Shown here: piece by piece, positions 1-64,000 of the stretch | Layout of the letters: each line of letters opens with the position of its first letter | Numbering within the stretch: position 1 is the first letter of the stretch | Source: an uncultured Chloroflexia bacterium | GTDB lineage: Bacteria > Chloroflexota > Limnocylindria > Limnocylindrales > CSP1-4 | Reading direction: 5' to 3' | NCBI GenBank assembly: GCA_963833225.1 | Contig: CAWHXD010000019.1 | Location: 384,001 to 448,000, forward strand | Length of the DNA: 64,000 nucleotides | Position numbers and translations under genes: made by a program | The notes under the pieces: model-generated | Told to the model about the DNA's origin: nothing | What the model saw: only the letters and a program-made list of their open reading frames with translations | Databases searched by the model: none

Positions 1-957
1 GGCCGGGACCACCAGCCCGAGGATGACCCGCGCCCAGAACTGCGCGGCCAGCGGCCCCGTCAGGAGGGCGGTGGTCGCCTCGCGAAGGCCCCGCTCCTCG
101 CCGTTCAGCCCGGCTGCGATCATGCGCACGGTCAGCGCGCCGACGAGCGCGATCCCGATGGCGAGCAGGAGCCGTGCCGACGGCAGCGCGACCGGTGCCG
201 CCCGCTCGAAATCGGCGAGCCGCAGCCGGTGGACGAAGTAGAAGACGATGCCCAGCAGCGCGGTGCCGGCAAGGAACGCCGAGGCGACCATCGTGATCGG
301 CGTGAAGATCCCGTTCCAGAACACCTTCGCACCCAGGACGCCGAACACCGCGCCCAGCGTCGCCGGCGCCAGGATCGCGATGATCGAGGCGCAGGTGCAG
401 GCGTACTGGTGGATCTTCGGATGGTCCGTGAACAGGCTCCAGACCTCGACGACCAGGACCACGAGATAGGCACCGTAGAACACGCCCATCCACCACATGG
501 GCGACGAGGGGGAGGGGACCAGCACCGCCCCGAAGATCATCCGGACCGGGTAGTGCAGGTCGAGGGCGATGATCAGGAACGCCGTGGTGAGCGAGAGGAG
601 CGCGAGGATCGCGTGGCGCTTCTCGAACGGCTGGAAACGCTCGATGCCGAACACCGTCCCCAGCGACGACGCGAGGCACAGCCCGCTGGTCATGATCGCG
701 AAGAACGCGTAGCCGATGATCATCAGCCCCCACTCGAACGAGGGCGTGGTCCCGAACACCTCCCAGCCGGGTGGCAGGGCCACGATCGCCGCGACGGCCA
801 TGACGGCCATCAGGGCGAGCAACAGCCCCAGCCATGCCTGGAGCACGACGGGCATGCTCCTGACCTCGGTCACGAGCGAGCGGGCGAGCGGTCGCGGGGC
901 CAGCGGGATCCGGTAGTCCAGCAGGTGGAGCTCGAGCGGCGTGACGGTCGCGCGCAC
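1..957 (-). CDS. nrfD: NrfD/PsrC-family quinol-interacting membrane anchor (3' end runs off the window)
   Basis: Manual translation from GTG 957 (AAGGAGG RBS upstream) gives WGLMIIGYAFF..SGL..DLHYPVR..SPSSPMWWMG, a hydrophobic protein. It lies directly downstream of the 4Fe-4S gene and is missing from the ORF track because it has no stop in the window. Confidence 0.85.
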   Translation of the reverse strand, partial: MRATVTPLELHLLDYRIPLAPRPLARSLVTEVRSMPVVLQAWLGLLLALMAVMAVAAIVALPPGWEVFGTTPSFEWGLMIIGYAFFAIMTSGLCLASSLGTVFGIERFQPFEKRHAILALLSLTTAFLIIALDLHYPVRMIFGAVLVPSPSSPMWWMGVFYGAYLVVLVVEVWSLFTDHPKIHQYACTCASIIAILAPATLGAVFGVLGAKVFWNGIFTPITMVASAFLAGTALLGIVFYFVHRLRLADFERAAPVALPSARLLLAIGIALVGALTVRMIAAGLNGEERGLREATTALLTGPLAAQFWARVILGLVVPA

Positions 958-960
958 CCC

Positions 961-1977
961 CTATCCCTCCTTGTTCACCGGGCCGAGGTAGAGCACCCGG
1001 GGTTGGGTGCCGTACTCGGGCCACAGGGACTTCGGGTACTGCGTGCGCAGGACCGTGCTGATCTCGCTCTCCGGGTCCGCGGCGTCGCCAAACTTCCGGG
1101 CACCGACGGGACACACCTCCACGCACGCCGGCTGGAGGTTGCGGCTGATGCGGTGGTAGCACCAGGTGCACTTGTCGGCGACCCCGGGCGTGTCGTTGGG
1201 CGCCTGGTCGCCGGCAGGGACGATGTACCGCGCGCCGTAGGGGCAGGAGACGACGCAGTACCCGCAGCCGATGCAACGGCTGGCGTCGACGAGGACCACC
1301 CCGTCCACGGTCTTGTAGGTGGCGCCCACGGGGCACACCGAGGTGCACGGGGAGTTCGCGCACTGCATGCACAGCCGCGGCATGAAGTAGGCCTCGTCCA
1401 CCATCTTGCCGGCGGCCGTGGGATCGGTCGAGTCGAACGGGAAGCCGTTGATGCCGCCGTCCGGGGAGTCGATGTGGATCTCGCCGTCCGTGGTGACCAC
1501 GTGGCGCTCGATCCAGGTCCGCGTGTACTGGGGCTCCTCCGGGACGTGGTTCTCCTCCTTGCAGGCCGAGACGCACAGGCCGCAACCGATGCACGCCGCC
1601 GTGTCCACCACGTACGTCCAGCGTCGCGCCTCGGGGTCGTAGGTCGGGATGATCGGCGCGACGTCGGAAGGCTCCTCCGCAAAGACCGGGGTGAACCTCG
1701 CCAGCGCCGCCGCTCCCACCAGGCCGCCGGCGAGCGCGAGACCGAACCCCAGGAAGGCGCGGCGGCTGGTGGACGCAGCCGTGATCGCGGGCGCGAGCTC
1801 CTCGAGCGGGACGAGCGTCGCATCGGCTGGGGCGGCCTCGACCGGCCGCGGCTCCGCGGGGGCTTCACCAGCCTCGGCCGGCCGCGCCGCCGCGGGGACG
1901 CCGGCGGGCACGGGCGCATCACCGGGCGTGTCCGCGCCGGCGACCGGGGCCGTGGTGGGGGTGGAGTCGTCGGTCAC
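961..1977 (-). CDS. nrfC: NrfC/DmsB-like 4x[4Fe-4S] protein with Tat signal
   Basis: Motifs CIGCGLCVSAC, CMQCANSPCTSVCP, CIGCGYCVVSCP and CTWC..CVEVCP; twin-arginine SRRAFLG; GTG start overlaps the stop of the cytochrome gene (GTGA). Confidence 0.9.
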   Translation of the reverse strand: MTDDSTPTTAPVAGADTPGDAPVPAGVPAAARPAEAGEAPAEPRPVEAAPADATLVPLEELAPAITAASTSRRAFLGFGLALAGGLVGAAALARFTPVFAEEPSDVAPIIPTYDPEARRWTYVVDTAACIGCGLCVSACKEENHVPEEPQYTRTWIERHVVTTDGEIHIDSPDGGINGFPFDSTDPTAAGKMVDEAYFMPRLCMQCANSPCTSVCPVGATYKTVDGVVLVDASRCIGCGYCVVSCPYGARYIVPAGDQAPNDTPGVADKCTWCYHRISRNLQPACVEVCPVGARKFGDAADPESEISTVLRTQYPKSLWPEYGTQPRVLYLGPVNKEG

Positions 1978-2702
1978 GGTGACACCTGGGGGTTGGGGGA
2001 GGCGTCGCCCGCGAGGGCCGCGGCGCCGGCGTCCTCGGCGGGACCCCGTCCGGCGGCGTGGCACTCGAGGCAGCGGGCGTCATCGCTGGTGCCTGCGGGG
2101 TGGCGCTGGTTGCGGGCCTTGAAGCCGTCGGGTCCATGGCAGGTGAGGCAGGGCGGCAGGTCATTGAGCGGATGGAGGACGACCGGCGGCCGATTGGCCG
2201 TTCCAACGTGCGGATCGTGACATTCGAGGCACTGGGACACGTAGTGCTGGCCGGGCAGGACCTGGCGGAAGCCCATCGGGCGGCCGGTCGCCGCGGTGTG
2301 ACAGCGCAGGCAGACCTCGTCGGTGGGGACACGGACGGGGACCTGCTCCGAGGTGGCCCGGTCACCTGCCTCGGCATGCTCGAGCAGGGCGCCATGGCAG
2401 CTCTGGCAGCCGATGTCCTTGTGGGCGGCAAGGACCAGCGCCGTGTGCTCTCGCTCGTGGCAGGCCCCGCAGGTGCTCGACGCGGTGTACGAGAGCTGCA
2501 GACCCGCCCACTGCTTCGCGTTGACCGTGCTGTCGAGCGAGTACCGGAGGTACGGGCTCCATGCCATCGCCACGCCGACCACGAGCACGATCGAGAGGGC
2601 CGCGGCGCCGCCCAGGATGGCGGCAGCCGCAAGGAACCCGCCCCGGCGCGTGCGCGGCCGCACCGAGTCCCAGAAGCGGCGCAGCCGCTGCGACGGCTTC
2701 AC
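1974..2702 (-). CDS. Membrane-anchored hexaheme cytochrome c
   Basis: Six CxxCH motifs (CGACH, CQSCH, CLRCH, CLECH, CLTCH, CLECH) after an N-terminal TM helix. Confidence 0.9.
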   Translation of the reverse strand: MKPSQRLRRFWDSVRPRTRRGGFLAAAAILGGAAALSIVLVVGVAMAWSPYLRYSLDSTVNAKQWAGLQLSYTASSTCGACHEREHTALVLAAHKDIGCQSCHGALLEHAEAGDRATSEQVPVRVPTDEVCLRCHTAATGRPMGFRQVLPGQHYVSQCLECHDPHVGTANRPPVVLHPLNDLPPCLTCHGPDGFKARNQRHPAGTSDDARCLECHAAGRGPAEDAGAAALAGDASPNPQVSP

Positions 2703-3415
2703 AGGACGGAGGGGTTCAGGAGACCGCGGCGGACCGTGTAGCGCAGCAGCTCGACCCGGTCGTGCAGGCCCAGCTTCTCCATCACGTTGGCGCGGTTGTA
2801 GTGGACGGTCTGCTGCGAGAGGCGCAGCGACTTCGCGATCTCGCGGTTGGTGTGGCCCATGGCCGCCAGGAGCAGGATCTGACGCTCCCGTTCGGTCAGC
2901 GACTCGTACGGGTCATCGAGCGTGGCATCAGGGGTCCGGCGCACGTAGGTGTCGACCATCCGGGTGACGATGGCCGGGCTGACGTAGGTGTGGCCGGCGG
3001 CCACGCTGCGGACCGCGCCCGTGATGTCGCTGTCCTGTGCCTCCCGGGTCAGGAAGCCATTCGCTCCCGCCTTGAGGGCCACCGAGAACTGCTCCGTGGC
3101 GCAGCGGCAGTCGAGCGCGATGATCTTGGCGTCCGGGCAGGCTTCGCGGATCGCCTCGATCGAGTCGTAGGTGCCGCATCCGAACCCGCCGACGCTCTCG
3201 CACTCGAGGACGATCACCGCCGGTTGGACGACGCGGGCCTGGTCAACGACCGAGTCCCGGCCGTCGACCTCGCCAACGACGTGCATGTCCGGGGTGGCGT
3301 CGATGACCGACCGCAGGGCCGTCGAGAGCATCGGGAAGTCGACGATCGCGAGCAGCACGCCAAGCCGGTCCACGGCGGGCACGGCCCCGCCCCGGGCATC
3401 GGAAACGGAGGTCAT
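2699..3415 (-). CDS. NarL/LuxR-family response regulator with atypical receiver domain
   Basis: C-terminal LTERERQILLLAAMGHTNREIAKSLRLSQQTV LuxR HTH; REC-like N-terminus; start taken as ATG 3415. Confidence 0.85.
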   Translation of the reverse strand: MTSVSDARGGAVPAVDRLGVLLAIVDFPMLSTALRSVIDATPDMHVVGEVDGRDSVVDQARVVQPAVIVLECESVGGFGCGTYDSIEAIREACPDAKIIALDCRCATEQFSVALKAGANGFLTREAQDSDITGAVRSVAAGHTYVSPAIVTRMVDTYVRRTPDATLDDPYESLTERERQILLLAAMGHTNREIAKSLRLSQQTVHYNRANVMEKLGLHDRVELLRYTVRRGLLNPSVL

Positions 3416-3426
3416 GACGGGCGTGA

Positions 3427-3765
3427 TCAGCGTGCCTGCGGCGTTCCCGTGTCGTCCCCGTGGCGGTTCCTGACGACGTATGCCCAGAAGAAGGGCATCG
3501 CAACCATGAGCACGGTGACGAGCGCGGCGGCGAGCATGGTCGCCTGGGCGCCGAGGTTGAAGTAGACGAGCATCAGGGCCACGTAGGCCAGCGCGGAGCC
3601 GCACCACAGGGTGAGGGTCACGAGGCCCAGCCAGGCGGCGATCCGGGCGCCCCGCCCGCCCCGAGACCCGTACGCGAACCACGCGACGAGGGCCACGATG
3701 CCCTCGACCAGGAACAGCATCGGGACGACCAGCGCGACGGTTTCGGACAGTTCCGTGATCTGCAT
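3427..3765 (-). CDS. Small membrane protein (about 3 TM helices), unknown function
   Basis: 112-aa hydrophobic ORF, 11 bp upstream of the regulator and co-oriented. Confidence 0.7.
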   Translation of the reverse strand: MQITELSETVALVVPMLFLVEGIVALVAWFAYGSRGGRGARIAAWLGLVTLTLWCGSALAYVALMLVYFNLGAQATMLAAALVTVLMVAMPFFWAYVVRNRHGDDTGTPQAR

Positions 3766-3886
3766 CCCCGAGGTCCCCAGTGCGTATCGCGGCCGCGACA
3801 GTGGTCGATAGGGGAATCATCGGTCACGGCCGTCGGTTGGAGCAGGGGCCAAGGGGGAAAAAGTGGCCCGTACCGGTCGATACATC

Positions 3887-3923
3887 CGGACGGCCGTTCG
3901 GACCCGGATCGAACGGCCGTCCG
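3887..3923. promoter_or_regulatory. Perfect 14-bp inverted repeat (operator or terminator)
   Basis: CGGACGGCCGTTCG-N9-CGAACGGCCGTCCG lies between the mtnA stop and the start of the redox operon. Confidence 0.5.
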
Positions 3924-4022
3924 CATTCGGGCGATGTGCGTGGCCCCGGAGCCGACGCTCGTCGCCGGCCTGCCGCCAGGACCGCTCCGCCGGCGTGATC
4001 GGCGTCCCGCTCCTCGTGCCCC

Positions 4023-5030
4023 TCAGGCCCCGCCCGGCGTCTCCCCGCGGTCGGTCCGGATGACCCGCCGGTCGGTGACGATGGCGGTGATGAGCGACGC
4101 CGGCGTGACGTCGAACGCGGGGTTGAGCGCCCGGGTCCCGAGCGGAGCGGACGGGATATCGCGGAAGGACGTGACCTCGCGGGCGTCCCGTTCCTCGATC
4201 ACGATTCCGTCGCCGGTGGGCGTGCCGGCATCGATCGTGGACTCCGGGGCGACGACCAGGAACGGGATCCCCGCGTGGCGCGCGGCGAGGGCAAGCGCCA
4301 GGCTGCCGACCTTGTTCGCCGTGTCCCCGTTCGCGGTGATCCGGTCCGCTCCGATCAGCGCGATGTCGGCCAGCCCGCGGGCCAGCACCGACGCTGCCGC
4401 CCCGTCGACGAGCAGACGATGCGGGGCCCCCATCCTGGAGAGCTCCCACGCCGTCAGCCGCGCGCCCTGCAGCAGGGGCCGCGTCTCGAGCGGAAGCGCC
4501 TCCTCCAGCAGGCCGCGGGCATGAAGCTCGCCCACGACCCCGAGCGCCGTTCCCCGCTCCACGGCGGCCAGCGCGCCCGTGTTGCAGATGGTCATCGCCC
4601 GGACCCGGGGCCGAGCCACGAGCGTCCGGACCAGGTCCGCGCCACGGGTGGCCATCGCGGCACAGGCGGCAATGTCCTCGTCGCGGACGGCGAGCGCCTC
4701 GGCGAGGACCGAAGCCAGGCCGCCGGGCAGCTTCGCCAGGGCACGATCCGTTCCCCAGGCGAGGTTCACCGCCGTTGGGCGTGCGGCGCGGAGCCGTGTC
4801 GCGCCGGCCCGGACCGCTCGTGCATCACCGGGATGGAGGCGTGCCAGCAGCGCGACGCCCATGGCACCCGCGACGCCCAGCGCCGGCGCACCCCGCACGG
4901 CGAGCCGCGAGATGGCATCCACGAGGGCATCAGGCGACGCCACTCGGAGGATGACGAGCTCGTCCGGGAGCCGCGTCTGGTCGATGAGGTGGATCTCGCC
5001 GTCAACCCAGTCGATCGTGCGTTCCGTCAT
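4023..5030 (-). CDS. mtnA: S-methyl-5-thioribose-1-phosphate isomerase
   Basis: IDQTRLP, VRGAPALG, RPTAVNL, CNTGALA, ETRPLLQGARLTAWEL, GADRI..NGDTANKVG, NPAFDVTP. Confidence 0.95.
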   Translation of the reverse strand: MTERTIDWVDGEIHLIDQTRLPDELVILRVASPDALVDAISRLAVRGAPALGVAGAMGVALLARLHPGDARAVRAGATRLRAARPTAVNLAWGTDRALAKLPGGLASVLAEALAVRDEDIAACAAMATRGADLVRTLVARPRVRAMTICNTGALAAVERGTALGVVGELHARGLLEEALPLETRPLLQGARLTAWELSRMGAPHRLLVDGAAASVLARGLADIALIGADRITANGDTANKVGSLALALAARHAGIPFLVVAPESTIDAGTPTGDGIVIEERDAREVTSFRDIPSAPLGTRALNPAFDVTPASLITAIVTDRRVIRTDRGETPGGA

Positions 5031-5170
5031 GGCGTGGCCACGCTAGCATGCGCCCATGTCGGATCTCATCGCCCTCGCGGCCTCCGTCCCCGCCACCACC
5101 GTTGATCGCCCGGCGGCCCTTGACCGAATCGACGCGGTCGCAGACCACGACGTGGAGGGCTGACTTGGCC

Positions 5171-7048
5171 GTGCCTCGCGGCCCCGGGATCGGGGAGCGC
5201 CTCTCGTATCGCTTCGACCGGTTCATGGAGCGGGGCACCATCGCGCTGATCGCGGGCCTGGCCGTCGTCTCGGTGCTGATCATCGTGGTCATCGTGGCGC
5301 TGCTCGTGCTGTTCCGTGGCGACGACGGGCACGACATCCCGTCCTTGCTCTGGATGTCGATGATGCGCACGCTCGACCCGGGCACCGTGGGCGGGGACGA
5401 GGGCAGCGGCCGGTTCCTGGTCGGGATGTTCGCCGTCACCCTCGCGGGCATCTTCGTCATCAGCACCCTCATCGGGATCCTGAGCAACGGCCTCCAGGAC
5501 AAGCTGGCGGCGCTGCGCAAGGGGCGATCCCGGGTGCTGGAGCGCGATCACGTCGTGATCCTCGGCTGGAGCCAGCAGATCTTCGACGTCGTGTCCCAGC
5601 TGCTCCAGGGCGGCGCCGGACGGCCGGGCAACGCGATCGTGATCCTGGCCGATCGCGACCGCGTCGAGATGGAGACGGAGCTCCGAGATCGGGTGAAGAT
5701 CCCTCGCCGAGCCAGCGTCGTCTGCCGGACGGGTCGCGGTTCCGACCTCTCCGACCTGCCCATCGCCAACCCGGACGAGTCCCGGGCGATCATCGTCCTC
5801 CAGGGCAGCGGCGGCGACCCGGACGTCGAGGTCCTCAAGACCATCCTCGCGGTCACCGGTCGGCATGAGCGGCGCACGGAGCCGTACCGGATCATCGCCG
5901 AGGTTCGGGACAGCGCCAGCGAGGGCATCGCCCGTCTCGTCGCCGGCGACGAGGTCCACCTGCTGCTCGCGGACGAGCTGGTCGCGCGGATCATCGCCCA
6001 GACCAGCCGCCAGTCCGGGCTGTCCACGGTCTATCTCGAGCTGCTCGACTTCGCCGGCCACGAGTTCCACGTGGCTGCGATGCCGGCGCTCGATGGCCGA
6101 ACCTTCGGCGACGCGGTCGCCGCGGTCTCGGGCGGTGTCGCCGTGGGCATCGTGGGGGCCGGCGGCGCCCGACTGGCACCGTCGCCCGCCGACGTCCTGG
6201 GCGCCGGCGACCGGATCGTGATCCTGGCCGAAGACCAGGACTCGGCGCGGTTCGGCGCTCCCCTCGAGGTCGACATGGGGGCCATCCATGGCGCCGAGGC
6301 CCGCGAGCCCGAGCCCGAGCGGACGCTCATCCTCGGCTGGAACCGCCGGGGTCCGGCCATCATCCGCGAGCTGGACCAGTACGTCGCGCCGGGCTCCGAG
6401 GTAGTGGCCGTATCGGCCCTGGACTCGGTGGTCGATGCCGGCGCGATCGAGGGGCTCGCGAACCTTCGCGCCTCCGGCCGGGTGCTGAGCTCCACCGCGC
6501 GGCCGGTGCTCGATTCGCTCGACGTTCCCTCCTACCCGCACGTGATCGTGCTGTGCGAGTCGGACGACAGCGACGCGGACCTGGCCGATGCCCGGACGCT
6601 GCTGACCCTGCTCCACCTGCGCGACATCGCCTCGAGGAGCGAGCGACCGTTCACGATCGTGTCGGAGATGCTCGACGAGGGTGACCGGGAGCTGGCCGAG
6701 ATCTCGCAGGCCGACGACTTCATCGTCAGCTCGCGGCTGCTGTCCCTGCTCCTGGCCCAGATCGCGGAGACGCCGGAGCTCGCGGACGTCTTCCGGGAGC
6801 TGTTCCACGCGGAGGGCGCCGAGGTCTACCTGCGGGAGGTGCGCGACTACATCGTGCTCGGCAGGCCCGTGTCGTTCGCCACGCTCCAGGCGGCTGCCCA
6901 GGCCCGCGGGGAGGTGGCCCTCGGCTACCGGATCGCCGCCCGCGCAAAGGAGCCGGGTGCCCGATATGGGGTCGTGCTCAACCCGGACAAGGGCGCGGCG
7001 GTGACCTTCGTCGATGGTGACCGCGTGGTGGTGCTGGCCGAGCGCTAG
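5171..7048 (+). CDS. CASTOR/POLLUX(DMI1)-like cation channel with tandem RCK domains
   Basis: N-terminal TM segments around WMSMMRTLDPGT; two RCK repeats (HVVILGWS; RTLILGWN); C-terminal GVVLNP..GDRVVVLAE. Start approximate. Confidence 0.8.
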   Translation: MPRGPGIGERLSYRFDRFMERGTIALIAGLAVVSVLIIVVIVALLVLFRGDDGHDIPSLLWMSMMRTLDPGTVGGDEGSGRFLVGMFAVTLAGIFVISTLIGILSNGLQDKLAALRKGRSRVLERDHVVILGWSQQIFDVVSQLLQGGAGRPGNAIVILADRDRVEMETELRDRVKIPRRASVVCRTGRGSDLSDLPIANPDESRAIIVLQGSGGDPDVEVLKTILAVTGRHERRTEPYRIIAEVRDSASEGIARLVAGDEVHLLLADELVARIIAQTSRQSGLSTVYLELLDFAGHEFHVAAMPALDGRTFGDAVAAVSGGVAVGIVGAGGARLAPSPADVLGAGDRIVILAEDQDSARFGAPLEVDMGAIHGAEAREPEPERTLILGWNRRGPAIIRELDQYVAPGSEVVAVSALDSVVDAGAIEGLANLRASGRVLSSTARPVLDSLDVPSYPHVIVLCESDDSDADLADARTLLTLLHLRDIASRSERPFTIVSEMLDEGDRELAEISQADDFIVSSRLLSLLLAQIAETPELADVFRELFHAEGAEVYLREVRDYIVLGRPVSFATLQAAAQARGEVALGYRIAARAKEPGARYGVVLNPDKGAAVTFVDGDRVVVLAER

Positions 7049-7076
7049 CCCGGCTCGGGCGTCGCCCGGTCGGTCG

Positions 7077-8938
7077 CTATCGCCGGCGCAGGCGCTCGCG
7101 GGCGTTGTCAAGCAGGATGAACAGCCCAAGGCCCGCAAGGACCAGCAGCACGAGCTCGCGCAGATACGTCCACGCGAGCAGCAGCGCGGACACGGACGCC
7201 AGGATCACCGTCACTCGGAGCAGGAGCGTCTCGACGCGTCGCTGGCGCGAACGACTCGATCGCGAGGTATCCGATCACGAGCAGCATGACGGTGGCGCCC
7301 ACGGGCAGGATCTGGAACCACAGGATCACGGCGAGCGCGATGACCAGGACCCCGACGCTCAACGCCGCCCACGTCTCGGCAAACACGCGCCGCCGGGTGT
7401 GGTCGGGCGGCTCCGGGGTGGCGGTAGACGTGAGGTGTTCCCGAGGATCGCCGCGGTAGCCCGCGTCATAGCGGGCGAGATACGCCTCGGCCGCGGCCGC
7501 CGCGGCCCGCAGCTCCGCCGCGGCCGCCCGCTGCGACGCGAGGCGGGCCTCGCCGTCGGCCAGCTCGGTCGCCCGGCGAGCCCGGTACTCGCCAAGCCCG
7601 GAGGCCTCGGCCAGGGCACGGACCTCAACACCCAGCCCGGGAAGGGTCGAGGCAAGCTCGGATGCCTCGGCTTCGATCGCGCGCCGTTCCGCATCGAGGG
7701 TCGCAACGCGGCCCTCGAGCGTCGCACGCGTCTCGGCCGGCGTCGGGATCCCGGCCAGCCCGACGAAGCTCAGCGGGTCGTTCCAGGACTGGCGGACGGT
7801 CCCGGCGCGTGTGTACTTCGGCCCCGCGGGCGCTCGCTCGCCCGCCATCCGGTCCCCGGTGTCCAGGCCCCACAGGCCCCGGTACGCGTCCACCCACCCG
7901 TCGGCATCCGAGACCAGGACGGGGCTCCACGCGATCTCCTGGCCCGGGCCGACGGTGACGCCGTCGCCACGCGCATAGTCCACGAACGGGATGCTCACGA
8001 GGCGCGCGATCATCTCGGCAAGGTCGCCGGGGTCGGGCTGGTTGAGCGTGTCGCGCCACGTCCGTCGGACCCAGTCGAGAATGCCGCGCTGCAGCGCGGA
8101 CCCGGGCAGGGCAAGCCGCATGATGTACTCGCCAGGCTCGACGTACGTCGCATGCGGACCCGGCGCCGGGGTAGACGACGACGTGCTCGCCCTCCTTGCG
8201 GAGCGTGGGGTCGTCCCAGCGGCGGCGCAGGTCCGCGCCACGCTCGTCGTGCGCCGCGGCCGCGAACCAGATCGGGATGACGTCCCCGTCGGGCAGCTGC
8301 TCGAGGATCACGAAGGCCTGCTCCCAGTCGGCCTCGTGGTCATTGGCGCCCTCGAACGTCGAGCGCCAGTCATTCATCGGGTAGAAGAACAGGTAGTGCA
8401 GGACGACCCAGCCATCCTGGCGGACGACGCGTCCGTGATAGCTGACCCGCGGGTCCCTCGAACGCAGGCGCTGGTACTTGATTGCGGCCGCGGCGGCCGT
8501 GCCGCCCGGGACCTTGCCGCGCACGAGGAGCGAGGCCACGACCCCGGCGTCCAGCATGCGGGCGAGGATGCCCACGCGAGCCAGGCGCCCGGGCGCGCGG
8601 AACCGTGGCCGGTCTGGCCGGTTCATGAACCTCGCGAGCTCGAGCGGGTTGAGCGGCTCCTGCACGAAGCGCAGGAAATGGGCTTCCCCGGGCGGCGCGT
8701 CGCCAATCGCCGCCAGGCGCTCGGCGTCGAGCTCGCCGACCGGGACCACCACCCGTGCGGCTGACGGCGTGGGGCCAGAGAGCAGGTCGCATGCGGCCAG
8801 GTAGCTCGTCGCCGGGGTGGGGAAGAACTGCTCCCCGTGCGTGAACCGCAGGATCGGCTCGAAGCGGCGAAGCAGGGCCTCGTCCCCATCGCCCGGGCTC
8901 GCCGGGGCCGCGGGCGCCACGCCCACCGGGACGGTCAT
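7077..8938 (-). CDS. Conserved hypothetical protein (NPP1/Vps62-like N-domain, coiled coil, C-terminal TM helices); frameshifted
   Basis: Joins ORFs 7625-8938 and 7108-8241 (shift ~8155) and a third frame ending TAG 7077 (shift ~7240). Motifs FEPILRF..FFP, YLFFYPMNDW, HEADWE. Confidence 0.6.
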
Positions 8939-9410
8939 TCGCGTTGCCCGGCCGAGATGCGTGCGCGGTCGAGGAGGTCACACCCAGGACCTCGCGGACC
9001 TCGCGCTGGTTGAGGTAGAACACGGTGATGATGTTGAGCCCCATCCACAGGTGGTTGGCGCCGCCGTTCGCGAAGCCGTAGAGATCGAGCGCGATGGCCA
9101 GCCCGGTGACGACCATCGCCAGCAGCCAGCCCACCCGCCTGCGGCCCAGCATCCCCAGGGCCGAGACCACCAGCACGACGCCGTAGATCGCGAGGATCGA
9201 GCCCGCCCACGGCACCTGTCGGACCAGCGCGATGAAGTCGGGCGTGGTCGAGAGCGCGACCGCGGGCTGGAGTGCGACGAAGCTGGTCCCGCCGACCAGG
9301 ATGAACACCAGGATCGCCCTGAACAGCATCACGCCGGAGAGGATGTAGAGCGTCAGCGGCAGCCGCCGCCGGGGCGATCCCGAGGCGGGCAGGGGAGCAG
9401 GTTCCGACAT
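8935..9410 (-). CDS. Small 4-TM membrane protein; probable frameshift near the 3' end
   Basis: MSEPAPL..YLNQREVRE is hydrophobic; a stop in another frame at 8935 overlaps the next ATG (ATGA). Confidence 0.6.
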
Positions 9411-9444
9411 CGAGCCTATGGTGCCACGCACCCTCTCCCGGGTC

Positions 9445-10386
9445 TCACGGGTGCAGCAGCAGCAGGCCGCCCGGGTAGAGGCGTGCGTCGAGCGACGAGG
9501 GGGCGACGACGTCCCCGTCCACCTGCGTGGGGCCCGGCGGTGACACGGTGACCCTGACGTGGGTGCCGAGGAGCCGGATTCCGGCTCCCGAGTGGGATTC
9601 GCCGGCCGCGTCGGCGAGCATGAGCTCCAGCGCGCCACGGATCCCGCCGAGGAGCCCCCCTCGGGGCAGGACGAACACGTGCAGCAGCCCGTCATCGGGG
9701 CGGATCGGCAGCCTTGGTCCCAGCCGTCCGGGGATCGGCTCGCCGCAGTTGGCCACGAGGACGACGACCGACTCCAGCTCCTTGCGGACGCCGTCGACCT
9801 CCACGATCGTCGGCCGCGGGGCGAGATCACCCAGCAGCCGGCTTGCCGCCAGGAAGTACGCGGCCACCCCGTACCGGCGCTTGGCGTCATGGGACGTGGC
9901 CGCGATGAGCCGGGCGTCGAGGCCCGTGCCACAGGCCACGATGAACGGGGAGTCGACCGCGTCCGCCCCGTCGCGGGGGCCACCCGACGGCCGCATCCGG
10001 ACAGACCCCACGTCGAACGGCACGGGCGAGCCTGCGCGGATGACGTCGATCGCCGCGCCCAGGTCACGGGGCAGTCCGACCGCCGTCGCGTACAGGTTGC
10101 CGGTGCCGCAGGGGACGATGGCGACAGGGGTCCCGCTGCGGGTGAGCGGCCCCGAGGCGTCCCGGACGGTCCCGTCTCCGCCGGCCACCACGACGAGCCC
10201 GGCGCCGGCGTCCACGGCGGAGGTCGCTGCCGCCCGAACCATCGCGGACTCGCCGGCCTCGATCACCTCGATCCGCGTGGCCCCGCGGGCGCGCGCCGCG
10301 GCGGTCACGGCCCGAATGACGCGGCGGCGCTCCCGGTCGTCGCGGATGCGCGACGCGAGCGGGCTGACGATGAGCGTGGCGAGCAT
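9445..10386 (-). CDS. Diacylglycerol-kinase-family lipid kinase
   Basis: AGGDGT, PCGTGN, GTGLDA and QVDGD motifs. Confidence 0.9.
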   Translation of the reverse strand: MLATLIVSPLASRIRDDRERRRVIRAVTAAARARGATRIEVIEAGESAMVRAAATSAVDAGAGLVVVAGGDGTVRDASGPLTRSGTPVAIVPCGTGNLYATAVGLPRDLGAAIDVIRAGSPVPFDVGSVRMRPSGGPRDGADAVDSPFIVACGTGLDARLIAATSHDAKRRYGVAAYFLAASRLLGDLAPRPTIVEVDGVRKELESVVVLVANCGEPIPGRLGPRLPIRPDDGLLHVFVLPRGGLLGGIRGALELMLADAAGESHSGAGIRLLGTHVRVTVSPPGPTQVDGDVVAPSSLDARLYPGGLLLLHP

Positions 10387-10396
10387 CAGCCCGGGC

Positions 10397-11738
10397 TCAA
10401 GCGTTCGCGATCTCGTCCCGGAACGCGCGGATGTCCTCCAGGCGGCGCCGGAGCGCGTTGAGGAAGCGGGCGCCTGTCTCGCCGTCCACGATCCGGTGGT
10501 CTGCCGAGAGCGTCAGCTTCATCACCTGCCGGATCCCGATGCCGCCGTCGACGGCCATCGGGGTGGCGATCGCCGAGGACACGGCCAGAATCGCGGCCTC
10601 GCCGGGGTTGATGATCGCGCTGAACTCCTCGACGCCGAACATCCCGAGGTTGCTCACGGTGAACGTGGAGCCGGCCAGGTCGTCGACCGGGATGGAGCCG
10701 TCCCTCGCCGCCGCCGCCAGCGCCGCGACACGATCGTGGAGCGCCGCGATGGTGAGACGGTCCGCGTCACGGACGACGGGCACCACGAGCCCCGACGGGA
10801 CCGAGACCGCCACCCCGAGGTGGACGCGCCGACGGGGATAGACGACCTCGCCGTCGGTGCGCGAGTTGACGTCCGGGAACTCGGCCAGCGTCTGGGCGGT
10901 GGCCGCGAGCACGAAGTCGGTCACGGTGAGGGTGTGGCCCTCTGCCTTGAGCTCCGCGCGGAGCGCGAGCACGCGGGTGACGTCCACCGCCACCGTCACG
11001 GTGAAGTGCGGCGTCGTCTGCCAGCTGTTCGTGAGCCGGGCGGCGATGGTCCGGCGCATCCGGCTCATCGGACGCGGTGCGTCCTCGCCCTCGACCGGGG
11101 GGATGACCGGCTGGGCGACGGGCACCGTCGCGGGGGCTGGCGCTGTGGCTGCGGGTGCCGCCGCGGGCGTGGGTGCCCCGGCCACGGGGACCGGTCGCGC
11201 GGTGGCCGCGGCCCGGACGTCGCGCTCGACGATCCGGCCCTCGGGGCCCGAGCCGGTGACCGAGAGCGGGTCAACGCCCAGCTGCGCGGCAAGACGGCTC
11301 GCGCGCGGGCTGATCTTCACGCGGCCGGGGGCCGCGGGCGCGGGCGAAGGTGCGGCCTCCGGTGCCGCGGCGGCCGCTTCCACCGGGGCCTCTTGTGCCT
11401 GCGGCGAGGCGGGCGTCGCGACCGCGCGCAGCACCGCGTCCGCGACGGGCGCGGTCACGCGGCGTGACCGGCTCGGCCGGCGTCTCGGGGACGGCCTCGC
11501 CTGGCTGGCCGATCCAGCCGCAGACCGCGTTGACCGGTGCCGTCTCACCATCGGCGACGACCCGGGCGAGGAGCACGCCCTCCTCGAATGTCTCGACCTC
11601 CATCGAGCTCTTGTCGGTCTCGATCTCGAACAGGACGTCGCCCTTGTGGACGGGGTCGCCCACCTCCTTGCGCCAGAGGGTGAGCACGCACTCCTCGGTC
11701 ATCTGGCCGGGCTTGGGCATCAGGATCGGGGTGGCCAT
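10397..11738 (-). CDS. Dihydrolipoamide acyltransferase (E2); frameshift ~11460
   Basis: Lipoyl domain EIETDKSSMEV from ATG 11738; E3-binding ISPRASRLA..GSGPEGRI; catalytic TVSNLGMFG and DHRIVDG. Confidence 0.9.
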
Positions 11739-11770
11739 CGGTGGCTCCTTGCTCGCTCGGCGTCCGGCCG

Positions 11771-14074
11771 TCAGACCAGCGCCACGACGGCGGTGACGAT
11801 GTCGCCCGAGTTGGGCAGGAACGCCTTCTCGAGGCGTTCCGCCTGGGGGCTGATCCCCGGTGCGGCGCCGATCCGGCCCACCGGGGCGTCGAGATCGTCG
11901 AACGCCTCGGCCTGGATGCGGGCCACGATCTCGTTCACGAACGAGCCGGTGAGCACCGCCTGTGCGGCGACCACGCAGCGTCCGGTCTTGCGCACGGACG
12001 CGAGGATCGTGTCCATGTCCAGCGGGACGAGGCTGCGGACGTCGATCACCTCGGCCTGGATCCCGCGCGATACCGCGAGCACGTCGGCAGCGGCCAGGGC
12101 GTCCGGGACCGCCGGCCCCCAGGCCACGATCGTGGCATCGCCGCCCTGCCGGACGACGTTCGCCTTGCCGATCGGCGTGGTGTAGTCGCCCTCGGGCACC
12201 ACGCCCTTGGTGGAATACAGGCCCTGGCTCTCCACGAACACCACCGGGTTGTTGGTCTGGATCGCGCTCCGCAGCAGGCCCTTGGCGTCCGCGGCCGTGG
12301 CCGGGTAGACGACCCACAAGCCGGGGATGTGGGTGAACAGCGACTCCAGGCTCTGGCTGTGCTGGCCGCCGTAGCCCTTGCCGGCCCCCACCGAGCACCG
12401 GATCACGATCGGCACCTCGACCTGGCCGCCGGACATGTAGTGCCACTTCGCGGCCTGGTTGGCGATCTGGTCGGACGACATCAGCGCGAAGTCCATGTAC
12501 ATCAGCTCGACCACCGGTCGCAGGCCCACGATGCCCGCCCCGACCGCGGTGCCGCAGATCGTCGCCTCGGAGATCGGCGTGTTGAACACGCGGTCGCGCC
12601 CGAAGGTCTCGATCAGGCCCTTGGTCATCTTGAACGCTCCGCCATAGTCGGCCACGTCCTCGCCGTAGAAGATGACCCGCCGGTCGCGGCGCATCTCCTC
12701 GACCAGCGCGTCGCGGATGGCATCGCGGTACAGGATCCGGCCCTCCGCATCGACCTTGCTCACCGGGGCGTCCGCGAGCAGCGCGGGCTTCGCATCTGCG
12801 GCCGGAACCTCCTCGGACGTGCCGTCGGTGTAGAGCAGGTCAAGCAGGCTGGACGGATCGGGGTCCGTGGCCGCCGCGGCGCGCTTCGCTGCCCGGGCGT
12901 TGCGCTCGGCCGCTCCCGCAAGCACAGCGGCCACCTCGTCGTCGGTGGCAAGCCCGGTTTCGACGAGTTGGCCCTTGAGCTGCTCGATCGGGTCGACGGC
13001 CTTCCACGCGGCCTCCTCGTCGCGCGTCCGGTACTCGTTGCGCGGGTCGGACAGCGAATGGCCGTAGTAGCGGTAGGTGGAGGCCTCGATGAGGACGGGC
13101 CCGTCTCCGGCGCGGCACAGCGCCGCGGCCCGCGTGACGGCGTCGCGGACGGCCAGCACGTCCATGCCGTTGACCACCTCGGCGTGCATGTTGTCCGTCG
13201 CGAACCCGGCCGCGCGGCGCGCCAGGTGCTTGATGCCCATGACCTCGTCGTCGGTCCGGTGGGTCATGCCGTAGTGGTTGTTCTGGATGAAGAAGATGAT
13301 CGGCAGCCCGTACGGCCGATCGCCCGCCAGGTGGTTCGTCCACTGGTGCTGGGCCGCCCAGTTGAGCAATTCCAGGACCACGCCGTTCGCGTACGCGCCG
13401 TCGCCGGCGAAGCAGCACACGACCCCGTCGGTCTGCTCGTAGCGGTGGGCCATCGCCGCGCCTGTCGCGATCGGCACCGAGCCACCGACGATCGCGTTGG
13501 CGCCCAGGTTGCCCGTGGAGAAGTCGCCGATGTGCATGCCGCCCCCGCGGCCGCGGGAGTAGCCCTCGTCCTTGCCGAACAGCTCGGCGATCACCTTGTA
13601 GACGTGCTCCTCGAGGGCCGCGTCCAGGAGCTCGTCGCGGGTGCCGTCCTCGCGGCCCATCCGCGCGCGCAGCTGCTCGAGCGTCATCTGGCGCAGCGCC
13701 GAGAAGCCCTTGGCGATCGCGTCGCCGTGCCCGCGGTGTGACGAGGTGACGTTGTCCGTGATCCGGAGCACGGACGAGGCGCCCACCGCCGACGCCTCCT
13801 GCCCGATGGAGACGTGCGTGGGACCCCGGTAGTCGTAGCCGGGCAGGGGTTCGTAGCCGCCGCCGGAGCGGAGACGGACGATCATCTCCTCCATCTCGCG
13901 GATCGCGAGCATGTCGTCCAGGATGCCCAGCGCCTTCGCCTTGTCCAGCGACCCAGCCTTCACCTCGGAGGCGAGATCGCCCGCGTACTGGAAGCCCGTG
14001 ATGGACCCCAGCTCCTCCTCGAACGGCGCGAAGTCGGGGCGGGTGTCGCTGTGGTAGACGGTCTCGGTGCTCAT
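11771..14074 (-). CDS. Fused E1 alpha+beta ThDP-dependent 2-oxoacid/acetoin dehydrogenase
   Basis: GQEA, HRGHG, GRGGGMH, GDGA...NN, YRYYGHSLSD; beta part YGEDV, NTPISE, GGQHSQ, DVRSLVPLD. Start MSTETV at 14074. Confidence 0.9.
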   Translation of the reverse strand: MSTETVYHSDTRPDFAPFEEELGSITGFQYAGDLASEVKAGSLDKAKALGILDDMLAIREMEEMIVRLRSGGGYEPLPGYDYRGPTHVSIGQEASAVGASSVLRITDNVTSSHRGHGDAIAKGFSALRQMTLEQLRARMGREDGTRDELLDAALEEHVYKVIAELFGKDEGYSRGRGGGMHIGDFSTGNLGANAIVGGSVPIATGAAMAHRYEQTDGVVCCFAGDGAYANGVVLELLNWAAQHQWTNHLAGDRPYGLPIIFFIQNNHYGMTHRTDDEVMGIKHLARRAAGFATDNMHAEVVNGMDVLAVRDAVTRAAALCRAGDGPVLIEASTYRYYGHSLSDPRNEYRTRDEEAAWKAVDPIEQLKGQLVETGLATDDEVAAVLAGAAERNARAAKRAAAATDPDPSSLLDLLYTDGTSEEVPAADAKPALLADAPVSKVDAEGRILYRDAIRDALVEEMRRDRRVIFYGEDVADYGGAFKMTKGLIETFGRDRVFNTPISEATICGTAVGAGIVGLRPVVELMYMDFALMSSDQIANQAAKWHYMSGGQVEVPIVIRCSVGAGKGYGGQHSQSLESLFTHIPGLWVVYPATAADAKGLLRSAIQTNNPVVFVESQGLYSTKGVVPEGDYTTPIGKANVVRQGGDATIVAWGPAVPDALAAADVLAVSRGIQAEVIDVRSLVPLDMDTILASVRKTGRCVVAAQAVLTGSFVNEIVARIQAEAFDDLDAPVGRIGAAPGISPQAERLEKAFLPNSGDIVTAVVALV

Positions 14075-14102
14075 CGGGTCTCCTGGGTTTCGGCGGATCG
14101 GG

Positions 14103-15071
14103 TCAGGGTTGCGGGGTGGCGACCAGGAGGCGGGCCGCCTCCTCGTCGGTGACCAGGCGGTGGACGAGGCCGCTGCGGAGGGCGGCCCGGATGGCAGGCA
14201 CCTTGTCGGCCCCGCCGGCGATGGCGATGACATCCGGCACCCGCCGGAACTGGTCCTCGCGGACGGCGATGCACCGCTCCGGCAGGCCGGCGGCGCGGAC
14301 CTCGCGGCCCTCCGCGTCGAGGACGATCGAAGCGATGTCGGCAACGCCACCCGCCTCGTCAACGGCACGCGCGTCGGTCTCGGTGAGCGCCGCGCGGATC
14401 GTGGATGCACCCGGGCCCCATGCGCCGATGCCGACGACCGCACGCGTCAGTCGATCGAACTGGCTCAGCGTCGCCGAGGCCATCGGGTCGCTCGCGAGGG
14501 CGTCCGCCATCTCGGCGCTGCCCACCAGGAGCGGCACGTGGAGCGGGAAGACCGGGCCTGTCGCGCGTTCGGCCAGACGGCGCACGAGCTCGAGCGAGTT
14601 CAGCTCAAGCTGCAGCGTGGGGACGCTGCCCACGAGCTGCACGACGGTGCAGGCGGGGAGCCGGGGGAGCTGCTCGACCAGGGCGTGCAGCGTCCTGCCC
14701 CACGAGATGCCGAGCACGTCGGCGGCCTCGAGGACATCGCCCAGGACGGCGGCGGCCGCCCGCCCGAGCCCCGCGAGGCGCATCGCCTCCGTCCCGGTCG
14801 AGGAGCGGACCACCACGGCCCCGCGGATCCGGTAGCGGTCCCGGAGCGCGTCGGCGAGCTCCAGATCCAGCTCCGGAAGCGGCGCGATGTCAATCCGGAC
14901 GATGCCGTCCCGACGGGCCCGGTCCAGCATCCGGGCAACCCTGAAGCGCGACACGCCCAGCTCGGCGGCGATCTCGCTCTTGCTGGCGCCGTCGAGGTAG
15001 TAGCGGCGGCAGGCCAGCACCGTGCTCAGGAGGTGCAGCCGGGATGCGGACGCGTCGCGATCGAGGACCAC
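14103..15071 (-). CDS. SorC/DeoR-family sugar-binding transcriptional regulator
   Basis: YYLDGASKSEIAAELGVSRFRVARML HTH; ISWGRT; IAGGADKV..LVTDE. Likely GTG start at 15071. Confidence 0.9.
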   Translation of the reverse strand: MVLDRDASASRLHLLSTVLACRRYYLDGASKSEIAAELGVSRFRVARMLDRARRDGIVRIDIAPLPELDLELADALRDRYRIRGAVVVRSSTGTEAMRLAGLGRAAAAVLGDVLEAADVLGISWGRTLHALVEQLPRLPACTVVQLVGSVPTLQLELNSLELVRRLAERATGPVFPLHVPLLVGSAEMADALASDPMASATLSQFDRLTRAVVGIGAWGPGASTIRAALTETDARAVDEAGGVADIASIVLDAEGREVRAAGLPERCIAVREDQFRRVPDVIAIAGGADKVPAIRAALRSGLVHRLVTDEEAARLLVATPQP

Positions 15072-15083
15072 GCGAGTAGCGTA

Positions 15084-15126
15084 TGACCTGATCATTCGAG
15101 CGTCAACCGCTCAAATGATCAGGTCA
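15084..15126. promoter_or_regulatory. 19-bp inverted repeat, probable SorC-family operator
   Basis: TGACCTGATCATTCGAGCG-TCAAC-CGCTCAAATGATCAGGTCA (18/19 match), AT-richer than background, immediately upstream of the regulator/E1/E2 operon. Confidence 0.7.
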
Positions 15127-15517
15127 GGCAAGGAGCTGGCCGCCGATCAGCCGGCGGCAAGCGACTGGCCGCCCCCCCAAGCCTGCGGGCGGTTGAACGG
15201 TGCGGTCCCGGCACCGGTCGGCCGTCCGGCGCCCGGATCAGGCCCTGGCCCGTCGCCGCACCGCACAGATGGACCGCCCGGCGGCAGGAGGCGAACGTGG
15301 CTGCACCGTAGGACCGCTGAGCTGCAGATGCGCGACGGTCATCCGATCCTGTCAGCACCGGATGGCATGGGGACACCCAGCGGCGCAGTCGTCGCAGGGT
15401 GCGACCGTCGGGTCACGGAGCGGCCGGGCACATCGTCGGCCACTCCCATCCGCGCGGCCGGACTCCAATCGCCGTGCCGTCGTTGGCCCCGCCACCTCGA
15501 GGCGGCAGGGCATCGGG

Positions 15518-16342
15518 TCAGACCAGGTCGGTTTCGATCCCGAAGGCGTCCTTGACCGAGCGGAGCTCATCGTCGGTCAGGCGCTGGCCGCGACCGCCGG
15601 CGACGAGGTCCAGGTACTCGTAGCGGGCCCCGGCCTCCGCGTACTCGATCCGGTCGACCGCGCGGGTGACGCTGATGTCGCTGCGGGCCATGACCCCGTG
15701 CTTGGACCAGACGTCGATGCGGTGCGTCCTCAGGCTTCCCACGTTGGCGGCCATCATTGCGTCCGACCCGGGGAGCATGAACGGCAGGATGCCGATGCCC
15801 CGCGGGAGCTGGACGATGGTCTCCGGCTCCCAGCGCATGACCCTGGCGTTGAAGTAGGCCTCGTCGCTGTATTCGGGGATGTGCGACAGGTAGGTCAGGT
15901 GCGGCGGCTGGGCGTGGACGACCGCATGGAAGTTCGTGCCGGTGCGTGCGACGGTGTCGTCGTGGACGGCGAGGTGCGAGTTCCACTCCGAGGTGAGCTT
16001 CTCGAACAGCCGCCCCGGGGAAGTCCACAGCGTCGCTGTCACGCCGTCGGCTTCGATGACGACCGCTCCCACGCTGTTGACCGGCGTGACCGCCAGGTCC
16101 CGGAGGCGCCGGCCGGATCCCGTGACGATGACGGTGTGGCCGGCCAGGCGCGCGGCCGGGAGCGGCAGTGCGATGGACTCGCGGTTCGGGAAGCGCCGCC
16201 GGACCTCGATCGGCCAGCCGATGCAGATCGAGATGTTGCCGGCGGCCCCTTCGCCCGCGTCGATCGCGGCCACGCGGCGGCCGCCCTCGCCCATCGAGGC
16301 CAGGAGCTCGTCGAGCTCGGGGAACGGCTCGTTCAGCGCCAT
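15518..16342 (-). CDS. rhaD: Rhamnulose-1-phosphate aldolase-like class II aldolase
   Basis: EGAAGNIS, TGSG, TSEWNSHL, VVHAQP, WSKHGV; last gene of the rha operon. Confidence 0.8.
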   Translation of the reverse strand: MALNEPFPELDELLASMGEGGRRVAAIDAGEGAAGNISICIGWPIEVRRRFPNRESIALPLPAARLAGHTVIVTGSGRRLRDLAVTPVNSVGAVVIEADGVTATLWTSPGRLFEKLTSEWNSHLAVHDDTVARTGTNFHAVVHAQPPHLTYLSHIPEYSDEAYFNARVMRWEPETIVQLPRGIGILPFMLPGSDAMMAANVGSLRTHRIDVWSKHGVMARSDISVTRAVDRIEYAEAGARYEYLDLVAGGRGQRLTDDELRSVKDAFGIETDLV

Positions 16343-16352
16343 CGAGTCCTCC

Positions 16353-17570
16353 CTACCAACTCGCGGCCGTGCCGCCCACCCGCGCCGCGTACTTCGCCTC
16401 CTCCTCACCCGACGCGAGGTAGGCGCGGTAGGGGTCGGGCGCGAGCCCGCGCGCGACCCGCAGCTCGGCGAGGAGCGGCCGGACGTCGGTGTTGAACGCA
16501 TCCCACAGGCAGCCGTTCGCCTCCAGCACGTCGCCCGCCGCCTGCGCCGCCACCAGCCGCTCGCGGTCCACCAGCAGCACCTTGGCGATCGTCTCCTGGA
16601 GGTTCATGACGCTCCGGATCATGGCCGGCACCTTGGGCTCGATGTTGTGGCACTGGTCGAGCATGTAGGTGGTCTGGTTGGCGGTCTCCTGAGCGATCGG
16701 ATCGGCGTCGTCGCGCATCGCGTTGACCAGCTCGTGGGCGATCCGGAAGAGCTGGTATGGGTCGATGGAGCCGACCATGAGATCGTCGTCGCCGTACTTC
16801 TTGTCGTTGAGGTCGAAGGCGGCCAGCTTCCCCTCGGCGAGGAGCAGGGCCACGATCTGCTCGATGTTGACGCCCATCGCGTGGTGTCCGGTGTCGACGC
16901 ACACGCCGGCGCGATCGCCCAGCTGGCGCACGACGTTGAGGCTCTGTCCCCAGTCCTGGACGTCGGTGCTGTACAGCGCGGGCTCGTAGAGCTTGTACTC
17001 GAGGTACAGGCGGGCGTTCGCGGGCAGCGCGGCGTAGACCTCCCGCAGCCCGGCGACCAGCCGTCGGTGCCGTCCGCGCAGGTCGTCCTGGCCCGGGTAG
17101 TTGGTGCCGTCGCCCAGCCAGACCTTGACCGCCTGGGCATCGGTCGCGGCGGCGATCTCGCAGCAGCCCACGATGGCCGCGACGGCCTTGGCGCGGACAC
17201 GGGCGTCGGGATGACAGATCGACCCGAGCTTGTAGTCCTCGTCTTGGAAGGTGTTGCTGTTGATGCCGCCGAGGACGAGCCCGCGCCCCTTCGTGTAGGC
17301 CGCGAGCCCCGCCCAGTCATCGACCATGTCCCAGGGGATGTGGAGGCTCACGCTGCCCGCGATCCCCGTGTAGCGGTTGACGGTCGCCGCGTCGTCGATC
17401 TTCTCGAACACCGTGCGCGGCACCCCCTGCTGGGGGAACACGCGGAACCGGGTCCCGGTATTGACGAAGCCCCACGACGGAATCTCGATGTTGACGCCGT
17501 TCATGGCCCAGTCGATGCGCTCGATGGCCGGGGCGGACGCGGGCTTGGCGATGGCGGCGATGGTGGCCAT
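16353..17570 (-). CDS. rhaI: L-rhamnose isomerase (RhaI type)
   Basis: IPSWGFVNTGTRF, LHIPWD, INSNTFQD..YKLGS, DGTNYPGQ, EYKLYEP, DTGHH, DDDL, MLDQCHNIEPK. Confidence 0.95.
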   Translation of the reverse strand: MATIAAIAKPASAPAIERIDWAMNGVNIEIPSWGFVNTGTRFRVFPQQGVPRTVFEKIDDAATVNRYTGIAGSVSLHIPWDMVDDWAGLAAYTKGRGLVLGGINSNTFQDEDYKLGSICHPDARVRAKAVAAIVGCCEIAAATDAQAVKVWLGDGTNYPGQDDLRGRHRRLVAGLREVYAALPANARLYLEYKLYEPALYSTDVQDWGQSLNVVRQLGDRAGVCVDTGHHAMGVNIEQIVALLLAEGKLAAFDLNDKKYGDDDLMVGSIDPYQLFRIAHELVNAMRDDADPIAQETANQTTYMLDQCHNIEPKVPAMIRSVMNLQETIAKVLLVDRERLVAAQAAGDVLEANGCLWDAFNTDVRPLLAELRVARGLAPDPYRAYLASGEEEAKYAARVGGTAASW

Positions 17571-17587
17571 GGCGGTCTCCTTGGGGC

Positions 17588-19081
17588 TCAGGCGGAGGTG
17601 GCGGGCCGGCGGGCGCAGATCGCGGCGAACCGCGCGCGCGCCTCGGTCCAGTCACCGGACGGTTCATAGGTGGTGATCGGGAAGGAGCGGGCCGCCAGCT
17701 CGCGTGCCTCGGCGACCGAGGCGAGCTCGCCCGACGCGATGGCCTGGACGGCGAGGTTGCCAATGGCCGTTGCCTCGACGGGGCCGGCTCGCACCGGGAG
17801 CCCGGTGGCGCCGGCGGTCAGGCGGTTGAGGAGGCGGTTCCTGCAGCCACCGCCCACGATGTGCACGGCATCGATCGGCTGGTCTGACGCGGCGGCAAGC
17901 TGGTCGATCGCCGCGGCATAGCGCAGCGCCAGGCTCTCCAGCAGGACGCGCATCAGCGTGCCGGTGTCGCGCGGCACGGGCTGATCGGTCTCGGCGCAGA
18001 ACTCGCGGACGCGAGCCGGGAGGTCGCCCGGGCGCAGGAAGCGCTCGTCGTCGGGATCGATGAACGCGGTGAACGCCGGCGCGGCCTCGGCGAGGCCGGC
18101 CAGCTTCTCGTAGGTCGGTGCCTCGCGATCCGGCCACAGGGCGCGCCGGCTCTCCTGGACCAGCCACAGGCCAACCACGTTGCGCAGCAGCCGGATCGTG
18201 CCGACCACGCCACCCTCGTTGGTCAGGTTCGCGGCGAGGGACACGTCGGAGATCACCGGCTCCGGCATCTCCAACCCGATCAGCGACCAGGTGCCCGAGG
18301 AGAGGAAGGCGGTGGATCGGGATCCGATCGGGGTGCCGACAACGGCCGAGGCCGTGTCGTGCGAACCGGGGAGCACCACCCGCGTGAGGGCGAGCCCGGA
18401 CGCGCTCGCGAGCCCGTCCATCAGGCCGCCCACGTCCGTGCCGGGCGGAACGATCTCCGGCAACAGCCGGGTCGGGATGCCAAGGCGCTCCAGCATGGGT
18501 CGAGCCCAGTCGCGGGCCCGGGCGTCGAGCGCCTGGCTGGTGGATGCGAGCGTGTACTCGGACACGCTGGCGCCCGACAGGAAGTGGGCGAACAGGTCGG
18601 CCATCATCAGCAGCCGGTCCGCGTGCCGCAGGAGCGGGTCGTCCGCGCTCGCCATGGACAGCAGCTGGTACACGGTGTTGATGGCCATGAACTGGATGCC
18701 CGTGACGGCGTAGATCTCGTCCCGCGGGACCAGCCCGAACGCCCGCTCAAGCATGCCGTCGGTCCGTGCGTCACGGTAGTGGACGGGGTTCGCGAGCAGT
18801 CGCCCCCGCTCGTCGAGGAGCGCGAAGTCCACGCCCCAGGTGTCGACGGCGACGGAGGCCACATCGCCTGCCGCGCCGGCCTTGCGCAGGCCGGTCCCGA
18901 TGTCGCCGAACAGGCGCAGGGCGTCCCAGTGGAGCGTCCCCGCCACGGCCACGGGCACGTTCGGGAACCGGTGGATGTCCTCGATCGCAAGCCGCTCGCC
19001 GTCGAAGGTGCCGACGAGGACTCGACCGCTTTCGGCACCCAGGTCGACGGCCGCGAGCCGGACGTTGGCGCGCTCAGTCAA
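17588..19081 (-). CDS. rhaB: Rhamnulokinase
   Basis: AVDLGAESGR, DTWGVDF, HYRD, SHDTASA, SSGTWSLIG, GGG, GPVEATAIGN. Confidence 0.95.
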   Translation of the reverse strand: MTERANVRLAAVDLGAESGRVLVGTFDGERLAIEDIHRFPNVPVAVAGTLHWDALRLFGDIGTGLRKAGAAGDVASVAVDTWGVDFALLDERGRLLANPVHYRDARTDGMLERAFGLVPRDEIYAVTGIQFMAINTVYQLLSMASADDPLLRHADRLLMMADLFAHFLSGASVSEYTLASTSQALDARARDWARPMLERLGIPTRLLPEIVPPGTDVGGLMDGLASASGLALTRVVLPGSHDTASAVVGTPIGSRSTAFLSSGTWSLIGLEMPEPVISDVSLAANLTNEGGVVGTIRLLRNVVGLWLVQESRRALWPDREAPTYEKLAGLAEAAPAFTAFIDPDDERFLRPGDLPARVREFCAETDQPVPRDTGTLMRVLLESLALRYAAAIDQLAAASDQPIDAVHIVGGGCRNRLLNRLTAGATGLPVRAGPVEATAIGNLAVQAIASGELASVAEARELAARSFPITTYEPSGDWTEARARFAAICARRPATSA

Positions 19082-19388
19082 GGCGGAACACCTCCTCCAG
19101 GCGCCGGTGGAACCCCGTGGCCGGGTCGGTGCACGGGTCGATGAGGCGGGCCATGTCCGCCTGCCAGAGGTCGTTGACCGGCTGCTCGGCCATGAACGCC
19201 CGGAACCGGTCGAAGTCCTCGACGTCGAACACGCCGATCAGTGTCCCGTCGAGCAGGTAGATGGAGTAGTTGCTGACCCCGCCGTCCCGGAGGGCCCCGA
19301 GCATCTCGGGCCAGACGTCGGCGTGGCGCCGGCGGTACTCGTCCTCGGCGCCGGGCAGCAGGCGCATGGTGAAGGCGATGCGTTCCAT
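19074..19388 (-). CDS. rhaM: L-rhamnose mutarotase
   Basis: EYRRRHADVWPE, NYSIY, WQ..M, LEEVFRLD. Confidence 0.92.
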   Translation of the reverse strand: MERIAFTMRLLPGAEDEYRRRHADVWPEMLGALRDGGVSNYSIYLLDGTLIGVFDVEDFDRFRAFMAEQPVNDLWQADMARLIDPCTDPATGFHRRLEEVFRLD

Positions 19389-19413
19389 CGATGGTGGCTC
19401 CCGGGATGGGAAA

Positions 19414-19444
19414 CGGGCCCCGGCGGAGGATCCGCCGGGGCCCG
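19414..19444 (-). terminator. GC-rich hairpin after the substrate-binding gene (terminator or mRNA stabiliser)
   Basis: CGGGCCCCGGCGGA-GGA-TCCGCCGGGGCCCG is a perfect 14-bp stem, followed by TTT on the minus strand. Confidence 0.6.
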
Positions 19445-19454
19445 GCTGGAGGAG

Positions 19455-20563
19455 CTAGAAGTCGAACTGGTCGACGTTCGTCGCGTCGAACCGGAAAGCC
19501 GGCCCGAGGATGACGACGCTGTCCGCACCGATCGTGTACGGCTGGCCGTTGTTGAGACTCGGCACGGTGAAGGTCTCGCCCTCAGCGCCCGTGATCTCGC
19601 CCTTGACCAGCTTGTCGGCGATGACGTAGGAGAGGTAGCCGAGGTCCGGGAACACTCCACAGGCCGAAGACCGGGGAGGTGCCGTCCTTGACGAACGGCC
19701 TTCATGTCGTTGGGGAAGCCGAGGCCGGTGACCTTGACGGAGTCCGACTTGCCGGCCTGCGAGACGACCTGTGCCGCCGCGAGGATGCCGACCGTGGTCG
19801 GGGCGACGATGACCTTGAGGTTCGGGTACTTGGTCAGCAGAGTCTGCGCCTGCTGGGTGCTCTTGGTCGCGTCGTCATCGCCGTAGACGGTGTCGACGAG
19901 CTTGAGCCCCGCGTACTTGGTCGTCCTTGAGGGTCGTCTTCATGAGGTCGATCCAGGCGTTCTGGTTGGTGGCCGTGGCGGCCGCCGACAGGATCGCGAT
20001 CTCGCCGGTGCAATTCGGCGCGAGCTCGCACGCCCAGTCGGCGAGGTTGACGCCGACGCCGCTGAAGTCAACCTGGTTGACGAACACGTTGTAGGCGCCG
20101 ACCGCGGGGCTGGAGTCAAAGCCGACAACCTTGATGCCCGCTGCCATGGCCTCCTTGAGCGCCGGGGCGACCTCGTCCTTGCCGTCAGCGGAGATGATGA
20201 TCGCGCTGACGTTCTGGGTGGTGAGGTCCGTGATGAACGGGATCTGGAGGTCGGCCTTCGCCTCGTTGGGCCCGACCTGGATGACGGTCCCGCCGAGCTC
20301 GCCGGCAGCCTTGTCGACGCCCGTCTTCGCGGCGGCGAAGTACTGGTTGACGATGTCCTTGGGCAGGTAGCCGACGGTCATGGACCGGGCGCCATGGACG
20401 CGGGCGCCATGGACCGGGCGCCATGGACTCGGGCGCCATGGACTCGGGCGCCTGGGCTGGCGGGGGCGGCGGACGGGCTGGCGGCGCCGTTGCCGCAGGC
20501 CGACAGCACGATGACGGCCGTGCCTGCGATGGCGAGCCACCGTCCGGCTGAATGGAGCTTCAA
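19455..20563 (-). CDS. rhaS: Rhamnose ABC transporter substrate-binding lipoprotein; several frameshifts
   Basis: TTG start with AGGAGG RBS; lipobox VLSAC; LPKDIVNQYF, SAAATATNQNAWI, YGDDD, PTTVG, LGPAFRFDATNVDQFDF. Split over several frames. Confidence 0.85.
20378..20452 (-). repeat. Five tandem ~15-bp units (GGCGCCCGAGTCCAT) encoding an SMAPE/A linker
   Basis: Read directly from sequence; two units are 14 bp and break the frame. Confidence 0.85.
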
Positions 20564-20601
20564 GGGAGTTCCTCCTCTATGTCGATTACTGGCGCGCGTT
20601 C

Positions 20602-21638
20602 TCACCCGGGAATCGCGTCGGCCGGCTGGTGCCGGCGCCTCTGGACGCGTTCATGGCCGTTCTGGCCTTGGTGAGCGAAGGTTGGGATGAGGACGGACAG
20701 GATCAGCAGCAACCCCAGGGCGATGCTCTGGACCTCGACCGACACGCTGGCGAGCCGGAGGGCGTTCTGCATCACGGCGATCGTGAGCACGGCCAGGACC
20801 GTGCCCGGGATCGTGCCCGAACCTCCGAAGATATTGGCGCCGCCCGAGCAGCACGACCGTCGACGGCCGTGATCGTCATCCCCTCGCCGGCATCGGCGCG
20901 GGCGCTCGAGAGACGGGATGTCAGCACGACGCCCGCGAAGGCGGCGATGGTGCCCGTGAGGACGAACAGGCTGGTGCGGAGACGGGTCACCCGGACGCCC
21001 GAGTAGCGAGCCGTCCCCGCGTTCCGGCCAATGGCGTAGATCTGGCGCCCGATCCACGTCCGGTGGAGCACGATGCCGAGCGCCAGCGCGAGGCCGAGGA
21101 AGATGACGAACGACCATGGGATCACCGTGCCGGGAACGTCGCCGAACCCGAGCTGGGTGAAGGCCTCCGGGAAGTTGCTGACACCGCGCGGCCCAAGGAC
21201 GATGAGCGCCATCCCGCGGAACAGGGCCAGCGTGCCGAGCGTGACCACGAGCGACGGCAGGCCGCCGCGGCCGACGAGGACGCCGTTGAGGAAGCCGCCG
21301 GCGGCGCCGATGAGCGAGCACGAGCGGGATGGCGATCTCGAGGGGCACGCCGGCCGCCCACAGGAAGCCAAGGGTTGCGCTGGCGAGCCCGGCCATCGAC
21401 TCCACCGACAGGTCGATCTCGCCGAGGATGATGACCAGGGTCAGCGGCAGGGCCATGATCGCCACCTCCATGAGGGCGGCGACCAGGTTCGAGAAGTTCT
21501 TGGCGGTCAGGAAGTACGGGGAGAGGGCGTTGCCCATCACACCAGCCCCAGCAGGGCGACCAGGAGCAGCGTCTCCCATCGGGCCAGCCCCCGAAGCACG
21601 GAGCCGATCACCGGCCGGGACCGCGCCGGCGCCGTCAT
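20602..21638 (-). CDS. rhaQ: Rhamnose ABC transporter permease; frameshifted
   Basis: WETLLL, IILGEIDLSV, PSLVVTLGTLALFRG, GRQIYAIG, GGANIFGGSG across frames. Confidence 0.85.
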
Positions 21639-22654
21639 CGGGCGCCACTCCGGGTGTTCGCGCGCTGGACGCCACGACGGATGAGCTGGTCGCTGCTGAT
21701 CGCCAGCAGGATGACAACGCCGTAGATCGCCTGGAGCCAGAACTGCGACAGGCCGACGAGGATCAGCGCATTCGCGATGAACCCGAGGAACAGGGCGCCG
21801 ATCGCCGCGCCGGCGAGCGTGCCCGAGCCGCCGAGGATGTTCACCCCGCCGACCACGACCGCGGCGATGACCGCGAGGACCACGCCCGTTGCCGCTGTGC
21901 CGTTGATGGTGCCGAACTCGATCACCCACATCACGCCCGCCAGGCCCGCGAGGATGCCGCACACGGCATAGGCGACGAAGATGACCCGGCGGGACGGGAT
22001 GCCCAGGATCGCGGCCGCATCAGGGTTGCTGCCGACGGCGTAGACCTGGCGGCCGAAGCGGGTCGAGCGCAGGAGCACGGAGCCCACGACGACCACCCCG
22101 ATCGTGACGCAGGACGAACACGGGGATGCCGAGGAAGTCGGTGCGGGCGATGTGGGCGAACCCCTCGGGAAGGCAGGCGAGCGGGACCTGGTCGGGACCG
22201 GCGATCACGTAGTCGATCCCGCGGAAGATGCTGAGCGTTCCCAGGGTGGCCACGATCGCGCGGCACCTTGAGCATCGCGATGATGAACCCGTTGACCATC
22301 CCGAGCACAAGGCCGATGGCGAGCCCCAGCACGAGCGCACCGAGCCGGGTCGACGGTCTCCAGCTCGAGCGAGCGGGCGACGGCGTAGGCAACCAGCCCG
22401 ATGATCGCCTCGACCGACAGGTCGATGCCCCGGGTGATGATGACGAGCGCCTCGCCGACAGCGGCGATCGCCGTGATCGACGCGAGGACCGCGACCTGGC
22501 TGAAGTTGTCGACGGACAGGAACTGCGGGGCCATGGTCGTGACCAGGCCGCCGAGCACGAACATGAGCGCGACCAGGGTCAGCTCGCGCTGGCGTCCGAT
22601 CACCAGCAGCCAGTGGCCGCGGCCCCGCCGCACCGGGAGCGTCGCTTCAGCCAT
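21635..22654 (-). CDS. rhaP: Rhamnose ABC transporter permease; frameshifted
   Basis: VIITRGIDLSV, IVATLGTLSIFRG, GRQVYAVGSNPDAA, VVGGVNILGGSG across frames. Confidence 0.85.
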
Positions 22655-24144
22655 GGGATCGCCTGGGTGCCGGTGGCCGCGAACATCACGCGCTCCTGGG
22701 TGGCCTCATCCCTCGAGATCTCGGCCGTGACCCGGCCCTCGTGGAGGACGATGATCCGGTCGGACATCGCCAGCACCTCGGGCAGATCGCTCGAGATCAG
22801 GATGATCGCCAGGCCCTTCGCGGCCAGCTCGGCGATCAACCGGTGCACCTCGACCTTGGCTCCGATGTCGATGCCCCGCGTCGGCTCGTCGAGGATCAGG
22901 ACCCGCGGGCCGGACGCCAGCCACTTGGCCAGCACGACCTTCTGCTGGTTGCCGCCCGACAGGGCGCCCACCTGTTGGTCGACGCCGGTCATCCGTACGT
23001 CGAACTGCTCGGTGTGCTCGGCTGCCACGGCTCGCTCCTTCGCCTCGTGCACCAGGAGCCTGGGGAACAGGCGGGGCAGGATGGGCAGCGTGACGTTGTG
23101 GGCAATGGAGAAGTCGAGGATCAGGCCCTGCTGGTGGCGGTCCTCGGGCAGATAGGCGATGCCCGCGCTCATCGCCCCGGACGGCGCGCCGAAGTCCACG
23201 GGTGTTCCGTCCAGCCGCACGTCTCCGCTGTCCCGCCGGTCGATCCCGAACAGCACCCGAGCGATCTCGGACCGGCCGGCCCCGACGAGGCCCGCGAGCC
23301 CGACGATCTCCCCGGCCCGCACCGAGAACGAGACATCGCGGAACACACCGACCCGCGTCAGGTTGGAGACCTCGAGCAGCACATCGCCGATCGGGTTCTC
23401 GACCTTTGGAAACAGGGACACGGTCCGGCCGACCATGTGGCGGATGAGGTCGGCGGTCGTGAGCTCCGATGTCGGCGCGGTGACGACATGACGGCCATCA
23501 CGGAAGACCGTCGCCCGGTCACTCAGGTCGAACACCTCGTCCAGGCGGTGGCTCACGAACAGGATGGCCACGCCCCGGTCCCGCAGCCGGCGGACGATGG
23601 TGAACAGCCGCTCGACTTCGTGGGCCGAGAGCGAGGCCGTGGGTTCATCAAGGATGAGCACGTTGGCCTCGACCGACAGGGCCTTGGCGATCTCGATCAG
23701 CTGCTGGTCGGCCATCGACAGGCCACGAACCGGTGCGCCGACGTTGACCTGCACGTCCAGCTCTTCAAACAGCGTCTCCGCCGACCGCCGCATGCCGCGC
23801 CAGTCGATCAACCCGAGGTGGCCAGACGGCGCGTGACCGATGAACACGTTCTCGGCGACCGTGAGGTCCGGGAACAGGCGTGGCTCCTGGTGGACGACCG
23901 CGATCCCCAGCGCGCGCGACCGGGATGGCCCGGCGATCTGGGTTGGCACGCCGTCCAGCAGGATCGTGCCGCTGTCCGGCTGGTGGACCCCGGCCAGGAT
24001 CTTGACAAGGGTGCTCTTGCCGGCACCGTTCTCGCCGACGAGCGCGTGCACCTCGCCCGCCAGGATGTCGAGCGAGACATCGCTCAGCGCCGCGGTCGCC
24101 CCAAAGCGCTTGGAGATCCCGGACAGGGCGACGCGCGGCGTCAT
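22600..24144 (-). CDS. rhaT: Sugar ABC transporter ATP-binding protein (two NBDs)
   Basis: GENGAGKST, ILDEPTASL, LSGGNQQKV, LDEPTRGIDIGAK. The true stop is probably near 22647. Confidence 0.93.
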   Translation of the reverse strand: MTPRVALSGISKRFGATAALSDVSLDILAGEVHALVGENGAGKSTLVKILAGVHQPDSGTILLDGVPTQIAGPSRSRALGIAVVHQEPRLFPDLTVAENVFIGHAPSGHLGLIDWRGMRRSAETLFEELDVQVNVGAPVRGLSMADQQLIEIAKALSVEANVLILDEPTASLSAHEVERLFTIVRRLRDRGVAILFVSHRLDEVFDLSDRATVFRDGRHVVTAPTSELTTADLIRHMVGRTVSLFPKVENPIGDVLLEVSNLTRVGVFRDVSFSVRAGEIVGLAGLVGAGRSEIARVLFGIDRRDSGDVRLDGTPVDFGAPSGAMSAGIAYLPEDRHQQGLILDFSIAHNVTLPILPRLFPRLLVHEAKERAVAAEHTEQFDVRMTGVDQQVGALSGGNQQKVVLAKWLASGPRVLILDEPTRGIDIGAKVEVHRLIAELAAKGLAIILISSDLPEVLAMSDRIIVLHEGRVTAEISRDEATQERVMFAATGTQAIPWLKRRSRCGGAAATGCW

Positions 24145-24959
24145 CCGGCGGCCCCGGCGTCGACGCGCATGACGGTCACGCCAAGCCTCTCGAGGGCGGT
24201 GACCATGTCGGCGGGCGCCTGCTGGTCCGTGATGATGCCGGTCAGCCGGTCCGCGCGGCAGAACGTCGCCGACGCCGTGCGCCCGAACTTGGTGTGGTCC
24301 ACGACCGCATAGACCTCGCGCGCCGCCGCGACCATCGAGCGCTTGATCTGGGCCTCCTCCTCCATCGCGTCGGTGAGGCCGGCCTCCATCGTGAGGCCCA
24401 CGGCCCCCACGAATGCCTTCTGGACGTTGACCCGGCGGAAGACGCCATCGCCCAGCGGCCCAACGACCGAGAGCGCCTCGGAGCGGACGCGGCCGCCCAG
24501 CATCAGGACCGTGATCCCGGGGTGGCCCGCGAGCTCCAGCGCGATCCGGATGCTGTTGGTCACCACCGTGAGCTGATGCCAGGTCGTGCGCTCCTTGAGG
24601 TGGCGGGCGACGTAGAGCGCCGTGGTGCTCGCGTCGAACACGATGCTCTCGCCGTCCGCGATGAGGGCGGCGGCGGCCGAGCCGATCTGCCACTTCTCGT
24701 CGCGCTGGCGTCGTTCGCGGACCTCGAACGCGGGCTCCGGACGGTCGGAGGCACGGGGGGCGATCGCGCCACCGTGGGTCCGCATGACGCGCGCCTCGCC
24801 CTCGAGCACGAGGAGGTCCTTGCGGATCGTGACCGGCGACACGCCGAACTGGACGGCCAGCTCCGCGACCCGCACACGGCCGGCGTTGGCGACCATCTCC
24901 GCGATCTGCTCCTGGCGCTCCGGGGCGAACACGGCCTCGGGCGTGGTACCGGGCTTCAC
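24141..24959 (-). CDS. DeoR/GlpR-family regulator of the rhamnose operon
   Basis: ERQEQI..VSPVTIRKDL..RTHGGA, DASTT, VTNS, VDHTKFG. Start approximate. Confidence 0.9.
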   Translation of the reverse strand: MKPGTTPEAVFAPERQEQIAEMVANAGRVRVAELAVQFGVSPVTIRKDLLVLEGEARVMRTHGGAIAPRASDRPEPAFEVRERRQRDEKWQIGSAAAALIADGESIVFDASTTALYVARHLKERTTWHQLTVVTNSIRIALELAGHPGITVLMLGGRVRSEALSVVGPLGDGVFRRVNVQKAFVGAVGLTMEAGLTDAMEEEAQIKRSMVAAAREVYAVVDHTKFGRTASATFCRADRLTGIITDQQAPADMVTALERLGVTVMRVDAGAAG

Positions 24960-25178
24960 AGCCACAAGGTTCGACTCCAAGCGAAACGGGGAAGGTCGAT
25001 TTCGAAACTTCGGTTGGTTGCGAATAGGAGCACTTTGCGACGGCGAGCGGGCTCTGTCAAGCGCAATCGCGCCAGAGATGCCTGGCCTGGGTTGAGTTGG
25101 CGCCGTCGGTCGCGTACGATGCGGTATCACAACCAATCGGAATGAGTCGTAACTACTCGGAGAGCAGGCGAACCGCAG

Positions 25179-26405
25179 ATGCAGACGGCTCGCAGCATGG
25201 AGGACCCGGTGCACGCGGGACTGCCCATCGTCAACACCCACGTGCACCTGGCGCCCAACTTCTCGGCGTTCGAGACGCCCGAGGACGCTGTCGCGGCGGC
25301 GCAGGCAGAGGGCGTCCGGGTATTCGGCGCGTCGAACTTCCACGACCACCGGGTCTATGCGCGCTTCGCGCAGGCGGCCGAGGGAGCCGGAATCCTGCCG
25401 CTGTTCGGGGTCGAGTTCATCACGGTGGTCGAGGACCTGCGCGCCGCGGACATCCGGGTGAACGACCCCGCGAACCCAGGGCGCATGTACCTCTGCGGCA
25501 AGGGCGTCGACCCGTTCCGGGACCCCGGGCCGGAGGCCGGCCGGATCGCGGACGCGGCTCGCGTCGCGAACGAGTCGCGCGCGCGAGCGATGGCACGCCT
25601 CCTGCGCGATCACTTCGCGGCGGCCGGGCTGGCCACGTCGCTCGACGATCGGGCGATCGTCGCGGACATCGCGGAACGGGCCCGCGTCCCCGAGGCCTGG
25701 GTGGTGCTCCAGGAGCGCCATCTCGCCATGGCGTTCCAGGAGGCCCTGTTCCTGCAGGTCCCTCCGGCCCGTCGGGCCGACCTGCTGGCCCGCGCGTACG
25801 GCCGGGTGCCCGCTGCCCCCGTCGAGGACAATGTCGCGGTGCAGGGTGAGATCCGGTCCCGGTTGCTGAAGGCTGGCTGCCCGGCATTCGTGCCCGAGAC
25901 GGCGCTCGGATTCGATGACGCCGTGCGACTGGTCCTGGCCCTCGACGGCATCCCCGCCTACCCGACGCTCGCCGACGGCGCGCAACCGGTCTGCCCGTTC
26001 GAGGCGTCACCGGACGAGCTGGCGACCGAGCTGAAGGCGCGCGGCCTGCACCTGGCCGAGCTCATCCCCGGGCGCAACGAGCCAGGGACCGTCGACGCCT
26101 ACGTGACGGCCTTTCGCGCCGCCGGGATCGCGGTCACCGCGGGAACCGAGCACAACACCCCGGAGCGAATCCCGTTCGCGCCGGCCGGCAAGGGCGGGCG
26201 GCCCCTGTCGCCGGTGGCCCGATCCGCGTTCTTCGAGGGCGCGTGCGTGGTCGTGGCCCATCAGCAGCGGCGCCAAACGGGGCTCGGCGGGTTCGTCGGC
26301 GCCGACGGCATCCCGGCGCCCGGTTTCGCGGACGACGACGCGCGCATCCGCTGGTTCGCGGCACTCGGTGCCCAGGTGATCGCGGGCGAAGGGGGCGTCG
26401 CATGA
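25179..26405 (+). CDS. PHP-domain-like metallophosphoesterase
   Basis: VNTHVHL, SNFHD, FGVE, TAGTEHN; divergent from the DeoR gene and overlapping the next ATG. Confidence 0.7.
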   Translation: MQTARSMEDPVHAGLPIVNTHVHLAPNFSAFETPEDAVAAAQAEGVRVFGASNFHDHRVYARFAQAAEGAGILPLFGVEFITVVEDLRAADIRVNDPANPGRMYLCGKGVDPFRDPGPEAGRIADAARVANESRARAMARLLRDHFAAAGLATSLDDRAIVADIAERARVPEAWVVLQERHLAMAFQEALFLQVPPARRADLLARAYGRVPAAPVEDNVAVQGEIRSRLLKAGCPAFVPETALGFDDAVRLVLALDGIPAYPTLADGAQPVCPFEASPDELATELKARGLHLAELIPGRNEPGTVDAYVTAFRAAGIAVTAGTEHNTPERIPFAPAGKGGRPLSPVARSAFFEGACVVVAHQQRRQTGLGGFVGADGIPAPGFADDDARIRWFAALGAQVIAGEGGVA

Positions 26406-28438
26406 CCACCACGATCGACCCGCCGGCGGCCGACGACCCCGTCATCGGGGAGTTGATCGCGCTCGCCCACCGGTTCGGGCTGGACCCGGAGTTCTCGCGC
26501 GGCGGTGGCGGGAACGCCTCGGCAAAGGCGGATGGCGTGCTGTGGATCAAGCCAAGCGGGGTTCCGCTCGCCACGCTCGAGACGGCCGATCTCGTGCCGC
26601 TCGATCGTGCGAGCCTGCTCGCGACGCTGGACGCCCCGGTGGCGCCGCGGGCCGACGTCGGCGATCCGGTGATGCGCGCGGCCGAGCAGGCCCGACTGGG
26701 CCCCGCCGGCGGGCGCCGGCCCTCGGTGGAGCTCCTGTTCCACGCGCTGATGCCCGAGCGGTTCGTCCTGCATACCCACCCGATCGTGATCAACGCGGTC
26801 ACCTGCAACGAGGATGGCGAGGCGATCGCCCGCCGCCTGTTCGGCGACGACGTCCTGTGGGTGCCGTACAGGGATCCGGGGCTGCCGCTGGCGCACGCCA
26901 TCCGGGACGCCCGGGACGCCCACGTCCTGCGGACCGGCGGGCCTGTCCCCCGGATCACGCTGATGCAGAATCACGGGCTGATCGTCGCGGCCGACTCAGT
27001 TGCGGACATCGACGCGGCATCGCGGCGGCTGGTCGAGGTCATCGCGGGTGCCGTCGATCACGCCATCGAGAGGACGGCCGCCCCCGCCTTCACGCCGCCA
27101 CTGCCGGCACCCGCCGACGCGCTGGTCCAGGCGCTTGCGCCAACGCTGCGGGCCCTGCTGTCGCCGGCCTCGCGGCGGGTCGTGATCTTCGACGGGATCC
27201 CGTCCGCCGCGGCGTTCACCGCGACGGCGGCCGGGCGTGCGTTCGTGCAGGGTGGCCCGCTCACGCCCGACCAGATCGTGTACGCCGGGGCCCAGCCGCT
27301 GTTGCTCGACCTCGACGACGTGCCGCCGGACTCGGCGGCGGACATCGGGGCCGGCGCCCTTGCGCGCCATGCGGCGGACGGGCTCGACGCCCCGCTCGTC
27401 GTGGTGGTGCCCGGCGTCGGGCTGTTCGCGGTCGGTGACACCTGGGCCGCCGCGGACACCGCGCGCCACATCTACCTCGATGCCCTGCGGGTGGGCGAGG
27501 CCGCCAACCGGATCGGGCGAGTGCGCCACCTGGCACCGGCGGAACGCCAGTTCATCGAGGACTGGGAGGCCGAGGCATACCGCAAGCAGGTCGCCGCCGG
27601 CGACGCGGGCCCAGGTCGCGCGGCCGGCCGGATCGCCCTCGTCACCGGGGCCGCGCAGGGCTTTGGCCTCGCGATCGCCGAGGATCTCGTCGCCAACGGC
27701 GCCCACGTCGTCCTCGCCGATCTCAACGTCCCGCTCGCGGAGGCCAACGCGGCGGCCCTCGTGGACCGCTTCGGCCCCGGGCGGGCGATGGCGATCGCGA
27801 TGGACGTCACCGACGAGGCGAGCGTCGCCGCCGGCATCGCGGCCACGGTGCGAGCGTATGGCGGCCTTGACCTCCTCGTGTCCAACGCGGGCGTGCTGCG
27901 GGCCAGCGGGGTCACGGCCCAGCCGCTGGCCGACTTTGACCTCGTGACCCGGGTCAACTACCGCGGCTACTTCCTCGCGGTCAAGCACGCCGCCCCGGTC
28001 ATGGCCGCGCAGCACCGCGCCAACCCCGACTGGTGGGGCGACATCATCGAGATCAACTCCAAGTCCGGCCTCGTGGGCTCGTCGCGCAACAGCGCCTACG
28101 CGGGCTCCAAGTTCGGCGGCATCGGTCTCACCCAGTCGTTCGCCCTCGAGCTGGTCAGCGACGGGATCAAGGTCAACGCCATCTGCCCTGGCAACTTCCT
28201 CGATGGACCGCTGTGGTCGGACCCGGACAACGGCCTGTTCGTGCAGTACCTGCGCGAGGGCAAGGTGCCGGGCGCGACGACGATCGACGACGTGCGCCGC
28301 GCCTACGAGGCCAAGGTCCCGATGGGCCGCGGCTGTACCCCGGCCGACGTGATGGAGGCCCTCTACTATCTCGTGGCCCAGGAATACGAGACGGGCCAGG
28401 CGCTGCCGGTGACCGGTGGCCAGGTGATGCTGAGCTGA
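26402..28438 (+). CDS. Fusion of class II aldolase-like domain and sorbitol-6-phosphate 2-dehydrogenase (SrlD/SorD)-like SDR
   Basis: N-domain GGGNAS, IKPSG, RPSVE, HTHP, NHGL; C-domain TGAAQGFG, INSKSG..GS..NSAYAGSKFGGIGLTQS, KVPMGRGC, GQALPVTGGQVM. Confidence 0.85.
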   Translation: MTTTIDPPAADDPVIGELIALAHRFGLDPEFSRGGGGNASAKADGVLWIKPSGVPLATLETADLVPLDRASLLATLDAPVAPRADVGDPVMRAAEQARLGPAGGRRPSVELLFHALMPERFVLHTHPIVINAVTCNEDGEAIARRLFGDDVLWVPYRDPGLPLAHAIRDARDAHVLRTGGPVPRITLMQNHGLIVAADSVADIDAASRRLVEVIAGAVDHAIERTAAPAFTPPLPAPADALVQALAPTLRALLSPASRRVVIFDGIPSAAAFTATAAGRAFVQGGPLTPDQIVYAGAQPLLLDLDDVPPDSAADIGAGALARHAADGLDAPLVVVVPGVGLFAVGDTWAAADTARHIYLDALRVGEAANRIGRVRHLAPAERQFIEDWEAEAYRKQVAAGDAGPGRAAGRIALVTGAAQGFGLAIAEDLVANGAHVVLADLNVPLAEANAAALVDRFGPGRAMAIAMDVTDEASVAAGIAATVRAYGGLDLLVSNAGVLRASGVTAQPLADFDLVTRVNYRGYFLAVKHAAPVMAAQHRANPDWWGDIIEINSKSGLVGSSRNSAYAGSKFGGIGLTQSFALELVSDGIKVNAICPGNFLDGPLWSDPDNGLFVQYLREGKVPGATTIDDVRRAYEAKVPMGRGCTPADVMEALYYLVAQEYETGQALPVTGGQVMLS

Positions 28439-28461
28439 CCGTGACCCACAGGAGCGCCCAC

Positions 28462-30156
28462 GTGACCGATCTCCCTCTCACCGAGCACGCCATCCAGTTC
28501 ACCGGCCCGGGCGAGGTGGTGCACAACGTGGCCAAGCCCGTGCACCGTCCAGGTCCCCACCAGCTCGTGGTGCAGGTGGAGGCGGTCGGCATCTGCTTCT
28601 CCGACACGAAGCTGCTCAAGGCGTTCACCGCGCACCCGCGCAAGAGCGAGGTCCTGAACGGCCTGGCGCCAGAGATCCTGGCCCAGATCCCGAGCTACAC
28701 GCCCGGCGACCTCCCGCTTGTTCCAGGCCACGAGTGTGCCGGGCGGATCGTCGCGATCGGGGATGCGGTGACGTACCACCGGGTGGGGGAGCGGGTCCTG
28801 GTCCAGACCGACTACCGGCACCTGCCCACGGCCGGCGCGAACGCCGCGTTTGGCTACAACTTCGAGGGCGGGCTCCAGGAGTACGCGCTCCTCGACGAGC
28901 GGATGATCCTCGACCCGGACACTGGCGAGCGGTTCCTCATCCCGGTCGGAGATGATCCCTCCGGATCGGCCGTCGCCCTGCTCGAGCCCTGGGCCTGCGT
29001 GGAGCGGTCCTACGCCTCGGAGGAGCGCGGCACCCTCACCCCGGGCGGTCGCCTGCTGGTCGTGGCCGAGCCGGGCCGGGTGATCCGGGGCCTGGACACC
29101 CTCGTGGCGGCTTCGCGACCGGGCACGGTGTCCGCCATCCTCGCGGATACCGGACAGGCGGGCGCGCTGGAGGCCGCGCTTGGTGGCGAGCTCCGCGTCC
29201 GCCGGGTCGTCGATCTCGCCGCGCTCGCCGGCGAGCGCTTCGACGACATCATCTGCTTCGGTGCCGATGCCGGCCGGATCGAGACCCTGCAGGACCTGAT
29301 GGCACCCCGGGCCACCATCGACGTCGTCCTGGATGGCGCGGTGCCGGACCGGCCGGTCGCGGTCGACGTTGGGCGCATCCACTACGACCTGCTGCGCTGG
29401 GTGGGCACGACCGGCGACAGCGCCGCCGATGGGTATGCGTGGGTCCCGGCCACGGGCGAGCTGCGAGCGGGCGATCGGGTTGCGATCATCGGCGCGGCGG
29501 GGCCGATGGGCTTCATGCACGTGATCCGCGCCCTGACGATCGGGCAGCCCGACGTGTCGGTCGATGCCATCGACATCGATGACGCCAGGCTCGCCCATCT
29601 CGCCGAGGTCGCCGCGCCGCTGGCCGCGGCCAGCGGGTTGAAGGCCGCGTTCCTCAACAGCCGCACCAGCCCGCCGGCCGCGGGCGGGTACGACTACGTG
29701 GGCGTGATGGTCCCCGCGCCCGCGCTCGTCCTCGAGGCCCTCGCGGCGGCGGCGCCCGGGGCGATCGTCAACCTGTTCGCGGGATTTGCCGTGGGGACGC
29801 TGGCGAGCGTCGATCTCGGGGATCTCCTCGGCCGGAAGATCTTCGTGTTCGGCACCAGCGGGTCCGTGATCCGCGACATGGAGGCGGTTCTTGCCCGCCT
29901 CGAAGCCGGCCGCCTGGACACCAACGTGTCGGTTGACGCCGTGTCCGGGATGGAGGGTGTCCGCGACGCGCTCGCTGCCGTCGAGGCGAGGTCGTCGGGC
30001 GGCAAGATCGTGGTCTACCCCCAGCTCCATGACCTGGGCATGGTCCGGCTGGGCCAGCTTTCGGACCGGCTGCCCCAGGTCGCCGCGAAGCTCCGGGACG
30101 GCCGCTGGACACGCGAGGCCGAGGAGGCGCTGCTCGCCTCGGCGCCCCGGTCATGA
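28462..30156 (+). CDS. Zn-dependent MDR dehydrogenase, L-sorbose-1-phosphate reductase (SorE)-like, with internal insertion
   Basis: GICFSD, GHECAGRIV, EPWACV, IIGAAGPMG, GTSGS..DM; about 560 aa. Confidence 0.75.
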   Translation: MTDLPLTEHAIQFTGPGEVVHNVAKPVHRPGPHQLVVQVEAVGICFSDTKLLKAFTAHPRKSEVLNGLAPEILAQIPSYTPGDLPLVPGHECAGRIVAIGDAVTYHRVGERVLVQTDYRHLPTAGANAAFGYNFEGGLQEYALLDERMILDPDTGERFLIPVGDDPSGSAVALLEPWACVERSYASEERGTLTPGGRLLVVAEPGRVIRGLDTLVAASRPGTVSAILADTGQAGALEAALGGELRVRRVVDLAALAGERFDDIICFGADAGRIETLQDLMAPRATIDVVLDGAVPDRPVAVDVGRIHYDLLRWVGTTGDSAADGYAWVPATGELRAGDRVAIIGAAGPMGFMHVIRALTIGQPDVSVDAIDIDDARLAHLAEVAAPLAAASGLKAAFLNSRTSPPAAGGYDYVGVMVPAPALVLEALAAAAPGAIVNLFAGFAVGTLASVDLGDLLGRKIFVFGTSGSVIRDMEAVLARLEAGRLDTNVSVDAVSGMEGVRDALAAVEARSSGGKIVVYPQLHDLGMVRLGQLSDRLPQVAAKLRDGRWTREAEEALLASAPRS

Positions 30157-31163
30157 AGGTTGCGAGGCTGCACGGGCCGGGTGACATCCGTCTCGCGTCC
30201 GAGCCGGAGCCGCAGCCCGGGCCCGGCGAGGCCCTCGTCCGGGTGACGGCCGTCGGAATCTGCGGCTCGGACCTGCACTGGTATACCGAGAGCAGCATCG
30301 GCGGAGCCGAGCTCACTCGCCCCCTGGTCCTGGGTCACGAGGCGGCCGGCGTCATCGCGTCCGGGCCGAGGGCCGGCACCCGCGTCGCGATCGATCCCAG
30401 CCTGCCGTGCGGGGCGTGCGAAACCTGTGCCCGGGGGCTGGGCCACCTCTGCCCCCACGTCCGGTTCCTGGGCCACAGCGACACCGACGGCGCGCTGCGC
30501 GAGCAGATCGCCTGGCCCGAGGCGCACCTGGTCCCCATCCCCGACGCGATCGACGACGTTGCCGCGGCCGTCCTCGAGCCGCTCGGGGTCGCCATCCACG
30601 CCATGCGGCTCGCCGGCCTGCGCCCGGGAGGCACCATCGCCATCACCGGTGCCGGACCCATCGGCCAGCTCCTGATCCAGCTGGCGTTCGCCGCGGGCGC
30701 GTCCGCGGTCGCGGCTACCGACATCCTTGCCCATCGTGTCGAGGCGGCCCGCGCCGCCGGGGCGGTGGCAGAGGTCGTGGACGGCGGTGCCGAGCGGGAG
30801 CGCCTCCTGGCAGCCCTTGGTGGCCGGCCCGTGGACACGGCGATCGAGATCGCGGGCGTGGATGACGCGATCGCCACTGCTGCTGCCCTCGTGCGCCCCG
30901 GCGGCACGGTGGTCATTGCCGGCATCCCCACGGGCAACGAGAGCGTCGTCCCGGCCTCGGTGCTGCGTCGCAAGGGCATCGACCTCCGGTTCTCTCGCCG
31001 GATGAACCGGGTCTACCCGGAAGCGATCGCGCTGGTGACCTCAGGACGCGTTCGCCCCGGCGACGTGGTCACCGCGACCTACTCGCTCGACGATGCCGAC
31101 GCCGCGTTCCGGACCGCCGCGCGCCGCGAGGGCGGCAAGGTCGTGGTGCTGCCCAACGCGTAG
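30153..31163 (+). CDS. Zn-dependent polyol (iditol/sorbitol-type) dehydrogenase
   Basis: GICGSDLH, GHE, CGACETC..C, GAGPIG. Confidence 0.9.
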   Translation: MKVARLHGPGDIRLASEPEPQPGPGEALVRVTAVGICGSDLHWYTESSIGGAELTRPLVLGHEAAGVIASGPRAGTRVAIDPSLPCGACETCARGLGHLCPHVRFLGHSDTDGALREQIAWPEAHLVPIPDAIDDVAAAVLEPLGVAIHAMRLAGLRPGGTIAITGAGPIGQLLIQLAFAAGASAVAATDILAHRVEAARAAGAVAEVVDGGAERERLLAALGGRPVDTAIEIAGVDDAIATAAALVRPGGTVVIAGIPTGNESVVPASVLRRKGIDLRFSRRMNRVYPEAIALVTSGRVRPGDVVTATYSLDDADAAFRTAARREGGKVVVLPNA

Positions 31164-31710
31164 CGCGGGCGGTCAACGCGGGTGCCGCGAGAGGGCGCAC
31201 GCGGGGTCGCGAGACGGGCGCCCGCCGGCGGGGTGGCCACGACCACCGCGATCCCGGCGCCCACCGCCCAGGTGGCCAACACCGCCGCGGCATCCGGTCG
31301 ACGCGGATCACCACCAGCGCCCTGACCGCTCCGCGCCTCCTCCGCCGACCAGTCGCGGTCGTGGCGGGTCCGCGGTCGTGGCGGTCGTCAAGGCAGTGCT
31401 CGCGTTGCACCTTGATCAGCAGCCCTGATCAGCGGCGGGTTTCTCCGGACACTGTTGGCCGGACAGGCCGGGATCCCTGCCCGGAGATCAGGGTTCCTGA
31501 TTCTCTTGGCGACTTCCGCGTGTGCTCGGACATCGGCGCCCCGCCGGAACGTCGGGAAGCCGCCGTTGATCATGGGTCGTGATCAAGCGGCGCGGAGCAG
31601 TGCCGTAGGCAACCCCACCGCGAGGCGAGGGACGGCCCAGGGGCAGGCCTGCCTCCTCGGGCACGAGGGGGCTGAGCAGGACGTCGTGGTGCCGGCCGCA
31701 CCACGGACAC

Positions 31711-31770
31711 CGTCCCCTCCTGGGACTCGGACCCCCGTCCCCTCCAGGGACTCGGACGCCCGTCCCTCCC
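31711..31770. repeat. 25-bp tandem direct repeat (2 full copies plus a partial one)
   Basis: CGTCCCCTCC(T/A)GGGACTCGGAC(C/G)CC at 31711 and 31736; partial CGTCCCTCCC at 31761. Confidence 0.8.
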
Positions 31771-31844
31771 GTGTCCGGGCCGGCTGCGTGACGGGCGCAG
31801 AATCGTCGTGCACAGACCTTGAGGGGTGCGGTACCGTTCGGTGG

Positions 31845-31858
31845 TGTTACCGGTAACC
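31845..31858. promoter_or_regulatory. LacI-type operator
   Basis: Palindrome GTTACCGGTAAC about 75 bp upstream of the LacI gene. Confidence 0.65.
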
Positions 31859-31932
31859 GACGCCGCTGGCCCGCTTCCCCTGCCCTCGATCTCCCTGCGG
31901 CCCTCCCGATCCGAACCCAGACCTCAGATCCC

Positions 31933-32979
31933 ATGAGCACCATCAGCGACGTTGCCAGGCGAGCCGGCGTGTCCGCGATGACCGTCTCGCGGGTCGTCAA
32001 CGGCACCGGCTACACCAGCACGGAGACGCGCGCCCGCGTGGAGGCGGCCATCAAGGAGCTGGGCTACGTGCCCAACGCCCTTGCCCGCCAACTGCGGTCG
32101 AAGCGCACCAAGACCCTCGCTCTCGTGGTCTCGGACATCTCCAACCCGTTCTTCACCACGATCGCTCGCGGCGTCGAGGACGTCGCGATGGCCCACGGCT
32201 TCTCGGTCATGTACGGCAACACCGACGAGTCCGAGGCCGAGGAGGAGCAGTACCTCCTGATGCTGGTCGAACGCCAGATCGACGGCATCCTCCTGGTGCC
32301 CACCCGGAGCTCCGGCGAGTCGTTCCGGCTCCTGCGCACCCACCACGTGCCGGTCGTCGTCCTGGACCGCCGGATCGACGCCGGCGCCGTCGATACCGTG
32401 CGCTGCGATTCCGAGGCCGGTGCCCACGCGCTCACGAGGCACCTGCTCGAGCTCGGCCACCGCGACATCGCCGTGCTGACCGGCCGCGAGACCATCTCGA
32501 CCTCCGTCGACCGCGTGGCGGGCTGCCGGCGAGCCATGGAGGAGGCCGGGCTCGACCTGCCCGGCGAGCGCGTGCAGTATGGCGGCTACATGTTCGGGAA
32601 GAGCCACCAGGCCGATGGCCACCGGATGGCGCAACGGGTCCTCGACGGCCTGGGCCTGCTGCCCACGGCCATGTTCTGTGCCAACAACTTCATCGCCTTC
32701 GGGGCGATCCGGGCGCTGCGCGAGCGAGGCCTGCGGGTGCCCGACGACATGAGCATCGTCGCCTTCGACGATCTGCCGGCGGAATGGGTCAGCGAGCCCT
32801 TCCTCACCTGTGCGGCCCAGCCCGCCTACGACATCGGGCACTGCGCCGCCGCGCGCCTCCTCGGCCACATCTCCGGCGAGCAGGTGCCCAGGGGCGAGTC
32901 CGTCGTGCTCCCGTACGAGCTGATCATCCGGCGGTCCAGCGGACCGCCGCGAACCATCGACCTGGTCGCCACGGGCTGA
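31933..32979 (+). CDS. LacI-family regulator
   Basis: TISDVARRAGVSAMTVSRVVN, YVPNALARQL, VPDDMSIVAFDD. Confidence 0.95.
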   Translation: MSTISDVARRAGVSAMTVSRVVNGTGYTSTETRARVEAAIKELGYVPNALARQLRSKRTKTLALVVSDISNPFFTTIARGVEDVAMAHGFSVMYGNTDESEAEEEQYLLMLVERQIDGILLVPTRSSGESFRLLRTHHVPVVVLDRRIDAGAVDTVRCDSEAGAHALTRHLLELGHRDIAVLTGRETISTSVDRVAGCRRAMEEAGLDLPGERVQYGGYMFGKSHQADGHRMAQRVLDGLGLLPTAMFCANNFIAFGAIRALRERGLRVPDDMSIVAFDDLPAEWVSEPFLTCAAQPAYDIGHCAAARLLGHISGEQVPRGESVVLPYELIIRRSSGPPRTIDLVATG

Positions 32980-33012
32980 CCGTGCTCGAACCCATGACGT
33001 AAAGGAGGCCCG

Positions 33013-33432
33013 ATGCTCAAGACCCGCCTGCTTCACCCGGAGATCCTCGCCGCGCTCGGCGAGGCCGGCCACGGCGCCCAGGTGCTGATCGCGGACGGCA
33101 ACTACCCGCTGGCCACGCGCTCCAACCCCGACGCCTACCGGGTGTTCCTCAATCTCGCGCCCGGCCAGCTCACCGTCACCGACGTCCTCGACGTCATCGC
33201 CGACGCGATCCCCATCGAGGCCGCCTGCGTGATGGGCCCCGACGATGACACGGAGCCGTCGATCTACGCGGACTTCCGACGGATCCTGCCGGACACGGAG
33301 CTCCAGCGGCTGGGCCGCTTCGAGTTCTACGACATGGCCAGGGGCCCGGACACGGCGCTCGCGATCGCCACCGGCGAGCAGCGCATCTACGCCAACATCC
33401 TGCTCACCATCGGGGTGGTGATGCCCGAGTAG
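33013..33432 (+). CDS. fucU: RbsD/FucU-family mutarotase
   Basis: [37 protein letters not shown]; lies upstream of fucI. Confidence 0.85.
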
Positions 33433-33484
33433 GGCAGGGCAGGTTTCGTTCACACCGCGTCCCAGGAACAAGAGGACCACGACC

Positions 33485-35290
33485 ATGACCACCGTCAACA
33501 CGTCCGGCCGCTTCGTCGGGGACTGGCCCAGGATCGGTATCCGCCCCGCGGTCGACGGCCGCCAGCACGGCGTCCGTGAGTCGCTCGAGGAGCAGACCCG
33601 GAACATGGCGCTCCGGACGGCGGAGCTCATCCGCGCCAACCTGCGCTACCCGGACGGCACGCCCGTGGAGGTCGTGGTCCCCGACCACAACATCGGCGGC
33701 GTGTACGAGGCGGCCAAGGTTGCCGAGCTGTTCCGCAAGGAGGGCGTTGGCGTCTCGCTGACGATCACGCCCTGCTGGTGCTACGGCTCCGAGACGATGG
33801 ACATGGATCCCCTGACCCCCAAGGCCGTATGGGGCTTCAACGGCACCGAGCGCCCGGGCGCTGTGTACCTCGCGGCGGTCCTCGCCGCCCACACCCAGAA
33901 GGGGCTGCCGGCGTTCGGCATCTACGGCCGAGACGTCCAGGACGCCGGCGACGGCACGATCCCTGACGACGTGCAGGCGAAGATCCTGCGCTTTGCGCGG
34001 GCCGGCATGGCCGCCGCGATCCTGCGCGGCAAGTCGTACCTGAGCCTCGGTGGCGTGTCCATGGGCATCGCCGGCTCGATCGTGGACCAGCCGTTCTTCG
34101 AGAAGTACCTGGGCATGCGTGTCGAGGCCGTCGACATGTCCGAGATCTACCGCCGGCTCGAGGAGGGGATCTACGACCCGGTCGAGTTCGAGAAGGGTCT
34201 CGCCTGGGCCAGGGCCAACTGCCGCGAGGGTGTGGATCGCAACCCGGCCGACAAGGCCAAGACCCGCGAGGAGCTCGACCGCGACTGGGAGGTCGTGGTC
34301 AAGATGACCCTCATCGCGCGCGATCTCCTGGTGGGCAACCCGAGACTCGCCGAGCTCGGCTTCGGCGAGGAGGCGCTGGGCCGCAACGCGATCCTGGGCG
34401 GGTTCCAGGGTCAGCGGGCATGGACCGACCACAGCCCCAACGGCGACTTCATGGAGGCGATCCTCAACTCCAGCTTCGACTGGAACGGGATCCGCGCCCC
34501 GCACATGTTCGCGACCGAGAACGACTCGCTCAACGGCGCGACGATGCTGCTCTCCTACCTGCTGACCAACCGGGCCCAGATCTTCGCGGACGTCCGCACA
34601 TACTGGAGCGCGGAGGCCGTGGAGCGGGTGACCGGGCACAGGCTCGAGGGTCTCGCCGCGGGCGGCTTCATCCACCTCATCAACTCCGGCGCGGCGACGC
34701 TCGACGCCACCGGCGCGATGACGGACGCCGACGGCAAGCCGGCCATGAAGCCGTTCTGGGACATCACCGACGGCGACGTGAAGGCCGCGCTCGCGGCCAC
34801 GACCTGGTACCCGGCCAACCGCGGCTACTTCCGCGGCGGCGGCTTCTCCAGCCAGTTCGTGTCCAAGGGCGGGATGCCCGTCACCATGGCCCGCCTCAAC
34901 CTCGTGAGCGGGACCGGACCCGTGCTCCAGATCGCCGAGGGCTGGACCGTGGACCTGCCCACGGATGTCCACGACATCCTGGACCAGCGGACGGATCCCA
35001 CCTGGCCCACCCACTGGTTCGTGCCGCGGACCACGGGCGAGGGCGTCTTCCGCGATGTCTACACCGTGATGGCCAACTGGGCCGCGAACCACGGTGCGAT
35101 CAGCTACGGCCACATCGGTGCCGACCTGATCAGCCTGGCCTCGGTGCTCCGGATCCCGGTCCACATGCACAACGTGGCCGAGGAGGATCTCTTCCGACCC
35201 AGCGCGTGGGCCAACCTGGGCACGGCCGATCCGGAGGGCGCCGACTTCCGGGCCTGCGCCAGCTTCGGCCCGCTCTACGGTCGCAAGTAG
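33485..35290 (+). CDS. fucI: L-fucose isomerase
   Basis: [74 protein letters not shown]. Confidence 0.97.
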
Positions 35291-35313
35291 CCGCCCGCTC
35301 GCGTCAGCCTTGC

Positions 35314-35343
35314 CGGCCGTCCCGCTCTCGGGCGGGGCGGCCG
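35314..35343. terminator. Hairpin between convergent fucI and mutarotase genes
   Basis: CGGCCGTCCCGC-N6-GCGGGGCGGCCG. Confidence 0.5.
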
Positions 35344-35380
35344 ATGCCTGTCCGGGACGGTGCCCGCCGGCCTCGGTGCC

Positions 35381-35704
35381 TCAGTCCTGGTGGAACAGCT
35401 CGTCCATCGACGCCCACCATTCGCCCTCGGCGCGGTCGGCGAGCGGCTCCTGGAGCGGCTTGTTGACCGCCCACCACTCCTGGGTCGTGGGATCCTCGCC
35501 CATCCGGGCCATGTCTGCCTCGTAGTCCTCGCCGACGTACTCGAAGTAGCTGAACAGCCAGCCGCCGCGGTGGTAGATCGAGTAGTTGCGGATGTTGCAC
35601 TCGGTGATCTTGGCGAGCACCGCCGGCCACACCGCGGCGTGGAGCTCGCCGTACCGGGCAAGGTTCTCGGGGGGCATGCGCAGCACGCTGGCGTACCTGG
35701 TCAT
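35381..35704 (-). CDS. RhaM-family (rhamnose/fucose) mutarotase
   Basis: YGELHAAVWP, NIRNYSIY, LFSYFEYVG, TQEWW, WWASMDELFH. Confidence 0.9.
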   Translation of the reverse strand: MTRYASVLRMPPENLARYGELHAAVWPAVLAKITECNIRNYSIYHRGGWLFSYFEYVGEDYEADMARMGEDPTTQEWWAVNKPLQEPLADRAEGEWWASMDELFHQD

Positions 35705-35785
35705 CCTGGTGCCTCCACGATGCATGGGTGGGGGATTGGCGCCCGGCGGGGAGGAGGTCCGCCGGGCGCCGTGATCGACGGAGAG

Positions 35786-36976
35786 CTATTCCGCCGGCAG
35801 ATGAAGCGGGTACGTCCCGTACTCGCGGACGAGCTTGACGATCTGGTCGTAGGTGTGACCCGACACGTCGCTCGCGACCGAGTGGTCGCTCATGAATACG
35901 TAGCCGCCGCCCTCGGCGGCGCGCAGCCGGTGGAGCACCTCGCGACGTACCTCGTCCGGATCGCCGCGCTCCCAGACGCGGATGTCGCTGTTGCCGCAGA
36001 ACGTGAGCCGATGGCCCAGCCGCTCGCGGAGCGTGACGACGTCGAGGTCCGCCTTGGCCTCGAGCGGGTTGTAGCCGTCGAGCCCGATCTCGATCATGTC
36101 CTCGAAGATCGCGTTGGCGTTGCCGCACCCGTGGTACATGACCAGCAGGCCGTGCTGGTGGGCCAGCTCGATGATCCGGGCGACCGTCGGCTTGTAGTAC
36201 TTGCGCCAGTAGGTGGGGCCCATGAACAGGCTCTTGCCGTAGGCGACGTCGCCCCAGATGACGAGCCCGTCCAGGAGGCCGTCCGCCGCCTCGATCTGGG
36301 CCTTGGCGATCTCGTAGCTGAACTCGCCGATGCGAAGCAGCTGCTCGCCGAACCGCTCCGGGAACTCGCCGGTCCACATCAGGGTGTTGAGCTGGCCCAG
36401 GAGGCGCGTGCAGATCTCGGACGCCTCCGTGACGCTGCCGAACACCGGGAAGTCCGGGTACAGCCCCTTGACGGTCTCCACCCACGGCGGGCTGTTGCGC
36501 TCGAAGCCATCGCCCACGCCGGCGATCTGGTTGTCGCCGGCCTCGAAGTAGCGGCGCCGGTCGGTCGGGTCGTCGAACTCGAACGCCTCCAGCTTCTCGA
36601 TCGTGTCCGTCTCCCAGCTCACCTGCTCGGGCATCGGCAGGTCGAAGCGCTTGCGGATCGTGGTCTCGAAGCCGGTCTTGACCACCACCTCCTCGTCGTC
36701 CTCGCGGATCGTCTCGAAGGCCCGGATGTGGGGATCCATGTTGGGGACGGTGGTGATGAAGTCGAGGTCGTAGTGGTAGTACGGATCGGCGTCGGCCGGC
36801 AGCCCCAGCTCCGTGCGCCACCGGTCACGGAACTGGCCCCAGAAGAAGTCCGTGATCGGGACGCGGTCCGCCTCCTGGTGCCCGAAGGTCTTCCGGATCC
36901 GGTCCAGCTTGGCCAGCGTCGAGGGCTTGCGGTCCGTGCCTCCGCCCCGTCCGTAGGTCTCGAACATGCCGGGCAT
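35786..36976 (-). CDS. UroD/MtaA-CmuA-fold protein (putative cobamide-dependent methyltransferase)
   Basis: ADRVP, WGDVAY, YHGCG metal motif, NPLE, GGGYVFMSDHSV; lies 4 bp downstream of the corrinoid-protein gene. Confidence 0.8.
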   Translation of the reverse strand: MPGMFETYGRGGGTDRKPSTLAKLDRIRKTFGHQEADRVPITDFFWGQFRDRWRTELGLPADADPYYHYDLDFITTVPNMDPHIRAFETIREDDEEVVVKTGFETTIRKRFDLPMPEQVSWETDTIEKLEAFEFDDPTDRRRYFEAGDNQIAGVGDGFERNSPPWVETVKGLYPDFPVFGSVTEASEICTRLLGQLNTLMWTGEFPERFGEQLLRIGEFSYEIAKAQIEAADGLLDGLVIWGDVAYGKSLFMGPTYWRKYYKPTVARIIELAHQHGLLVMYHGCGNANAIFEDMIEIGLDGYNPLEAKADLDVVTLRERLGHRLTFCGNSDIRVWERGDPDEVRREVLHRLRAAEGGGYVFMSDHSVASDVSGHTYDQIVKLVREYGTYPLHLPAE

Positions 36977-36980
36977 CGGA

Positions 36981-37610
36981 TCAGCTCCCCGCCAACAGCT
37001 GCTTGGCCAGGTCCACCGCCGCACCCGCATCGGGAGCGAAGCCGTCGGCGCCGATCTGCTCGGCGAACTCGGGCGTGGTGGGCGCGCCACCGATCATCAC
37101 CTTGGCACCGACGTCGGCGGCCTTGATGGCCTCCACCACGGCCCGCATGTTGGGCATCGTGGTGGTCAGCAGGGCGCTGAGGCCGATCAGGCGGGCGTCG
37201 TGCTCGCGGGCGGCCTCGACGAACTTGGCGGCGGACACGTTCACCCCGAGGTCGATGACCTCGATCGCCGCTCCCTTGAGCATCATGCCGACCAGGTTCT
37301 TGCCGATGTCGTGGAGGTCGCCCTCGACGGTCCCGATCACCGCCGTGTGCTCGGGCCGGATCCCGGCCTCCACCAGGCTCGGCTCGAGGATGGCCGTGGC
37401 TTCCTTCATCGCCCTCGCGGCGATGAGCATCTCGGGGACGAAGATCTCGCCCTCCTGGAACTTGCGGCCGATGACCCCCATCGCCTCGGTCATCGCATCC
37501 AGGATCTCCTGGGCCGATACGCCCGCCGCCAGGGCCTCGGTTGTCAGCCGGGCCGCCGATGCCCGGTCGCCTGCCTCGATCGCCCTGCCCAGCTCGCCCA
37601 GGTCAGCCAT
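36981..37610 (-). CDS. Corrinoid (B12)-binding methyltransferase partner protein
   Basis: FVPEMLIAA cap; GTVEGDLHDIGKNLV (DxHxxG); SALLTTT; IGGAP. Confidence 0.95.
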   Translation of the reverse strand: MADLGELGRAIEAGDRASAARLTTEALAAGVSAQEILDAMTEAMGVIGRKFQEGEIFVPEMLIAARAMKEATAILEPSLVEAGIRPEHTAVIGTVEGDLHDIGKNLVGMMLKGAAIEVIDLGVNVSAAKFVEAAREHDARLIGLSALLTTTMPNMRAVVEAIKAADVGAKVMIGGAPTTPEFAEQIGADGFAPDAGAAVDLAKQLLAGS

Positions 37611-37672
37611 GTCTGTGACTCCTCTCGATACCAGGGTCGCGGTGGCCGCTCGTGGCCCCGCTCGCCCCGGGG

Positions 37673-38995
37673 TTATGCCTTGGCCAGCCGCATGGCGACG
37701 TCGACCCACTCCCAGAGCCGTCGTGCGTCGTAGCGGATCGTGCTGACGTCCTTGAGGATCAGCTCCACCGGTGTCCCGGTGCGCCGGCACGCGTCGATCG
37801 TTGCCTGGAGCTCCTTCTCGACTGCCTCGGGCTCCCAGCTGTCCATCGCGAGGAGCGCCGGGTTGGGCTTGCGCGAGAACACGAAGTCGGGACCCATGCT
37901 CTCCGCGCCACGGTCCACGTTGACCCACGGGCACATCGAGATCTTCCGGACGTTGGGGATCTCCCGGATGATGTCGATCCGCCGGTCGAGCACGTCGCAG
38001 CAGCCGTAGTAGCCGAGCCCGAACCGCTCGTACCAGCGGACGGTGTACGGGATCTCGTACTCCTTGAACATCGCCGGCGAGGCGGAGGTGAAGACCTGCG
38101 CCATGCCCATCGTCCACAGGTCCTCGGCCCGCGGTCGCTCCGGGTCGAAGCCCTCGTGCGGCAGATCGTCGGTCCAGGCCGGCGTGCAGTGGACCGTGGA
38201 CATCGAGTGCCCGAGCAGGCCCTGCGCCTCCATCTGGTCGAGCATGCCGAGATACGCGGTCACCAGGCGGTCGATGATCCGGCGCGTATGGTCCGGGCGA
38301 TCCGCCATGTCGATCAGGATGGCCTCCGCGCCTCGCCAGAACTCGATGGTGTCCCAGAAGTTCGCCCCGCCCGCCAGCAGCTCCGTCGGCCAGTCGTGCA
38401 CCAGGGCCCGCGTCTCGGGCTGGGACTCGAGGCCGGGCCACTGGTTGGTGCTCGGCACCCAGCCCTGGAGACGGACGGGCAGCACGCCGTCGAAGATGTC
38501 GTGCGCCTGGGCCTCGATCCGGGCGGTCTCCTCGGCATCGAGCCAGACCTTCGGGGTCCGGATCTTGTCGGCGTCCGACTCGTTCGCGAGCTGGTCGATG
38601 AAGTGGTGGGAGACGATGTCGTTGCGGGCGTCGACGGCCTCGGTCTCCTCGACCATCTCGATCCCGAAGCCATCCAGGCGGAGGACCTTCGGGATGAGCA
38701 GCACCGGCTCGACCACCATGTCCGCGCGTATGTGCTCCCAGCGATACAGGGTGCGGCGAAGATCGATCTCGAGCCCGCGATTGAATGGGTCCGTGCACTG
38801 GTTGACCAGCATCGGATCATCGGCCAGCTCGTGCCAGGGCAGCTGGTCCAGCGCCACCATCGGGCGCTGCGGATGCAGGTCGTTGACCGCCTTCCAGAGC
38901 GAGATGGTCTCCTGCTGGACGGGCAGCGCCGCGATCTCGGCGACGCGGCTTCCGAGCTCCCGCAGGATCTCGCGGTCCCGGGCTACCCCGGCCAT
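37673..38995 (-). CDS. Uncharacterised UroD/MetE-barrel-like protein, first gene of the corrinoid operon
   Basis: WRGAEAILIDM, SPAMFKEY, YYGCCD, KISMCPW, SRKPNP, ILKDVST; AGGAG RBS before ATG 38995. Confidence 0.65.
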   Translation of the reverse strand: MAGVARDREILRELGSRVAEIAALPVQQETISLWKAVNDLHPQRPMVALDQLPWHELADDPMLVNQCTDPFNRGLEIDLRRTLYRWEHIRADMVVEPVLLIPKVLRLDGFGIEMVEETEAVDARNDIVSHHFIDQLANESDADKIRTPKVWLDAEETARIEAQAHDIFDGVLPVRLQGWVPSTNQWPGLESQPETRALVHDWPTELLAGGANFWDTIEFWRGAEAILIDMADRPDHTRRIIDRLVTAYLGMLDQMEAQGLLGHSMSTVHCTPAWTDDLPHEGFDPERPRAEDLWTMGMAQVFTSASPAMFKEYEIPYTVRWYERFGLGYYGCCDVLDRRIDIIREIPNVRKISMCPWVNVDRGAESMGPDFVFSRKPNPALLAMDSWEPEAVEKELQATIDACRRTGTPVELILKDVSTIRYDARRLWEWVDVAMRLAKA

Positions 38996-39316
38996 ATGCC
39001 ACTCCTCCAGGACGCCTGTATCGTCAACCCTGGGCCGCCGCGGGCCCGTCCGCGACACCTCAAGGGTGCAAGACTACCATAATCGGCCGTTGGTATATCG
39101 ATTTTTCGCGCCATTCGTGGCACCATTCAGGCACCGCGACGTGCGTGACCCGGGCGATCTCCGCACGAATGGGGAGGACATGAGCCAGACGCTGACAAGG
39201 CACCCGGATACGGTGAATGGAGGACCGATGGTTCGTCATGGGCCAGAAGTCACGCGTGATAGCGATCCCAGCCACTGCTCGCTGGCCGATCCATGCCCGG
39301 CCACGAGGCCCGGGCT

Positions 39317-40582
39317 GTGACCCCGGCCACGGTCCGCCTCGCCTTTGGTCGAGATGGCCTCGAGATCGACGTGCCGGCCGGCGTGGACGTGCTCCTGCCA
39401 CGGGCCCGGGTACCGCTCGCCGACCCTGGGGCGGCGCTCCGGGCGGCGCTGGCCGCGCCGGCGACGGCCCATCCGCTGCCGGAGCTGGCGCCGATCGGCA
39501 GCACCGTGGCGGTGAGCGTCTGTGACGTCACGCGTCCGTTTCCATCGCGGGTGGTCCTCCCGGTGCTCCTCGATCAGCTCCCGGGCCGGCACGTGCGGCT
39601 GGTGATCGCCACCGGAAGTCATCGCGCGTGCACGGACCGGGAGCTCGAGGCGATGCTCGGACCCCGGGTTCTCGCCAGGTGCGAGGTGGTCCAGCATGAT
39701 GCGGATGACCCTGCCGCCCATGTCACGCTGGGAACGGTGCCCGGCTCGGATGTGCCGGCCCGCGTCGATCGCCGGTTCATCGAGGCGGATGTCCGGGTCA
39801 CGCTGGGATTCGTGGAGCCCCACTTCTTCGCGGGGTTCTCCGGCGGACCCAAGATGGTGGTTCCCGGCCTGGCCGGCATCGACACCATCCGCGAGCTGCA
39901 TTCGGTGGCCCGGATCGCCAGCCCCCACGCGACGTGGGGCGTGCTCGACGGCAACCCGGTCCATGATCCGATCCGGGCGATTGCCGCCCGCGCCGGCGTG
40001 GACTTCGCGCTCGACGTCGCGCTCGACGAGGGGAACCGGATCTCCGCCGTCTTCTCGGGGTCGCTGGAGGCCGAGCACCGCGAGGCATGCGCCGACGTCC
40101 GCCAGACGGCAATGGTCGGCGTCGCGGAGCCGTACGACGTCGTCGTCACGACCAACAGCGGGTATCCGCTGGACCAGAACCTCTACCAGTGCGTGAAGGG
40201 CCTCAAGGCCGCGGCGGGGATCGTGCGCGACGGTGGCACGATCATCCTGGCTGCGGCCTGCGAGGACGGGCTGCCAGCCCACGGCCGCTACGCGCACCTG
40301 CTGGCGAGCGCGCCCGGACCGGCCGAGTTCCTCGCGGCCCTCTCCCGAGGGGAGATCTCGGAGCGGGACCAGTGGCAGGTGCAGGTGCAGGCGGGGATCC
40401 AGGCGCGCGCTCGCGTCCTCGCCCACACGCCCGGCCTGGGCGCCGAGGATCTGCGGAGGGCGTGGCTTCAGGCGGCGGATGACGTGGCGGTCGCCCTGCG
40501 GGACGCCCTCGCGGTGGCCGGTCCGGGGGCGCGTGCGGCGATCCTGCCAGTCGGTCCCCAGACGATCGCGTATGTGACCTGA
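39317..40582 (+). CDS. larA: LarA-family nickel-pincer racemase/epimerase
   Basis: DVTRP, IATGSHR, QHDA, EPHFFAGFSGGPK, GYPLDQNLYQCVKG, DQWQ. Confidence 0.9.
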   Translation: MTPATVRLAFGRDGLEIDVPAGVDVLLPRARVPLADPGAALRAALAAPATAHPLPELAPIGSTVAVSVCDVTRPFPSRVVLPVLLDQLPGRHVRLVIATGSHRACTDRELEAMLGPRVLARCEVVQHDADDPAAHVTLGTVPGSDVPARVDRRFIEADVRVTLGFVEPHFFAGFSGGPKMVVPGLAGIDTIRELHSVARIASPHATWGVLDGNPVHDPIRAIAARAGVDFALDVALDEGNRISAVFSGSLEAEHREACADVRQTAMVGVAEPYDVVVTTNSGYPLDQNLYQCVKGLKAAAGIVRDGGTIILAAACEDGLPAHGRYAHLLASAPGPAEFLAALSRGEISERDQWQVQVQAGIQARARVLAHTPGLGAEDLRRAWLQAADDVAVALRDALAVAGPGARAAILPVGPQTIAYVT

Positions 40583-40650
40583 GCCCGTTCGTTTGACATG
40601 CCAACGTCCGCTGTCTACCGTGGACAAACGTTGTTTCAGAGGAGCCGACC

Positions 40651-41520
40651 TTGACCGTCATCGACGCCCACCAGCACTTCTGGAACCCGAGCCGCGTCGC
40701 CTATGACTGGCTGGGACCGGATCTGGGCCCGATCAACCGGGCCATCGAGTTTGCGGACCTGGAGCCGCTGCTTGCGGCCACGGGCGTGGAACGCACGGTC
40801 CTCGTCCAGTCGGCGGACAACGCAGCCGACACCGACTTCATGTTCGAGATCGCGGCCGCGCACCCCGAGATCGCGGCCGTGGTCGGCTGGGTCCCACTCG
40901 ATGATCCGGTTGCCACGGCGGAGCGCCTCCCGGTGTTGCTCGCGAACCCGGTGTTCGCCGGGATCCGCAACCTGATCCATACGCAGCCCGATCCCGACTG
41001 GCTGCTGAGGCCCGACGTGGATGAGTCCCTGGGCCTCCTCGCTGCCCGGGACGTGCCGTTCGACGTCGTATCGGTCCTGCCCCGGCACCTGGAGCACGTC
41101 CCGACCCTGTCCGAGCGACACCCCGAGCTCCGGATGGTCATCGACCATCTCTCCAAGCCGCCCATCAAGGCCGCGAGCGACGAGCCCTGGCGGTCCCTCA
41201 TCGCTCGCGCGGCCGAGAACCCGCTCGTGTTCGCCAAGGTCTCGGGTCTGTACCCGTCCGTCGGCGACATGGCCGCCTGGACAGCGGACGACGTGCGGCC
41301 CTATCTGCACACGGCCCTCGAGCTGTTCGGCGCCAAGCGCCTCATGTTCGGTGGCGACTGGCCGATCTCGGTGCTGGCCGGTGGGTACGTGCGGGTGTGG
41401 GAGAACCTGAGCAGCCTGTTCGACGAGCTGTCGGCCGAAGACCGGGAAGCCATCCTGGGTGGGACCGCGGCGCAGTTCTATGGAATCCCGGCGGGCCGGC
41501 TCCCGGGAGGCGGCGCGTGA
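40651..41520 (+). CDS. Amidohydrolase, L-fucono/L-galactono-lactonase-like
   Basis: IDAHQHFW, VLVQ, IDHLSKP, AKVSGL, RLMFGGDWP. Confidence 0.88.
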   Translation: MTVIDAHQHFWNPSRVAYDWLGPDLGPINRAIEFADLEPLLAATGVERTVLVQSADNAADTDFMFEIAAAHPEIAAVVGWVPLDDPVATAERLPVLLANPVFAGIRNLIHTQPDPDWLLRPDVDESLGLLAARDVPFDVVSVLPRHLEHVPTLSERHPELRMVIDHLSKPPIKAASDEPWRSLIARAAENPLVFAKVSGLYPSVGDMAAWTADDVRPYLHTALELFGAKRLMFGGDWPISVLAGGYVRVWENLSSLFDELSAEDREAILGGTAAQFYGIPAGRLPGGGA

Positions 41521-42599
41521 TCACGCGGTTTGATCCCGTCGCCGAGGCCTGCCGGATCGAGGTCCCCGACGCCCATCGACGGCCGATCGCCATCGTCGGC
41601 GCCGGCGCCATCGTGGACTTCGCGCACCTGCCGGCCTATCGCGCCGCCGGCCTCGAGGTTGCCGGGATCCACAACCACCATCCCGCGCGGGCCGTCGACG
41701 TGGCCGGCCGTCACGGTGTGCCGCGGGTCTACGAGACGCTCGAGGACCTGCTTGGCGACGACCGGGTCGAGGTGGTGGACGTCGCCGTGTCCGCGGCCGC
41801 CCAGCCCGAGATCGTGCGCCGGGCGCTCGAATCGGGGCGCCACGTGCTAGCCCAGAAGCCGTTCGCACCGGATCCGGCCACCGGCCAGGCGCTGGTGGAC
41901 CTCGCCGAGTCGCGCGGGCTGGTCCTGGTCGTGAACCAGCAGCTCCGCTTCGACGAGGGGATGGCCGCGGCCCACCGGATGGTCGAGCTGGGCTGGATCG
42001 GCGACGTCACCGCGATGTCGATCACGGTCAACATCTGGACGGACTGGCATTCCTGGCCATGGATGCTCGAGACACCCCGGCTGGAGGTGATGGTCCATTC
42101 GATCCACTATCACGACGTGATCCGCTGGTTCCTGGGCGAGCCGTCGCTCGTGTTCAGCGTCGGAGGCCGCACGCCGGGCCAGGCGCCCGTCGGGGAGACG
42201 CGGACCGTGACCACGTCCACCTATCCGTCCGGCGCGATCTCCGTGGTCCACGCCAACCACGAGAACGGCACCGGTGACAACCTCGCGACGTTCCGCATCG
42301 ATGGCTCGCGGGGTGCGATCCGGGGCACCCTGGGCCTGCTCTACGACTACCCCAGCGGGCGGCCGGACACCCTGGAGATCAGCAGCGAGGTGCTGCCGAC
42401 TGACGGCTGGGTCCCCTATCCGGTGGGCTCACGCTGGCTGCCCGACGCGTTCCTGGGGCCTATGGCGTCGCTGCTGCGGGCGGTCGCCACCGGGTCCACG
42501 CCCCGTTCCAGCGGCCGCGACAACGTGGGCACGCTGCGGCAGATCCAGCGGATCTACGAATCGATGGAGCGGGGAGCGGCGGTCCGGGTCGAGGGCTGA
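41517..42599 (+). CDS. Gfo/Idh/MocA oxidoreductase
   Basis: IVGAGAIV..AHLPAY, LAQKP, VNQQLR, HSIHYHD. Confidence 0.9.
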   Translation: MITRFDPVAEACRIEVPDAHRRPIAIVGAGAIVDFAHLPAYRAAGLEVAGIHNHHPARAVDVAGRHGVPRVYETLEDLLGDDRVEVVDVAVSAAAQPEIVRRALESGRHVLAQKPFAPDPATGQALVDLAESRGLVLVVNQQLRFDEGMAAAHRMVELGWIGDVTAMSITVNIWTDWHSWPWMLETPRLEVMVHSIHYHDVIRWFLGEPSLVFSVGGRTPGQAPVGETRTVTTSTYPSGAISVVHANHENGTGDNLATFRIDGSRGAIRGTLGLLYDYPSGRPDTLEISSEVLPTDGWVPYPVGSRWLPDAFLGPMASLLRAVATGSTPRSSGRDNVGTLRQIQRIYESMERGAAVRVEG

Positions 42600-42610
42600 G
42601 CCGGCGCCGA

Positions 42611-43072
42611 TCAGGCGGGTGCCGACCCGCGCTTCTCGACGACGTACAGGTGGACGAGGACGAGCACCACCTCGCCGGCCTGGTTGGTCACGGTCACCGT
42701 CTCCTCGACCATGCCCAGCGCCTCGGGTCGCCGGCGGTGGTCGGCCAGGCCCGTGATCTCGGCTCGCACCGTGATCGTGTCACCGATGAACACGGGCCGC
42801 ACGAACCGGACCCGATCGTAGCCGTAGCTCATCGCCCGGGGGTTGATGTCGCCCGCCGTCATGCCCACGGCCATCGACATCACGAGCGTGCCATGTGCCA
42901 TCCGGCGCTCGAAGGCCTGCGTGGCGCACCACTCGGCGTCCATGTGGTGGGGGAAGAAGTCGCCGGTCTGCCCGGCGTGCAGGACGATGTCGGCCTCGGT
43001 CACGGTCCGGCCCGTGGTCGTCCGGCTGGTGCCGGTGACGTAGTCCTCGAAGAACGCCTCAACCGTGTTCAT
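42611..43072 (-). CDS. MaoC-family (acyl-CoA) dehydratase
   Basis: [31 protein letters not shown]. Confidence 0.9.
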
Positions 43073-44217
43073 GTCGCGGTCTCCTCCTCCCGTGCCCGGG
43101 CGACCACCCGGTCGGCCGCCTCCAGGCAGGCCGCGTCGGTCAGCTCACCGCGCAGGGCCCGGTTGACCAGCCCGCCCACCTCGTCCTGGACCTGCAGCCA
43201 GCCATCGAACCGGGGCCGCACCCAGGCGCCGTCCAGCGTCCGCCGCGTGCCGCGGAAGAACCCCAGGCTGTCGGCGTCGACCGCCTCGTCGTCCCAGGCG
43301 TCGATGTTGGCCGGCTGGCCGCCGCTGGCGTAGTAGACGCCGCGCTGGACCTCGCCGCTCGCGAGCCAGAAGGCATGGTCGACGGCAATCTCCGGCTGCG
43401 GCGAGAAGGCCGACACCGCGATCCCGGCGCCACCCAGGCAGGAGCCGGCGACGCCCCGGGGACCGGCGGGCATGTCCACGTAGGCGAGGCGGTGGGCACG
43501 GAACCCGGCACGGCTGTAGTTCGTATAGCCGAAGGCGAGCGGCGCGTAGCACCAGCGATCATCAGTGGCGAGGCGTTCCGCAGCCTGGATCGGGTTCTCG
43601 TCGAGGCATGCCGGATCGACCAGCTCCGCGAGGTGGTGCAGGTCCTCGAGGATGCCCTCGCCGTCCCCGCGGGCGATGAACCCGTCCCCGGCGATCGCGG
43701 CGCCGCGGTTTGCCGCGAGCGTCAGGAAGCTCGAGATGGCGTCCACCGGCTTGGCCGGCCAGACGACCCTGCCCGTGCGTGCGAGCTCGAGCACCTCGTC
43801 CCACGTCTTCGGCGGCACGGGCAGCAGATCGGGGCGATGGATGGCCACCTGGGCCGCGGCATCGATCGCGAGGCCGTACTGGTGACCGGCGTGCGCATAG
43901 GTCGCGTGTGACGGGCCGACGGCCTGCGTCGCGAGGGCCGCAAGCTCCACGTCACGACCGCACGTGTCGAGCGCGGCGAGGAGCCCGGCTGTCGCCGCGT
44001 GCGGGATGTGCGGATGGTCGATCACCATCAGGTCGTACGTCCGGGCGAGGGTCTCGAGCGGCTGGTCGGCGAACCCCTGGAGCGATCGGGCCTCCCACTC
44101 CACCCGCACGCCGGGGTGGAGCGAGCTGTAGGCCTCCGCCGCCCCCCGCACGCTGTCCAGGCCGCGCGGATGGTCCCACGTCATGCCTCGGAGAACCGCC
44201 GGCAGCGGATCGCTCAT
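43069..44217 (-). CDS. Solute-binding-protein fold without a signal peptide
   Basis: [42 protein letters not shown]; overlaps both neighbours by 4 bp. Confidence 0.75.
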
Positions 44218-45464
44218 GCGCCCGCCGCGTCGTCGATGGGACGGAGGTCCAGCTCCGCGTCGATGGACGCCGTGTGCTCGCCCAGCCGCGGGGCGCCCCG
44301 GTCGCCGCCCAGCGTGCCGTGGTCGATCCGCAGCGGGCTCCGGGTCGTGTGCAGGGTCACCTCGCCGTCGCCCGTAGCCGAGGGCCGTCGCACCACCCGG
44401 TCCATCGCCAGGGCATGGAACCCCTCGTGGCCGACGAGATCGGGCAGCGTGAGCACGGGAGCGCACCACACGTCCGCCGGCTCCAGGATGTCGAGCCAGT
44501 CGCGGGTCGGGCGCGTGGACAGGTGGGCCGCCAGCAGGTCCTCGATCCGCTCCCGCTCCGTCCACCACGTCTCGGGGTCGCCGAATGCCGACAGGGCATC
44601 GAGCCCGATGAGCTCGCCGAGCCGCGGCACCGAGTTCATCGCGAGCGCGAGGTACCCGTCCGCGGTGGGGTAGACGCCGTACGGGGCGGCGAGGAAGGCG
44701 TTGGCCCCGTGCGGTCCACCGCGGTCAACGAGCACCGACGGATCGTTCAGGTGGGCGCTGAGGAGCTCGAACTGGAGGTCGAGCATTCCCTCCATCAGGC
44801 TGGTCTCCACCAGGCCACCCTTGCCGGTGCGCTCACGGCGCAGGAGCAGCGCCGTGATGCCCTGCGCCAGGTGGACCGAGGCGAGCAGGTCCGCGATCGA
44901 CAGCCCGACCGGCACCGGCCCGTGGTCCCGGCTCCCGCTGAGCCACGGCAGGCCCGACATCGACTGCGCGAGCAGGTCCTGGCCGGGCAGGTCGCGCCAC
45001 GGCCCATCGGGCCCGTAGCCGCTCACGCTCCCGTAGACCAGGCGCGGGTTGAGCGCCCGCGCGGATTCGAAGTCCAGCCCGATGCGCTCCATGACCCCCG
45101 GCCGGAAGTTCTGGATGAGCACGTCGGCGCGGGCCACGAGCCGGCGGATGGCCGCCAGGTCGGACGCGTTCTTGAGGTCGGCGGCGTAGCTCTCCTTGCC
45201 GCGGTTCATGATCTGGAACGAGAGGGTGTCGCCGTCGAGGAACTTGCCGGCGAAGGCGAGCGTGCGCCCGATGTCGCCGACCCCGGGACGCTCGATCTTG
45301 ATCACCCGGGCCCCGAGATCGGACAGCCGCATCGCGGCGACGGGCCCGGCGAGGAACTGGCTGAAGTCGAGGACCAGGATGCCGTCCAACGGCGGGATCG
45401 GCACCTTCCGGGCTCCCTCGCGTGCGGCACCCATCCGTGCTCCTCCCTCGTCGGCTCGGTTCAT
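44214..45464 (-). CDS. CaiB/BaiF family III CoA-transferase
   Basis: LDFSQFLAGP, GARVIKIE, NRGKES, QNFRPGVMERIG, PGQDLLAQ. Start approximate. Confidence 0.92.
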   Translation of the reverse strand: MNRADEGGARMGAAREGARKVPIPPLDGILVLDFSQFLAGPVAAMRLSDLGARVIKIERPGVGDIGRTLAFAGKFLDGDTLSFQIMNRGKESYAADLKNASDLAAIRRLVARADVLIQNFRPGVMERIGLDFESARALNPRLVYGSVSGYGPDGPWRDLPGQDLLAQSMSGLPWLSGSRDHGPVPVGLSIADLLASVHLAQGITALLLRRERTGKGGLVETSLMEGMLDLQFELLSAHLNDPSVLVDRGGPHGANAFLAAPYGVYPTADGYLALAMNSVPRLGELIGLDALSAFGDPETWWTERERIEDLLAAHLSTRPTRDWLDILEPADVWCAPVLTLPDLVGHEGFHALAMDRVVRRPSATGDGEVTLHTTRSPLRIDHGTLGGDRGAPRLGEHTASIDAELDLRPIDDAAGA

Positions 45465-45474
45465 CACGTCCTCG

Positions 45475-46689
45475 TCAGCTCGCCGATGCCCGCTCGGCGA
45501 CCGTGACCAGCGGCTGGCAGGCCGGCCCGATGGGCTCGAAGCTCTTGTAGCCGAGGACGAACTCCTGGTGGCCCATCTGCTCGCTCGCGGTCTGGCGGCC
45601 ATCGGCCACGTCACGGACCAGCTGCACGATCTCGGCACCGACCTCCGCCAGGGTTCCCCGGCCCTCGATCACGCGCCCGGCGTTGACGTCCATGTCGTCG
45701 GCCATCCGGGCGTACGTCTCGGGGTTGGCGCAGACCTTGACGATCGGCGAGATCGCGGACCCCACGACCGAGCCGCGGCCGGTCGTGAACAGGATCATGT
45801 GGGCGCCACAGGCCATGAGCTCGGCCGCCTCGGCGTTGTCGTTGATGTTGGGGAAGCCCCACCGCACCTCGCCGTCCGGGATCACGTCGAGCAGGTAGAG
45901 GCCTGGGTGGGCCGGGATGTCGCCGGGCTTGATGATCCCGCTGATGGCTGCCCGGCCGCTCTTGGCATAGGCGCCCAGGGACTTCTCCTCGATGGTCGTG
46001 AGCCCGCCCTCGGCGTTGCCGGCGGCGAAGCTCCCGTGCCCGAGCACGTTGTAGTAGGCCTCCGCCTTGTGCACGGCGCCCACGAGGGCCTGGCCCAGGT
46101 CCGGGGTGATCGCGCGCTCCGCCATCCGGTACTCGCAGCCGATGAGCTCGCCGGTCTCCTCGAAGATCGCGACCGCGCCGGCCGCCACCAGCTGGTCGAA
46201 CGCGAGGCCGACCGCCGGGTTGGCCGTGATGCCGCTGGTGCTGTCGGAGCCCCCGCAGATGGTGCCGATGACCAGGTCGGAGAGGTCCATCGGCACCCGC
46301 GGGACGCTGGCGATCTCGTTGATGGCCTGCCGGACCCAGGCCCGTCCGGCCTCGATCGTGGCTCGCGTGCCACCCGCGTGCTGGACGACCAGCGTGTGCA
46401 CCGGGCGGCCGCTCGCCGCGACGGTCCGCGCGAGCTCGGCCCGGTCGAACCCCTCGCAGCCCAGCGAGACGATCAGCACCGCACCGACGTTGGGATGGGT
46501 CGCGAGCCGGTGGAGCATCAGCGCCCCGTAGTCGTTGGGATAGCAGCCGCCGAACCCGATCACGTGGACGTCGTCCTCGAGCCCGCTCGCGATGCGGGTG
46601 GCGACGTGGTGGGAGCACTCGACCGTGTAGATCACCGCGACGACGTTGCGGATGCCCTTGCGGCCGTCGGACCGGAGGAACCCCTGCAT
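45475..46689 (-). CDS. UxaA/GarD-family sugar-acid dehydratase, large subunit
   Basis: GIRN, HPNVGAVL..LGCE, CGGSD..SGITANP, ETGE, GNAEGGLTTIEEKSLG, FTTGRG. Confidence 0.9.
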   Translation of the reverse strand: MQGFLRSDGRKGIRNVVAVIYTVECSHHVATRIASGLEDDVHVIGFGGCYPNDYGALMLHRLATHPNVGAVLIVSLGCEGFDRAELARTVAASGRPVHTLVVQHAGGTRATIEAGRAWVRQAINEIASVPRVPMDLSDLVIGTICGGSDSTSGITANPAVGLAFDQLVAAGAVAIFEETGELIGCEYRMAERAITPDLGQALVGAVHKAEAYYNVLGHGSFAAGNAEGGLTTIEEKSLGAYAKSGRAAISGIIKPGDIPAHPGLYLLDVIPDGEVRWGFPNINDNAEAAELMACGAHMILFTTGRGSVVGSAISPIVKVCANPETYARMADDMDVNAGRVIEGRGTLAEVGAEIVQLVRDVADGRQTASEQMGHQEFVLGYKSFEPIGPACQPLVTVAERASAS

Positions 46690-46693
46690 GCGG

Positions 46694-46999
46694 TCAGGCC
46701 TCCCCTCGCGCGTGCGTGCGCATGTAGATGCTGGTGAGGTTGTGGGTGTGGATCAGCTCGCCGCGGGTGACCGGCTGCGTCGTCCGTCCGATGGGCATCC
46801 CGTACCGGATCGCGTCGGTTCCCTGGGCGAGGTCCAGGGCAGCGACCTTGAACCCCAGTGGCAGCGGGACCTGCGTCTCGACGCTGACCCCGTCGACCAT
46901 CATCCGCTCGCCGGCGGCGATGGCGGCGATCACGATCAGCACGTTGTCCCCGTCCGCGAGCCGGAGCAGCCGGGGATCGGATCCGCCCGCGTCGCTCAC
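46694..46999 (-). CDS. SAF-domain small subunit of the split UxaA dehydratase
   Basis: DNV, GFKVA, RYGMPIG, GELIHTHNL. Confidence 0.88.
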   Translation of the reverse strand: MSDAGGSDPRLLRLADGDNVLIVIAAIAAGERMMVDGVSVETQVPLPLGFKVAALDLAQGTDAIRYGMPIGRTTQPVTRGELIHTHNLTSIYMRTHARGEA

Positions 47000-47685
47000 A
47001 GGACGTGCCACCGTTCCCAGACCTCGCGCAGGCTCGCACCCCCGAGGAGCTCCCCGAGGACCGACCGCTCGGCGGTTGCCCGGGCGGTGGCTCGCGCCAG
47101 GACCTCGGCCTCGACGGCGGCCGGCACCACGACCACGCCGTCATCGTCGGCAAGCACGAGGTCGCCGGGCGCGACGAGCACACCGCCGCAGCGGACGGGT
47201 TCGCCGGTCGAGACCACGCGCATCCGCCCCCGGAAGTCGACCGGCCGTGAGCCGGGCGCGAAGACGTCAAACCCGACGGACCGGATCTTGGCCACGTCGC
47301 GGACCGGGCCGTCGCAGACCGCGCCAGCAGCCCCGTGGCCCTTGGCGGCCGCCGAGAACAGCTCGCCCCAGTAGGCCGTCCGCAGATCACCCCCGGTGGC
47401 GATCACGGCGAGCGAGCCGTTGTCGAGCCCGTCGATGAAGTCCATCACGGCATCGTACGGGTTGTCGGGGTTCGTCTCAGTCGGGGCGAACTGGACCGTC
47501 CGGGCGCGCCCAACGGCTCGAGCGCCCGTCACCAGGGGCGCGATGGCCGGGATCATGACCTGCGCCCGGACCCCGAGCGTGTCGAGCGAATCGGACACGA
47601 TCGCCGACGTGAGCGCGGCCGCAAGCTGGGTGGGCAGATCCTCGAAGCGAGCCGCACGACCCTGGACATTCGTTTGCTCAGCCAT
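46996..47685 (-). CDS. RraA/HMG-CHA aldolase family protein
   Basis: SDSLD, GRART, AYWGELF, DGPVRD, PGDLVLADDDGVVVVP. Confidence 0.88.
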   Translation of the reverse strand: MAEQTNVQGRAARFEDLPTQLAAALTSAIVSDSLDTLGVRAQVMIPAIAPLVTGARAVGRARTVQFAPTETNPDNPYDAVMDFIDGLDNGSLAVIATGGDLRTAYWGELFSAAAKGHGAAGAVCDGPVRDVAKIRSVGFDVFAPGSRPVDFRGRMRVVSTGEPVRCGGVLVAPGDLVLADDDGVVVVPAAVEAEVLARATARATAERSVLGELLGGASLREVWERWHVL

Positions 47686-47774
47686 GCGGGGCAGTATAGC
47701 CACCCCGCTTCCGAGCGTACAGGGGGCAACTTCCGGCTGAAATGTATCGTTCGATATAGGAGCGTCGAGGGTGC

Positions 47775-47789
47775 TGTTTATCGTTACCA
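47775..47789. promoter_or_regulatory. LacI-type operator in a divergent promoter
   Basis: TGTTTATCGTTACCA (reverse TGGTAACGATAAACA) sits next to TTGACA at ~47792 in an AT-rich stretch. Confidence 0.55.
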
Positions 47790-47895
47790 GATTGACATTT
47801 GCGGCCGCGAATGGTTACCCTGCCTTCGTTCCGGCGCTGTCCGTTCAGGTCGGTCGCCGGCGGTGGCAGGGACCACACCTTTGGAGGAGCTATCT

Positions 47896-49290
47896 ATGCG
47901 CTCACTGTCCAGGCATTCCGGCCTGGCCCGTCTGGTCGCCGGCGGCACCGTCGCGGTGCTCCTGGTGTCCGCATGCTCGGGCTCGTCGAGCACACCGGCG
48001 CCCGCATCGCAGGCGCCCGGCGCGTCCACGGCTCCCGCGACCCAGGCGCCCGCCGATGACAACGCCACTGACTCGGGCGGCCCCATCATGGTCTGGGTGG
48101 ACGCCCCGCGCGTCCCCGCCGCCGAGGCGTTCCAGAAGGCCTACCCGGACATCCAGATCGAGATCAACGCGATCCCGGGCAACGTCGGCAGCACCGACCT
48201 GCAGCAGAAGTTCGCCCTGTTCAACCAGGCCGGCAGCGGCTGGCCGGACGCGATCTTCTTCCCGTCCAACGACGACATCGCCTGGGCGACCAGCGCCAAG
48301 ATCAACTACGCCCGCGACCTGAGCGGCCTGCTCGGGGACTACCTCACGGGCTACACCGAAGCCAACAACGCCCCGTGCAACATCGACGGCCAGGTCCGCT
48401 GCGCCCGCAACGACTCGGCACCCGACGTGTTCTGGTACAACAAGACGCTGTTCGACGAGTGGGGCTACACCCCGCCGACGACGTGGGAGGCGTACCAGGA
48501 CCTCGGCATCAAGATCGCCACCGAGCATCCGGGCTACATCAGCGGCTTCCTCGGTGACGCCTACGCGCCGGACCGCTACCTGTGGGCCAGCGGCTGCCCG
48601 ACCAACGACCGCCTGTCCGAGACCAAGGTCCACATCAACACCAGCGATCCGATGTGCACGCGGGTCGTGGACCTCGTCGACAAGATGGTCGCGGCCGGGG
48701 CCCTCAGCGCCGTCGGCATCTTCGACCCCAACGCCGCCGAGATCGGCCCCAAGCTCGCCATGAGCCCGGGCGCCGTGTGGTGGGGCAACTACCTGTTCCG
48801 CGACACCTGGAAGATCCCGGCCGGCCAGATGACCGCCACCAACCCGATCAACTGGACCGGCGAGACCCCCGGCTTCACCGGTGACGAGGGGGGCGGCCTG
48901 TGGGGCGTCTCCAGCCACATCAAGGGCAAGCAGCTCGATAACACGCTGACCTTCATCAAGTTCGTCACCAGCGACCCGCGCTGGCAGGTCGATCTCTCGA
49001 CCGGCCTTCCCGCCTACACGGCTCCCCAGCAGGCGTGGCTCGACAAGGGCGCGAAGGACGGCTACTTCGCCGACTACCCGACGACTGCGGCGGCCATGGT
49101 CGAAGCCGGCAACCGCGTTCGCGGCAACCACTACTACATGCTCTACAACACCGGCGGCATCTGGAGCAAGACCGTGACGCCGGTCCTCACCGCGGGCCAG
49201 GACCTCAGCGCGGCCTGGGATGCCTTCGGCACCCAGCTCGTCAACGAGGCCAAGACCTTCGGGTACGAGGTCGTCGACACCGGGAACTGA
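47896..49290 (+). CDS. Carbohydrate ABC transporter substrate-binding lipoprotein
   Basis: GGAGG RBS; lipobox LVSAC; Ala/Pro linker; WYNKTLF..PTTWE. Confidence 0.9.
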   Translation: MRSLSRHSGLARLVAGGTVAVLLVSACSGSSSTPAPASQAPGASTAPATQAPADDNATDSGGPIMVWVDAPRVPAAEAFQKAYPDIQIEINAIPGNVGSTDLQQKFALFNQAGSGWPDAIFFPSNDDIAWATSAKINYARDLSGLLGDYLTGYTEANNAPCNIDGQVRCARNDSAPDVFWYNKTLFDEWGYTPPTTWEAYQDLGIKIATEHPGYISGFLGDAYAPDRYLWASGCPTNDRLSETKVHINTSDPMCTRVVDLVDKMVAAGALSAVGIFDPNAAEIGPKLAMSPGAVWWGNYLFRDTWKIPAGQMTATNPINWTGETPGFTGDEGGGLWGVSSHIKGKQLDNTLTFIKFVTSDPRWQVDLSTGLPAYTAPQQAWLDKGAKDGYFADYPTTAAAMVEAGNRVRGNHYYMLYNTGGIWSKTVTPVLTAGQDLSAAWDAFGTQLVNEAKTFGYEVVDTGN

Positions 49291-49302
49291 TCCCTGCGCA
49301 GG

Positions 49303-49365
49303 CAGCCTCCCGGCCCCCGGGAGGCTGACTAGACTGATGGGGAAGGGCCTGTGTCCTTCCCCATC
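49303..49365 (+). terminator. Two tandem hairpins after the SBP gene
   Basis: CAGCCTCCCGG-CCC-CCGGGAGGCTG and GATGGGGAAGG-N8-CCTTCCCCATC. Confidence 0.6.
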
Positions 49366-49426
49366 ACGAGTTCCAGCGCCAATCGCCCCATCCTCGTCAC
49401 AGCCCGTGAGGTGACCGCAGGCCCGC

Positions 49427-50359
49427 ATGAGCAGTTCGTCCCCGGTCGGAGTGGCGGCCGCCCGTCGTCGATCCGGAATGCCTCGCCTGTCCCTGCCCGG
49501 CGCCGAGTCGCGTGGCGCCGCCATCCTGGTGCTCCCGTTCGTGGTGCTGCTGACGGTCGCGGGCATCGTCCCGACCGTCTACGCGCTGCTCAAGAGCCTC
49601 GGCGACAGCAACGGCGAAGGCATTGGGTTCAGCAGCTTCGCGAAGATCATCGGGGACTTCCGGTTCGTCGACACCTTCCTCAACATCGGGATCACGCTGA
49701 TCGTCTGGCTGCCCCTGATGATGGTCGGTGTCGTGGCCCTCGCCCTGCTCGTGCACGCCAGCCCGGGCCGCTTCGGCTCCGTGATGCGGTTCGTGTACTA
49801 CGTGCCGGGCGCGCTTGCCGGGATCGCGAACTTCATGCTCTGGCTGTTCATCCTGAATCCGGGCCAGAGCCCCGTCGACTTCCTGTGGAACGGGTTCGGG
49901 TACACGACCCTCAACCAGGTCGCCCAGCCCACCTACCTGCCAGTCATCCTGGCGGCGATGCTGTTCTTCCAGGGCGCCGGCACGTGGCTGGTGATCGTCA
50001 ACGGCGGCCTCAACGGGATCCCCGACGAGGTCATCGAGGCGGCCGTCGTGGACGGGGCCGGATCGTGGGCGATGACATGGCACATCATGCTGCCGATCAT
50101 CCGGCCGTGGATCGGCTACATGCTCCTGCTCAACGTCGCGTACGGGTTCCAGCTGTTCATCGAGCCGCAGGTGCTGAGCCAGGTCACGCATGGGCAGATC
50201 TCGCCCCAATGGAGCCCGAACCAGCTCAGCTACACCTACGCGTACCAGATCCTCGACACGGGCGCGGCTGCCGCGATGTCGGTGATCCTGCTCGCCATCT
50301 CCCTCGGACTCGGCCTGGTGATCGTCTTCCGCACCGGCCTGTTCTCCGATGATCACTGA
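49427..50359 (+). CDS. Carbohydrate ABC permease
   Basis: EAA loop IPDEVIEAAVVDGAG; TM helices. Confidence 0.92.
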   Translation: MSSSSPVGVAAARRRSGMPRLSLPGAESRGAAILVLPFVVLLTVAGIVPTVYALLKSLGDSNGEGIGFSSFAKIIGDFRFVDTFLNIGITLIVWLPLMMVGVVALALLVHASPGRFGSVMRFVYYVPGALAGIANFMLWLFILNPGQSPVDFLWNGFGYTTLNQVAQPTYLPVILAAMLFFQGAGTWLVIVNGGLNGIPDEVIEAAVVDGAGSWAMTWHIMLPIIRPWIGYMLLLNVAYGFQLFIEPQVLSQVTHGQISPQWSPNQLSYTYAYQILDTGAAAAMSVILLAISLGLGLVIVFRTGLFSDDH

Positions 50360-50370
50360 GGAGGCGGAGC

Positions 50371-51297
50371 GTGAGCAGTAGAACGTCCGACACCCATCGC
50401 CGCCACGCTGGCGCCCACTGGACCCTCAGCCGGGCCGGCCGCGTCGGCGCGCTGGCGGTCGCGGCCCTGATCTTCGGCATCCCGATCCTGACCTTCGTGC
50501 TGATGGGCTTCCGCCAGCAGGACCCCGTCGGCCAGGTGCCCGGCGGCATCTTCTCGCTGGGCGGGCTGTCCCTCGAGAACGCCGCCAACAGCCTGCGCGT
50601 CGTGATGGACTTCAACCACGGCATCTTCGCCAAGTGGATGGCGAACTCGCTGATCGTGGGCATCGGCGGCACCGCCCTGGCCGTGCTCACCGCCATGCCG
50701 GCCGGCTATGCCCTGGCCATGCTCCGGTTCCGAGGCCGGCGCCAGCTGCGCTTCATCACCCTGCTGACCATGGTGATGCCCAACACCGTGCTCGTGATCC
50801 CGTTGTTCCTCGAGGTCAGCGCCGTCGGCGCCATCGGCCAGCTGTGGCCCGTCATCGTGATCATGGGCTTCTACCCGTTCGGCGTGTACCTCGCCTACAT
50901 CCACTACCTCACGACGCTGCCACGCGAGCTGGTGGAGGCCGCCCGGCTCGATGGCCTCAACGAGGTCATGGTTTTCCTGCGGATCGCGGTGCCCATCTCG
51001 AAGCAGGCCGTCGCCCTGGTGATCTTCTTCAGCTTCGTGGCCAACTGGACCAACTACTTCCTGCCCCTGGTGCTGCTGCCGCTGTCGGAGCAGGGGACGG
51101 TCTCGCTCGGCCTGCAGCAGCTGGTCGGGTCGAGTCCGCTGTTCGACCCGACGATGTCCGCGGGCCTGAGCGTCAAGCTCTACATGCCGCAGCTGGCTCT
51201 CGCCACGACCATTACCATCGTGCCCGTCCTGGCCGTGTTCATCATGGCCCAGCGGTTCCTGTCGCGGGGAGCCGTCGTCGGGGCCGTCAAGGGCTGA
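50371..51297 (+). CDS. Carbohydrate ABC permease
   Basis: NSL, AGYALA, LPRELVEAARLDG, WTNYFLPL, GAVKG. Confidence 0.92.
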   Translation: MSSRTSDTHRRHAGAHWTLSRAGRVGALAVAALIFGIPILTFVLMGFRQQDPVGQVPGGIFSLGGLSLENAANSLRVVMDFNHGIFAKWMANSLIVGIGGTALAVLTAMPAGYALAMLRFRGRRQLRFITLLTMVMPNTVLVIPLFLEVSAVGAIGQLWPVIVIMGFYPFGVYLAYIHYLTTLPRELVEAARLDGLNEVMVFLRIAVPISKQAVALVIFFSFVANWTNYFLPLVLLPLSEQGTVSLGLQQLVGSSPLFDPTMSAGLSVKLYMPQLALATTITIVPVLAVFIMAQRFLSRGAVVGAVKG

Positions 51298-51328
51298 GCG
51301 CGTCGCACCGGGGAGCCACCGTCGCCAG

Positions 51329-52429
51329 ATGACAACGACGCCGCGCCGACCTGCCTCGAGGATGAGGCCACGGATCACGCTGGCCGACGTGGCCCGCAGG
51401 GCCGGCGTGTCCGTCTCGGTCGTCTCGCGGGAGCTCAACGGGGATCCGGCGCTGCGGGCCCGCAGCGAGACGCGACGGCGGATCCACGGGGCCGCCAAGG
51501 CGCTGGGCTACACCCCCAGCCATGCGGCGCGCGCCCTCCGCCTGTCAAAGGCGTTCGCGATCGCGCTCGTCGTTCCGGACCTCACGAACCCCGTCTACAG
51601 CCAGCTGATCCGGGGGATCGAGGATGCCGCGGACGAGCTTGGCTACCAGGTGCTCATGGGCCGCACCGAGCGGATCGAGCCCGGCACGGACTTCATCCGG
51701 CGGCTGGTAGGTGAGGGCCGCGTCGACGGCTTCCTCGTCCAGCGCCGCGACGAGACCGACCCCCAGGAGTTCGCGCACCTGATCGACGGCACGGCGCCCG
51801 TGGTGCTGATCAACTCCCGCGGCTCGCGGCGCGGCTCGGTGGTGCTCGACGATGCCGCCGGGGCGCGAAGGGCGACCCAGCACCTGCTGGACCTTGGTCA
51901 CCGGGATATCGCCCTGATCGGTGGGGACATCCACAGCCACACCGGGCGAGCACGCGAGCGGGGCTACGTCCAGGCGATCAACGCTGCGCGCATGCGCCGC
52001 CGGTCGGCCTGGGTGCTGCACTCCGGCTATACGCCCGAAGCCGGCCGCCTCGCCATCCGTGAGCTGTGCGTGACCAATGGCCGGCGGCCGACCGGCGTCG
52101 TGGTGTCCAACGTGAACGCCGCCATGGGTGTCCTGCTCGGGGCGCGGGAGGTCGGGCTCAAGGTCCCGGAGCAGCTGTCGGTCGTGGCGATCCACGATTC
52201 CTGGTTCACCGAGTACGCGTCGCCGTCGCTGACCACCGTCCGGATGCCGATGTACGAGATGGGGCGCGAGGCGGTCACGCTGCTCCACCTTCGCCTCGAG
52301 GGCGAACGACCGGTCGACGTGATGATCGAGGCCCCGGCGCCCGAGCTCGTCCACCGCCAGTCCACGGCACCGCCCCCGAAGCGGCTGGCCCGGGCGCGCG
52401 AGCCCATCCCCGGACCCGAGCGTGGCTGA
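51329..52429 (+). CDS. LacI-family regulator
   Basis: ITLADVARRAGVSVSVVSR, VPEQLSVV, PSLTTVRMP. Confidence 0.93.
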   Translation: MTTTPRRPASRMRPRITLADVARRAGVSVSVVSRELNGDPALRARSETRRRIHGAAKALGYTPSHAARALRLSKAFAIALVVPDLTNPVYSQLIRGIEDAADELGYQVLMGRTERIEPGTDFIRRLVGEGRVDGFLVQRRDETDPQEFAHLIDGTAPVVLINSRGSRRGSVVLDDAAGARRATQHLLDLGHRDIALIGGDIHSHTGRARERGYVQAINAARMRRRSAWVLHSGYTPEAGRLAIRELCVTNGRRPTGVVVSNVNAAMGVLLGAREVGLKVPEQLSVVAIHDSWFTEYASPSLTTVRMPMYEMGREAVTLLHLRLEGERPVDVMIEAPAPELVHRQSTAPPPKRLARAREPIPGPERG

Positions 52430-52435
52430 CCGCGC

Positions 52436-53461
52436 CTAGGCCTCGAGGCCCTGCTCCTCCGGCACCAGCCGGCCCTCGTCCCGCATCCGCGTGAACAGCT
52501 CGATCGTCTCCGCGATCCCGTCGCCGATGGGCGTGACGGGGACGGGGCCGATCGCGGCCAGCGCATCGTCGGCGATCTCCTCAGGGAACGGGAGTGGCGC
52601 CCCCTCGACGGTGATCCTGGCGCCGGCTCCGGGGATCCGGGCGTCGATCTCGCTGACGAAGTCCCGCAGGTCCACCAGGCTGCCGCCCAGGTTGAACGCG
52701 TGCGCTCCGCGCAGCGGGCTCCGGCTCGCGATGATCAGCGTCCGCGCGACGTCGTGCGCGTACTGGAACAGGGTCCGCCCGGAGAAGCCGATGGTGGCTG
52801 GCCTCCCCAGCACGGCGGCGACGATCGCCTTGGTCGGCGAGCTGGTCAGCCCCTGGTCGCGGCCGGGGCCGTAGACCGTCATCGGCCGAAGCCCGATGCT
52901 CGAGACCCCGTTTTCCAGCCAGTACACGCGCGCGGTGCCCTCGTTGGCCTGCTTGTACACGCCGTAGTGGTTGACGGGGTGGGCGGTCGCGTCGTTCTCG
53001 AGGCGCATCGTCCCGGGATCCGCATCGGCCGCATCGAACATGCCGACCGAGCCCGTGTAGACGACCTGTCCGATCCGGTCCGCGCGTCGGCTGGCCGCGT
53101 CGAAGATGTTCACCGTCCCCAGCACGTTGACCCGGGCACCGAGCGGCGGATCCGCCCGGCAGAACGGGACCTGCAGGGCGGCGAGGTGGATGATGTTGGT
53201 GATGCCGTGGTCGTCGAGCCCCTGCTCGACGGACGCGAGATCGGTGATGTCGCCCCGCACCATGGTCAGCCGGGCGAGCTCCTCCTCGGTGCAGATCTGG
53301 CGGATCCGGCGCGGGTTCGCGGCGAGGTCGAAGGCGACGACCTCGGTCCCCTCGCGGAGGAGGTTCCGGACGGTCCACGCGCCGATGCAGCCCATGGCGC
53401 CGGTGACCAGGAACCGCTCCGCCGGGCGCCGTGGCGTGGTGGGGCGAGGGTCGTCGTGCAT
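52436..53461 (-). CDS. Extended SDR / NAD-dependent epimerase-dehydrogenase
   Basis: VTGAMGCIG, HLAA, YGVYK, VYGPGRD. Confidence 0.88.
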   Translation of the reverse strand: MHDDPRPTTPRRPAERFLVTGAMGCIGAWTVRNLLREGTEVVAFDLAANPRRIRQICTEEELARLTMVRGDITDLASVEQGLDDHGITNIIHLAALQVPFCRADPPLGARVNVLGTVNIFDAASRRADRIGQVVYTGSVGMFDAADADPGTMRLENDATAHPVNHYGVYKQANEGTARVYWLENGVSSIGLRPMTVYGPGRDQGLTSSPTKAIVAAVLGRPATIGFSGRTLFQYAHDVARTLIIASRSPLRGAHAFNLGGSLVDLRDFVSEIDARIPGAGARITVEGAPLPFPEEIADDALAAIGPVPVTPIGDGIAETIELFTRMRDEGRLVPEEQGLEA

Positions 53462-53465
53462 CGCG

Positions 53466-54350
53466 TCAGGCCTCCCTGGCCGGACCGGTCCGGCACGTGT
53501 TGGTGAGCGTTCCGATCCCCTCGACGACGACCTCGACGACATCGCCGTCGCCCAGCAGCCGGGGCGGCCGCCGGAAGATGCCGACGCCCCCGGGGGTACC
53601 GGTGGCGATCACGTCGCCGGACTCAAGGGTGAAGGCGCGCGAGCAGTGGCTGATGAGCTCCCGCACCCCGAAGAACATGGACGACGTGCGGTCGTGCTGG
53701 AGTCGCTCGCCGTTGACCAGGCAGGCGATCTCCAGGTCCCCGGGATCGGGAAGCTCGTCCGCGGTGACCAGCACGGGGCCCATCGGGCAGAACGTGTCGA
53801 GCGACTTGCCGCGCACCCACTGCCCGTCACCAAACTGGATGTCCCGGGCCGAGACGTCGTTGAGGCAGGTGTAGCCGAGGACGTGGTCGAGCGCATCGTC
53901 CGGGCTGACGGACCGGGCCCGGCGGCCGATCACGACCGCCAGCTCCGCCTCGTAGTCAACCTGGCTGGTCAGCTCCGGATCCCAGCGGATCTCGTCACCG
54001 GGACCGATCACCGAGCTCGGGAACTTGGCGAACACCAGCGGGGACGGCGGGGGAACGGCCCCATCCTCCGCCGCGTGGTCCGGGTAGTTGCGGCCGATCG
54101 CGACGATCTTGCCGGGGTGCGGCACCGGCGCCAGCCGGTGGAGCCCCGAGACGGGCGTGCCATCGGCGGCGATGCGACCCGGGTCGGCGGCGGTGCGCAG
54201 CCGCTCGAGCCCACCGGGCCCCGAGCGCAGGAGGTCCGCCATCGTCGCGGGGCCCCCGGCAACCAGGCCCGCGGCCGCGATGGCGTGTTCACCGGCCGCA
54301 ACCGCGAGGGTCTCGCCGGTGGCCGGGTCCAGGTAGGTGATCAGGTGCAT
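53466..54350 (-). CDS. Fumarylacetoacetate-hydrolase family protein
   Basis: IGRNY..H, DYEAEL, NDVSARD, GKSLDTFCP, GDVIATGTPGG. Confidence 0.92.
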   Translation of the reverse strand: MHLITYLDPATGETLAVAAGEHAIAAAGLVAGGPATMADLLRSGPGGLERLRTAADPGRIAADGTPVSGLHRLAPVPHPGKIVAIGRNYPDHAAEDGAVPPPSPLVFAKFPSSVIGPGDEIRWDPELTSQVDYEAELAVVIGRRARSVSPDDALDHVLGYTCLNDVSARDIQFGDGQWVRGKSLDTFCPMGPVLVTADELPDPGDLEIACLVNGERLQHDRTSSMFFGVRELISHCSRAFTLESGDVIATGTPGGVGIFRRPPRLLGDGDVVEVVVEGIGTLTNTCRTGPAREA

Positions 54351-55429
54351 CAGGCGAGATCCTCGGCGGCGGGGGTTGGGCGCGCGACGGCCGGGGCGAC
54401 CGCGTCGGGCGTGATGGCGTCCGCGGGCAGCATTGTCTCGGCCTTGAGCTCCGCCCACAGGGCGTTCGGGATCACCCGTCGCATGAGCCCCGGGTAGTCG
54501 TCGAGCTGGGCTCGGTTGCGGACGCCCGCGAGCATCGCGTTGACGACCGGATGCGCGAGGGAGAACTGGAGGGCTGCCGCCTGGAGCGGGACGCCGTGGC
54601 GCTCGCAGATCGTGCGCATCTCCAGGGCTCTCGCGATCTGGCGCCGGCCAGCGGGCAGGTACCCGAAGCGGCTCCCCGGTCGCGGATCCGCGAGGATGCC
54701 GCTGTTGAACACGCCGCCCAGGACGACCGCGATCCCCCGCGCGTCGCAGACAGGGAACAGCTCGGTCAGCGCGCCCTGGTCAAGGAGCGTGTAGCGGTTG
54801 GAGACCAGCAGGACGTCGAAGTCGCCCTCTCGCGCGAACCGGGTGAGCATCTCGGTCTGGTTCATGCCGACGCCGATGGCGCGCAGCACGCCCTCGGCGC
54901 GCAGCCGCTCCAGCGCGGGGTACGCCTCGCCGATCGCCTGCTCCCAGTGGTCATCGGGATCGTGGATGTAGGCGATGTCGATGCGGTCCACGCCCAGGCG
55001 TCCGAGGCTCGCCTCGATGGACCGCAGGACGCCGTCGTGGCTGTAGTCGAACACCGGTCGCACGGGCGGCGTATCGCGGTAGAAGTAGTCCTCCACGCCG
55101 TCGATGCGCTGGGGGTCCACCTCCATGCCGCCGGTGATCCGGTCGCGGTCCACCAGCAGCCGGCCCACCTTGGTGGACAGGGTGTAGGCGTCACGTGGCA
55201 GCGCCGCCAGGGCCGCGCCGAGCCGCCGCTCGGAGTTGCCATACCCGTAGACGGGGGCGACGTCGAAGTAGCGAAGGCCGATGTCGATCGCGTGACGAGC
55301 CGTCGCAACGGCGTCGACTTCGGAAACCGTGCGGTACAGGCCACCGATCGTGGCGGCTCCAAACCCGAGGCGGGTGACCCGGATGCCCGTGCGGCCGAGC
55401 GTCACCTCCTCGAGCGGATCGAACGCCAC
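54350..55429 (-). CDS. Aldo/keto reductase, D-threo-aldose (L-fucose/L-galactose) 1-dehydrogenase-like
   Basis: LGFGAATIGGL, FDVAPVYG, STKVGRLL, FDYS, IHDPD, RYTLLDQ, GGVFNSGIL. Confidence 0.88.
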   Translation of the reverse strand: MAFDPLEEVTLGRTGIRVTRLGFGAATIGGLYRTVSEVDAVATARHAIDIGLRYFDVAPVYGYGNSERRLGAALAALPRDAYTLSTKVGRLLVDRDRITGGMEVDPQRIDGVEDYFYRDTPPVRPVFDYSHDGVLRSIEASLGRLGVDRIDIAYIHDPDDHWEQAIGEAYPALERLRAEGVLRAIGVGMNQTEMLTRFAREGDFDVLLVSNRYTLLDQGALTELFPVCDARGIAVVLGGVFNSGILADPRPGSRFGYLPAGRRQIARALEMRTICERHGVPLQAAALQFSLAHPVVNAMLAGVRNRAQLDDYPGLMRRVIPNALWAELKAETMLPADAITPDAVAPAVARPTPAAEDLA

Positions 55430-55665
55430 GTGTGGCCTCCCCAATGTGACCGGACGACACCCGCAGGGCGACGGCCCGCTTCGGGCGGCGCAGGTGCCGC
55501 GGTCAGGATAAACGATTGCTCATCGACCCCACAAGCCCGCCGCGCACGGATTCGACGCGTCGTCGGCGTCACCTGCCGACAACCCCATGTGACCTGACGG
55601 GGCGCATCGCCTTGGAACAACGGCGCGAAGGGGGAACGCCGACACGTGTCGCACAACCCCGACCG

Positions 55666-56682
55666 CTAGCCGACGGAACCTGCCGTGACCGGTCCTCCGC
55701 TGGAGCGACGGACGACGAGCTCGACCGGGAGGACGACCTCCCGCGGCGGCCGGCCCGGGTTCGCCAGCCGGTCGAGCAGCATCGCGACGCTCTCCCGGCC
55801 CATGTCGAACGCGGGCTGGGCCGCGACCGTGAGGAAGGGGAAGAGGACCATCGCCTCGGGCAGATCGTCGAAGGCGACGACCGCGACGTCCTCCGGCACC
55901 CGGATCCCGAGCTCGTCGAAGGCATGCGTGGCGCCGATCGCGATGAAGTTGTTGCCGGCGAACACGGCGGTCGGCCGCGGCACCGCCTGCATCGCGGCGC
56001 TGGCCATCTCGTGGCCGCTGTCGATCGAGAACTTCCCGTGGAGGACGAGCGGTGCGGGCAGCCCGGCCTCGTCGACGACGGCCTGCCTGAAGCCGTCCAC
56101 ACGGTCGACCGCGATCGGGACCGTCGCCGGGCCCGCGAGGATGGCCATGTCCCGGTGGCCAAGCCCCACCAGCAGCCGCCCGAGCGCGAGAGCGCCGCCG
56201 ACCGAGTCCGCGCGCACGACATCGGCCTCGCCACCCTGCGGCCGCCGATCCACGATCACCAGGTGGACGCCGCGCTCGCGGCACAGCTCGATCGCCTCGG
56301 CCCCCGAGCCCGCGGGGGCGACCAGGAGCCCGTCAACCTGGCGCTGCAGGAGCATCTGGACCAGCCGCTGTTCTTCGTCGGGGCGCTCGTCACTGTTGGC
56401 GAGGATCATGGTGATCCCGGCTTCCCGGGCCGCCGCCTCCACGCCGTGGGCAAGCGTCGTGAAGAACGGGTTCGTCATGTCGGGCAGCAGCAGCGCGATC
56501 GTGTCCGTTCGCTTGGCGCGCAGGCTCCGGGCGAGCGTGTTGGGCATGTAGCCGGTCTCGGCCAGCGCTTGTTCCACGCGGGCACGGAGCCTGGGGCTGA
56601 CCTTGGCGGAGCCGTTGACGACCCGCGACACGGTCATCGGGGAGACCCCGGCTCGCCGGGCGACGTCAAGAAGGGTCGACAT
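55666..56682 (-). CDS. LacI-family regulator
   Basis: TLLDVARRAGVSPMTVSRVVN, YMPNTLARSL, VPEDVAVVAFDD. Confidence 0.93.
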   Translation of the reverse strand: MSTLLDVARRAGVSPMTVSRVVNGSAKVSPRLRARVEQALAETGYMPNTLARSLRAKRTDTIALLLPDMTNPFFTTLAHGVEAAAREAGITMILANSDERPDEEQRLVQMLLQRQVDGLLVAPAGSGAEAIELCRERGVHLVIVDRRPQGGEADVVRADSVGGALALGRLLVGLGHRDMAILAGPATVPIAVDRVDGFRQAVVDEAGLPAPLVLHGKFSIDSGHEMASAAMQAVPRPTAVFAGNNFIAIGATHAFDELGIRVPEDVAVVAFDDLPEAMVLFPFLTVAAQPAFDMGRESVAMLLDRLANPGRPPREVVLPVELVVRRSSGGPVTAGSVG

Positions 56683-56715
56683 GGGAGCTCGCTGGGTTCC
56701 TCGGCGGGGCTTGGC

Positions 56716-56729
56716 TGGTAACGCTAGCA
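56716..56729. promoter_or_regulatory. LacI-type operator (autoregulatory)
   Basis: TGGTAACGCTAGCA, about 35 bp upstream of the LacI start. Confidence 0.65.
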
Positions 56730-56827
56730 ACGCAGCGCGCCAGCGTCCAGCCCGGGAAGGCGCGATCCGCCCCACACGCGCGGGTGGACGTCAGGCTGGG
56801 TCCTGGACGCGCGCATCGTGGGCCGGC

Positions 56828-57649
56828 CTAGAACCCGCGCAGGCCGGTGCTGGTCCGGGCGGGGAGGCCCGCGTGGGGCACCCGCCTGAGGACCACGTAC
56901 TCGATCCCGTGCTCCCGACAGAACTCGCGCTTCTCCGGCTGGTCGCCATCCTCGTTGACGACGTAGAACGCCGGCCGGATCGCATCGATCTCGGGGTCGG
57001 CGTCCATCCATCCCTCGCCCGACGAGACGAGGCACCGGTGGACGCTGTCCACGGCGCCGACCATGTAGCGCCGCTCATCCTCGTGCTGCAGCGGGTGCCC
57101 GGGGCCTTTGAGCAGCTCCACGTTCCTGTCGCTGCCGACGACCGCGTACAGGGCTCCGTACTCGGCCGCGTCCATGAAGAACCGGATGTGGCCCGAGTGG
57201 AGCCAGTCGTAGCAGCCGGTGACCACGACCCGCGGTTTGCCTTCCGGGGGCGGCGGAGGCTCGCTGACCGGGAACCCGGCGCGGGCCTGCCGGCTCACGG
57301 TTCGGCAGCCGACGCCGTGCGCCTCGACCGCGGATCTCAGGGTCGGCTCGTCATCCTCCTCGCGCACGACGAGCGCGGAGCCGGCGGCCGCCAGGGCGTC
57401 GAGGGTGGCGGGTTCCCCGGTGAGCGACCGGTCCACGATCTCCGTGCTCGCCACCCAGCGGATGGACTCGGCGAGGAACAGCCGCTCGGCGGCCGGGAAG
57501 GCGGGCGGTGTGCCCAGGCGTTCGGTCACCAGCGCGTCGGATGGGATCCGCACGTGCAGAGGCCCCAGCGATGCCGCCTCCTCGAGGAAGCGCACGTCGT
57601 CGGATCGGAGGTTGTCGAGGGTGGTCTCGACCACCGCGGATCCCCTCAC
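56828..57649 (-). CDS. Tandem cytidylyltransferase-like (HxGH) nucleotidyltransferase
   Basis: The C-domain has VTGCYDWLHSGH, GSD and ERRYMV; the N-domain is a degenerate copy (LDNLRSDD..AERL). Confidence 0.75.
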   Translation of the reverse strand: MRGSAVVETTLDNLRSDDVRFLEEAASLGPLHVRIPSDALVTERLGTPPAFPAAERLFLAESIRWVASTEIVDRSLTGEPATLDALAAAGSALVVREEDDEPTLRSAVEAHGVGCRTVSRQARAGFPVSEPPPPPEGKPRVVVTGCYDWLHSGHIRFFMDAAEYGALYAVVGSDRNVELLKGPGHPLQHEDERRYMVGAVDSVHRCLVSSGEGWMDADPEIDAIRPAFYVVNEDGDQPEKREFCREHGIEYVVLRRVPHAGLPARTSTGLRGF

Positions 57650-58474
57650 GCCGTCCGGACCCGCACGCCGGCCGAACCCGCCGGGGCCGTCTCCGAGGCC
57701 ACGATCACGTACCCGCCACCACAGCCGGAGAGCATCGCCCCGGCGTGCTCGGTGGCGTAGGCGGCCACCAGGGCCAGCAAGTCGATCGTGATCGTTGGGT
57801 GGACATAGACCTGGGGCAGGAGCGCGTCCCAGGCACGGGTGGTCTCGTTGAGCGACTCGCCGAGCGCCCGGAGGTCCATGGCCAGGATCGCGTCGTAGCA
57901 GGCGCGGCCGCTGGCGCTCAAGCGGGCGATCCACGCCGGGTCGAGTCGCTTGACCCCCAGCGGGGCGTATCCCGGCGGGCGCTGCCCGATGGGCACGAGG
58001 TGGATGACCCGCTCCAGCCAGGCCAGCGTCTCGGGATCGGTGGTGGATTCCACGCGGGATGGGAACCAGCCGCCTTCAACGGCGGCGTCGTAGTCGAGGC
58101 GGCTGATGCCCGGGTAGATCAGGCCGCACATGTCCTGCGAGCCAGATGGCTCGGCGAGGTTGGCGTTCTCGGCGGCGTACAGCTCTCGGACCAGGCTGGC
58201 CGGCGTCCGGTCGGCCGGAAACGCGTCGCCCCACAGCGCCTGGGCCGCCACGCGGGTCCCGGTCGCCATCCCGCACCGATCCATGTAGCGGACGGTGGGC
58301 TGCAGCGAGACCACGACCATGGAGCCCGGCGGCTCGGGGTTGACCGCCGACAGCCAGGGCTGGTCGATCCAGCCGCCGGCCATCTGCAGCCGATAGGGGA
58401 GGCTCCCGATCGTTCCGCGCAGGACGGCGGTTCGCGGGCGTCGCAGCCGAAGCGGATGCCGCCGGACCGGCCAC
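57646..58474 (-). CDS. GHMP-family sugar kinase (HddA/fucokinase-like); probable frameshift near the 5' end
   Basis: PYRLQMAGGWID, GMATGT, GSQD, LSGCGGG; the GTG start at 58474 is in another frame. Confidence 0.7.
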
Positions 58475-58479
58475 GGTCG

Positions 58480-59541
58480 TCAGCCCTCGACGACGCGCTT
58501 GCCGGCCTTGCGGTCGGCGAACTGCTCGGAGATCCACGCATACGTCTCGGCCATGCCGTCGCGGAGCGGCGTGCTGGGCTCCCAGCCCAGGACCTGCTCG
58601 ATGAACGTGTTGTCGCTGTTGCGACCGGCCACGCCCTTGGGCGCGTCCAGCTTGTACGTGCGCTCGAGCGTGACGCCGGCGATCTCCTCGACCATCGAGA
58701 CGAGATCGTTGATCGAGATGAGCTCGCTCGAGCCGAGGTTGATCGGCGTGGCGATCAGCTCCGGGCTGTGCATGATCCGGTCGATGCCGTGGAGGCAGTC
58801 GTCGATGTAGCAGAAGGAGCGCGTCTGGCTGCCGTCGCCCCAGATCTCGATCCGCAGGTCGCCGCTGTCCTGCGCCTCGAGCACCTTGCGGCACATCGCC
58901 GCGGGCGCCTTCTCACGGCCGCCGAACCAGGTCCCGTTGGGTCCGTAGATGTTGTGGAAGCGGGCGATGTGGGTCTCGAGGCCGCGCTCCGCCCAGTACT
59001 CCTGGCAGAACATCTCGGAGACCAGCTTCTCCCAGCCGTAGCCACGCTCGGCCATGGCCGGGTAGGCATCGGACTCCTTGAGCGCGATGACATCCGGGGA
59101 CTTCTGGAGGTCCGTGTTGTAGGCGCAGGCCGACGAGGAGAAGAAGTAGCGCTTGACGCCGGCGCGGTAGGACGCCTCGGTCAGGTGCGTGTTCACGAGG
59201 ATGCTGCGCAGGCACTCCACCCGGAAGTTCTCGATGAAGCCCATGCCGCCCATGTCGGCGGCGAGGTTGTAGACCTCGGTCGCGCCCTTGACGGCCTCGA
59301 TCGCGTTCTGCTCGTGGGACAGGTCCATCGAGATCGACTCGACCCCCGGCACGCGCAGGTACCAGTCCGGCAGCGGCTTGCGGTCGACCGCCCGGATGCG
59401 GGTGTAGCCCTGCTCGGCGAAGTAGCGGGTGAGCGACCCGGCGATGAACCCGCCGGCCCCGGTGATGACGATCAGGTCGTCCTTGTCGAGGCCGCGCTTG
59501 ACGCTCGTGCCGGGGATGGTGTCCGTGAACTCGGTGGTCAT
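58480..59541 (-). CDS. GDP-mannose 3,5-epimerase-like extended SDR
   Basis: GAGGFI, NLAADMGGMGFI, SSSACAY, YGWEKL, RFHNIYGP.GTWFGGREKAPAAMCRK. Confidence 0.88.
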   Translation of the reverse strand: MTTEFTDTIPGTSVKRGLDKDDLIVITGAGGFIAGSLTRYFAEQGYTRIRAVDRKPLPDWYLRVPGVESISMDLSHEQNAIEAVKGATEVYNLAADMGGMGFIENFRVECLRSILVNTHLTEASYRAGVKRYFFSSSACAYNTDLQKSPDVIALKESDAYPAMAERGYGWEKLVSEMFCQEYWAERGLETHIARFHNIYGPNGTWFGGREKAPAAMCRKVLEAQDSGDLRIEIWGDGSQTRSFCYIDDCLHGIDRIMHSPELIATPINLGSSELISINDLVSMVEEIAGVTLERTYKLDAPKGVAGRNSDNTFIEQVLGWEPSTPLRDGMAETYAWISEQFADRKAGKRVVEG

Positions 59542-59604
59542 CTGGGGTCCTCTGTGGGTTGGCGAACGGGCAGCAATGCCAGTGGCGGGGTCGAGCAGAT
59601 CGTG

Positions 59605-59618
59605 TGGTAACGTTACCA
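59605..59618. promoter_or_regulatory. Perfect LacI-type palindromic operator in a divergent promoter
   Basis: TGGTAACGTTACCA between the epimerase and manC starts. Confidence 0.75.
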
Positions 59619-59659
59619 AATGCGATGGCCGGTTGTCTACCCCCGGAGGGACATCCCCA

Positions 59660-60820
59660 ATGTACGCAGTCATCCTGGCCGGCGGGGGCGGAACCCGCCT
59701 GTGGCCCCTGTCACGGCCCGAGAAGCCCAAGCCCTTCCTGCCGCTGATCGGTGACCGGACGCTGCTCCAGCGCACCTGGGACCGGGTCGTGCCGGGGCTC
59801 GTGGGTGCTGCCGATGTGGCGGTGGTCACCGATGTCCGGTACGCAGGCCTGGTCCGCGACCAGCTGCCCGACCTTCGCGACGAGATGCTGCTCGAAGAAC
59901 CGGTGGGCCGCAACACCGCGGCGGCCCTGGCGTTCGCGGCCGCGGCCGTCGACCGGCCGGAGGACGAGGTCATGCTCGTTCTCCCGGCCGACCATCTCGT
60001 CGCCGACGAGCCCGCGTTCCGGGCCATCCTGCGCCAGGCCGCCGACGTCGCTGCGGCGATGCCGCCCGACCGCGGGCCGGGGCGGCTGGTCACGCTCGGG
60101 ATCGCGGCCGATGGGCCCGAGACCGGCTACGGCTACATCGTGGCCGGGCGCCGCGATCGACGGGCACGATCCGGCGGTCGCCGTCGCGCGGTTCGTCGAG
60201 AAGCCATCGGCCGACGAGGCCGCCGCGATGCTCGACGGGCCCCACGCAGGTCGCCTGGAACGCCGGGATCTTCCTGTGGCGGCGTGATGCGCTCCGGGCC
60301 GCCTTCGAGGCGGGGTCGCCCGACATCCTCCGGGCCGTCGAACGTGGCGTGTCCGGTGGCCCGGCGGGACTCGAGGCCGCCTATGCGACCGTCCGGGCGA
60401 CATCGATCGACTATGCCGTGCTCGAGCCGGCTGCCGCTGCCGGGCGGGTGGCGATGCTGCGGGCGTCCGTCGGCTGGAGCGATCTCGGGAGCTGGAGCTC
60501 GTTGCGGGACGCCCTTGCGGGACGCAGGCGCCGACCCAGGCGTCGTCGGCCGGGGGCCGCGAACCGATCTCGGATCCGAGCGGACCCTGGTCATCGCCTC
60601 CGACCGGCCGGTGGTCACCATCGGGCTGCGCGACGTGATCGTGGTGGACGCGGGGGACGTGATCCTGGTGGCGGCGGCTGAGGCCTCGCAGCAGGTCAAG
60701 GCCGCGGCCGAGCAGTGGGCGGCGGCCGGAAGCGCTGACGCCCTGTCAGATCGCGAGGTGCGCCCGTCCGTCGGGAAGTCGGAAGCCGATCGGGACGTCG
60801 CCATCGGTGTAGACCCGTGA
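59660..60820 (+). CDS. manC: Mannose-1-phosphate guanylyltransferase; frameshifted
   Basis: ILAGGGGTRLWPLSR..PKPF, EPVGRNTA, PADH, ETGYGYI; FVEKP, WNAGIF, SIDYAV and WSDLGSW lie in alternate frames. Confidence 0.88.
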   Translation: MYAVILAGGGGTRLWPLSRPEKPKPFLPLIGDRTLLQRTWDRVVPGLVGAADVAVVTDVRYAGLVRDQLPDLRDEMLLEEPVGRNTAAALAFAAAAVDRPEDEVMLVLPADHLVADEPAFRAILRQAADVAAAMPPDRGPGRLVTLGIAADGPETGYGYIVAGRRDRRARSGGRRRAVRREAIGRRGRRDARRAPRRSPGTPGSSCGGVMRSGPPSRRGRPTSSGPSNVACPVARRDSRPPMRPSGRHRSTMPCSSRLPLPGGWRCCGRPSAGAISGAGARCGTPLRDAGADPGVVGRGPRTDLGSERTLVIASDRPVVTIGLRDVIVVDAGDVILVAAAEASQQVKAAAEQWAAAGSADALSDREVRPSVGKSEADRDVAIGVDP

Positions 60821-62039
60821 CAGGCGCGTGGCCAGCGCATCCATGACCTCCCAGCTGATCGAGTCCCGCCGATCCGCCAGGTCGTGGACCGTCATCGCGC
60901 CCTCCGCGCCGAGGAGCACCACCTCGTCGCCTGCATCGAAGCCGCGCACATCGGTGACGTCGAGCGCGGTCGCGTCACTGCTGATGCGGCCCACGATCGG
61001 GACCCGATGCCCCCGGGCCAGGCCCCAGCCGTCGGTCGCGTAGGCGCGTGCCCAGCCGTCGGCGTAACCCAGCGGCAGCGTGGCGATGACTGACGACCGG
61101 GTCGCCGTCCAGGTGCCCCCGTAGCCCACGGCTGCCCCAGCCTCGATCGTGGTGACGGTCGTGGCCCGGGCCCGGATTGACAGCGCCGGCCGGAGGCCGC
61201 TCATCGCATTCGCCAGGCGGGACGCGATCGGGATGTCGGGCGGCACGATACCGTAGAAGGCGAGCCCGATCCGGACGAGGTCGTACGCGGGCGACACCCC
61301 CGCGAGCAGCCCACCGGTCGCGTCGAGGTGACGCAGGCCGGGATCGATGCCGGCGGCCCGGAGCGCCGCGAGCAGGCCTTCGAAGCGCGCGACCTGTTTG
61401 CCGACCGCCGCAGGATCGTCAGGGGTGGCCAGGTGCGACCAGGTACCGGCGAGCGCGGGCAGGCCAGCATCGAGCAGCCGTTGGGCCGCGACCACGCCGT
61501 CACCGGGGCTGAGCCCACCCCGGGAAAGGCCGGTGTCGATGCCGAGGTGGACCCGCGGTGCGGCTGCTGGCCCGGCGTCCGACGGGGAATTGTCGGGCGG
61601 TCGGATGGTCACCGACCCCAGCCAGCCGGTGAGCGCTGCGCATCGAGGCCTCATCCGCCACCACGATGTCCAGGGCCGCCTCGATCGCGACCCCGAGCAC
61701 CGTCGGCGGCACCGGGTACTGGACCAGGATCCGGCTCTCGATCCCGCTGTCACGGAGCGCCAGCCCCTCGTCCAACGTGGCAACCACGAGGGTGGTCGCC
61801 CCCCCGGCAACGGCGGCTCGGGCGGCTGCGACGAGACCGTGGCCGTAGCCGTCAGCCTTGACCACGACGCCCAGCGAGGTCTCGGCCGGCAGGGCATCCC
61901 GGAGCCGGCGCGCGTTGTCCGCGAGCACGGCAAGATCCACCTCGACCCACGCCAGCCTGGGCAGCGGCGGCAGCCCAGCGTCGGTGAGGCGTGACTCGAT
62001 CGATCCATCGTGTCGGGTCAGGGCGGCGTCCATGCTCAT
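60746..62039 (-). CDS. alr: Alanine racemase; frameshift ~61640
   Basis: VVKADGYGHG (PLP Lys), VATLDEG, HLGIDTGLSRGG, SHLA, GYGG, GYADG, GRISSD. Confidence 0.9.
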
Positions 62040-62077
62040 GGTTCGGGGTCTCTCCGATGGCGTGTCGCCAGGGCGTG

Positions 62078-62116
62078 GCAGCAAACCTTTACTGTCCCGC
62101 AGCAAAGGTTTACTAT
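62078..62116. promoter_or_regulatory. Tandem palindromic operator pair in the alr/GMC divergent promoter
   Basis: GCAGCAAACCTTTACTGT and GCAGCAAAGGTTTACTAT start 21 bp apart; each is a pseudo-palindrome. Confidence 0.6.
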
Positions 62117-62191
62117 GACGCCTCTTCCATCGTAACCGCCAGTCCCGCTCCAGGCGATCCCGAGCTCGAGTCCCGACGGAAGGAGTCAGCC

Positions 62192-63814
62192 TTGGCCACC
62201 GATCCCGCGGATGTCCTCATCATCGGCGCCGGCGCCTCCGGCGGCGTGGTTGCCCGGCGGCTGGCGGAAGCCGGCTTCGGGGTGGTCTGCCTGGAGCAGG
62301 GCCGCTGGCACGACCGGGCGGAGTACCGAGGGGCGGAGCTCGACTGGGAGCTGACCATGCGCAGGCAGTGGTCCACGAGCCCCAACATTCGCGGCCTCCC
62401 CGAGGACTACCCGATGGACGAGACGGACGCGGAGATCTCGCCGCTGATGTTCTCCGCCGTCGGCGGCTCGATGCTCATCTTCGCCGGCGCCTGGCCGCGA
62501 ATGCTGCCGTCGGACTTTCGCGTCCGCTCCCTCGACGGGATCGCGGACGACTGGCCGCTGACCTACGACGAGCTCCTCCCGTACTACGAGCGCAGCGACC
62601 GTGACATCGGGGTCTCCGGCATGGGCGGCGATCCGGCCTATCCGCCGGGGGCGAGCGACTCCGCCGTTGCCGCCGTTGCCGCTGGGTCCGCGGCGGCCTC
62701 AAGGTCGCCGCGGGCCGATGCGCGCCTGGGCTGGCACTGGTGGCCGGAGCCCAACTCGATCCTGTCCGTCCCCTACGACGGCCGGCGGCCGTGCGTCCAG
62801 CGCGGGACCTGCCAGCAGGGCTGCGGCGAGGGTGCCAAGGCCTCGACTGATCTGACGCACTGGCCAAAGGCCATCGGGGCGGGGGCGCAGCTGATCACCG
62901 GGGCACGGGTGCAGCGGATCGAGACCAACGCGAAGGGTCTCGCCACCGGGCGCCACCTGGATCGATGAGGATGGCCGTGAGCACTTCCAGCCCGCGAAGG
63001 TCGTGGTGCGTCGCCGCGAACGCGATCGGCACCGCCCGGCTCCTGCTGCTGTCCGCGTCGCCGGCGCATCGTGACGGCCTTGCGAACTCGTCCGGGCTGG
63101 TGGGCAAGCGGCTGATGATGCACCCGTTCGCCAACGTCGGGGGGCTGTTCGACGAAGACCTCCAAAGCTGGCAGGGCCAGTTCGGGTGCTCCATCGAGTC
63201 GTTCGAGTTCTACGAGACCGACGAGCGGCGCGGGTTCGTCCGCGGCGCCAAGTGGGGCCTGGCCCGACCTTCGGGCCGATCAACGCGGCGCTCCCCAGCC
63301 GGGCCGGCACGCCAGGTCTGGGGGCCCGATCACCACCTCCACGTCGCGGTCCCACCTCGGGCGCGGTGCCAACTGGGGCCTGTTCGGCGAGGATCTGCCG
63401 GACGAGGCCAACCACGTGACGCTCTCGGCGGTCGCTGACCGACTCGTCGGGCATCCCGGCGCCCGAAGATCCACTACGCGGTGTCGGAGAACTCGCGTCG
63501 GCTGCTGGACTTCCACATCGAGAAGGCGTCGGAGTCACTGATGGAGGCCGGGGCGCACACCGTCGAGGTGGACCGCCTGATGCGCTACTCCGGATGGCAC
63601 CTGCTGGGGACGGCCCGCATGGGCGACGACCCGCGGACGTCCGTGCGTGGACCGCTGGAACCGGACCCACGACGTCCCCAACCTGTACGTCGCAGACGGC
63701 AGCAGCTTCGTGACCTCGGGCGGCGTCAACCCCACCTCGTCCATCTGTGCGCTCGCCCTGCGCGCCGCCGATCACATGGTCGAGACGCGCTTCAACCAGC
63801 AGGTGCCGGCATGA
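62192..63814 (+). CDS. GMC-family flavoprotein oxidoreductase; several frameshifts
   Basis: DVLIIGAGASGG, CLEQG, VGGS, WPLTYDEL.PYY, C..RGTC..GC, ANSSGLVGKRLM.H, HLLGTARMG, NLYVADGS..GGVNPT. Confidence 0.85.
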
Positions 63815-64000
63815 CGGCCCCCAACGAGGCCCCGGCCCTCGACGCGGCCCAGCGCGCGGTCTTCGCCGGCGTGGCCGGGCTGCTCATCCCGGCCGCCCAC
63901 GGCATGCCCTCGGCCGGGGTCGTCGTGGACCAGGCCCGGCTCCGGTTCGTCCTCACGGCGCGCCCGGACCTGGCCGAGCCGCTGGTGGCCGCGCTTCGCC
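63811..64000 (+). CDS. Gluconate-2-dehydrogenase subunit-3-like partner (partial)
   Basis: ATG overlaps the GMC stop; MTAPNE..FAGVAGLLIPAAHGMPSA; position is typical for GMC partner genes. Confidence 0.5.
   Translation, partial: MTAPNEAPALDAAQRAVFAGVAGLLIPAAHGMPSAGVVVDQARLRFVLTARPDLAEPLVAALR

What the first reader, a model, noticed from the sequence alone, without database searches (positions are those of the whole stretch)
10397..31163. Candidate new 6-deoxyhexose route: sorbose-pathway enzymes plus an acetoin-dehydrogenase-like ThDP complex around a rhamnose operon
Seen: the rha operon (rhaM, rhaB, rhaI, rhaD, ABC) has a SorC-type regulator, fused E1 and E2 on one side. On the other side are a PHP protein, an aldolase-SorD fusion, a SorE-like reductase and a polyol dehydrogenase. 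No FucO- or AldA-type lactaldehyde enzyme was recognised in the window. Established: SorE/SorD turn a ketose-1-P into a polyol-P and then a ketose-6-P, and AcoAB-type E1 cleaves CH3-CO-CHOH ketols to acetyl-lipoamide plus an aldehyde. Inference: rhamnulose- or fuculose-1-P could be reduced at C2 and re-oxidised at C5 to a 1-deoxy-ketohexose-6-P. That methyl ketol would be cleaved by E1/E2 to acetyl-CoA plus a tetrose-4-P, bypassing toxic lactaldehyde. I do not know of this pathway being described.
Basis: partly seen in the sequence, partly recalled or inferred. Interest (0 to 1): 0.8.

Follow-up and report, generated by a model that had tools for sequence, protein, structure and literature searches.

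The report
Deoxy-sugar gene module with its own lipoamide complex
Around a rhamnose operon, this soil Chloroflexota genome carries sugar-phosphate dehydrogenases and a dedicated pyruvate-dehydrogenase-like complex that stay together in at least six bacterial phyla, pointing to a way of breaking down fucose and rhamnose that I could not find described.

Summary
The long Zn-dehydrogenase (MDR) has at least 589 relatives in GTDB species genomes. Among the 39 of the best 80 loci with full 10-kb flanks, 26 also carry a fused E1 alpha-beta, 27 an E2, 22 an E3, 33 the SDR and 35 the PHP protein. They come from Chloroflexota, Actinomycetota, Planctomycetota, Verrucomicrobiota, Acidobacteriota and others.

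- The module's E1 forms one clade apart from other E1 copies in the same genomes.
- Three proteins fuse the long MDR to an E3-binding domain and a catalytically dead E2 core.
- The SDR is closer to sorbitol-6-P dehydrogenase than to the RhaW half of RhaEW.
- Distant long-MDR relatives sit in PTS/PfkB or FGGY-kinase operons.

Against the claim that lactaldehyde is bypassed, the aldolase domain keeps its metal and acid-base residues and the window also has a stand-alone RhaD. The window copy has frameshifts in E2 and the ABC transporter.

An earlier report of this scan (e1-1507659) found the PHP/aldolase-SDR/MDR trio on other DNA. Nine literature searches found no description of the module.

The parts
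9445..10386 (-). DAGK_cat/YegS-like kinase directly downstream of E2. Whether it belongs to the module is uncertain.
   Evidence: Pfam DAGK_cat 70 bits; NCBIfam lipid-kinase models all below cut-off. It follows E2 in 3 of 8 genus relatives (G014, G024, G006).
10397..11738 (-). E2 dihydrolipoamide acyltransferase with lipoyl, E3-binding and catalytic domains. It is interrupted by one frameshift in the linker, roughly between 11450 and 11560.
   Evidence: E3_binding plus 2-oxoacid_dh. The lipoyl domain reads in another frame. The catalytic DHRIVDG motif is present. E2 is intact in 6 of 6 relatives read.
11771..14074 (-). Fused E1 alpha-beta, the ThDP-dependent dehydrogenase component (767 aa).
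   Evidence: E1_dh, Transket_pyr and Transketolase_C. NF006667 (PDH E1 beta subfamily) 362 bits against a 321 cut-off; the alpha-subunit models fall below cut-off. It belongs to the module clade in the trees.
14103..15095 (-). SorC/DeoR(Bsu)/LsrR-type sugar-phosphate-sensing regulator at the head of the E1-E2 operon.
   Evidence: Sugar-bind 195 bits. Contiguous with E1-E2 in 8 of 8 genus relatives and in the Chloroflexi MAG loci L045, L047 and L051.
15518..16330 (-). Stand-alone RhaD-like class II aldolase.
   Evidence: NF002963 137 bits, cut-off 170. Found in 4 of 8 genus relatives.
16353..19388 (-). rhaI, rhaB and rhaM: isomerase, FGGY kinase and mutarotase.
   Evidence: TIGR02635 538.5 bits, above cut-off; FGGY_N/C and rhaM Pfam hits.
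19458..24144 (-). Rhamnose-type ABC transporter. The binding protein and two permeases carry about ten frameshifts; the ATPase (22603-24144) is intact.
   Evidence: Six-frame reading; Peripla_BP_4, BPD_transp_2 and ABC_tran.
24144..24930 (-). DeoR-family regulator.
   Evidence: HTH_DeoR plus DeoRC. A DeoR or SorC regulator is present in 45 of 80 long-MDR loci.
25179..26405 (+). PHP-fold metal-dependent phosphoesterase-like protein (408 aa).
   Evidence: Pfam PHP only 20 bits, below cut-off. AF2 model pLDDT 92.6. Foldseek best matches 3e0f, 2yb1 and 9etk, E about 1e-11, TM 0.74 on the target. Invariant N19, H21, H23, E79, H181, D266, E275 and N326.
26402..28438 (+). RhaE-like class II aldolase domain fused to a sorbitol-6-P-dehydrogenase-like SDR (678 aa).
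   Evidence: Aldolase_II plus adh_short. TIGR02632 325 bits, cut-off 568. The SDR half scores NF009050 237 bits against 175 for the RhaW part. Metal and acid-base motifs are conserved.
28462..30156 (+). Long Zn-dependent MDR (about 564 aa) with a roughly 200-residue inserted domain. It is SorE-like by context.
   Evidence: ADH_N plus ADH_zinc_N_2, separated. Invariant C44, H89, E90, E174 and a GxxGxxG motif. AF2 pLDDT 96.3. Generic MDR fold, top match 6ie0.
30153..31163 (+). Zn-ADH of the polyol-dehydrogenase type, found with the module only in Chloroflexota.
   Evidence: ADH_N plus ADH_zinc_N. Idonate-5-DH and Tdh models below cut-off. Present in 9 of 80 loci.

Best explanation
The region holds a rhamnose operon flanked by the two halves of one conserved catabolic module: a long Zn-MDR, an SrlD-like SDR (here fused to a RhaE-like aldolase domain), a PHP phosphoesterase, and a dedicated fused-E1/E2 lipoamide complex under a sugar-phosphate-type regulator.

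Shown: these genes travel together across phyla, the E1 is a dedicated clade, and in some lineages the MDR is covalently tethered to an inactive E2-core/E3-binding anchor.

Inferred, most likely chemistry:
1. The kinase product L-fuculose-1-P (or L-rhamnulose-1-P) is reduced at C2 by the long MDR, as SorE does with sorbose-1-P.
2. The resulting 6-deoxyhexitol-1-P is oxidised at C5 by the SDR, as SrlD/SorD does with sorbitol-6-P. This gives a 1-deoxy-ketohexose-6-P.
3. That compound has a methyl-ketol end, which the E1/E2/E3 complex cleaves as acetoin dehydrogenase cleaves acetoin. The products are acetyl-CoA plus a tetrose-4-P.

The two dehydrogenase roles could be swapped.

By my own derivation from textbook configurations, both sugars would give the same tetrose. 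It would be D-threose-4-P if the reduction has SorE-like facial selectivity.

The aldolase-fold part is a rhamnose-specific accessory. It either splits rhamnulose-1-P in parallel or interconverts the C4 epimers rhamnulose-1-P and fuculose-1-P. The role of the PHP protein is open.
For: - Co-localisation within the genus: SorC-E1-E2 lies within 6 kb of PHP-AldSDR-MDR-ZnADH in 7 of 8 genus relatives. The two are directly divergent, with no rha genes between, in G014 and G008.
- Co-localisation across phyla: of the 39 long-MDR loci with full flanks, 26 have E1, 27 E2, 22 E3, 33 the SDR and 35 PHP. Across all 80 loci the figures are 40, 45, 41, 68 and 57. By comparison, five module genomes of 2.6-8.3 Mb hold only 1-2 E1-beta homologues each.
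- The E1 is a fused, roughly 820-aa protein in 40 loci.
- All 49 module E1-beta rows fall on one side of a branch (SH-aLRT 99), apart from 7 paralogues of the same genomes and 4 plasmid references.
- 5 of 5 module genomes have AceE and/or PFOR as well, so the complex is an extra one.
- Fusions: MDR plus E3_binding plus E2 core in P0125, P0126 and P0272, where the catalytic His is replaced (DQA, DRG, DRT). All 14 of 14 readable module E2s keep DH. On contig L117 such a fusion lies between PHP and E1. MDR-SDR (P0164) and aldolase-MDR (P0188) fusions also exist.
- The SDR's best curated family is sorbitol-6-P dehydrogenase in 5 of 5 module SDRs tested (204-237 bits). The four that also listed the RhaW part scored 141-175 bits there. 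3 of 3 canonical RhaEW proteins do not list it at 1e-40.
- Distant long-MDR relatives: SDR-MDR-FGGY in Deinococcus, and PTS EIIC/EIIA, HPr-EI, MDR and PfkB in Chloroflexota. The layout is the same by ORF sizes in 6 of 6 loci, with Pfam checked on 2.
- Fucose-linked modules carry no aldolase: 0 of 4 loci.
- Tessaracoccus antarcticus has FucI, an FGGY kinase and FucU next to the module. Its only class II aldolase-family genes are an AraD in araBDA and a RhaE-type gene in a rha cluster.
- A transaldolase follows E2 in the Chloroflexi loci L045 and L047, and one follows the Zn-ADH in L043.
Against: - No enzyme activity is known for any part of the module.
- No E1 is known to me that cleaves a phosphorylated six-carbon ketol.
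- The E1 beta part passes the curated PDH E1-beta subfamily cut-off (362 against 321 bits), so pyruvate is not excluded.
- The aldolase domain keeps its Glu, HxH and His motifs in every row whose pattern was printed (31-34 of 38). It is homologous to a proven rhamnulose-1-P aldolase (PMC3870299, passages read).
- The window also has a stand-alone RhaD, so lactaldehyde is probably still made.
- The PHP protein has no role in the scheme.
- The predicted tetrose-P is not the standard D-erythrose-4-P.
- 12 of 39 full-flank loci show no E1/E2 within 10 kb. Three of these (L037, L038, L049) are window-like, with the rha operon in between.
- 5 of 5 genomes with aldolase-less modules have some class II aldolase-family gene elsewhere.
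- The window cluster lacks E3 and its E2 is frameshifted.
Confidence: 0.45

Rival explanations
1. Three-carbon route. The aldolase part (or RhaD/FucA) splits the ketose-1-P into DHAP and L-lactaldehyde. The SDR oxidises lactaldehyde to L-lactate as RhaW does. The long MDR oxidises lactate to pyruvate. A dedicated PDH complex pulls this uphill step by making acetyl-CoA, and tethering the MDR to the core would serve that coupling.
For: - The aldolase-SDR architecture matches the proven RhaEW enzyme (PMC3870299; TIGR02632 325 bits).
- The aldolase residues are conserved.
- A stand-alone RhaE-type aldolase sits inside rhaI-rhaB clusters of Tessaracoccus, Schaalia and Arachnia, whose modules lie elsewhere.
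- The module occurs with either rha or fuc genes, and lactaldehyde is their shared product.
- E1 beta passes the PDH subfamily cut-off.
- None of the 6 Chloroflexota genomes with a close long MDR has a canonical RhaEW, against 79 of 301 overall. That count includes the unpublished G087.
Against: - The SDR is nearer to sorbitol-6-P dehydrogenase than to RhaW.
- No Zn-MDR lactate dehydrogenase is known to me.
- Long-MDR relatives lie in PTS/PfkB and FGGY contexts, which points to sugar phosphates.
- Extra polyol-type dehydrogenases (Zn-ADH, Mannitol_dh_C type) and the PHP protein have no role in this scheme.
- Fucose-linked modules carry no aldolase, and Tessaracoccus has no FucA-type gene.
- All 5 genomes checked already have AceE or PFOR.
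Confidence: 0.22
2. The module acts on a phosphorylated sugar or polyol other than the two 6-deoxyhexoses, for example another deoxy or rare ketose from polysaccharide breakdown. Its adjacency to rha and fuc genes then reflects shared regulation or a shared downstream product.
For: - Only 18 of 80 loci have a rhamnose or fucose isomerase within 10 kb, and only 17 an FGGY kinase.
- Many Planctomycetota and Verrucomicrobiota loci show the module alone.
- Nine loci add a Mannitol_dh_C-type dehydrogenase.
- Distant relatives of the MDR serve PTS sugars.
Against: - Where sugar genes are adjacent they are rha or fuc genes, in at least three phyla, and often on the same strand: L048, L057, L080, L111, L116 and the window.
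- The methyl-ketol logic that would call for a ThDP/lipoamide complex fits deoxy sugars best.
Confidence: 0.18
3. Lactaldehyde is oxidised at C2 by the tethered MDR to toxic methylglyoxal. The E1 then cleaves its hydrate to acetyl-lipoamide plus formate.
For: - MDR-to-E2-core tethering would suit channelling of a toxic intermediate.
- The best fold match of the MDR is a 2,3-butanediol dehydrogenase. That enzyme oxidises a vicinal diol to a ketol (from my own knowledge).
Against: - I know of no precedent for this E1 reaction.
- It leaves the universally present SDR without a role.
- The fold match is generic, at 13-18% identity.
- The sugar-phosphate context evidence holds against it as well.
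Confidence: 0.06
4. Ordinary juxtaposition. E1/E2 is a normal acetoin or pyruvate dehydrogenase that merely lies next to sugar genes.
For: - The E1, E2 and E3 sequences are unremarkable members of their families.
- The closest plasmid-borne E1s carry generic names.
Against: - The genes co-localise across at least six phyla in several gene orders.
- The E1 forms a dedicated clade.
- MDR-E2-core fusion proteins exist.
Confidence: 0.04

Closest known systems
RhaEW, the bifunctional L-rhamnulose-1-P aldolase / L-lactaldehyde dehydrogenase of Chloroflexus aurantiacus and Bacillus subtilis (PMC3870299, abstract and passages read)
   Same: The same two-domain architecture (class II aldolase fold plus SDR), the same location beside rhaI/rhaB/rhaM, and the metal-binding His residues are kept.
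   Different: - It scores 325 bits against the 567.75-bit cut-off of TIGR02632, whereas canonical Chloroflexota RhaEW proteins score 1018-1188.
- Its SDR half is closer to sorbitol-6-P dehydrogenase.
- The acid-base motif is SVE, against SID in two canonical proteins.
- It always comes with the long MDR and usually with a lipoamide complex, neither of which the RhaEW paper mentions (no hit for 'dehydrogenase E1' or 'PHP').
L-sorbose pathway enzymes SorE (sorbose-1-P reductase, Zn-MDR) and SorD/SrlD (sorbitol-6-P dehydrogenase, SDR). The pathway is recalled from my own knowledge.
   Same: - An MDR and an SDR are encoded side by side downstream of a kinase or PTS.
- JGI names some long-MDR relatives L-sorbose 1-phosphate reductase.
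- The SDR's best curated model is NF009050, sorbitol-6-P dehydrogenase.
   Different: - The MDR is about 560 aa with a roughly 200-residue inserted domain.
- The SDR is below the NF009050 cut-off (237 against 307 bits).
- The neighbouring sugar genes are for 6-deoxyhexoses, so the product could not enter glycolysis as fructose-6-P does.
Acetoin dehydrogenase enzyme system AcoABCL, and the 2,3-butanediol dehydrogenase/acetoin route (recalled from my own knowledge)
   Same: A dedicated E1 alpha/beta, E2 and E3 set encoded with a secondary-alcohol dehydrogenase. The proposed cleavage of a CH3-CO-CHOH-R ketol to acetyl-CoA plus an aldehyde is the same reaction type. The MDR's top fold match is a 2,3-butanediol dehydrogenase.
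   Different: - E1 alpha and beta are fused.
- The regulators are of the sugar-phosphate type (SorC or DeoR).
- The neighbours are sugar kinases and isomerases.
- No named AcoAB reference could be placed in the tree, so membership is untested.
E3-binding protein (protein X) of eukaryotic pyruvate dehydrogenase complexes (recalled from my own knowledge)
   Same: P0125, P0126 and P0272 carry an E3-binding domain and an E2-like core domain that lacks the catalytic His. That is a structural core subunit, as E3BP is.
   Different: The N-terminal lipoyl domain is replaced by a whole Zn-MDR enzyme. I know of no described case of this.
SorC-regulated E1-E2-LpdA operons beside PTS genes on Firmicutes plasmids: Clostridioides difficile NZ_CP149671.1 and Brevibacillus laterosporus NZ_CP011075.1
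   Same: A SorC-type 'sugar-binding transcriptional regulator' directly beside E1 alpha, E1 beta, E2 and LpdA, next to sugar-uptake genes. Their E1 beta is 50-51% identical to the window's.
   Different: Their E1 is not fused, and no long MDR, SDR or PHP genes are annotated nearby. They fall outside the module clade in the tree. Their function is likewise unassigned in the records.

Membership tests
RhaEW (TIGR02632, RhaD_aldol-ADH) | Score at or above the curated cut-off of 567.75 bits | tested here: not met
   325 bits and 318 bits genome-wide. Canonical Chloroflexota proteins score 1018-1188.
RhaEW (TIGR02632, RhaD_aldol-ADH) | Class II aldolase domain fused to an SDR and encoded in a rha locus | tested here: met
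   Aldolase_II plus adh_short. rhaM, rhaB and rhaI lie in the same island.
RhaEW (TIGR02632, RhaD_aldol-ADH) | NAD-dependent conversion of rhamnulose-1-P to DHAP plus L-lactate | not testable with these tools
   Needs an enzyme assay of the kind in PMC3870299.
Sorbitol-6-phosphate dehydrogenase (NF009050) | Score at or above the 307-bit cut-off | tested here: not met
   237 bits for the window's SDR half and 204-232 for four other module SDRs. It is nevertheless the best model for all five.
SorE-type ketose-1-phosphate reductase (Zn-MDR) | Catalytic zinc ligands of the polyol-dehydrogenase type, plus a Rossmann motif | tested here: met
   C44, H89, E90, E174 and G343/G346/G349 are invariant in 50 sequences.
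SorE-type ketose-1-phosphate reductase (Zn-MDR) | Encoded downstream of a system that makes a ketose-1-phosphate | tested here: met
   FGGY kinase in 17 of 80 loci. Distant relatives lie between PTS/HPr-EI and PfkB or beside an FGGY kinase. This is context only, and no curated SorE model matched.
Pyruvate dehydrogenase complex (heterotetrameric type) | E1 beta, E1 alpha and E2 above the curated cut-offs | tested here: inconclusive
   E1 beta passes the subfamily model NF006667 (362 against 321 bits). E1 alpha TIGR03182 scores 259 against 394. E2 TIGR01349 scores 255 against 445.
Pyruvate dehydrogenase complex (heterotetrameric type) | Groups with the housekeeping E1 of the same genome | tested here: not met
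   The module E1s form their own side of a branch (SH-aLRT 99), apart from 7 paralogues including 3 from G000. Only a few paralogues, all unnamed, were sampled.
Acetoin dehydrogenase enzyme system (AcoABCL) | Dedicated E1 alpha/beta, E2 and E3 in one cluster | tested here: inconclusive
   E3 is present in 41 of 80 loci but is absent from the window and from 8 of 8 genus contexts.
Acetoin dehydrogenase enzyme system (AcoABCL) | Grouping with characterised AcoA/AcoB, and ketol-cleaving activity | not testable with these tools
   No named AcoAB sequence or curated model was available.
PHP phosphoesterase superfamily | Pfam PF02811 at or above 26.4 bits | tested here: not met
   20.1 bits.
PHP phosphoesterase superfamily | PHP fold with conserved His/Asp/Glu metal ligands | tested here: met
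   Foldseek matches 3e0f (E 6.8e-12, TM 0.74 on the target), 2yb1 and 9etk. H21, H23, E79, H181, D266 and E275 are invariant in 44 sequences.

The most novel reading that the evidence does not exclude
A widespread, undescribed route for L-fucose and L-rhamnose. A SorE-like and an SrlD-like dehydrogenase move the carbonyl of the 6-deoxy-ketose-1-phosphate to C5. A dedicated lipoamide/ThDP complex then cuts off the deoxy end as acetyl-CoA and leaves a tetrose phosphate. That would make it the first 2-oxoacid-dehydrogenase-type complex working on a sugar phosphate. In some lineages the dehydrogenase is built into the complex through an E3BP-like anchor.
Probability: 0.42. Interest if true: 0.9.

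Novelty: new variant of a known kind. Interest (0 to 1): 0.78.

Why it matters
- Fucose and rhamnose are major sugars of plant, algal and mucin glycans. Textbook routes pass through toxic lactaldehyde.
- This module occurs in at least 589 species genomes. They include cultured Tessaracoccus, Arachnia, Schaalia, Scrofimicrobium and Blastopirellula, and abundant soil Chloroflexota, Planctomycetota and Verrucomicrobiota. If it handles these sugars differently, carbon-flow models and genome annotation for these groups are incomplete.
- It would extend the chemistry of lipoamide complexes to sugar phosphates.
- It offers a natural example of an extra enzyme docked on an E2 core.
- The hypothesis can be tested directly in cultured carriers.

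Tried and rejected
- **Aldolase-free test.** I looked for module genomes lacking any class II aldolase. 5 of 5 Actinomycetales genomes and 5 of 5 further genomes had at least one hit, so absence cannot be claimed. Only for Tessaracoccus and Schaalia could the hits be resolved, to an AraD and a RhaE-type gene.
- **E1 identity from solved structures.** The beta part matches PDH and branched-chain E1 beta almost equally (257 against 255 bits). The alpha part matches human PDH E1 alpha at 144 bits. This does not discriminate.
- **Named reference E1s from plasmids.** Only generic product names came back.
- **Fold of the long MDR.** It is a generic MDR fold at 13-18% identity and gives no clue to the substrate.
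- **RhaEW against the module in 301 Chloroflexota.** 0 of 6 carriers have a canonical RhaEW, against 79 of 301 overall. The numbers are too small to count.
- **Literature.** Nine full-text searches (plus term searches inside PMC3870299 and PMC11958385) found only the RhaEW paper to be relevant. The Planctopirus paper concerns the microcompartment route.
- **Not run.** I did not run complex prediction. The MDR probably acts as an oligomer, and two copies plus the E2 domain exceed the size limit. The report does not claim binding in this genome.

Full report
**What is in the window.** The DNA is about 71% G+C, so I picked genes by third-position G+C and named them with Pfam and NCBIfam.

On the minus strand, from high to low coordinates:
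- a DeoR regulator (24144-about 24930);
- an ABC transporter (ATPase 22603-24144, two permeases and a binding protein 19458-22705);
- rhaM (19074-19388), rhaB (17588-19081) and rhaI (16353-17570; TIGR02635 538.5 bits, above cut-off);
- a RhaD-like class II aldolase (15518-about 16330; 137 bits, cut-off 170);
- after a 420-nt gap, a SorC-type regulator (14103-15095), a fused E1 alpha-beta (11771-14074, 767 aa), an E2 (10397-11738) and a DAGK/YegS-like kinase (9445-10386).

On the plus strand:
- a weak-PHP protein (25179-26405);
- a class II aldolase plus SDR fusion (26402-28438);
- a 564-aa Zn-MDR with its two Pfam halves about 250 residues apart (28462-30156);
- a Zn-ADH (30153-31163);
- then LacI, FucU and FucI (31819-35290).

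It is also true that no Aldedh or Fe-ADH gene lies in the window. However, an Aldedh gene starts 351 nt beyond the right edge, and four more lie elsewhere in the genome. The one Fe-ADH is about 285 kb away.

**Sequence quality.** The E2 lipoyl domain is in a different frame from the E3-binding and catalytic domains. The binding protein and both permeases change frame about ten times within 3.3 kb. In 6 of 6 genus relatives that I read, E2 is a single ORF with all three domains. Other assemblies of the genus (G008, G024) are also full of frame breaks. The genome has 20 contigs and is 86% complete. I therefore read most breaks as assembly errors, but decay of this copy of the transporter is not excluded.

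**Who carries it.** Source names for close relatives of the MDR, and the record titles, place the genome among uncultured soil Chloroflexota ('Candidatus Limnocylindrales'). This agrees with earlier notes of the scan.

**Is the E1/E2 operon linked to the PHP/aldolase-SDR/MDR genes within the genus?**
- Full-length orthologues of the fused E1 (74-94% identity) occur in 11 of 24 other genomes of the genus, with partial or fragmented copies in two more. None occurs in 16 small genomes of the same order.
- In 32-kb contexts of eight relatives, SorC-E1-E2 is contiguous in 8 of 8. The PHP, aldolase-SDR, MDR and Zn-ADH operon lies within 6 kb of it in 7 of 8.
- In G014 and G008 the two operons are directly divergent with no rha genes between them. 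In G014 and G006 the rha genes follow the MDR operon on the same strand.
- A stand-alone RhaD was found in only 4 of the 8.
- The two halves therefore stay together while the rha operon moves.

**Beyond the genus.**
- The long MDR family has 244 representative clusters at E <= 1e-30.
I kept the best 80 loci with up to 10 kb on each side.
- They come from Chloroflexota, Actinomycetota (Propionibacteriaceae, Arachnia, Tessaracoccus, Schaalia, Actinomyces, Scrofimicrobium, Acidimicrobiales), Planctomycetota, Verrucomicrobiota, Kiritimatiellia, Acidobacteriota, Sumerlaeota and Anaeromyxobacter.
- I found neighbours by tblastn with the window's proteins and by clustering 977 ORFs, with Pfam on cluster representatives.
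- Of all 80 loci: SDR 68, PHP 57, aldolase part 46, E2 45, DeoR or SorC regulator 45, E3 41, E1 (both halves) 40, FGGY kinase 17, and a rhamnose or fucose isomerase 18.
- Of the 39 loci with full flanks: PHP 35, SDR 33, aldolase part 28, E2 27, E1 26, E3 22.
- Twelve full-flank loci show no E1/E2. Three of them (L037, L038, L049) are window-like, with the rha operon pushing E1 beyond 10 kb.
- The usual layout outside Chloroflexota is E1 and DeoR on one strand, and E2, E3, PHP, (aldolase-)SDR and MDR on the other.
- Since five such genomes contain only one or two E1-beta homologues each, chance adjacency is out of the question.

**The E1 is a dedicated enzyme.**
- In all 40 loci the E1 is a fused alpha-beta protein of about 820 aa.
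- The first tree of the beta part put all 49 module rows (12 from the window's genus and 37 from the other long-MDR loci, two of them Chloroflexi MAGs) on one side of a branch with SH-aLRT 99. On the other side are seven non-module paralogues of the same genomes, three of them from the window's own genome.
- A second tree dropped the two longest-branch paralogues and added four plasmid-borne references. It gave the same split.
- Caveats: short tree searches, few and unnamed outgroups, a long stem (1.5-2.0) under the non-Chloroflexota clade, and no named AcoAB, PdhAB or Bkd references.
- All five module genomes checked also have an AceE-type E1 (3 of 5) and/or a pyruvate:ferredoxin oxidoreductase (4 of 5). 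The complex is thus an extra one, not their only way from pyruvate to acetyl-CoA.
- Curated models do not settle the substrate. The beta part passes the PDH E1-beta subfamily cut-off, while the alpha part and E2 stay below theirs. Solved PDH and branched-chain E1 beta chains match equally well.

**Fusion proteins.**
- Of ten unusually long MDR relatives scanned, two (P0125, P0126) are MDR plus E3-binding domain plus 2-oxoacid_dh core. One is MDR plus SDR (P0164), one is class II aldolase plus MDR (P0188), one is GDPD plus MDR and one is sulfatase fragment plus MDR. The other four show only MDR domains.
- A search among longer proteins found a third MDR-E3-binding-core protein, P0272.
- On its 5-kb metagenome contig, P0272 is one continuous 1096-codon frame. 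It lies between a PHP gene and the start of an E1.
- Aligned with 14 readable module E2s, all of which keep the catalytic DH(R/Q)xxDG, the three fusions have DQA, DRG or DRT. They therefore lack the catalytic His.
- They also have no lipoyl domain. They look like E3BP-type structural core subunits that carry the MDR into the complex.
- This is the strongest sign that the MDR and the complex work on consecutive intermediates.

**What kind of enzymes are the two dehydrogenases?**
- The aldolase-SDR fusion has the architecture of RhaEW, which was shown to convert rhamnulose-1-P to DHAP and L-lactate (PMC3870299, abstract and passages read). It is not a canonical member.
- It scores 325 bits against a 567.75-bit cut-off and is the only such fusion in the genome. 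Three canonical Chloroflexota RhaEW proteins score 1018-1188.
- For five module SDRs from different lineages, the best curated model is sorbitol-6-phosphate dehydrogenase (204-237 bits, cut-off 307). That is ahead of the RhaW part of TIGR02632, which scored 141-175 bits in the four that listed it. The three canonical RhaEW proteins do not list that model at 1e-40.
- The long MDR keeps the Cys/His/Glu/Glu zinc site of polyol dehydrogenases. Its model is confident (pLDDT 96.3) but matches solved MDRs only generically. The top hit is a 2,3-butanediol dehydrogenase.
- Context is more telling. A 32%-identical relative on a Deinococcus plasmid lies between an SDR and an FGGY kinase.
- In six Chloroflexota genomes, 31-33%-identical relatives lie between a PTS (EIIC, EIIA, HPr-EI) and a PfkB kinase. 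The layout is the same by ORF sizes in 6 of 6, with Pfam checked on two.
- JGI names some close relatives L-sorbose 1-phosphate reductase.

**The aldolase part and the PHP protein.**
- The aldolase domain keeps the Glu (SVE), the HxH and the third His in every row whose pattern was printed (31-34 of 38 rows). It is probably active.
- The module can do without it. In Arachnia, Tessaracoccus, Schaalia, Actinomyces and several Planctomycetota, the SDR stands alone.
- In three such genomes a stand-alone RhaE-type gene sits inside a rhaI-rhaB cluster elsewhere. In Arachnia it shares one 921-codon frame with rhaB.
- Outside Chloroflexota the aldolase part is present in 6 of 7 loci with a rhamnose isomerase and in 0 of 4 with a fucose isomerase. 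The numbers are small and the genomes are related.
- Tessaracoccus antarcticus has FucI (995 bits), an FGGY kinase, FucU and an ABC transporter right after the module. Its only class II aldolase-family genes are an AraD inside araBDA (370 bits) and the RhaE-type gene.
- The PHP protein is a genuine PHP fold: pLDDT 92.6, with best matches the TrpH/YciV-type phosphoesterases 3e0f, 2yb1 and 9etk at E about 1e-11. Its His/Asp/Glu ligands are invariant. It has no assigned step.

**Reading.** I consider it settled that this is one functional module tied to fucose and rhamnose catabolism.

1. Reduction of the 6-deoxy-ketose-1-P at C2.
2. Re-oxidation at C5.
3. Acetoin-dehydrogenase-like cleavage to acetyl-CoA and a tetrose-4-P.

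By my own derivation from textbook configurations, rhamnulose and fuculose differ only at C4, which becomes the aldehyde carbon. Both would therefore give the same tetrose. It would be D-threose-4-P if the reduction has SorE-like facial selectivity. That is not the standard D-erythrose-4-P, so a further step would be needed.

A transaldolase follows E2 in L045 and L047, and one follows the Zn-ADH in L043. This is weak support.

The main rival, at about 0.22, keeps the aldolase central and sends lactaldehyde through lactate and pyruvate to a private PDH. It explains the RhaEW-like architecture. It does not explain the SrlD-like SDR, the sugar-phosphate contexts of the MDR family, the extra polyol-type dehydrogenases, the PHP protein, or fucose clusters without an aldolase.

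**Novelty.** Nine literature searches found no description of this module, of a long MDR fused to an E2-like core, or of a lipoamide complex in deoxyhexose catabolism. Supplementary files of PMC3870299 could not be opened. An earlier report of this scan on another genome (e1-1507659) had already noted that the PHP/aldolase-SDR/MDR trio is conserved across phyla. New here are the link to the E1/E2/E3 complex, the fusions and the family contexts.

Noticed in passing
window 19382-22705 and 11450-11560: About ten frame changes lie within the binding-protein and permease genes, and one in the E2 linker. Neighbouring genes (the ATPase, rhaB, rhaI, E1) are intact. This could be local assembly error or decay of the transporter.
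   Followed up: partly
just beyond the window's right end (G000:C19:448351-449724): An aldehyde dehydrogenase (Pfam Aldedh 510 bits) starts 351 nt after the window. It is a candidate lactaldehyde dehydrogenase for the neighbouring non-phosphorylative deoxy-sugar island.
   Followed up: no
G014 context, 6592-10323 (loci L025/L026): E1 and E2 lie in one stop-free frame of 1244 codons in this relative. That suggests an E1-E2 read-through or fusion.
   Followed up: no
L148:5689-8451 (Arachnia propionica): A rhamnulokinase and a RhaE-type aldolase share one 921-codon frame.
   Followed up: partly
L156 (C. difficile plasmid NZ_CP149671.1) and L157 (Brevibacillus laterosporus NZ_CP011075.1): SorC-type regulator plus E1 alpha, E1 beta, E2 and LpdA operons lie directly beside PTS IIA/IIB/IIC genes. 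This is a second, unfused kind of sugar-linked lipoamide complex with no assigned substrate.
   Followed up: partly
L150-L155 (six Chloroflexota genomes): Distant long-MDR relatives (31-33% identity) lie in LacI-controlled operons with PTS EIIC/EIIA, an HPr-EI fusion and a PfkB kinase.
   Followed up: partly
L063, L073, L079, L091, L096, L104, L115, L070, L078: A roughly 420-aa Mannitol_dh_C-type dehydrogenase occurs in these nine loci (cluster 13). It directly follows the long MDR in six Verrucomicrobiota/Planctomycetota loci and lies beside or near it in L079, L070 and L078. Lipoyl synthase genes occur in four loci.
   Followed up: no
P0207 and P0165: Two further long-MDR fusions, one with a glycerophosphodiester phosphodiesterase domain and one with a sulfatase fragment.
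   Followed up: no
window 9445-10386: A DAGK/YegS-like kinase follows E2 here and in 3 of 8 genus relatives. Its substrate is unknown.
   Followed up: no
L111:11818-13722 (Phycisphaerae MAG): A 635-aa protein with no NCBIfam match lies between the long MDR and an FGGY kinase, FucI and FucP set.
   Followed up: no

Follow-up and report, generated by a model that had tools for sequence, protein, structure and literature searches.

A compact gene block from an uncultured Chloroflexia bacterium probably encodes an inducible catabolic route, in which an L-fucose-shaped hexose (most probably L-galactose) would pass through a GDP-sugar intermediate to mannose phosphate. [quoted passage not shown] Gene order, co-occurrence of the repressor with a predicted operator, catabolic neighbors, and a control set of kinase-less GMEs all favor the catabolic interpretation that an earlier, sequence-only reading of this DNA had proposed. 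The substrates, nucleotide, flux direction, and inducer are all inferred, and protein identities are assigned at the level of family or fold.

We found no published description of a GDP-sugar route for L-galactose catabolism. The chances appear about even that many phyla burn L-galactose in this manner, with GME physiologically reversed, a new kinase family, a GTP-using cytidylyltransferase-fold enzyme, and horizontal spread. If so, a previously unrecognized family of small GHMP L-sugar 1-kinases would feed the route, and the nucleotidyltransferase would be, to our knowledge, the first cytidylyltransferase-fold enzyme making a GDP-sugar. Bacterial GMEs would then split into two functional classes, biosynthetic and catabolic, and the catabolic module would have spread horizontally as a unit.

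Organization of the locus

All five genes were found where the sequence-only reading had placed them (Table 1), and the tight coupling it described is evident in the 5 nt that separate the GME stop from the KINL GTG and in the GTGA overlap of the KINL stop with the nucleotidyltransferase start. Its remark that glycosyltransferase and export genes are absent nearby also held, with none among the 28 window ORFs scanned between 35786 and 63999. The window itself encodes FucU and FucI at 32998–35290, and an oxidative deoxy-sugar island adjoins the operon. Away from the operon, the same genome encodes another ManC next to a PMM-like gene (C7:488771–491328), and the operon manC is therefore an extra copy.

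Table 1 Features of the operon, in window coordinates.
Feature	Coordinates	Strand	Remarks
LacI-family repressor gene	55666..56685	-	339 aa from ATG 56685
Second operator-like site	56716..56729		2 mismatches to palindrome
Tandem cytidylyltransferase-fold (HxGH) nucleotidyltransferase gene	56828..57649	-	273 aa
KINL, small divergent GHMP-fold sugar kinase	57646..58474	-	about 275 aa; GTG 58474
[quoted passage not shown]
Perfect 14-bp palindromic operator (predicted)	59605..59618		within GME/manC intergenic region
ManC-type mannose-1-phosphate guanylyltransferase gene	59660..60820	+	divergent from GME

The epimerase

The GME homologue best matched structure 8sg0 (E 2e-80, residues 23–345 of 352) and matched the plant GDP-mannose 3,5-epimerase 2c59 at E 4.5e-79, with the next families far weaker (MoeE5 5.6e-24, GDP-fucose synthase 7.2e-22). 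Excerpts of a 2022 review name the triad S143/Y174/K178, the acid-base pair C145/K217, and R306, R243, and N203 in the Arabidopsis enzyme (PMC8787198). In the alignment to 2c59, where chain numbers run +2 relative to Arabidopsis GME, all eight are kept, and on this conservation the window GME looks fully functional. It shares these residues with the GMEs of plants and Methylacidiphilum fumariolicum (2c59, 8sg0) but differs from them in its proposed direction, which is the reverse of the biosynthetic roles (ascorbate, cell wall, LPS) known for those enzymes (PMC8787198). For bacterial GMEs, the excerpted review text names only biosynthetic roles, in LPS and possibly antibiotics (PMC8787198). 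GDP-L-gulose is also interconverted by GME, according to an excerpted report (PMC6678494), and L-gulose may be an alternative sugar for the operon.

GMEs linked to KINL and the nucleotidyltransferase (hereafter the trio) are 70–93% identical across phyla; for 17 GMEs of the same phylum that lack the kinase, identity is 40–61%. These identities suggest that trio-linked GMEs constitute a distinct, highly conserved clade that travels with KINL.

A small GHMP-fold kinase

KINL had no match in Pfam (E up to 10), NCBIfam, or among PDB sequences, and its more than 5581 homologues are all unnamed or annotated as hypothetical. Its predicted model (pLDDT 94.5) adopts the two-domain GHMP fold. Structural comparison returned 187 of 918 chains at Z ≥8, the best 50 of which were all GHMP-fold proteins and mostly GHMP kinases; six of the seven best were anomeric sugar kinases, FKP fucokinase among them. 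The closest was the heptokinase WcbL (4usk; Z 22.8, rmsd 2.8 over 238 residues), followed within a spread of less than 2.5 by FKP fucokinase (Z 20.5, 20% identity) and galactokinase (Z 20.4). Fold similarity does not identify the sugar. Distant relatives and fusions pass the Pfam GHMP_kinases_C cut-off of 21 bits (P0213 30.9, P0227 29.1, P0171 23.6, and the L052 kinase fusion 23.8 bits). By predicted structure, KINL is a GHMP-fold kinase.

Residues R21, D30, and D107 are invariant in 39 aligned KINL sequences. The glycine-rich phosphate-binding loop of GHMP motif II has the consensus PxGSGLGSS. In the KINL model, the segment before helix 64–74 reads GMAT(G/S)TR, in which G61 is invariant and both T66 and R67 almost are; it is loop-like but differs from that consensus.

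Several relatives carry KINL fused to a CTP_transf_like domain (P0125, P0138, P0147, P0165, P0254, and L052:4436–5593), which suggests that the kinase and the nucleotidyltransferase act in consecutive steps. One further fusion, P0163, adds an L-rhamnose-mutarotase domain in front of the CTP_transf_like and KINL domains, which suggests that the route starts from a free sugar. Other distant relatives are fused to glycosyltransferase domains (GT2 in P0183, TcdA/TcdB-like in P0194), and parts of the wider family may thus serve biosynthesis.

The closest characterized analogue is FKP of Bacteroides fragilis (9iip, 9iit, 5yys), in which an anomeric GHMP kinase for an L-fucose-shaped sugar is likewise coupled to the nucleotidyltransferase of the next step, as described in the excerpted text of PMC11982464. 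There FKP phosphorylates L-galactose and then makes GDP-L-galactose, a precedent for the chemistry proposed here. The two systems differ in that the FKP pyrophosphorylase has an NTP_transferase (GT-A-like) fold and is N-terminal in a 950-residue protein, whereas the operon partner is an HxGH enzyme, and in that KINL is about 90 residues shorter than the FKP kinase. FKP serves fucosylation, whereas the operon block goes together with GME, a repressor, and genes of catabolism.

A tandem HxGH nucleotidyltransferase

The nucleotidyltransferase matched Pfam CTP_transf_like (PF01467) in two stretches (40.2 bits, cut-off 21) and TIGR00125 (50.2 bits, cut-off 27.7). Among 30 aligned sequences, the N-terminal domain is degenerate, with LRSxD instead of HxGH, and the C-terminal domain carries an invariant HSGH together with RYV-like and RxSTxLRGF motifs. 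The model (pLDDT 94.2) matched human ethanolamine-phosphate cytidylyltransferase over the whole chain (4xsv; E 2.3e-14, TMq 0.78). Both this human enzyme (4xsv/3elb) and the operon protein have two cytidylyltransferase folds per chain, an HxGH motif, and a C-terminal RxST-type motif; they differ in the missing N-terminal HxGH of the operon protein and in its presumed substrate, a sugar-1-phosphate, and presumed nucleotide, GTP. Enzymes of this fold are known to use CTP or ATP, and we know of none that uses GTP. Were the product other than a GDP-sugar, the link to GME would need another explanation.

Two narrower family models stayed below their cut-offs. The protein scored 53.5 bits against the rfaE domain II model (TIGR02199), under its cut-off of 181.5, and 38.5 bits against the HldE model (NF008454), where 521 are needed.

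These results bear on a heptose-type activation pathway, in which KINL would phosphorylate a heptose phosphate, the nucleotidyltransferase would be an HldC/RfaE-like adenylyltransferase, and the epimerase an ADP-heptose-epimerase-like SDR. WcbL being the top structural match of KINL, the presence of HldC among the single-domain matches of the nucleotidyltransferase (5xf2; 5x9q at E 2.6e-06), and the E-value of 2.2e-14 against rfaE domain II all lend it some weight. Yet the rfaE score is below cut-off, the SDR reaches only 43.4 bits against 274.6 for the heptose epimerase model while matching GME at E 2e-80 and keeping its Cys/Lys acid-base pair, and less than 2.5 Z units separate WcbL, FKP, and galactokinase. 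None of the 237 ORFs around 30 KINL loci matched the SIS (GmhA-type) family, and the single gmhA match in the Chloroflexia genome is sub-threshold and on another contig. We regard this pathway as highly improbable. The sequence-only reading had itself flagged a heptose kinase as a threat to its proposal; the lack of SIS neighbors and the rfaE score speak against such a kinase, whereas the fold alone cannot separate a heptokinase from a fucokinase.

Repressor and operator

The regulator has the features of the LacI family, namely an N-terminal HTH (Pfam LacI, 66.5 bits), a periplasmic-binding-protein-like sensor (Peripla_BP_3, 126.8 bits), and, in the promoter, a palindrome centered on CG. Its best NCBIfam models are of the RbsR/PurR/CytR type, every one scoring under its equivalog cut-off. 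The perfect operator that the sequence-only reading had reported, TGGTAACGTTACCA, is indeed an exact palindrome in the 121-nt divergent region between GME and manC. The resembling site in front of the repressor was likewise recovered, 31 nt before the LacI ATG. These two matches compare with 0.20 expected, and one of 100 shuffles reached two. The only other match with up to two mismatches in the genome falls inside a coding region on C7.

Across 80 related KINL loci, LacI orthologues (at least 44% identity) were present in 38. Counting sites with up to two mismatches within 250 nt upstream of GME or the LacI orthologue, we found the operator in 31 of these 38 loci (upstream of GME in 21, upstream of LacI in 17); the 42 loci without a LacI orthologue had no site anywhere. 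The total was 47 sites in 1.14 Mb, of which about 43 lie within the GME or LacI promoter windows. The palindrome thus travels with the LacI orthologue, which supports its identification as the putative LacI operator.

Related loci and their neighborhoods

The 80 related loci carry at least eight phylum-level labels in their record titles (Chloroflexota, Latescibacterota, Acidobacteriota, Planctomycetota, Verrucomicrobiota, Spirochaetota, Hydrogenedentes, and Armatimonadota). One cultured carrier is Fontivita pretiosa B-254 (L051). In 73 of 79 testable loci, the gene immediately upstream of KINL is GME; three more have it elsewhere in the locus, and it is missing from three (L034, L047, L054). 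Directly downstream, the nucleotidyltransferase follows in 65 of 75 testable loci, with two more carrying it elsewhere and eight, mostly Acidobacteriota, having none in the flank. Across phyla, the kinases are 55–60% and the epimerases 70–80% identical. At least 560 stretches with KINL relatives occur in a one-genome-per-species collection, and only three of 301 sampled genomes of the window’s own phylum have the module. The gene block recurs with almost no change in hundreds of soil and sediment bacteria that feed on polysaccharides.

Neighbors of the trio in the 30 loci scanned for families (237 ORFs) include FucU mutarotases, GH29 fucosidases, L-fucose isomerase, PMI, PMM, sugar ABC and MFS transporters, and LacI or AraC regulators; no sugar-catabolic neighbors were found at the scanned Latescibacterota loci L036, L042, L067, and L075. 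FucU, L-fucose isomerase, or GH29 occurs within 8 kb in 34 of all 80 loci (24, 13, and 9 loci, respectively). Sequence-only analysis had cautioned that the trio might normally sit in surface-polysaccharide clusters, and had suggested weighing transporters against glycosyltransferases as neighbors. The trio proved to sit with importers and catabolic genes, and its neighborhoods are nearly free of glycosyltransferases: the 237 ORFs contained no Wzx, Wzy, or Wzz, and the only glycosyltransferase-like matches were GT41-TPR proteins (L065) and a PMT_2 fragment (L056). GMEs from that phylum without the kinase served as a control, and 11 of 12 occupied polysaccharide-synthesis clusters with GT1/GT2/GT4/WecG, Wzy, Wzz, Bac_transf, or Wzt genes. 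Within 6 kb of the 12 control GMEs there was no gene for KINL, for the nucleotidyltransferase, for LacI, or for FucU.

This comparison bears on whether the block instead supplies biosynthesis, with the kinase and nucleotidyltransferase salvaging L-galactose or L-fucose into a GDP-sugar, ManC and GME making GDP-L-galactose de novo, and both feeding glycosyltransferases elsewhere for a cell-envelope glycan. ManC and GME are a known de novo pair, and some distant KINL relatives bear the glycosyltransferase fusions described above. The roles given for bacterial GME in the excerpted review (PMC8787198) and the salvage function of FKP in fucosylation, as excerpted from PMC11982464, are also in keeping with such supply. 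We nonetheless consider it unlikely, given the LacI repressor with its conserved predicted operator, the near absence of glycosyltransferases around the trio, the fucosidases, mutarotases, isomerases, and importers found there instead, and the opposite setting of the kinase-less GMEs.

Two further features were seen among these loci. A sulfatase lies beside the block in L056. L052 carries another, paralogous module that includes a GME of its own, and this suggests that there is more than one substrate.

Proposed route

In the catabolic route that we favor, GH29-type enzymes would release L-galactose for uptake, and a FucU or RhaM mutarotase, where present, would set the anomer. KINL would phosphorylate the sugar at C1, and the C-terminal HxGH domain would combine L-galactose-1-phosphate with GTP into GDP-L-galactose. 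GME, in reverse of its plant role, would convert this to GDP-D-mannose, from which ManC, running backwards with pyrophosphate, would yield mannose-1-phosphate and regain GTP. PMM and PMI, encoded elsewhere, would lead on to fructose-6-phosphate. LacI would bind the palindrome between GME and manC and the weaker copy before its own gene until released by the sugar or an intermediate. Against this route stands the presence of ManC inside only 20 of the 80 loci and of PMI or PMM near KINL in five. The loci that lack the nucleotidyltransferase or GME, the Latescibacterota loci without sugar-catabolic neighbors, and the glycosyltransferase fusions also count against it.

L-galactose is preferred solely because GME can carry it into central metabolism; the FucU, FucI, and GH29 markers fit L-fucose just as well. 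The same enzyme logic might therefore act on another sugar, such as L-fucose, L-gulose, D-arabinose, or a methylated or sulfated derivative. Besides those L-fucose markers, the action of GME on GDP-L-gulose (PMC6678494, in excerpt), the L056 sulfatase, the second L052 module, and the tolerance of FKP-type kinases at C5 and C6 (PMC11982464, in excerpt) fit this idea. In the L-fucose case, GDP-L-fucose could be converted to GDP-6-deoxy-D-mannose, but that product has no evident onward catabolic route and leaves ManC, PMI, or PMM beside the block unexplained. Moreover, L-fucose is already provided for in the genome by FucI and FucU and by an oxidative deoxy-sugar route, and all eight catalytic and wall residues of the GDP-mannose enzyme are kept. 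Another sugar is thus decidedly unlikely.

The proposed L-galactose operon is best compared with the Leloir pathway of D-galactose and its pyrophosphorylase (Isselbacher) variant. In logic, both would share a mutarotase, an anomeric GHMP kinase, formation of a nucleotide sugar from the sugar-1-phosphate, an SDR epimerase whose product is a common nucleotide sugar, liberation of a common hexose-1-phosphate, and LacI-family control. The operon would differ in using GDP rather than UDP and an L-sugar rather than D-galactose, in the double epimerization by GME at C3 and C5 as against C4 in GalE, and in a kinase from a family without a Pfam model. Two unrelated pyrophosphorylases, one of cytidylyltransferase fold and one ManC, would replace the GalT-type transferase, and neither the operon genes nor the 237 neighbor ORFs matched the GalT family. 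By analogy, the operon would resemble the pyrophosphorylase variant without belonging to the Leloir pathway proper. Bacteroides vulgatus catabolizes free L-galactose by an oxidative route through L-galactonate to D-tagaturonate that is not known to involve a nucleotide sugar and none of whose enzymes is found in the operon.

ManC and frameshifts in the assembly

Both the NTP_transferase and the ManC beta-helix domains of Pfam were found in ManC, and its first 157 aa score 124.3 bits against TIGR01479. The manC reading frame is broken into frames 2, 3, 1, and 2 near 60142, 60238, and 60520. Pieces in frames 2, 1, and 2 are 78–83% identical to an intact 382-aa orthologue (L015), with a weak frame-3 piece between. 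In KINL, no canonical start in its own frame was found upstream of ATG 58383. Contigs of close relatives from four public metagenome runs lack one manC base at each of 60146, 60234/60235, and 60524, and those of runs X1, X2, and X4 lack one KINL base at 58428. The window thus carries four single-base insertions, three in manC and one in KINL, which by this comparison are most likely consensus errors of the assembly.

Operon organization and reading-frame integrity

The window has a G+C content of 71% and belongs to contig C19 of a 3.9 Mb genome that is 86% complete; its nearest relatives are labelled Chloroflexota-type. Codon-position G+C and ORF lists were used to call five genes within 55666-60820. 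[quoted passage not shown] The sequence-only reading had described a tightly coupled trio, an adjacent LacI gene, a divergent manC and an exact palindrome, and each of these was confirmed. Five nucleotides separate the GME stop from the GTG of KINL, the KINL stop overlaps the nucleotidyltransferase start in the motif GTGA, and 142 nt lie between the nucleotidyltransferase stop and the LacI ATG. The palindrome, TGGTAACGTTACCA, occupies 59605-59618 inside the 121-nt GME/manC intergenic region, and a second copy with two mismatches is found 31 nt upstream of the LacI ATG. A sigma-70 promoter scan of 55500-60900 returned 0 sites, and the two terminator-like sites in that interval both fall within genes.

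Genes called in the operon region of the window
Gene	Coordinates	Strand	Remark
GME	58480-59538	-	matches GDP-mannose 3,5-epimerase structures
KINL	57646-58474	-	GHMP kinase fold from model
HxGH nucleotidyltransferase	56828-57649	-	cytidylyltransferase fold, tandem
LacI	55666-56685	-	
manC	59660-60820	+	reading frame broken

Elsewhere in the window, FucU mutarotase and L-fucose isomerase (FucI) genes are present at 32998-35290, ~20 kb from the operon, and are 87% and 90% identical, respectively, to those adjoining the trio in a related locus from another genome (L003). By family assignment, the region 40597-55444 encodes an ABC sugar importer, a second LacI, and SDR, FAH-family, aldo-keto reductase, lactonase-type and UxaA-type dehydratase proteins.

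Reading manC through requires frames 2, 3, 1 and 2 in turn, the breaks falling near 60142, 60238 and 60520. KINL homologues of ~275 aa start some 30 codons before ATG 58383, upstream of which the window offers no in-frame ATG, GTG or TTG. None of the 19 public runs listed as containing this DNA was an RNA run, and the DNA runs had small shares (at most 0.17). Contigs from four public metagenome runs, used for indel comparison only, were aligned to the window, with most pieces 90-99% alike. One base was absent from these contigs at 58428 and at 60524 in three runs each, at 60234/60235 in two runs and at 60146 in one. These positions coincide with the four break points, so four single-base insertions are present in the window. 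The neighbouring alanine racemase gene (alr, 60746-62008) also shifts frame, and its N-terminal domain was recovered for the second half only. Because at each break exactly one base is missing from the relatives' contigs and alr is similarly broken, a pseudogene is the less likely reading of manC. We read the four insertions as consensus errors of the assembly, in what looks like a systematic long-read consensus error in the contig carrying manC, KINL and alr.

Conservation and distribution of the module

In a scan of one genome per species, KINL relatives were encoded by at least 560 stretches, and the best 80 loci were kept. GME was immediately upstream of KINL in 73 of 79 testable loci and the nucleotidyltransferase immediately downstream in 65 of 75; ManC was within the locus in 20 of the 80 and a LacI orthologue (≥44% identity) in 38. 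Carriers were named Chloroflexota, Latescibacterota, Acidobacteriota, Planctomycetota (including the cultured Fontivita pretiosa), Verrucomicrobiota, Spirochaetota, Hydrogenedentes and Armatimonadota. GME was absent from three KINL loci (L034, L047, L054). Eight GME-KINL loci had no HxGH nucleotidyltransferase in the flank, namely L035, L056 and the Acidobacteriota/Bryobacterales loci L037, L043, L044, L061, L069 and L079; there another nucleotidyltransferase may take over its step.

In a sample of 301 genomes from the window's phylum, KINL was detected in three, all in the window's family, and GME (threshold E up to 1e-60) in 20. Despite this rarity, KINL shows 55-60% identity in other phyla. 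A distribution so patchy, combined with such high conservation, suggests that the module has spread horizontally.

Neighbourhoods of kinase-linked and kinase-less epimerases

Flanking genes were characterized with a Pfam scan of 237 ORFs from 30 loci, the second batch of which took 111 of the 191 ORFs then remaining and dropped those farthest from the block; all 80 loci were then searched with representative neighbour proteins. FucU mutarotase was present in 24 of the 80 loci, L-fucose isomerase in 13 and GH29 alpha-L-fucosidase in nine, with at least one of the three in 34. PMI and PMM occurred in four loci and one locus, respectively. Sugar ABC or MFS importers were frequent near the block, and glycosyltransferase-like neighbours among the 237 ORFs were limited to GT41-TPR proteins in L065 and a PMT_2 fragment in L056.

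The 17 kinase-less GMEs from the phylum sample served as a control. These are 40-61% identical to the window's GME, whereas trio-linked GMEs of other phyla reach 70-82%. We examined the neighbourhoods of 12 and found no KINL, nucleotidyltransferase, LacI or FucU within 6 kb. Eleven of the 12 were set amid GT1/GT2/GT4/WecG glycosyltransferases, Wzy, Wzz, Bac_transf, a Wzt-type exporter or sulfotransferases, and the twelfth (L082) adjoins a GDP-mannose-dehydratase-like SDR and a GH43. The sequence-only reading had proposed weighing transporters against glycosyltransferases around the trio, and this comparison came out on the catabolic side. The opposite neighbourhoods thus set a kinase-linked class of bacterial GMEs apart from a biosynthetic one.

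The LacI repressor and its predicted operator

A palindrome site with ≤2 mismatches was found within 250 nt upstream of GME or LacI in 31 of the 38 loci with a LacI orthologue, and nowhere in the 42 loci lacking one. The 1.14 Mb of locus sequence contained 47 such sites, about 43 of them inside GME/LacI promoter windows. On this comparative evidence the palindrome is the predicted operator of the LacI. A regulon search of the window's own genome (86% complete) revealed no other credible copy, and the repressor therefore seems local to the operon. A 2-mismatch match on another contig (C7:86589) was rejected as a further operator, as it sits within a coding region. Where LacI is absent, AraC- or XylR-type regulators adjoin the block (L051, L030, L080). 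Gene order, operator and neighbours together lend support from comparative genomics to the catabolic interpretation put forward earlier.

Assignment of the enzymes

GME matched structures of the plant GDP-mannose 3,5-epimerase at E 2e-80, with the next SDR families near 1e-24, and in alignment it keeps all eight catalytic or active-site-wall residues named in excerpts of PMC8787198. KINL gave no match to Pfam (E up to 10), NCBIfam or PDB sequences, and its assignment therefore required the fold. A model built from 39 sequences (pLDDT 94.5) predicts a GHMP kinase fold, with the best matches being the heptokinase WcbL (Z 22.8), the fucokinase part of the bifunctional L-fucokinase/GDP-L-fucose pyrophosphorylase FKP (Z 20.5, 20% identity) and galactokinase (Z 20.4). 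Distant members of the family pass Pfam GHMP_kinases_C. The family has more than 5581 database matches, unnamed or 'hypothetical', of which the best 120 are 71-94% identical.

The nucleotidyltransferase is modelled as two cytidylyltransferase folds in tandem, as in human ECT (TMq 0.78). Its C-terminal domain bears an invariant HSGH; the N-terminal domain has LRSxD at the same place, which probably makes it a non-catalytic partner. The score of the enzyme with the heptose-specific rfaE domain II model was 53.5 bits, well below the cut-off of 181.5, and a search of the genome (86% complete) for gmhA gave a sub-threshold match only (contig C5, 110.5 vs 209.45 bits). PMM and PMI are encoded elsewhere in the genome. 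A second ManC (C7:488771-491328) is 50% identical over the first 157 aa and adjoins a PMM-like gene; the two are probably the housekeeping GDP-mannose pair.

A putative route for L-galactose catabolism

Sources of L-galactose include the side chains of plant pectin and xyloglucan, red-algal galactans and microbial slimes, and the only bacterial route known to us for its breakdown is oxidative. The simplest chain using every part of the operon would begin with free L-galactose, which KINL would convert to L-galactose-1-phosphate and the HxGH enzyme to GDP-L-galactose. GME would then yield GDP-D-mannose, ManC working backwards would release mannose-1-phosphate and GTP, and PMM and PMI would carry mannose-1-phosphate to fructose-6-phosphate. 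FKP accepts L-galactose with a Km of 3.3 mM versus 34 uM for L-fucose, according to excerpts of PMC11982464, and is by analogy a precedent for the chemistry of the first two steps. We infer that L-galactose is a likelier substrate than L-fucose, because it is the sugar GME can channel into central metabolism and because two routes for L-fucose already exist in the genome. The nucleotide would be the weakest link of the chain, as the HxGH enzyme would have to use GTP and we know of no cytidylyltransferase-fold enzyme that does.

The operon follows the same logic as the pyrophosphorylase (Isselbacher) form of the Leloir pathway, but its enzymes are all non-orthologous save for the GHMP fold of the kinase, and it has no GalT. 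FKP is its closest single analogue. The proposed route would be a pathway of a known kind, assembled from a new kinase family and an unusual nucleotidyltransferase. In literature largely outside subscription journals, we found no description of a GDP-linked L-galactose catabolic route, nor of an L-galactokinase, L-galactose (1-)kinase or L-galactose-1-phosphate guanylyltransferase. Excerpts of a 2022 GM35E review give bacterial GME biosynthetic roles only and name production of GDP-L-galactose and L-sugar phosphates as an industrial aim (PMC8787198). If correct, the proposed route would be a second, energetically cheap one for L-galactose, recycling GTP and spending a single ATP on each sugar. 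Bacterial GME would gain a catabolic role, the 'hypothetical' KINL family a function and the cytidylyltransferase fold a broader substrate range. Thermally and phylogenetically diverse enzymes would become available for making those products, and carbon-cycling annotation of uncultured Chloroflexota, Acidobacteriota, Planctomycetota and Latescibacterota would improve.

Domain fusions and locus variants

A profile search of 1.84 billion representatives recovered 702 KINL relatives, and 20 of the best 150 were scanned against Pfam. Eleven of the 20 carry a cytidylyltransferase domain N-terminal to KINL, and one (P0139) has two such domains. An L-rhamnose-mutarotase domain stands in front in P0163 and a PNP_UDP_1 phosphorylase domain in P0227, while three have glycosyltransferase-like domains instead (P0183, GT2; P0194, TcdA/TcdB-like; P0153, weakly). 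The KINL-cytidylyltransferase fusions imply that kinase and nucleotidyltransferase act together, and the fusions point, for at least one lineage, to a free sugar as the starting point of the pathway and to the importance of its anomer. From the fusions in P0183, P0194, P0227 and P0163, the wider family is predicted to be functionally diverse.

Variation was also seen at the level of the locus. At L052:3424-9662, a canonical GME-KINL-nucleotidyltransferase set is preceded by a further module, which comprises LacI, a cytidylyltransferase-kinase fusion of 385 aa and a GME paralogue with 44% identity to the GME of the window (E 1e-81 to 2c59). This tandem arrangement suggests two related substrates or a recent duplication. 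In L056:5479-11307, a GH29 alpha-L-fucosidase gene lies between GME and KINL and is followed by a sulfatase, so the sugar may come from a sulfated fucan or galactan. KINL is directly followed by an MFS transporter in L061 and by ManC in L035. In two Latescibacterota loci (L067:8805-10612 and L075:8817-10664), KINL is separated from the nucleotidyltransferase by the insertion of a C-5 cytosine DNA methylase and one unknown ORF.
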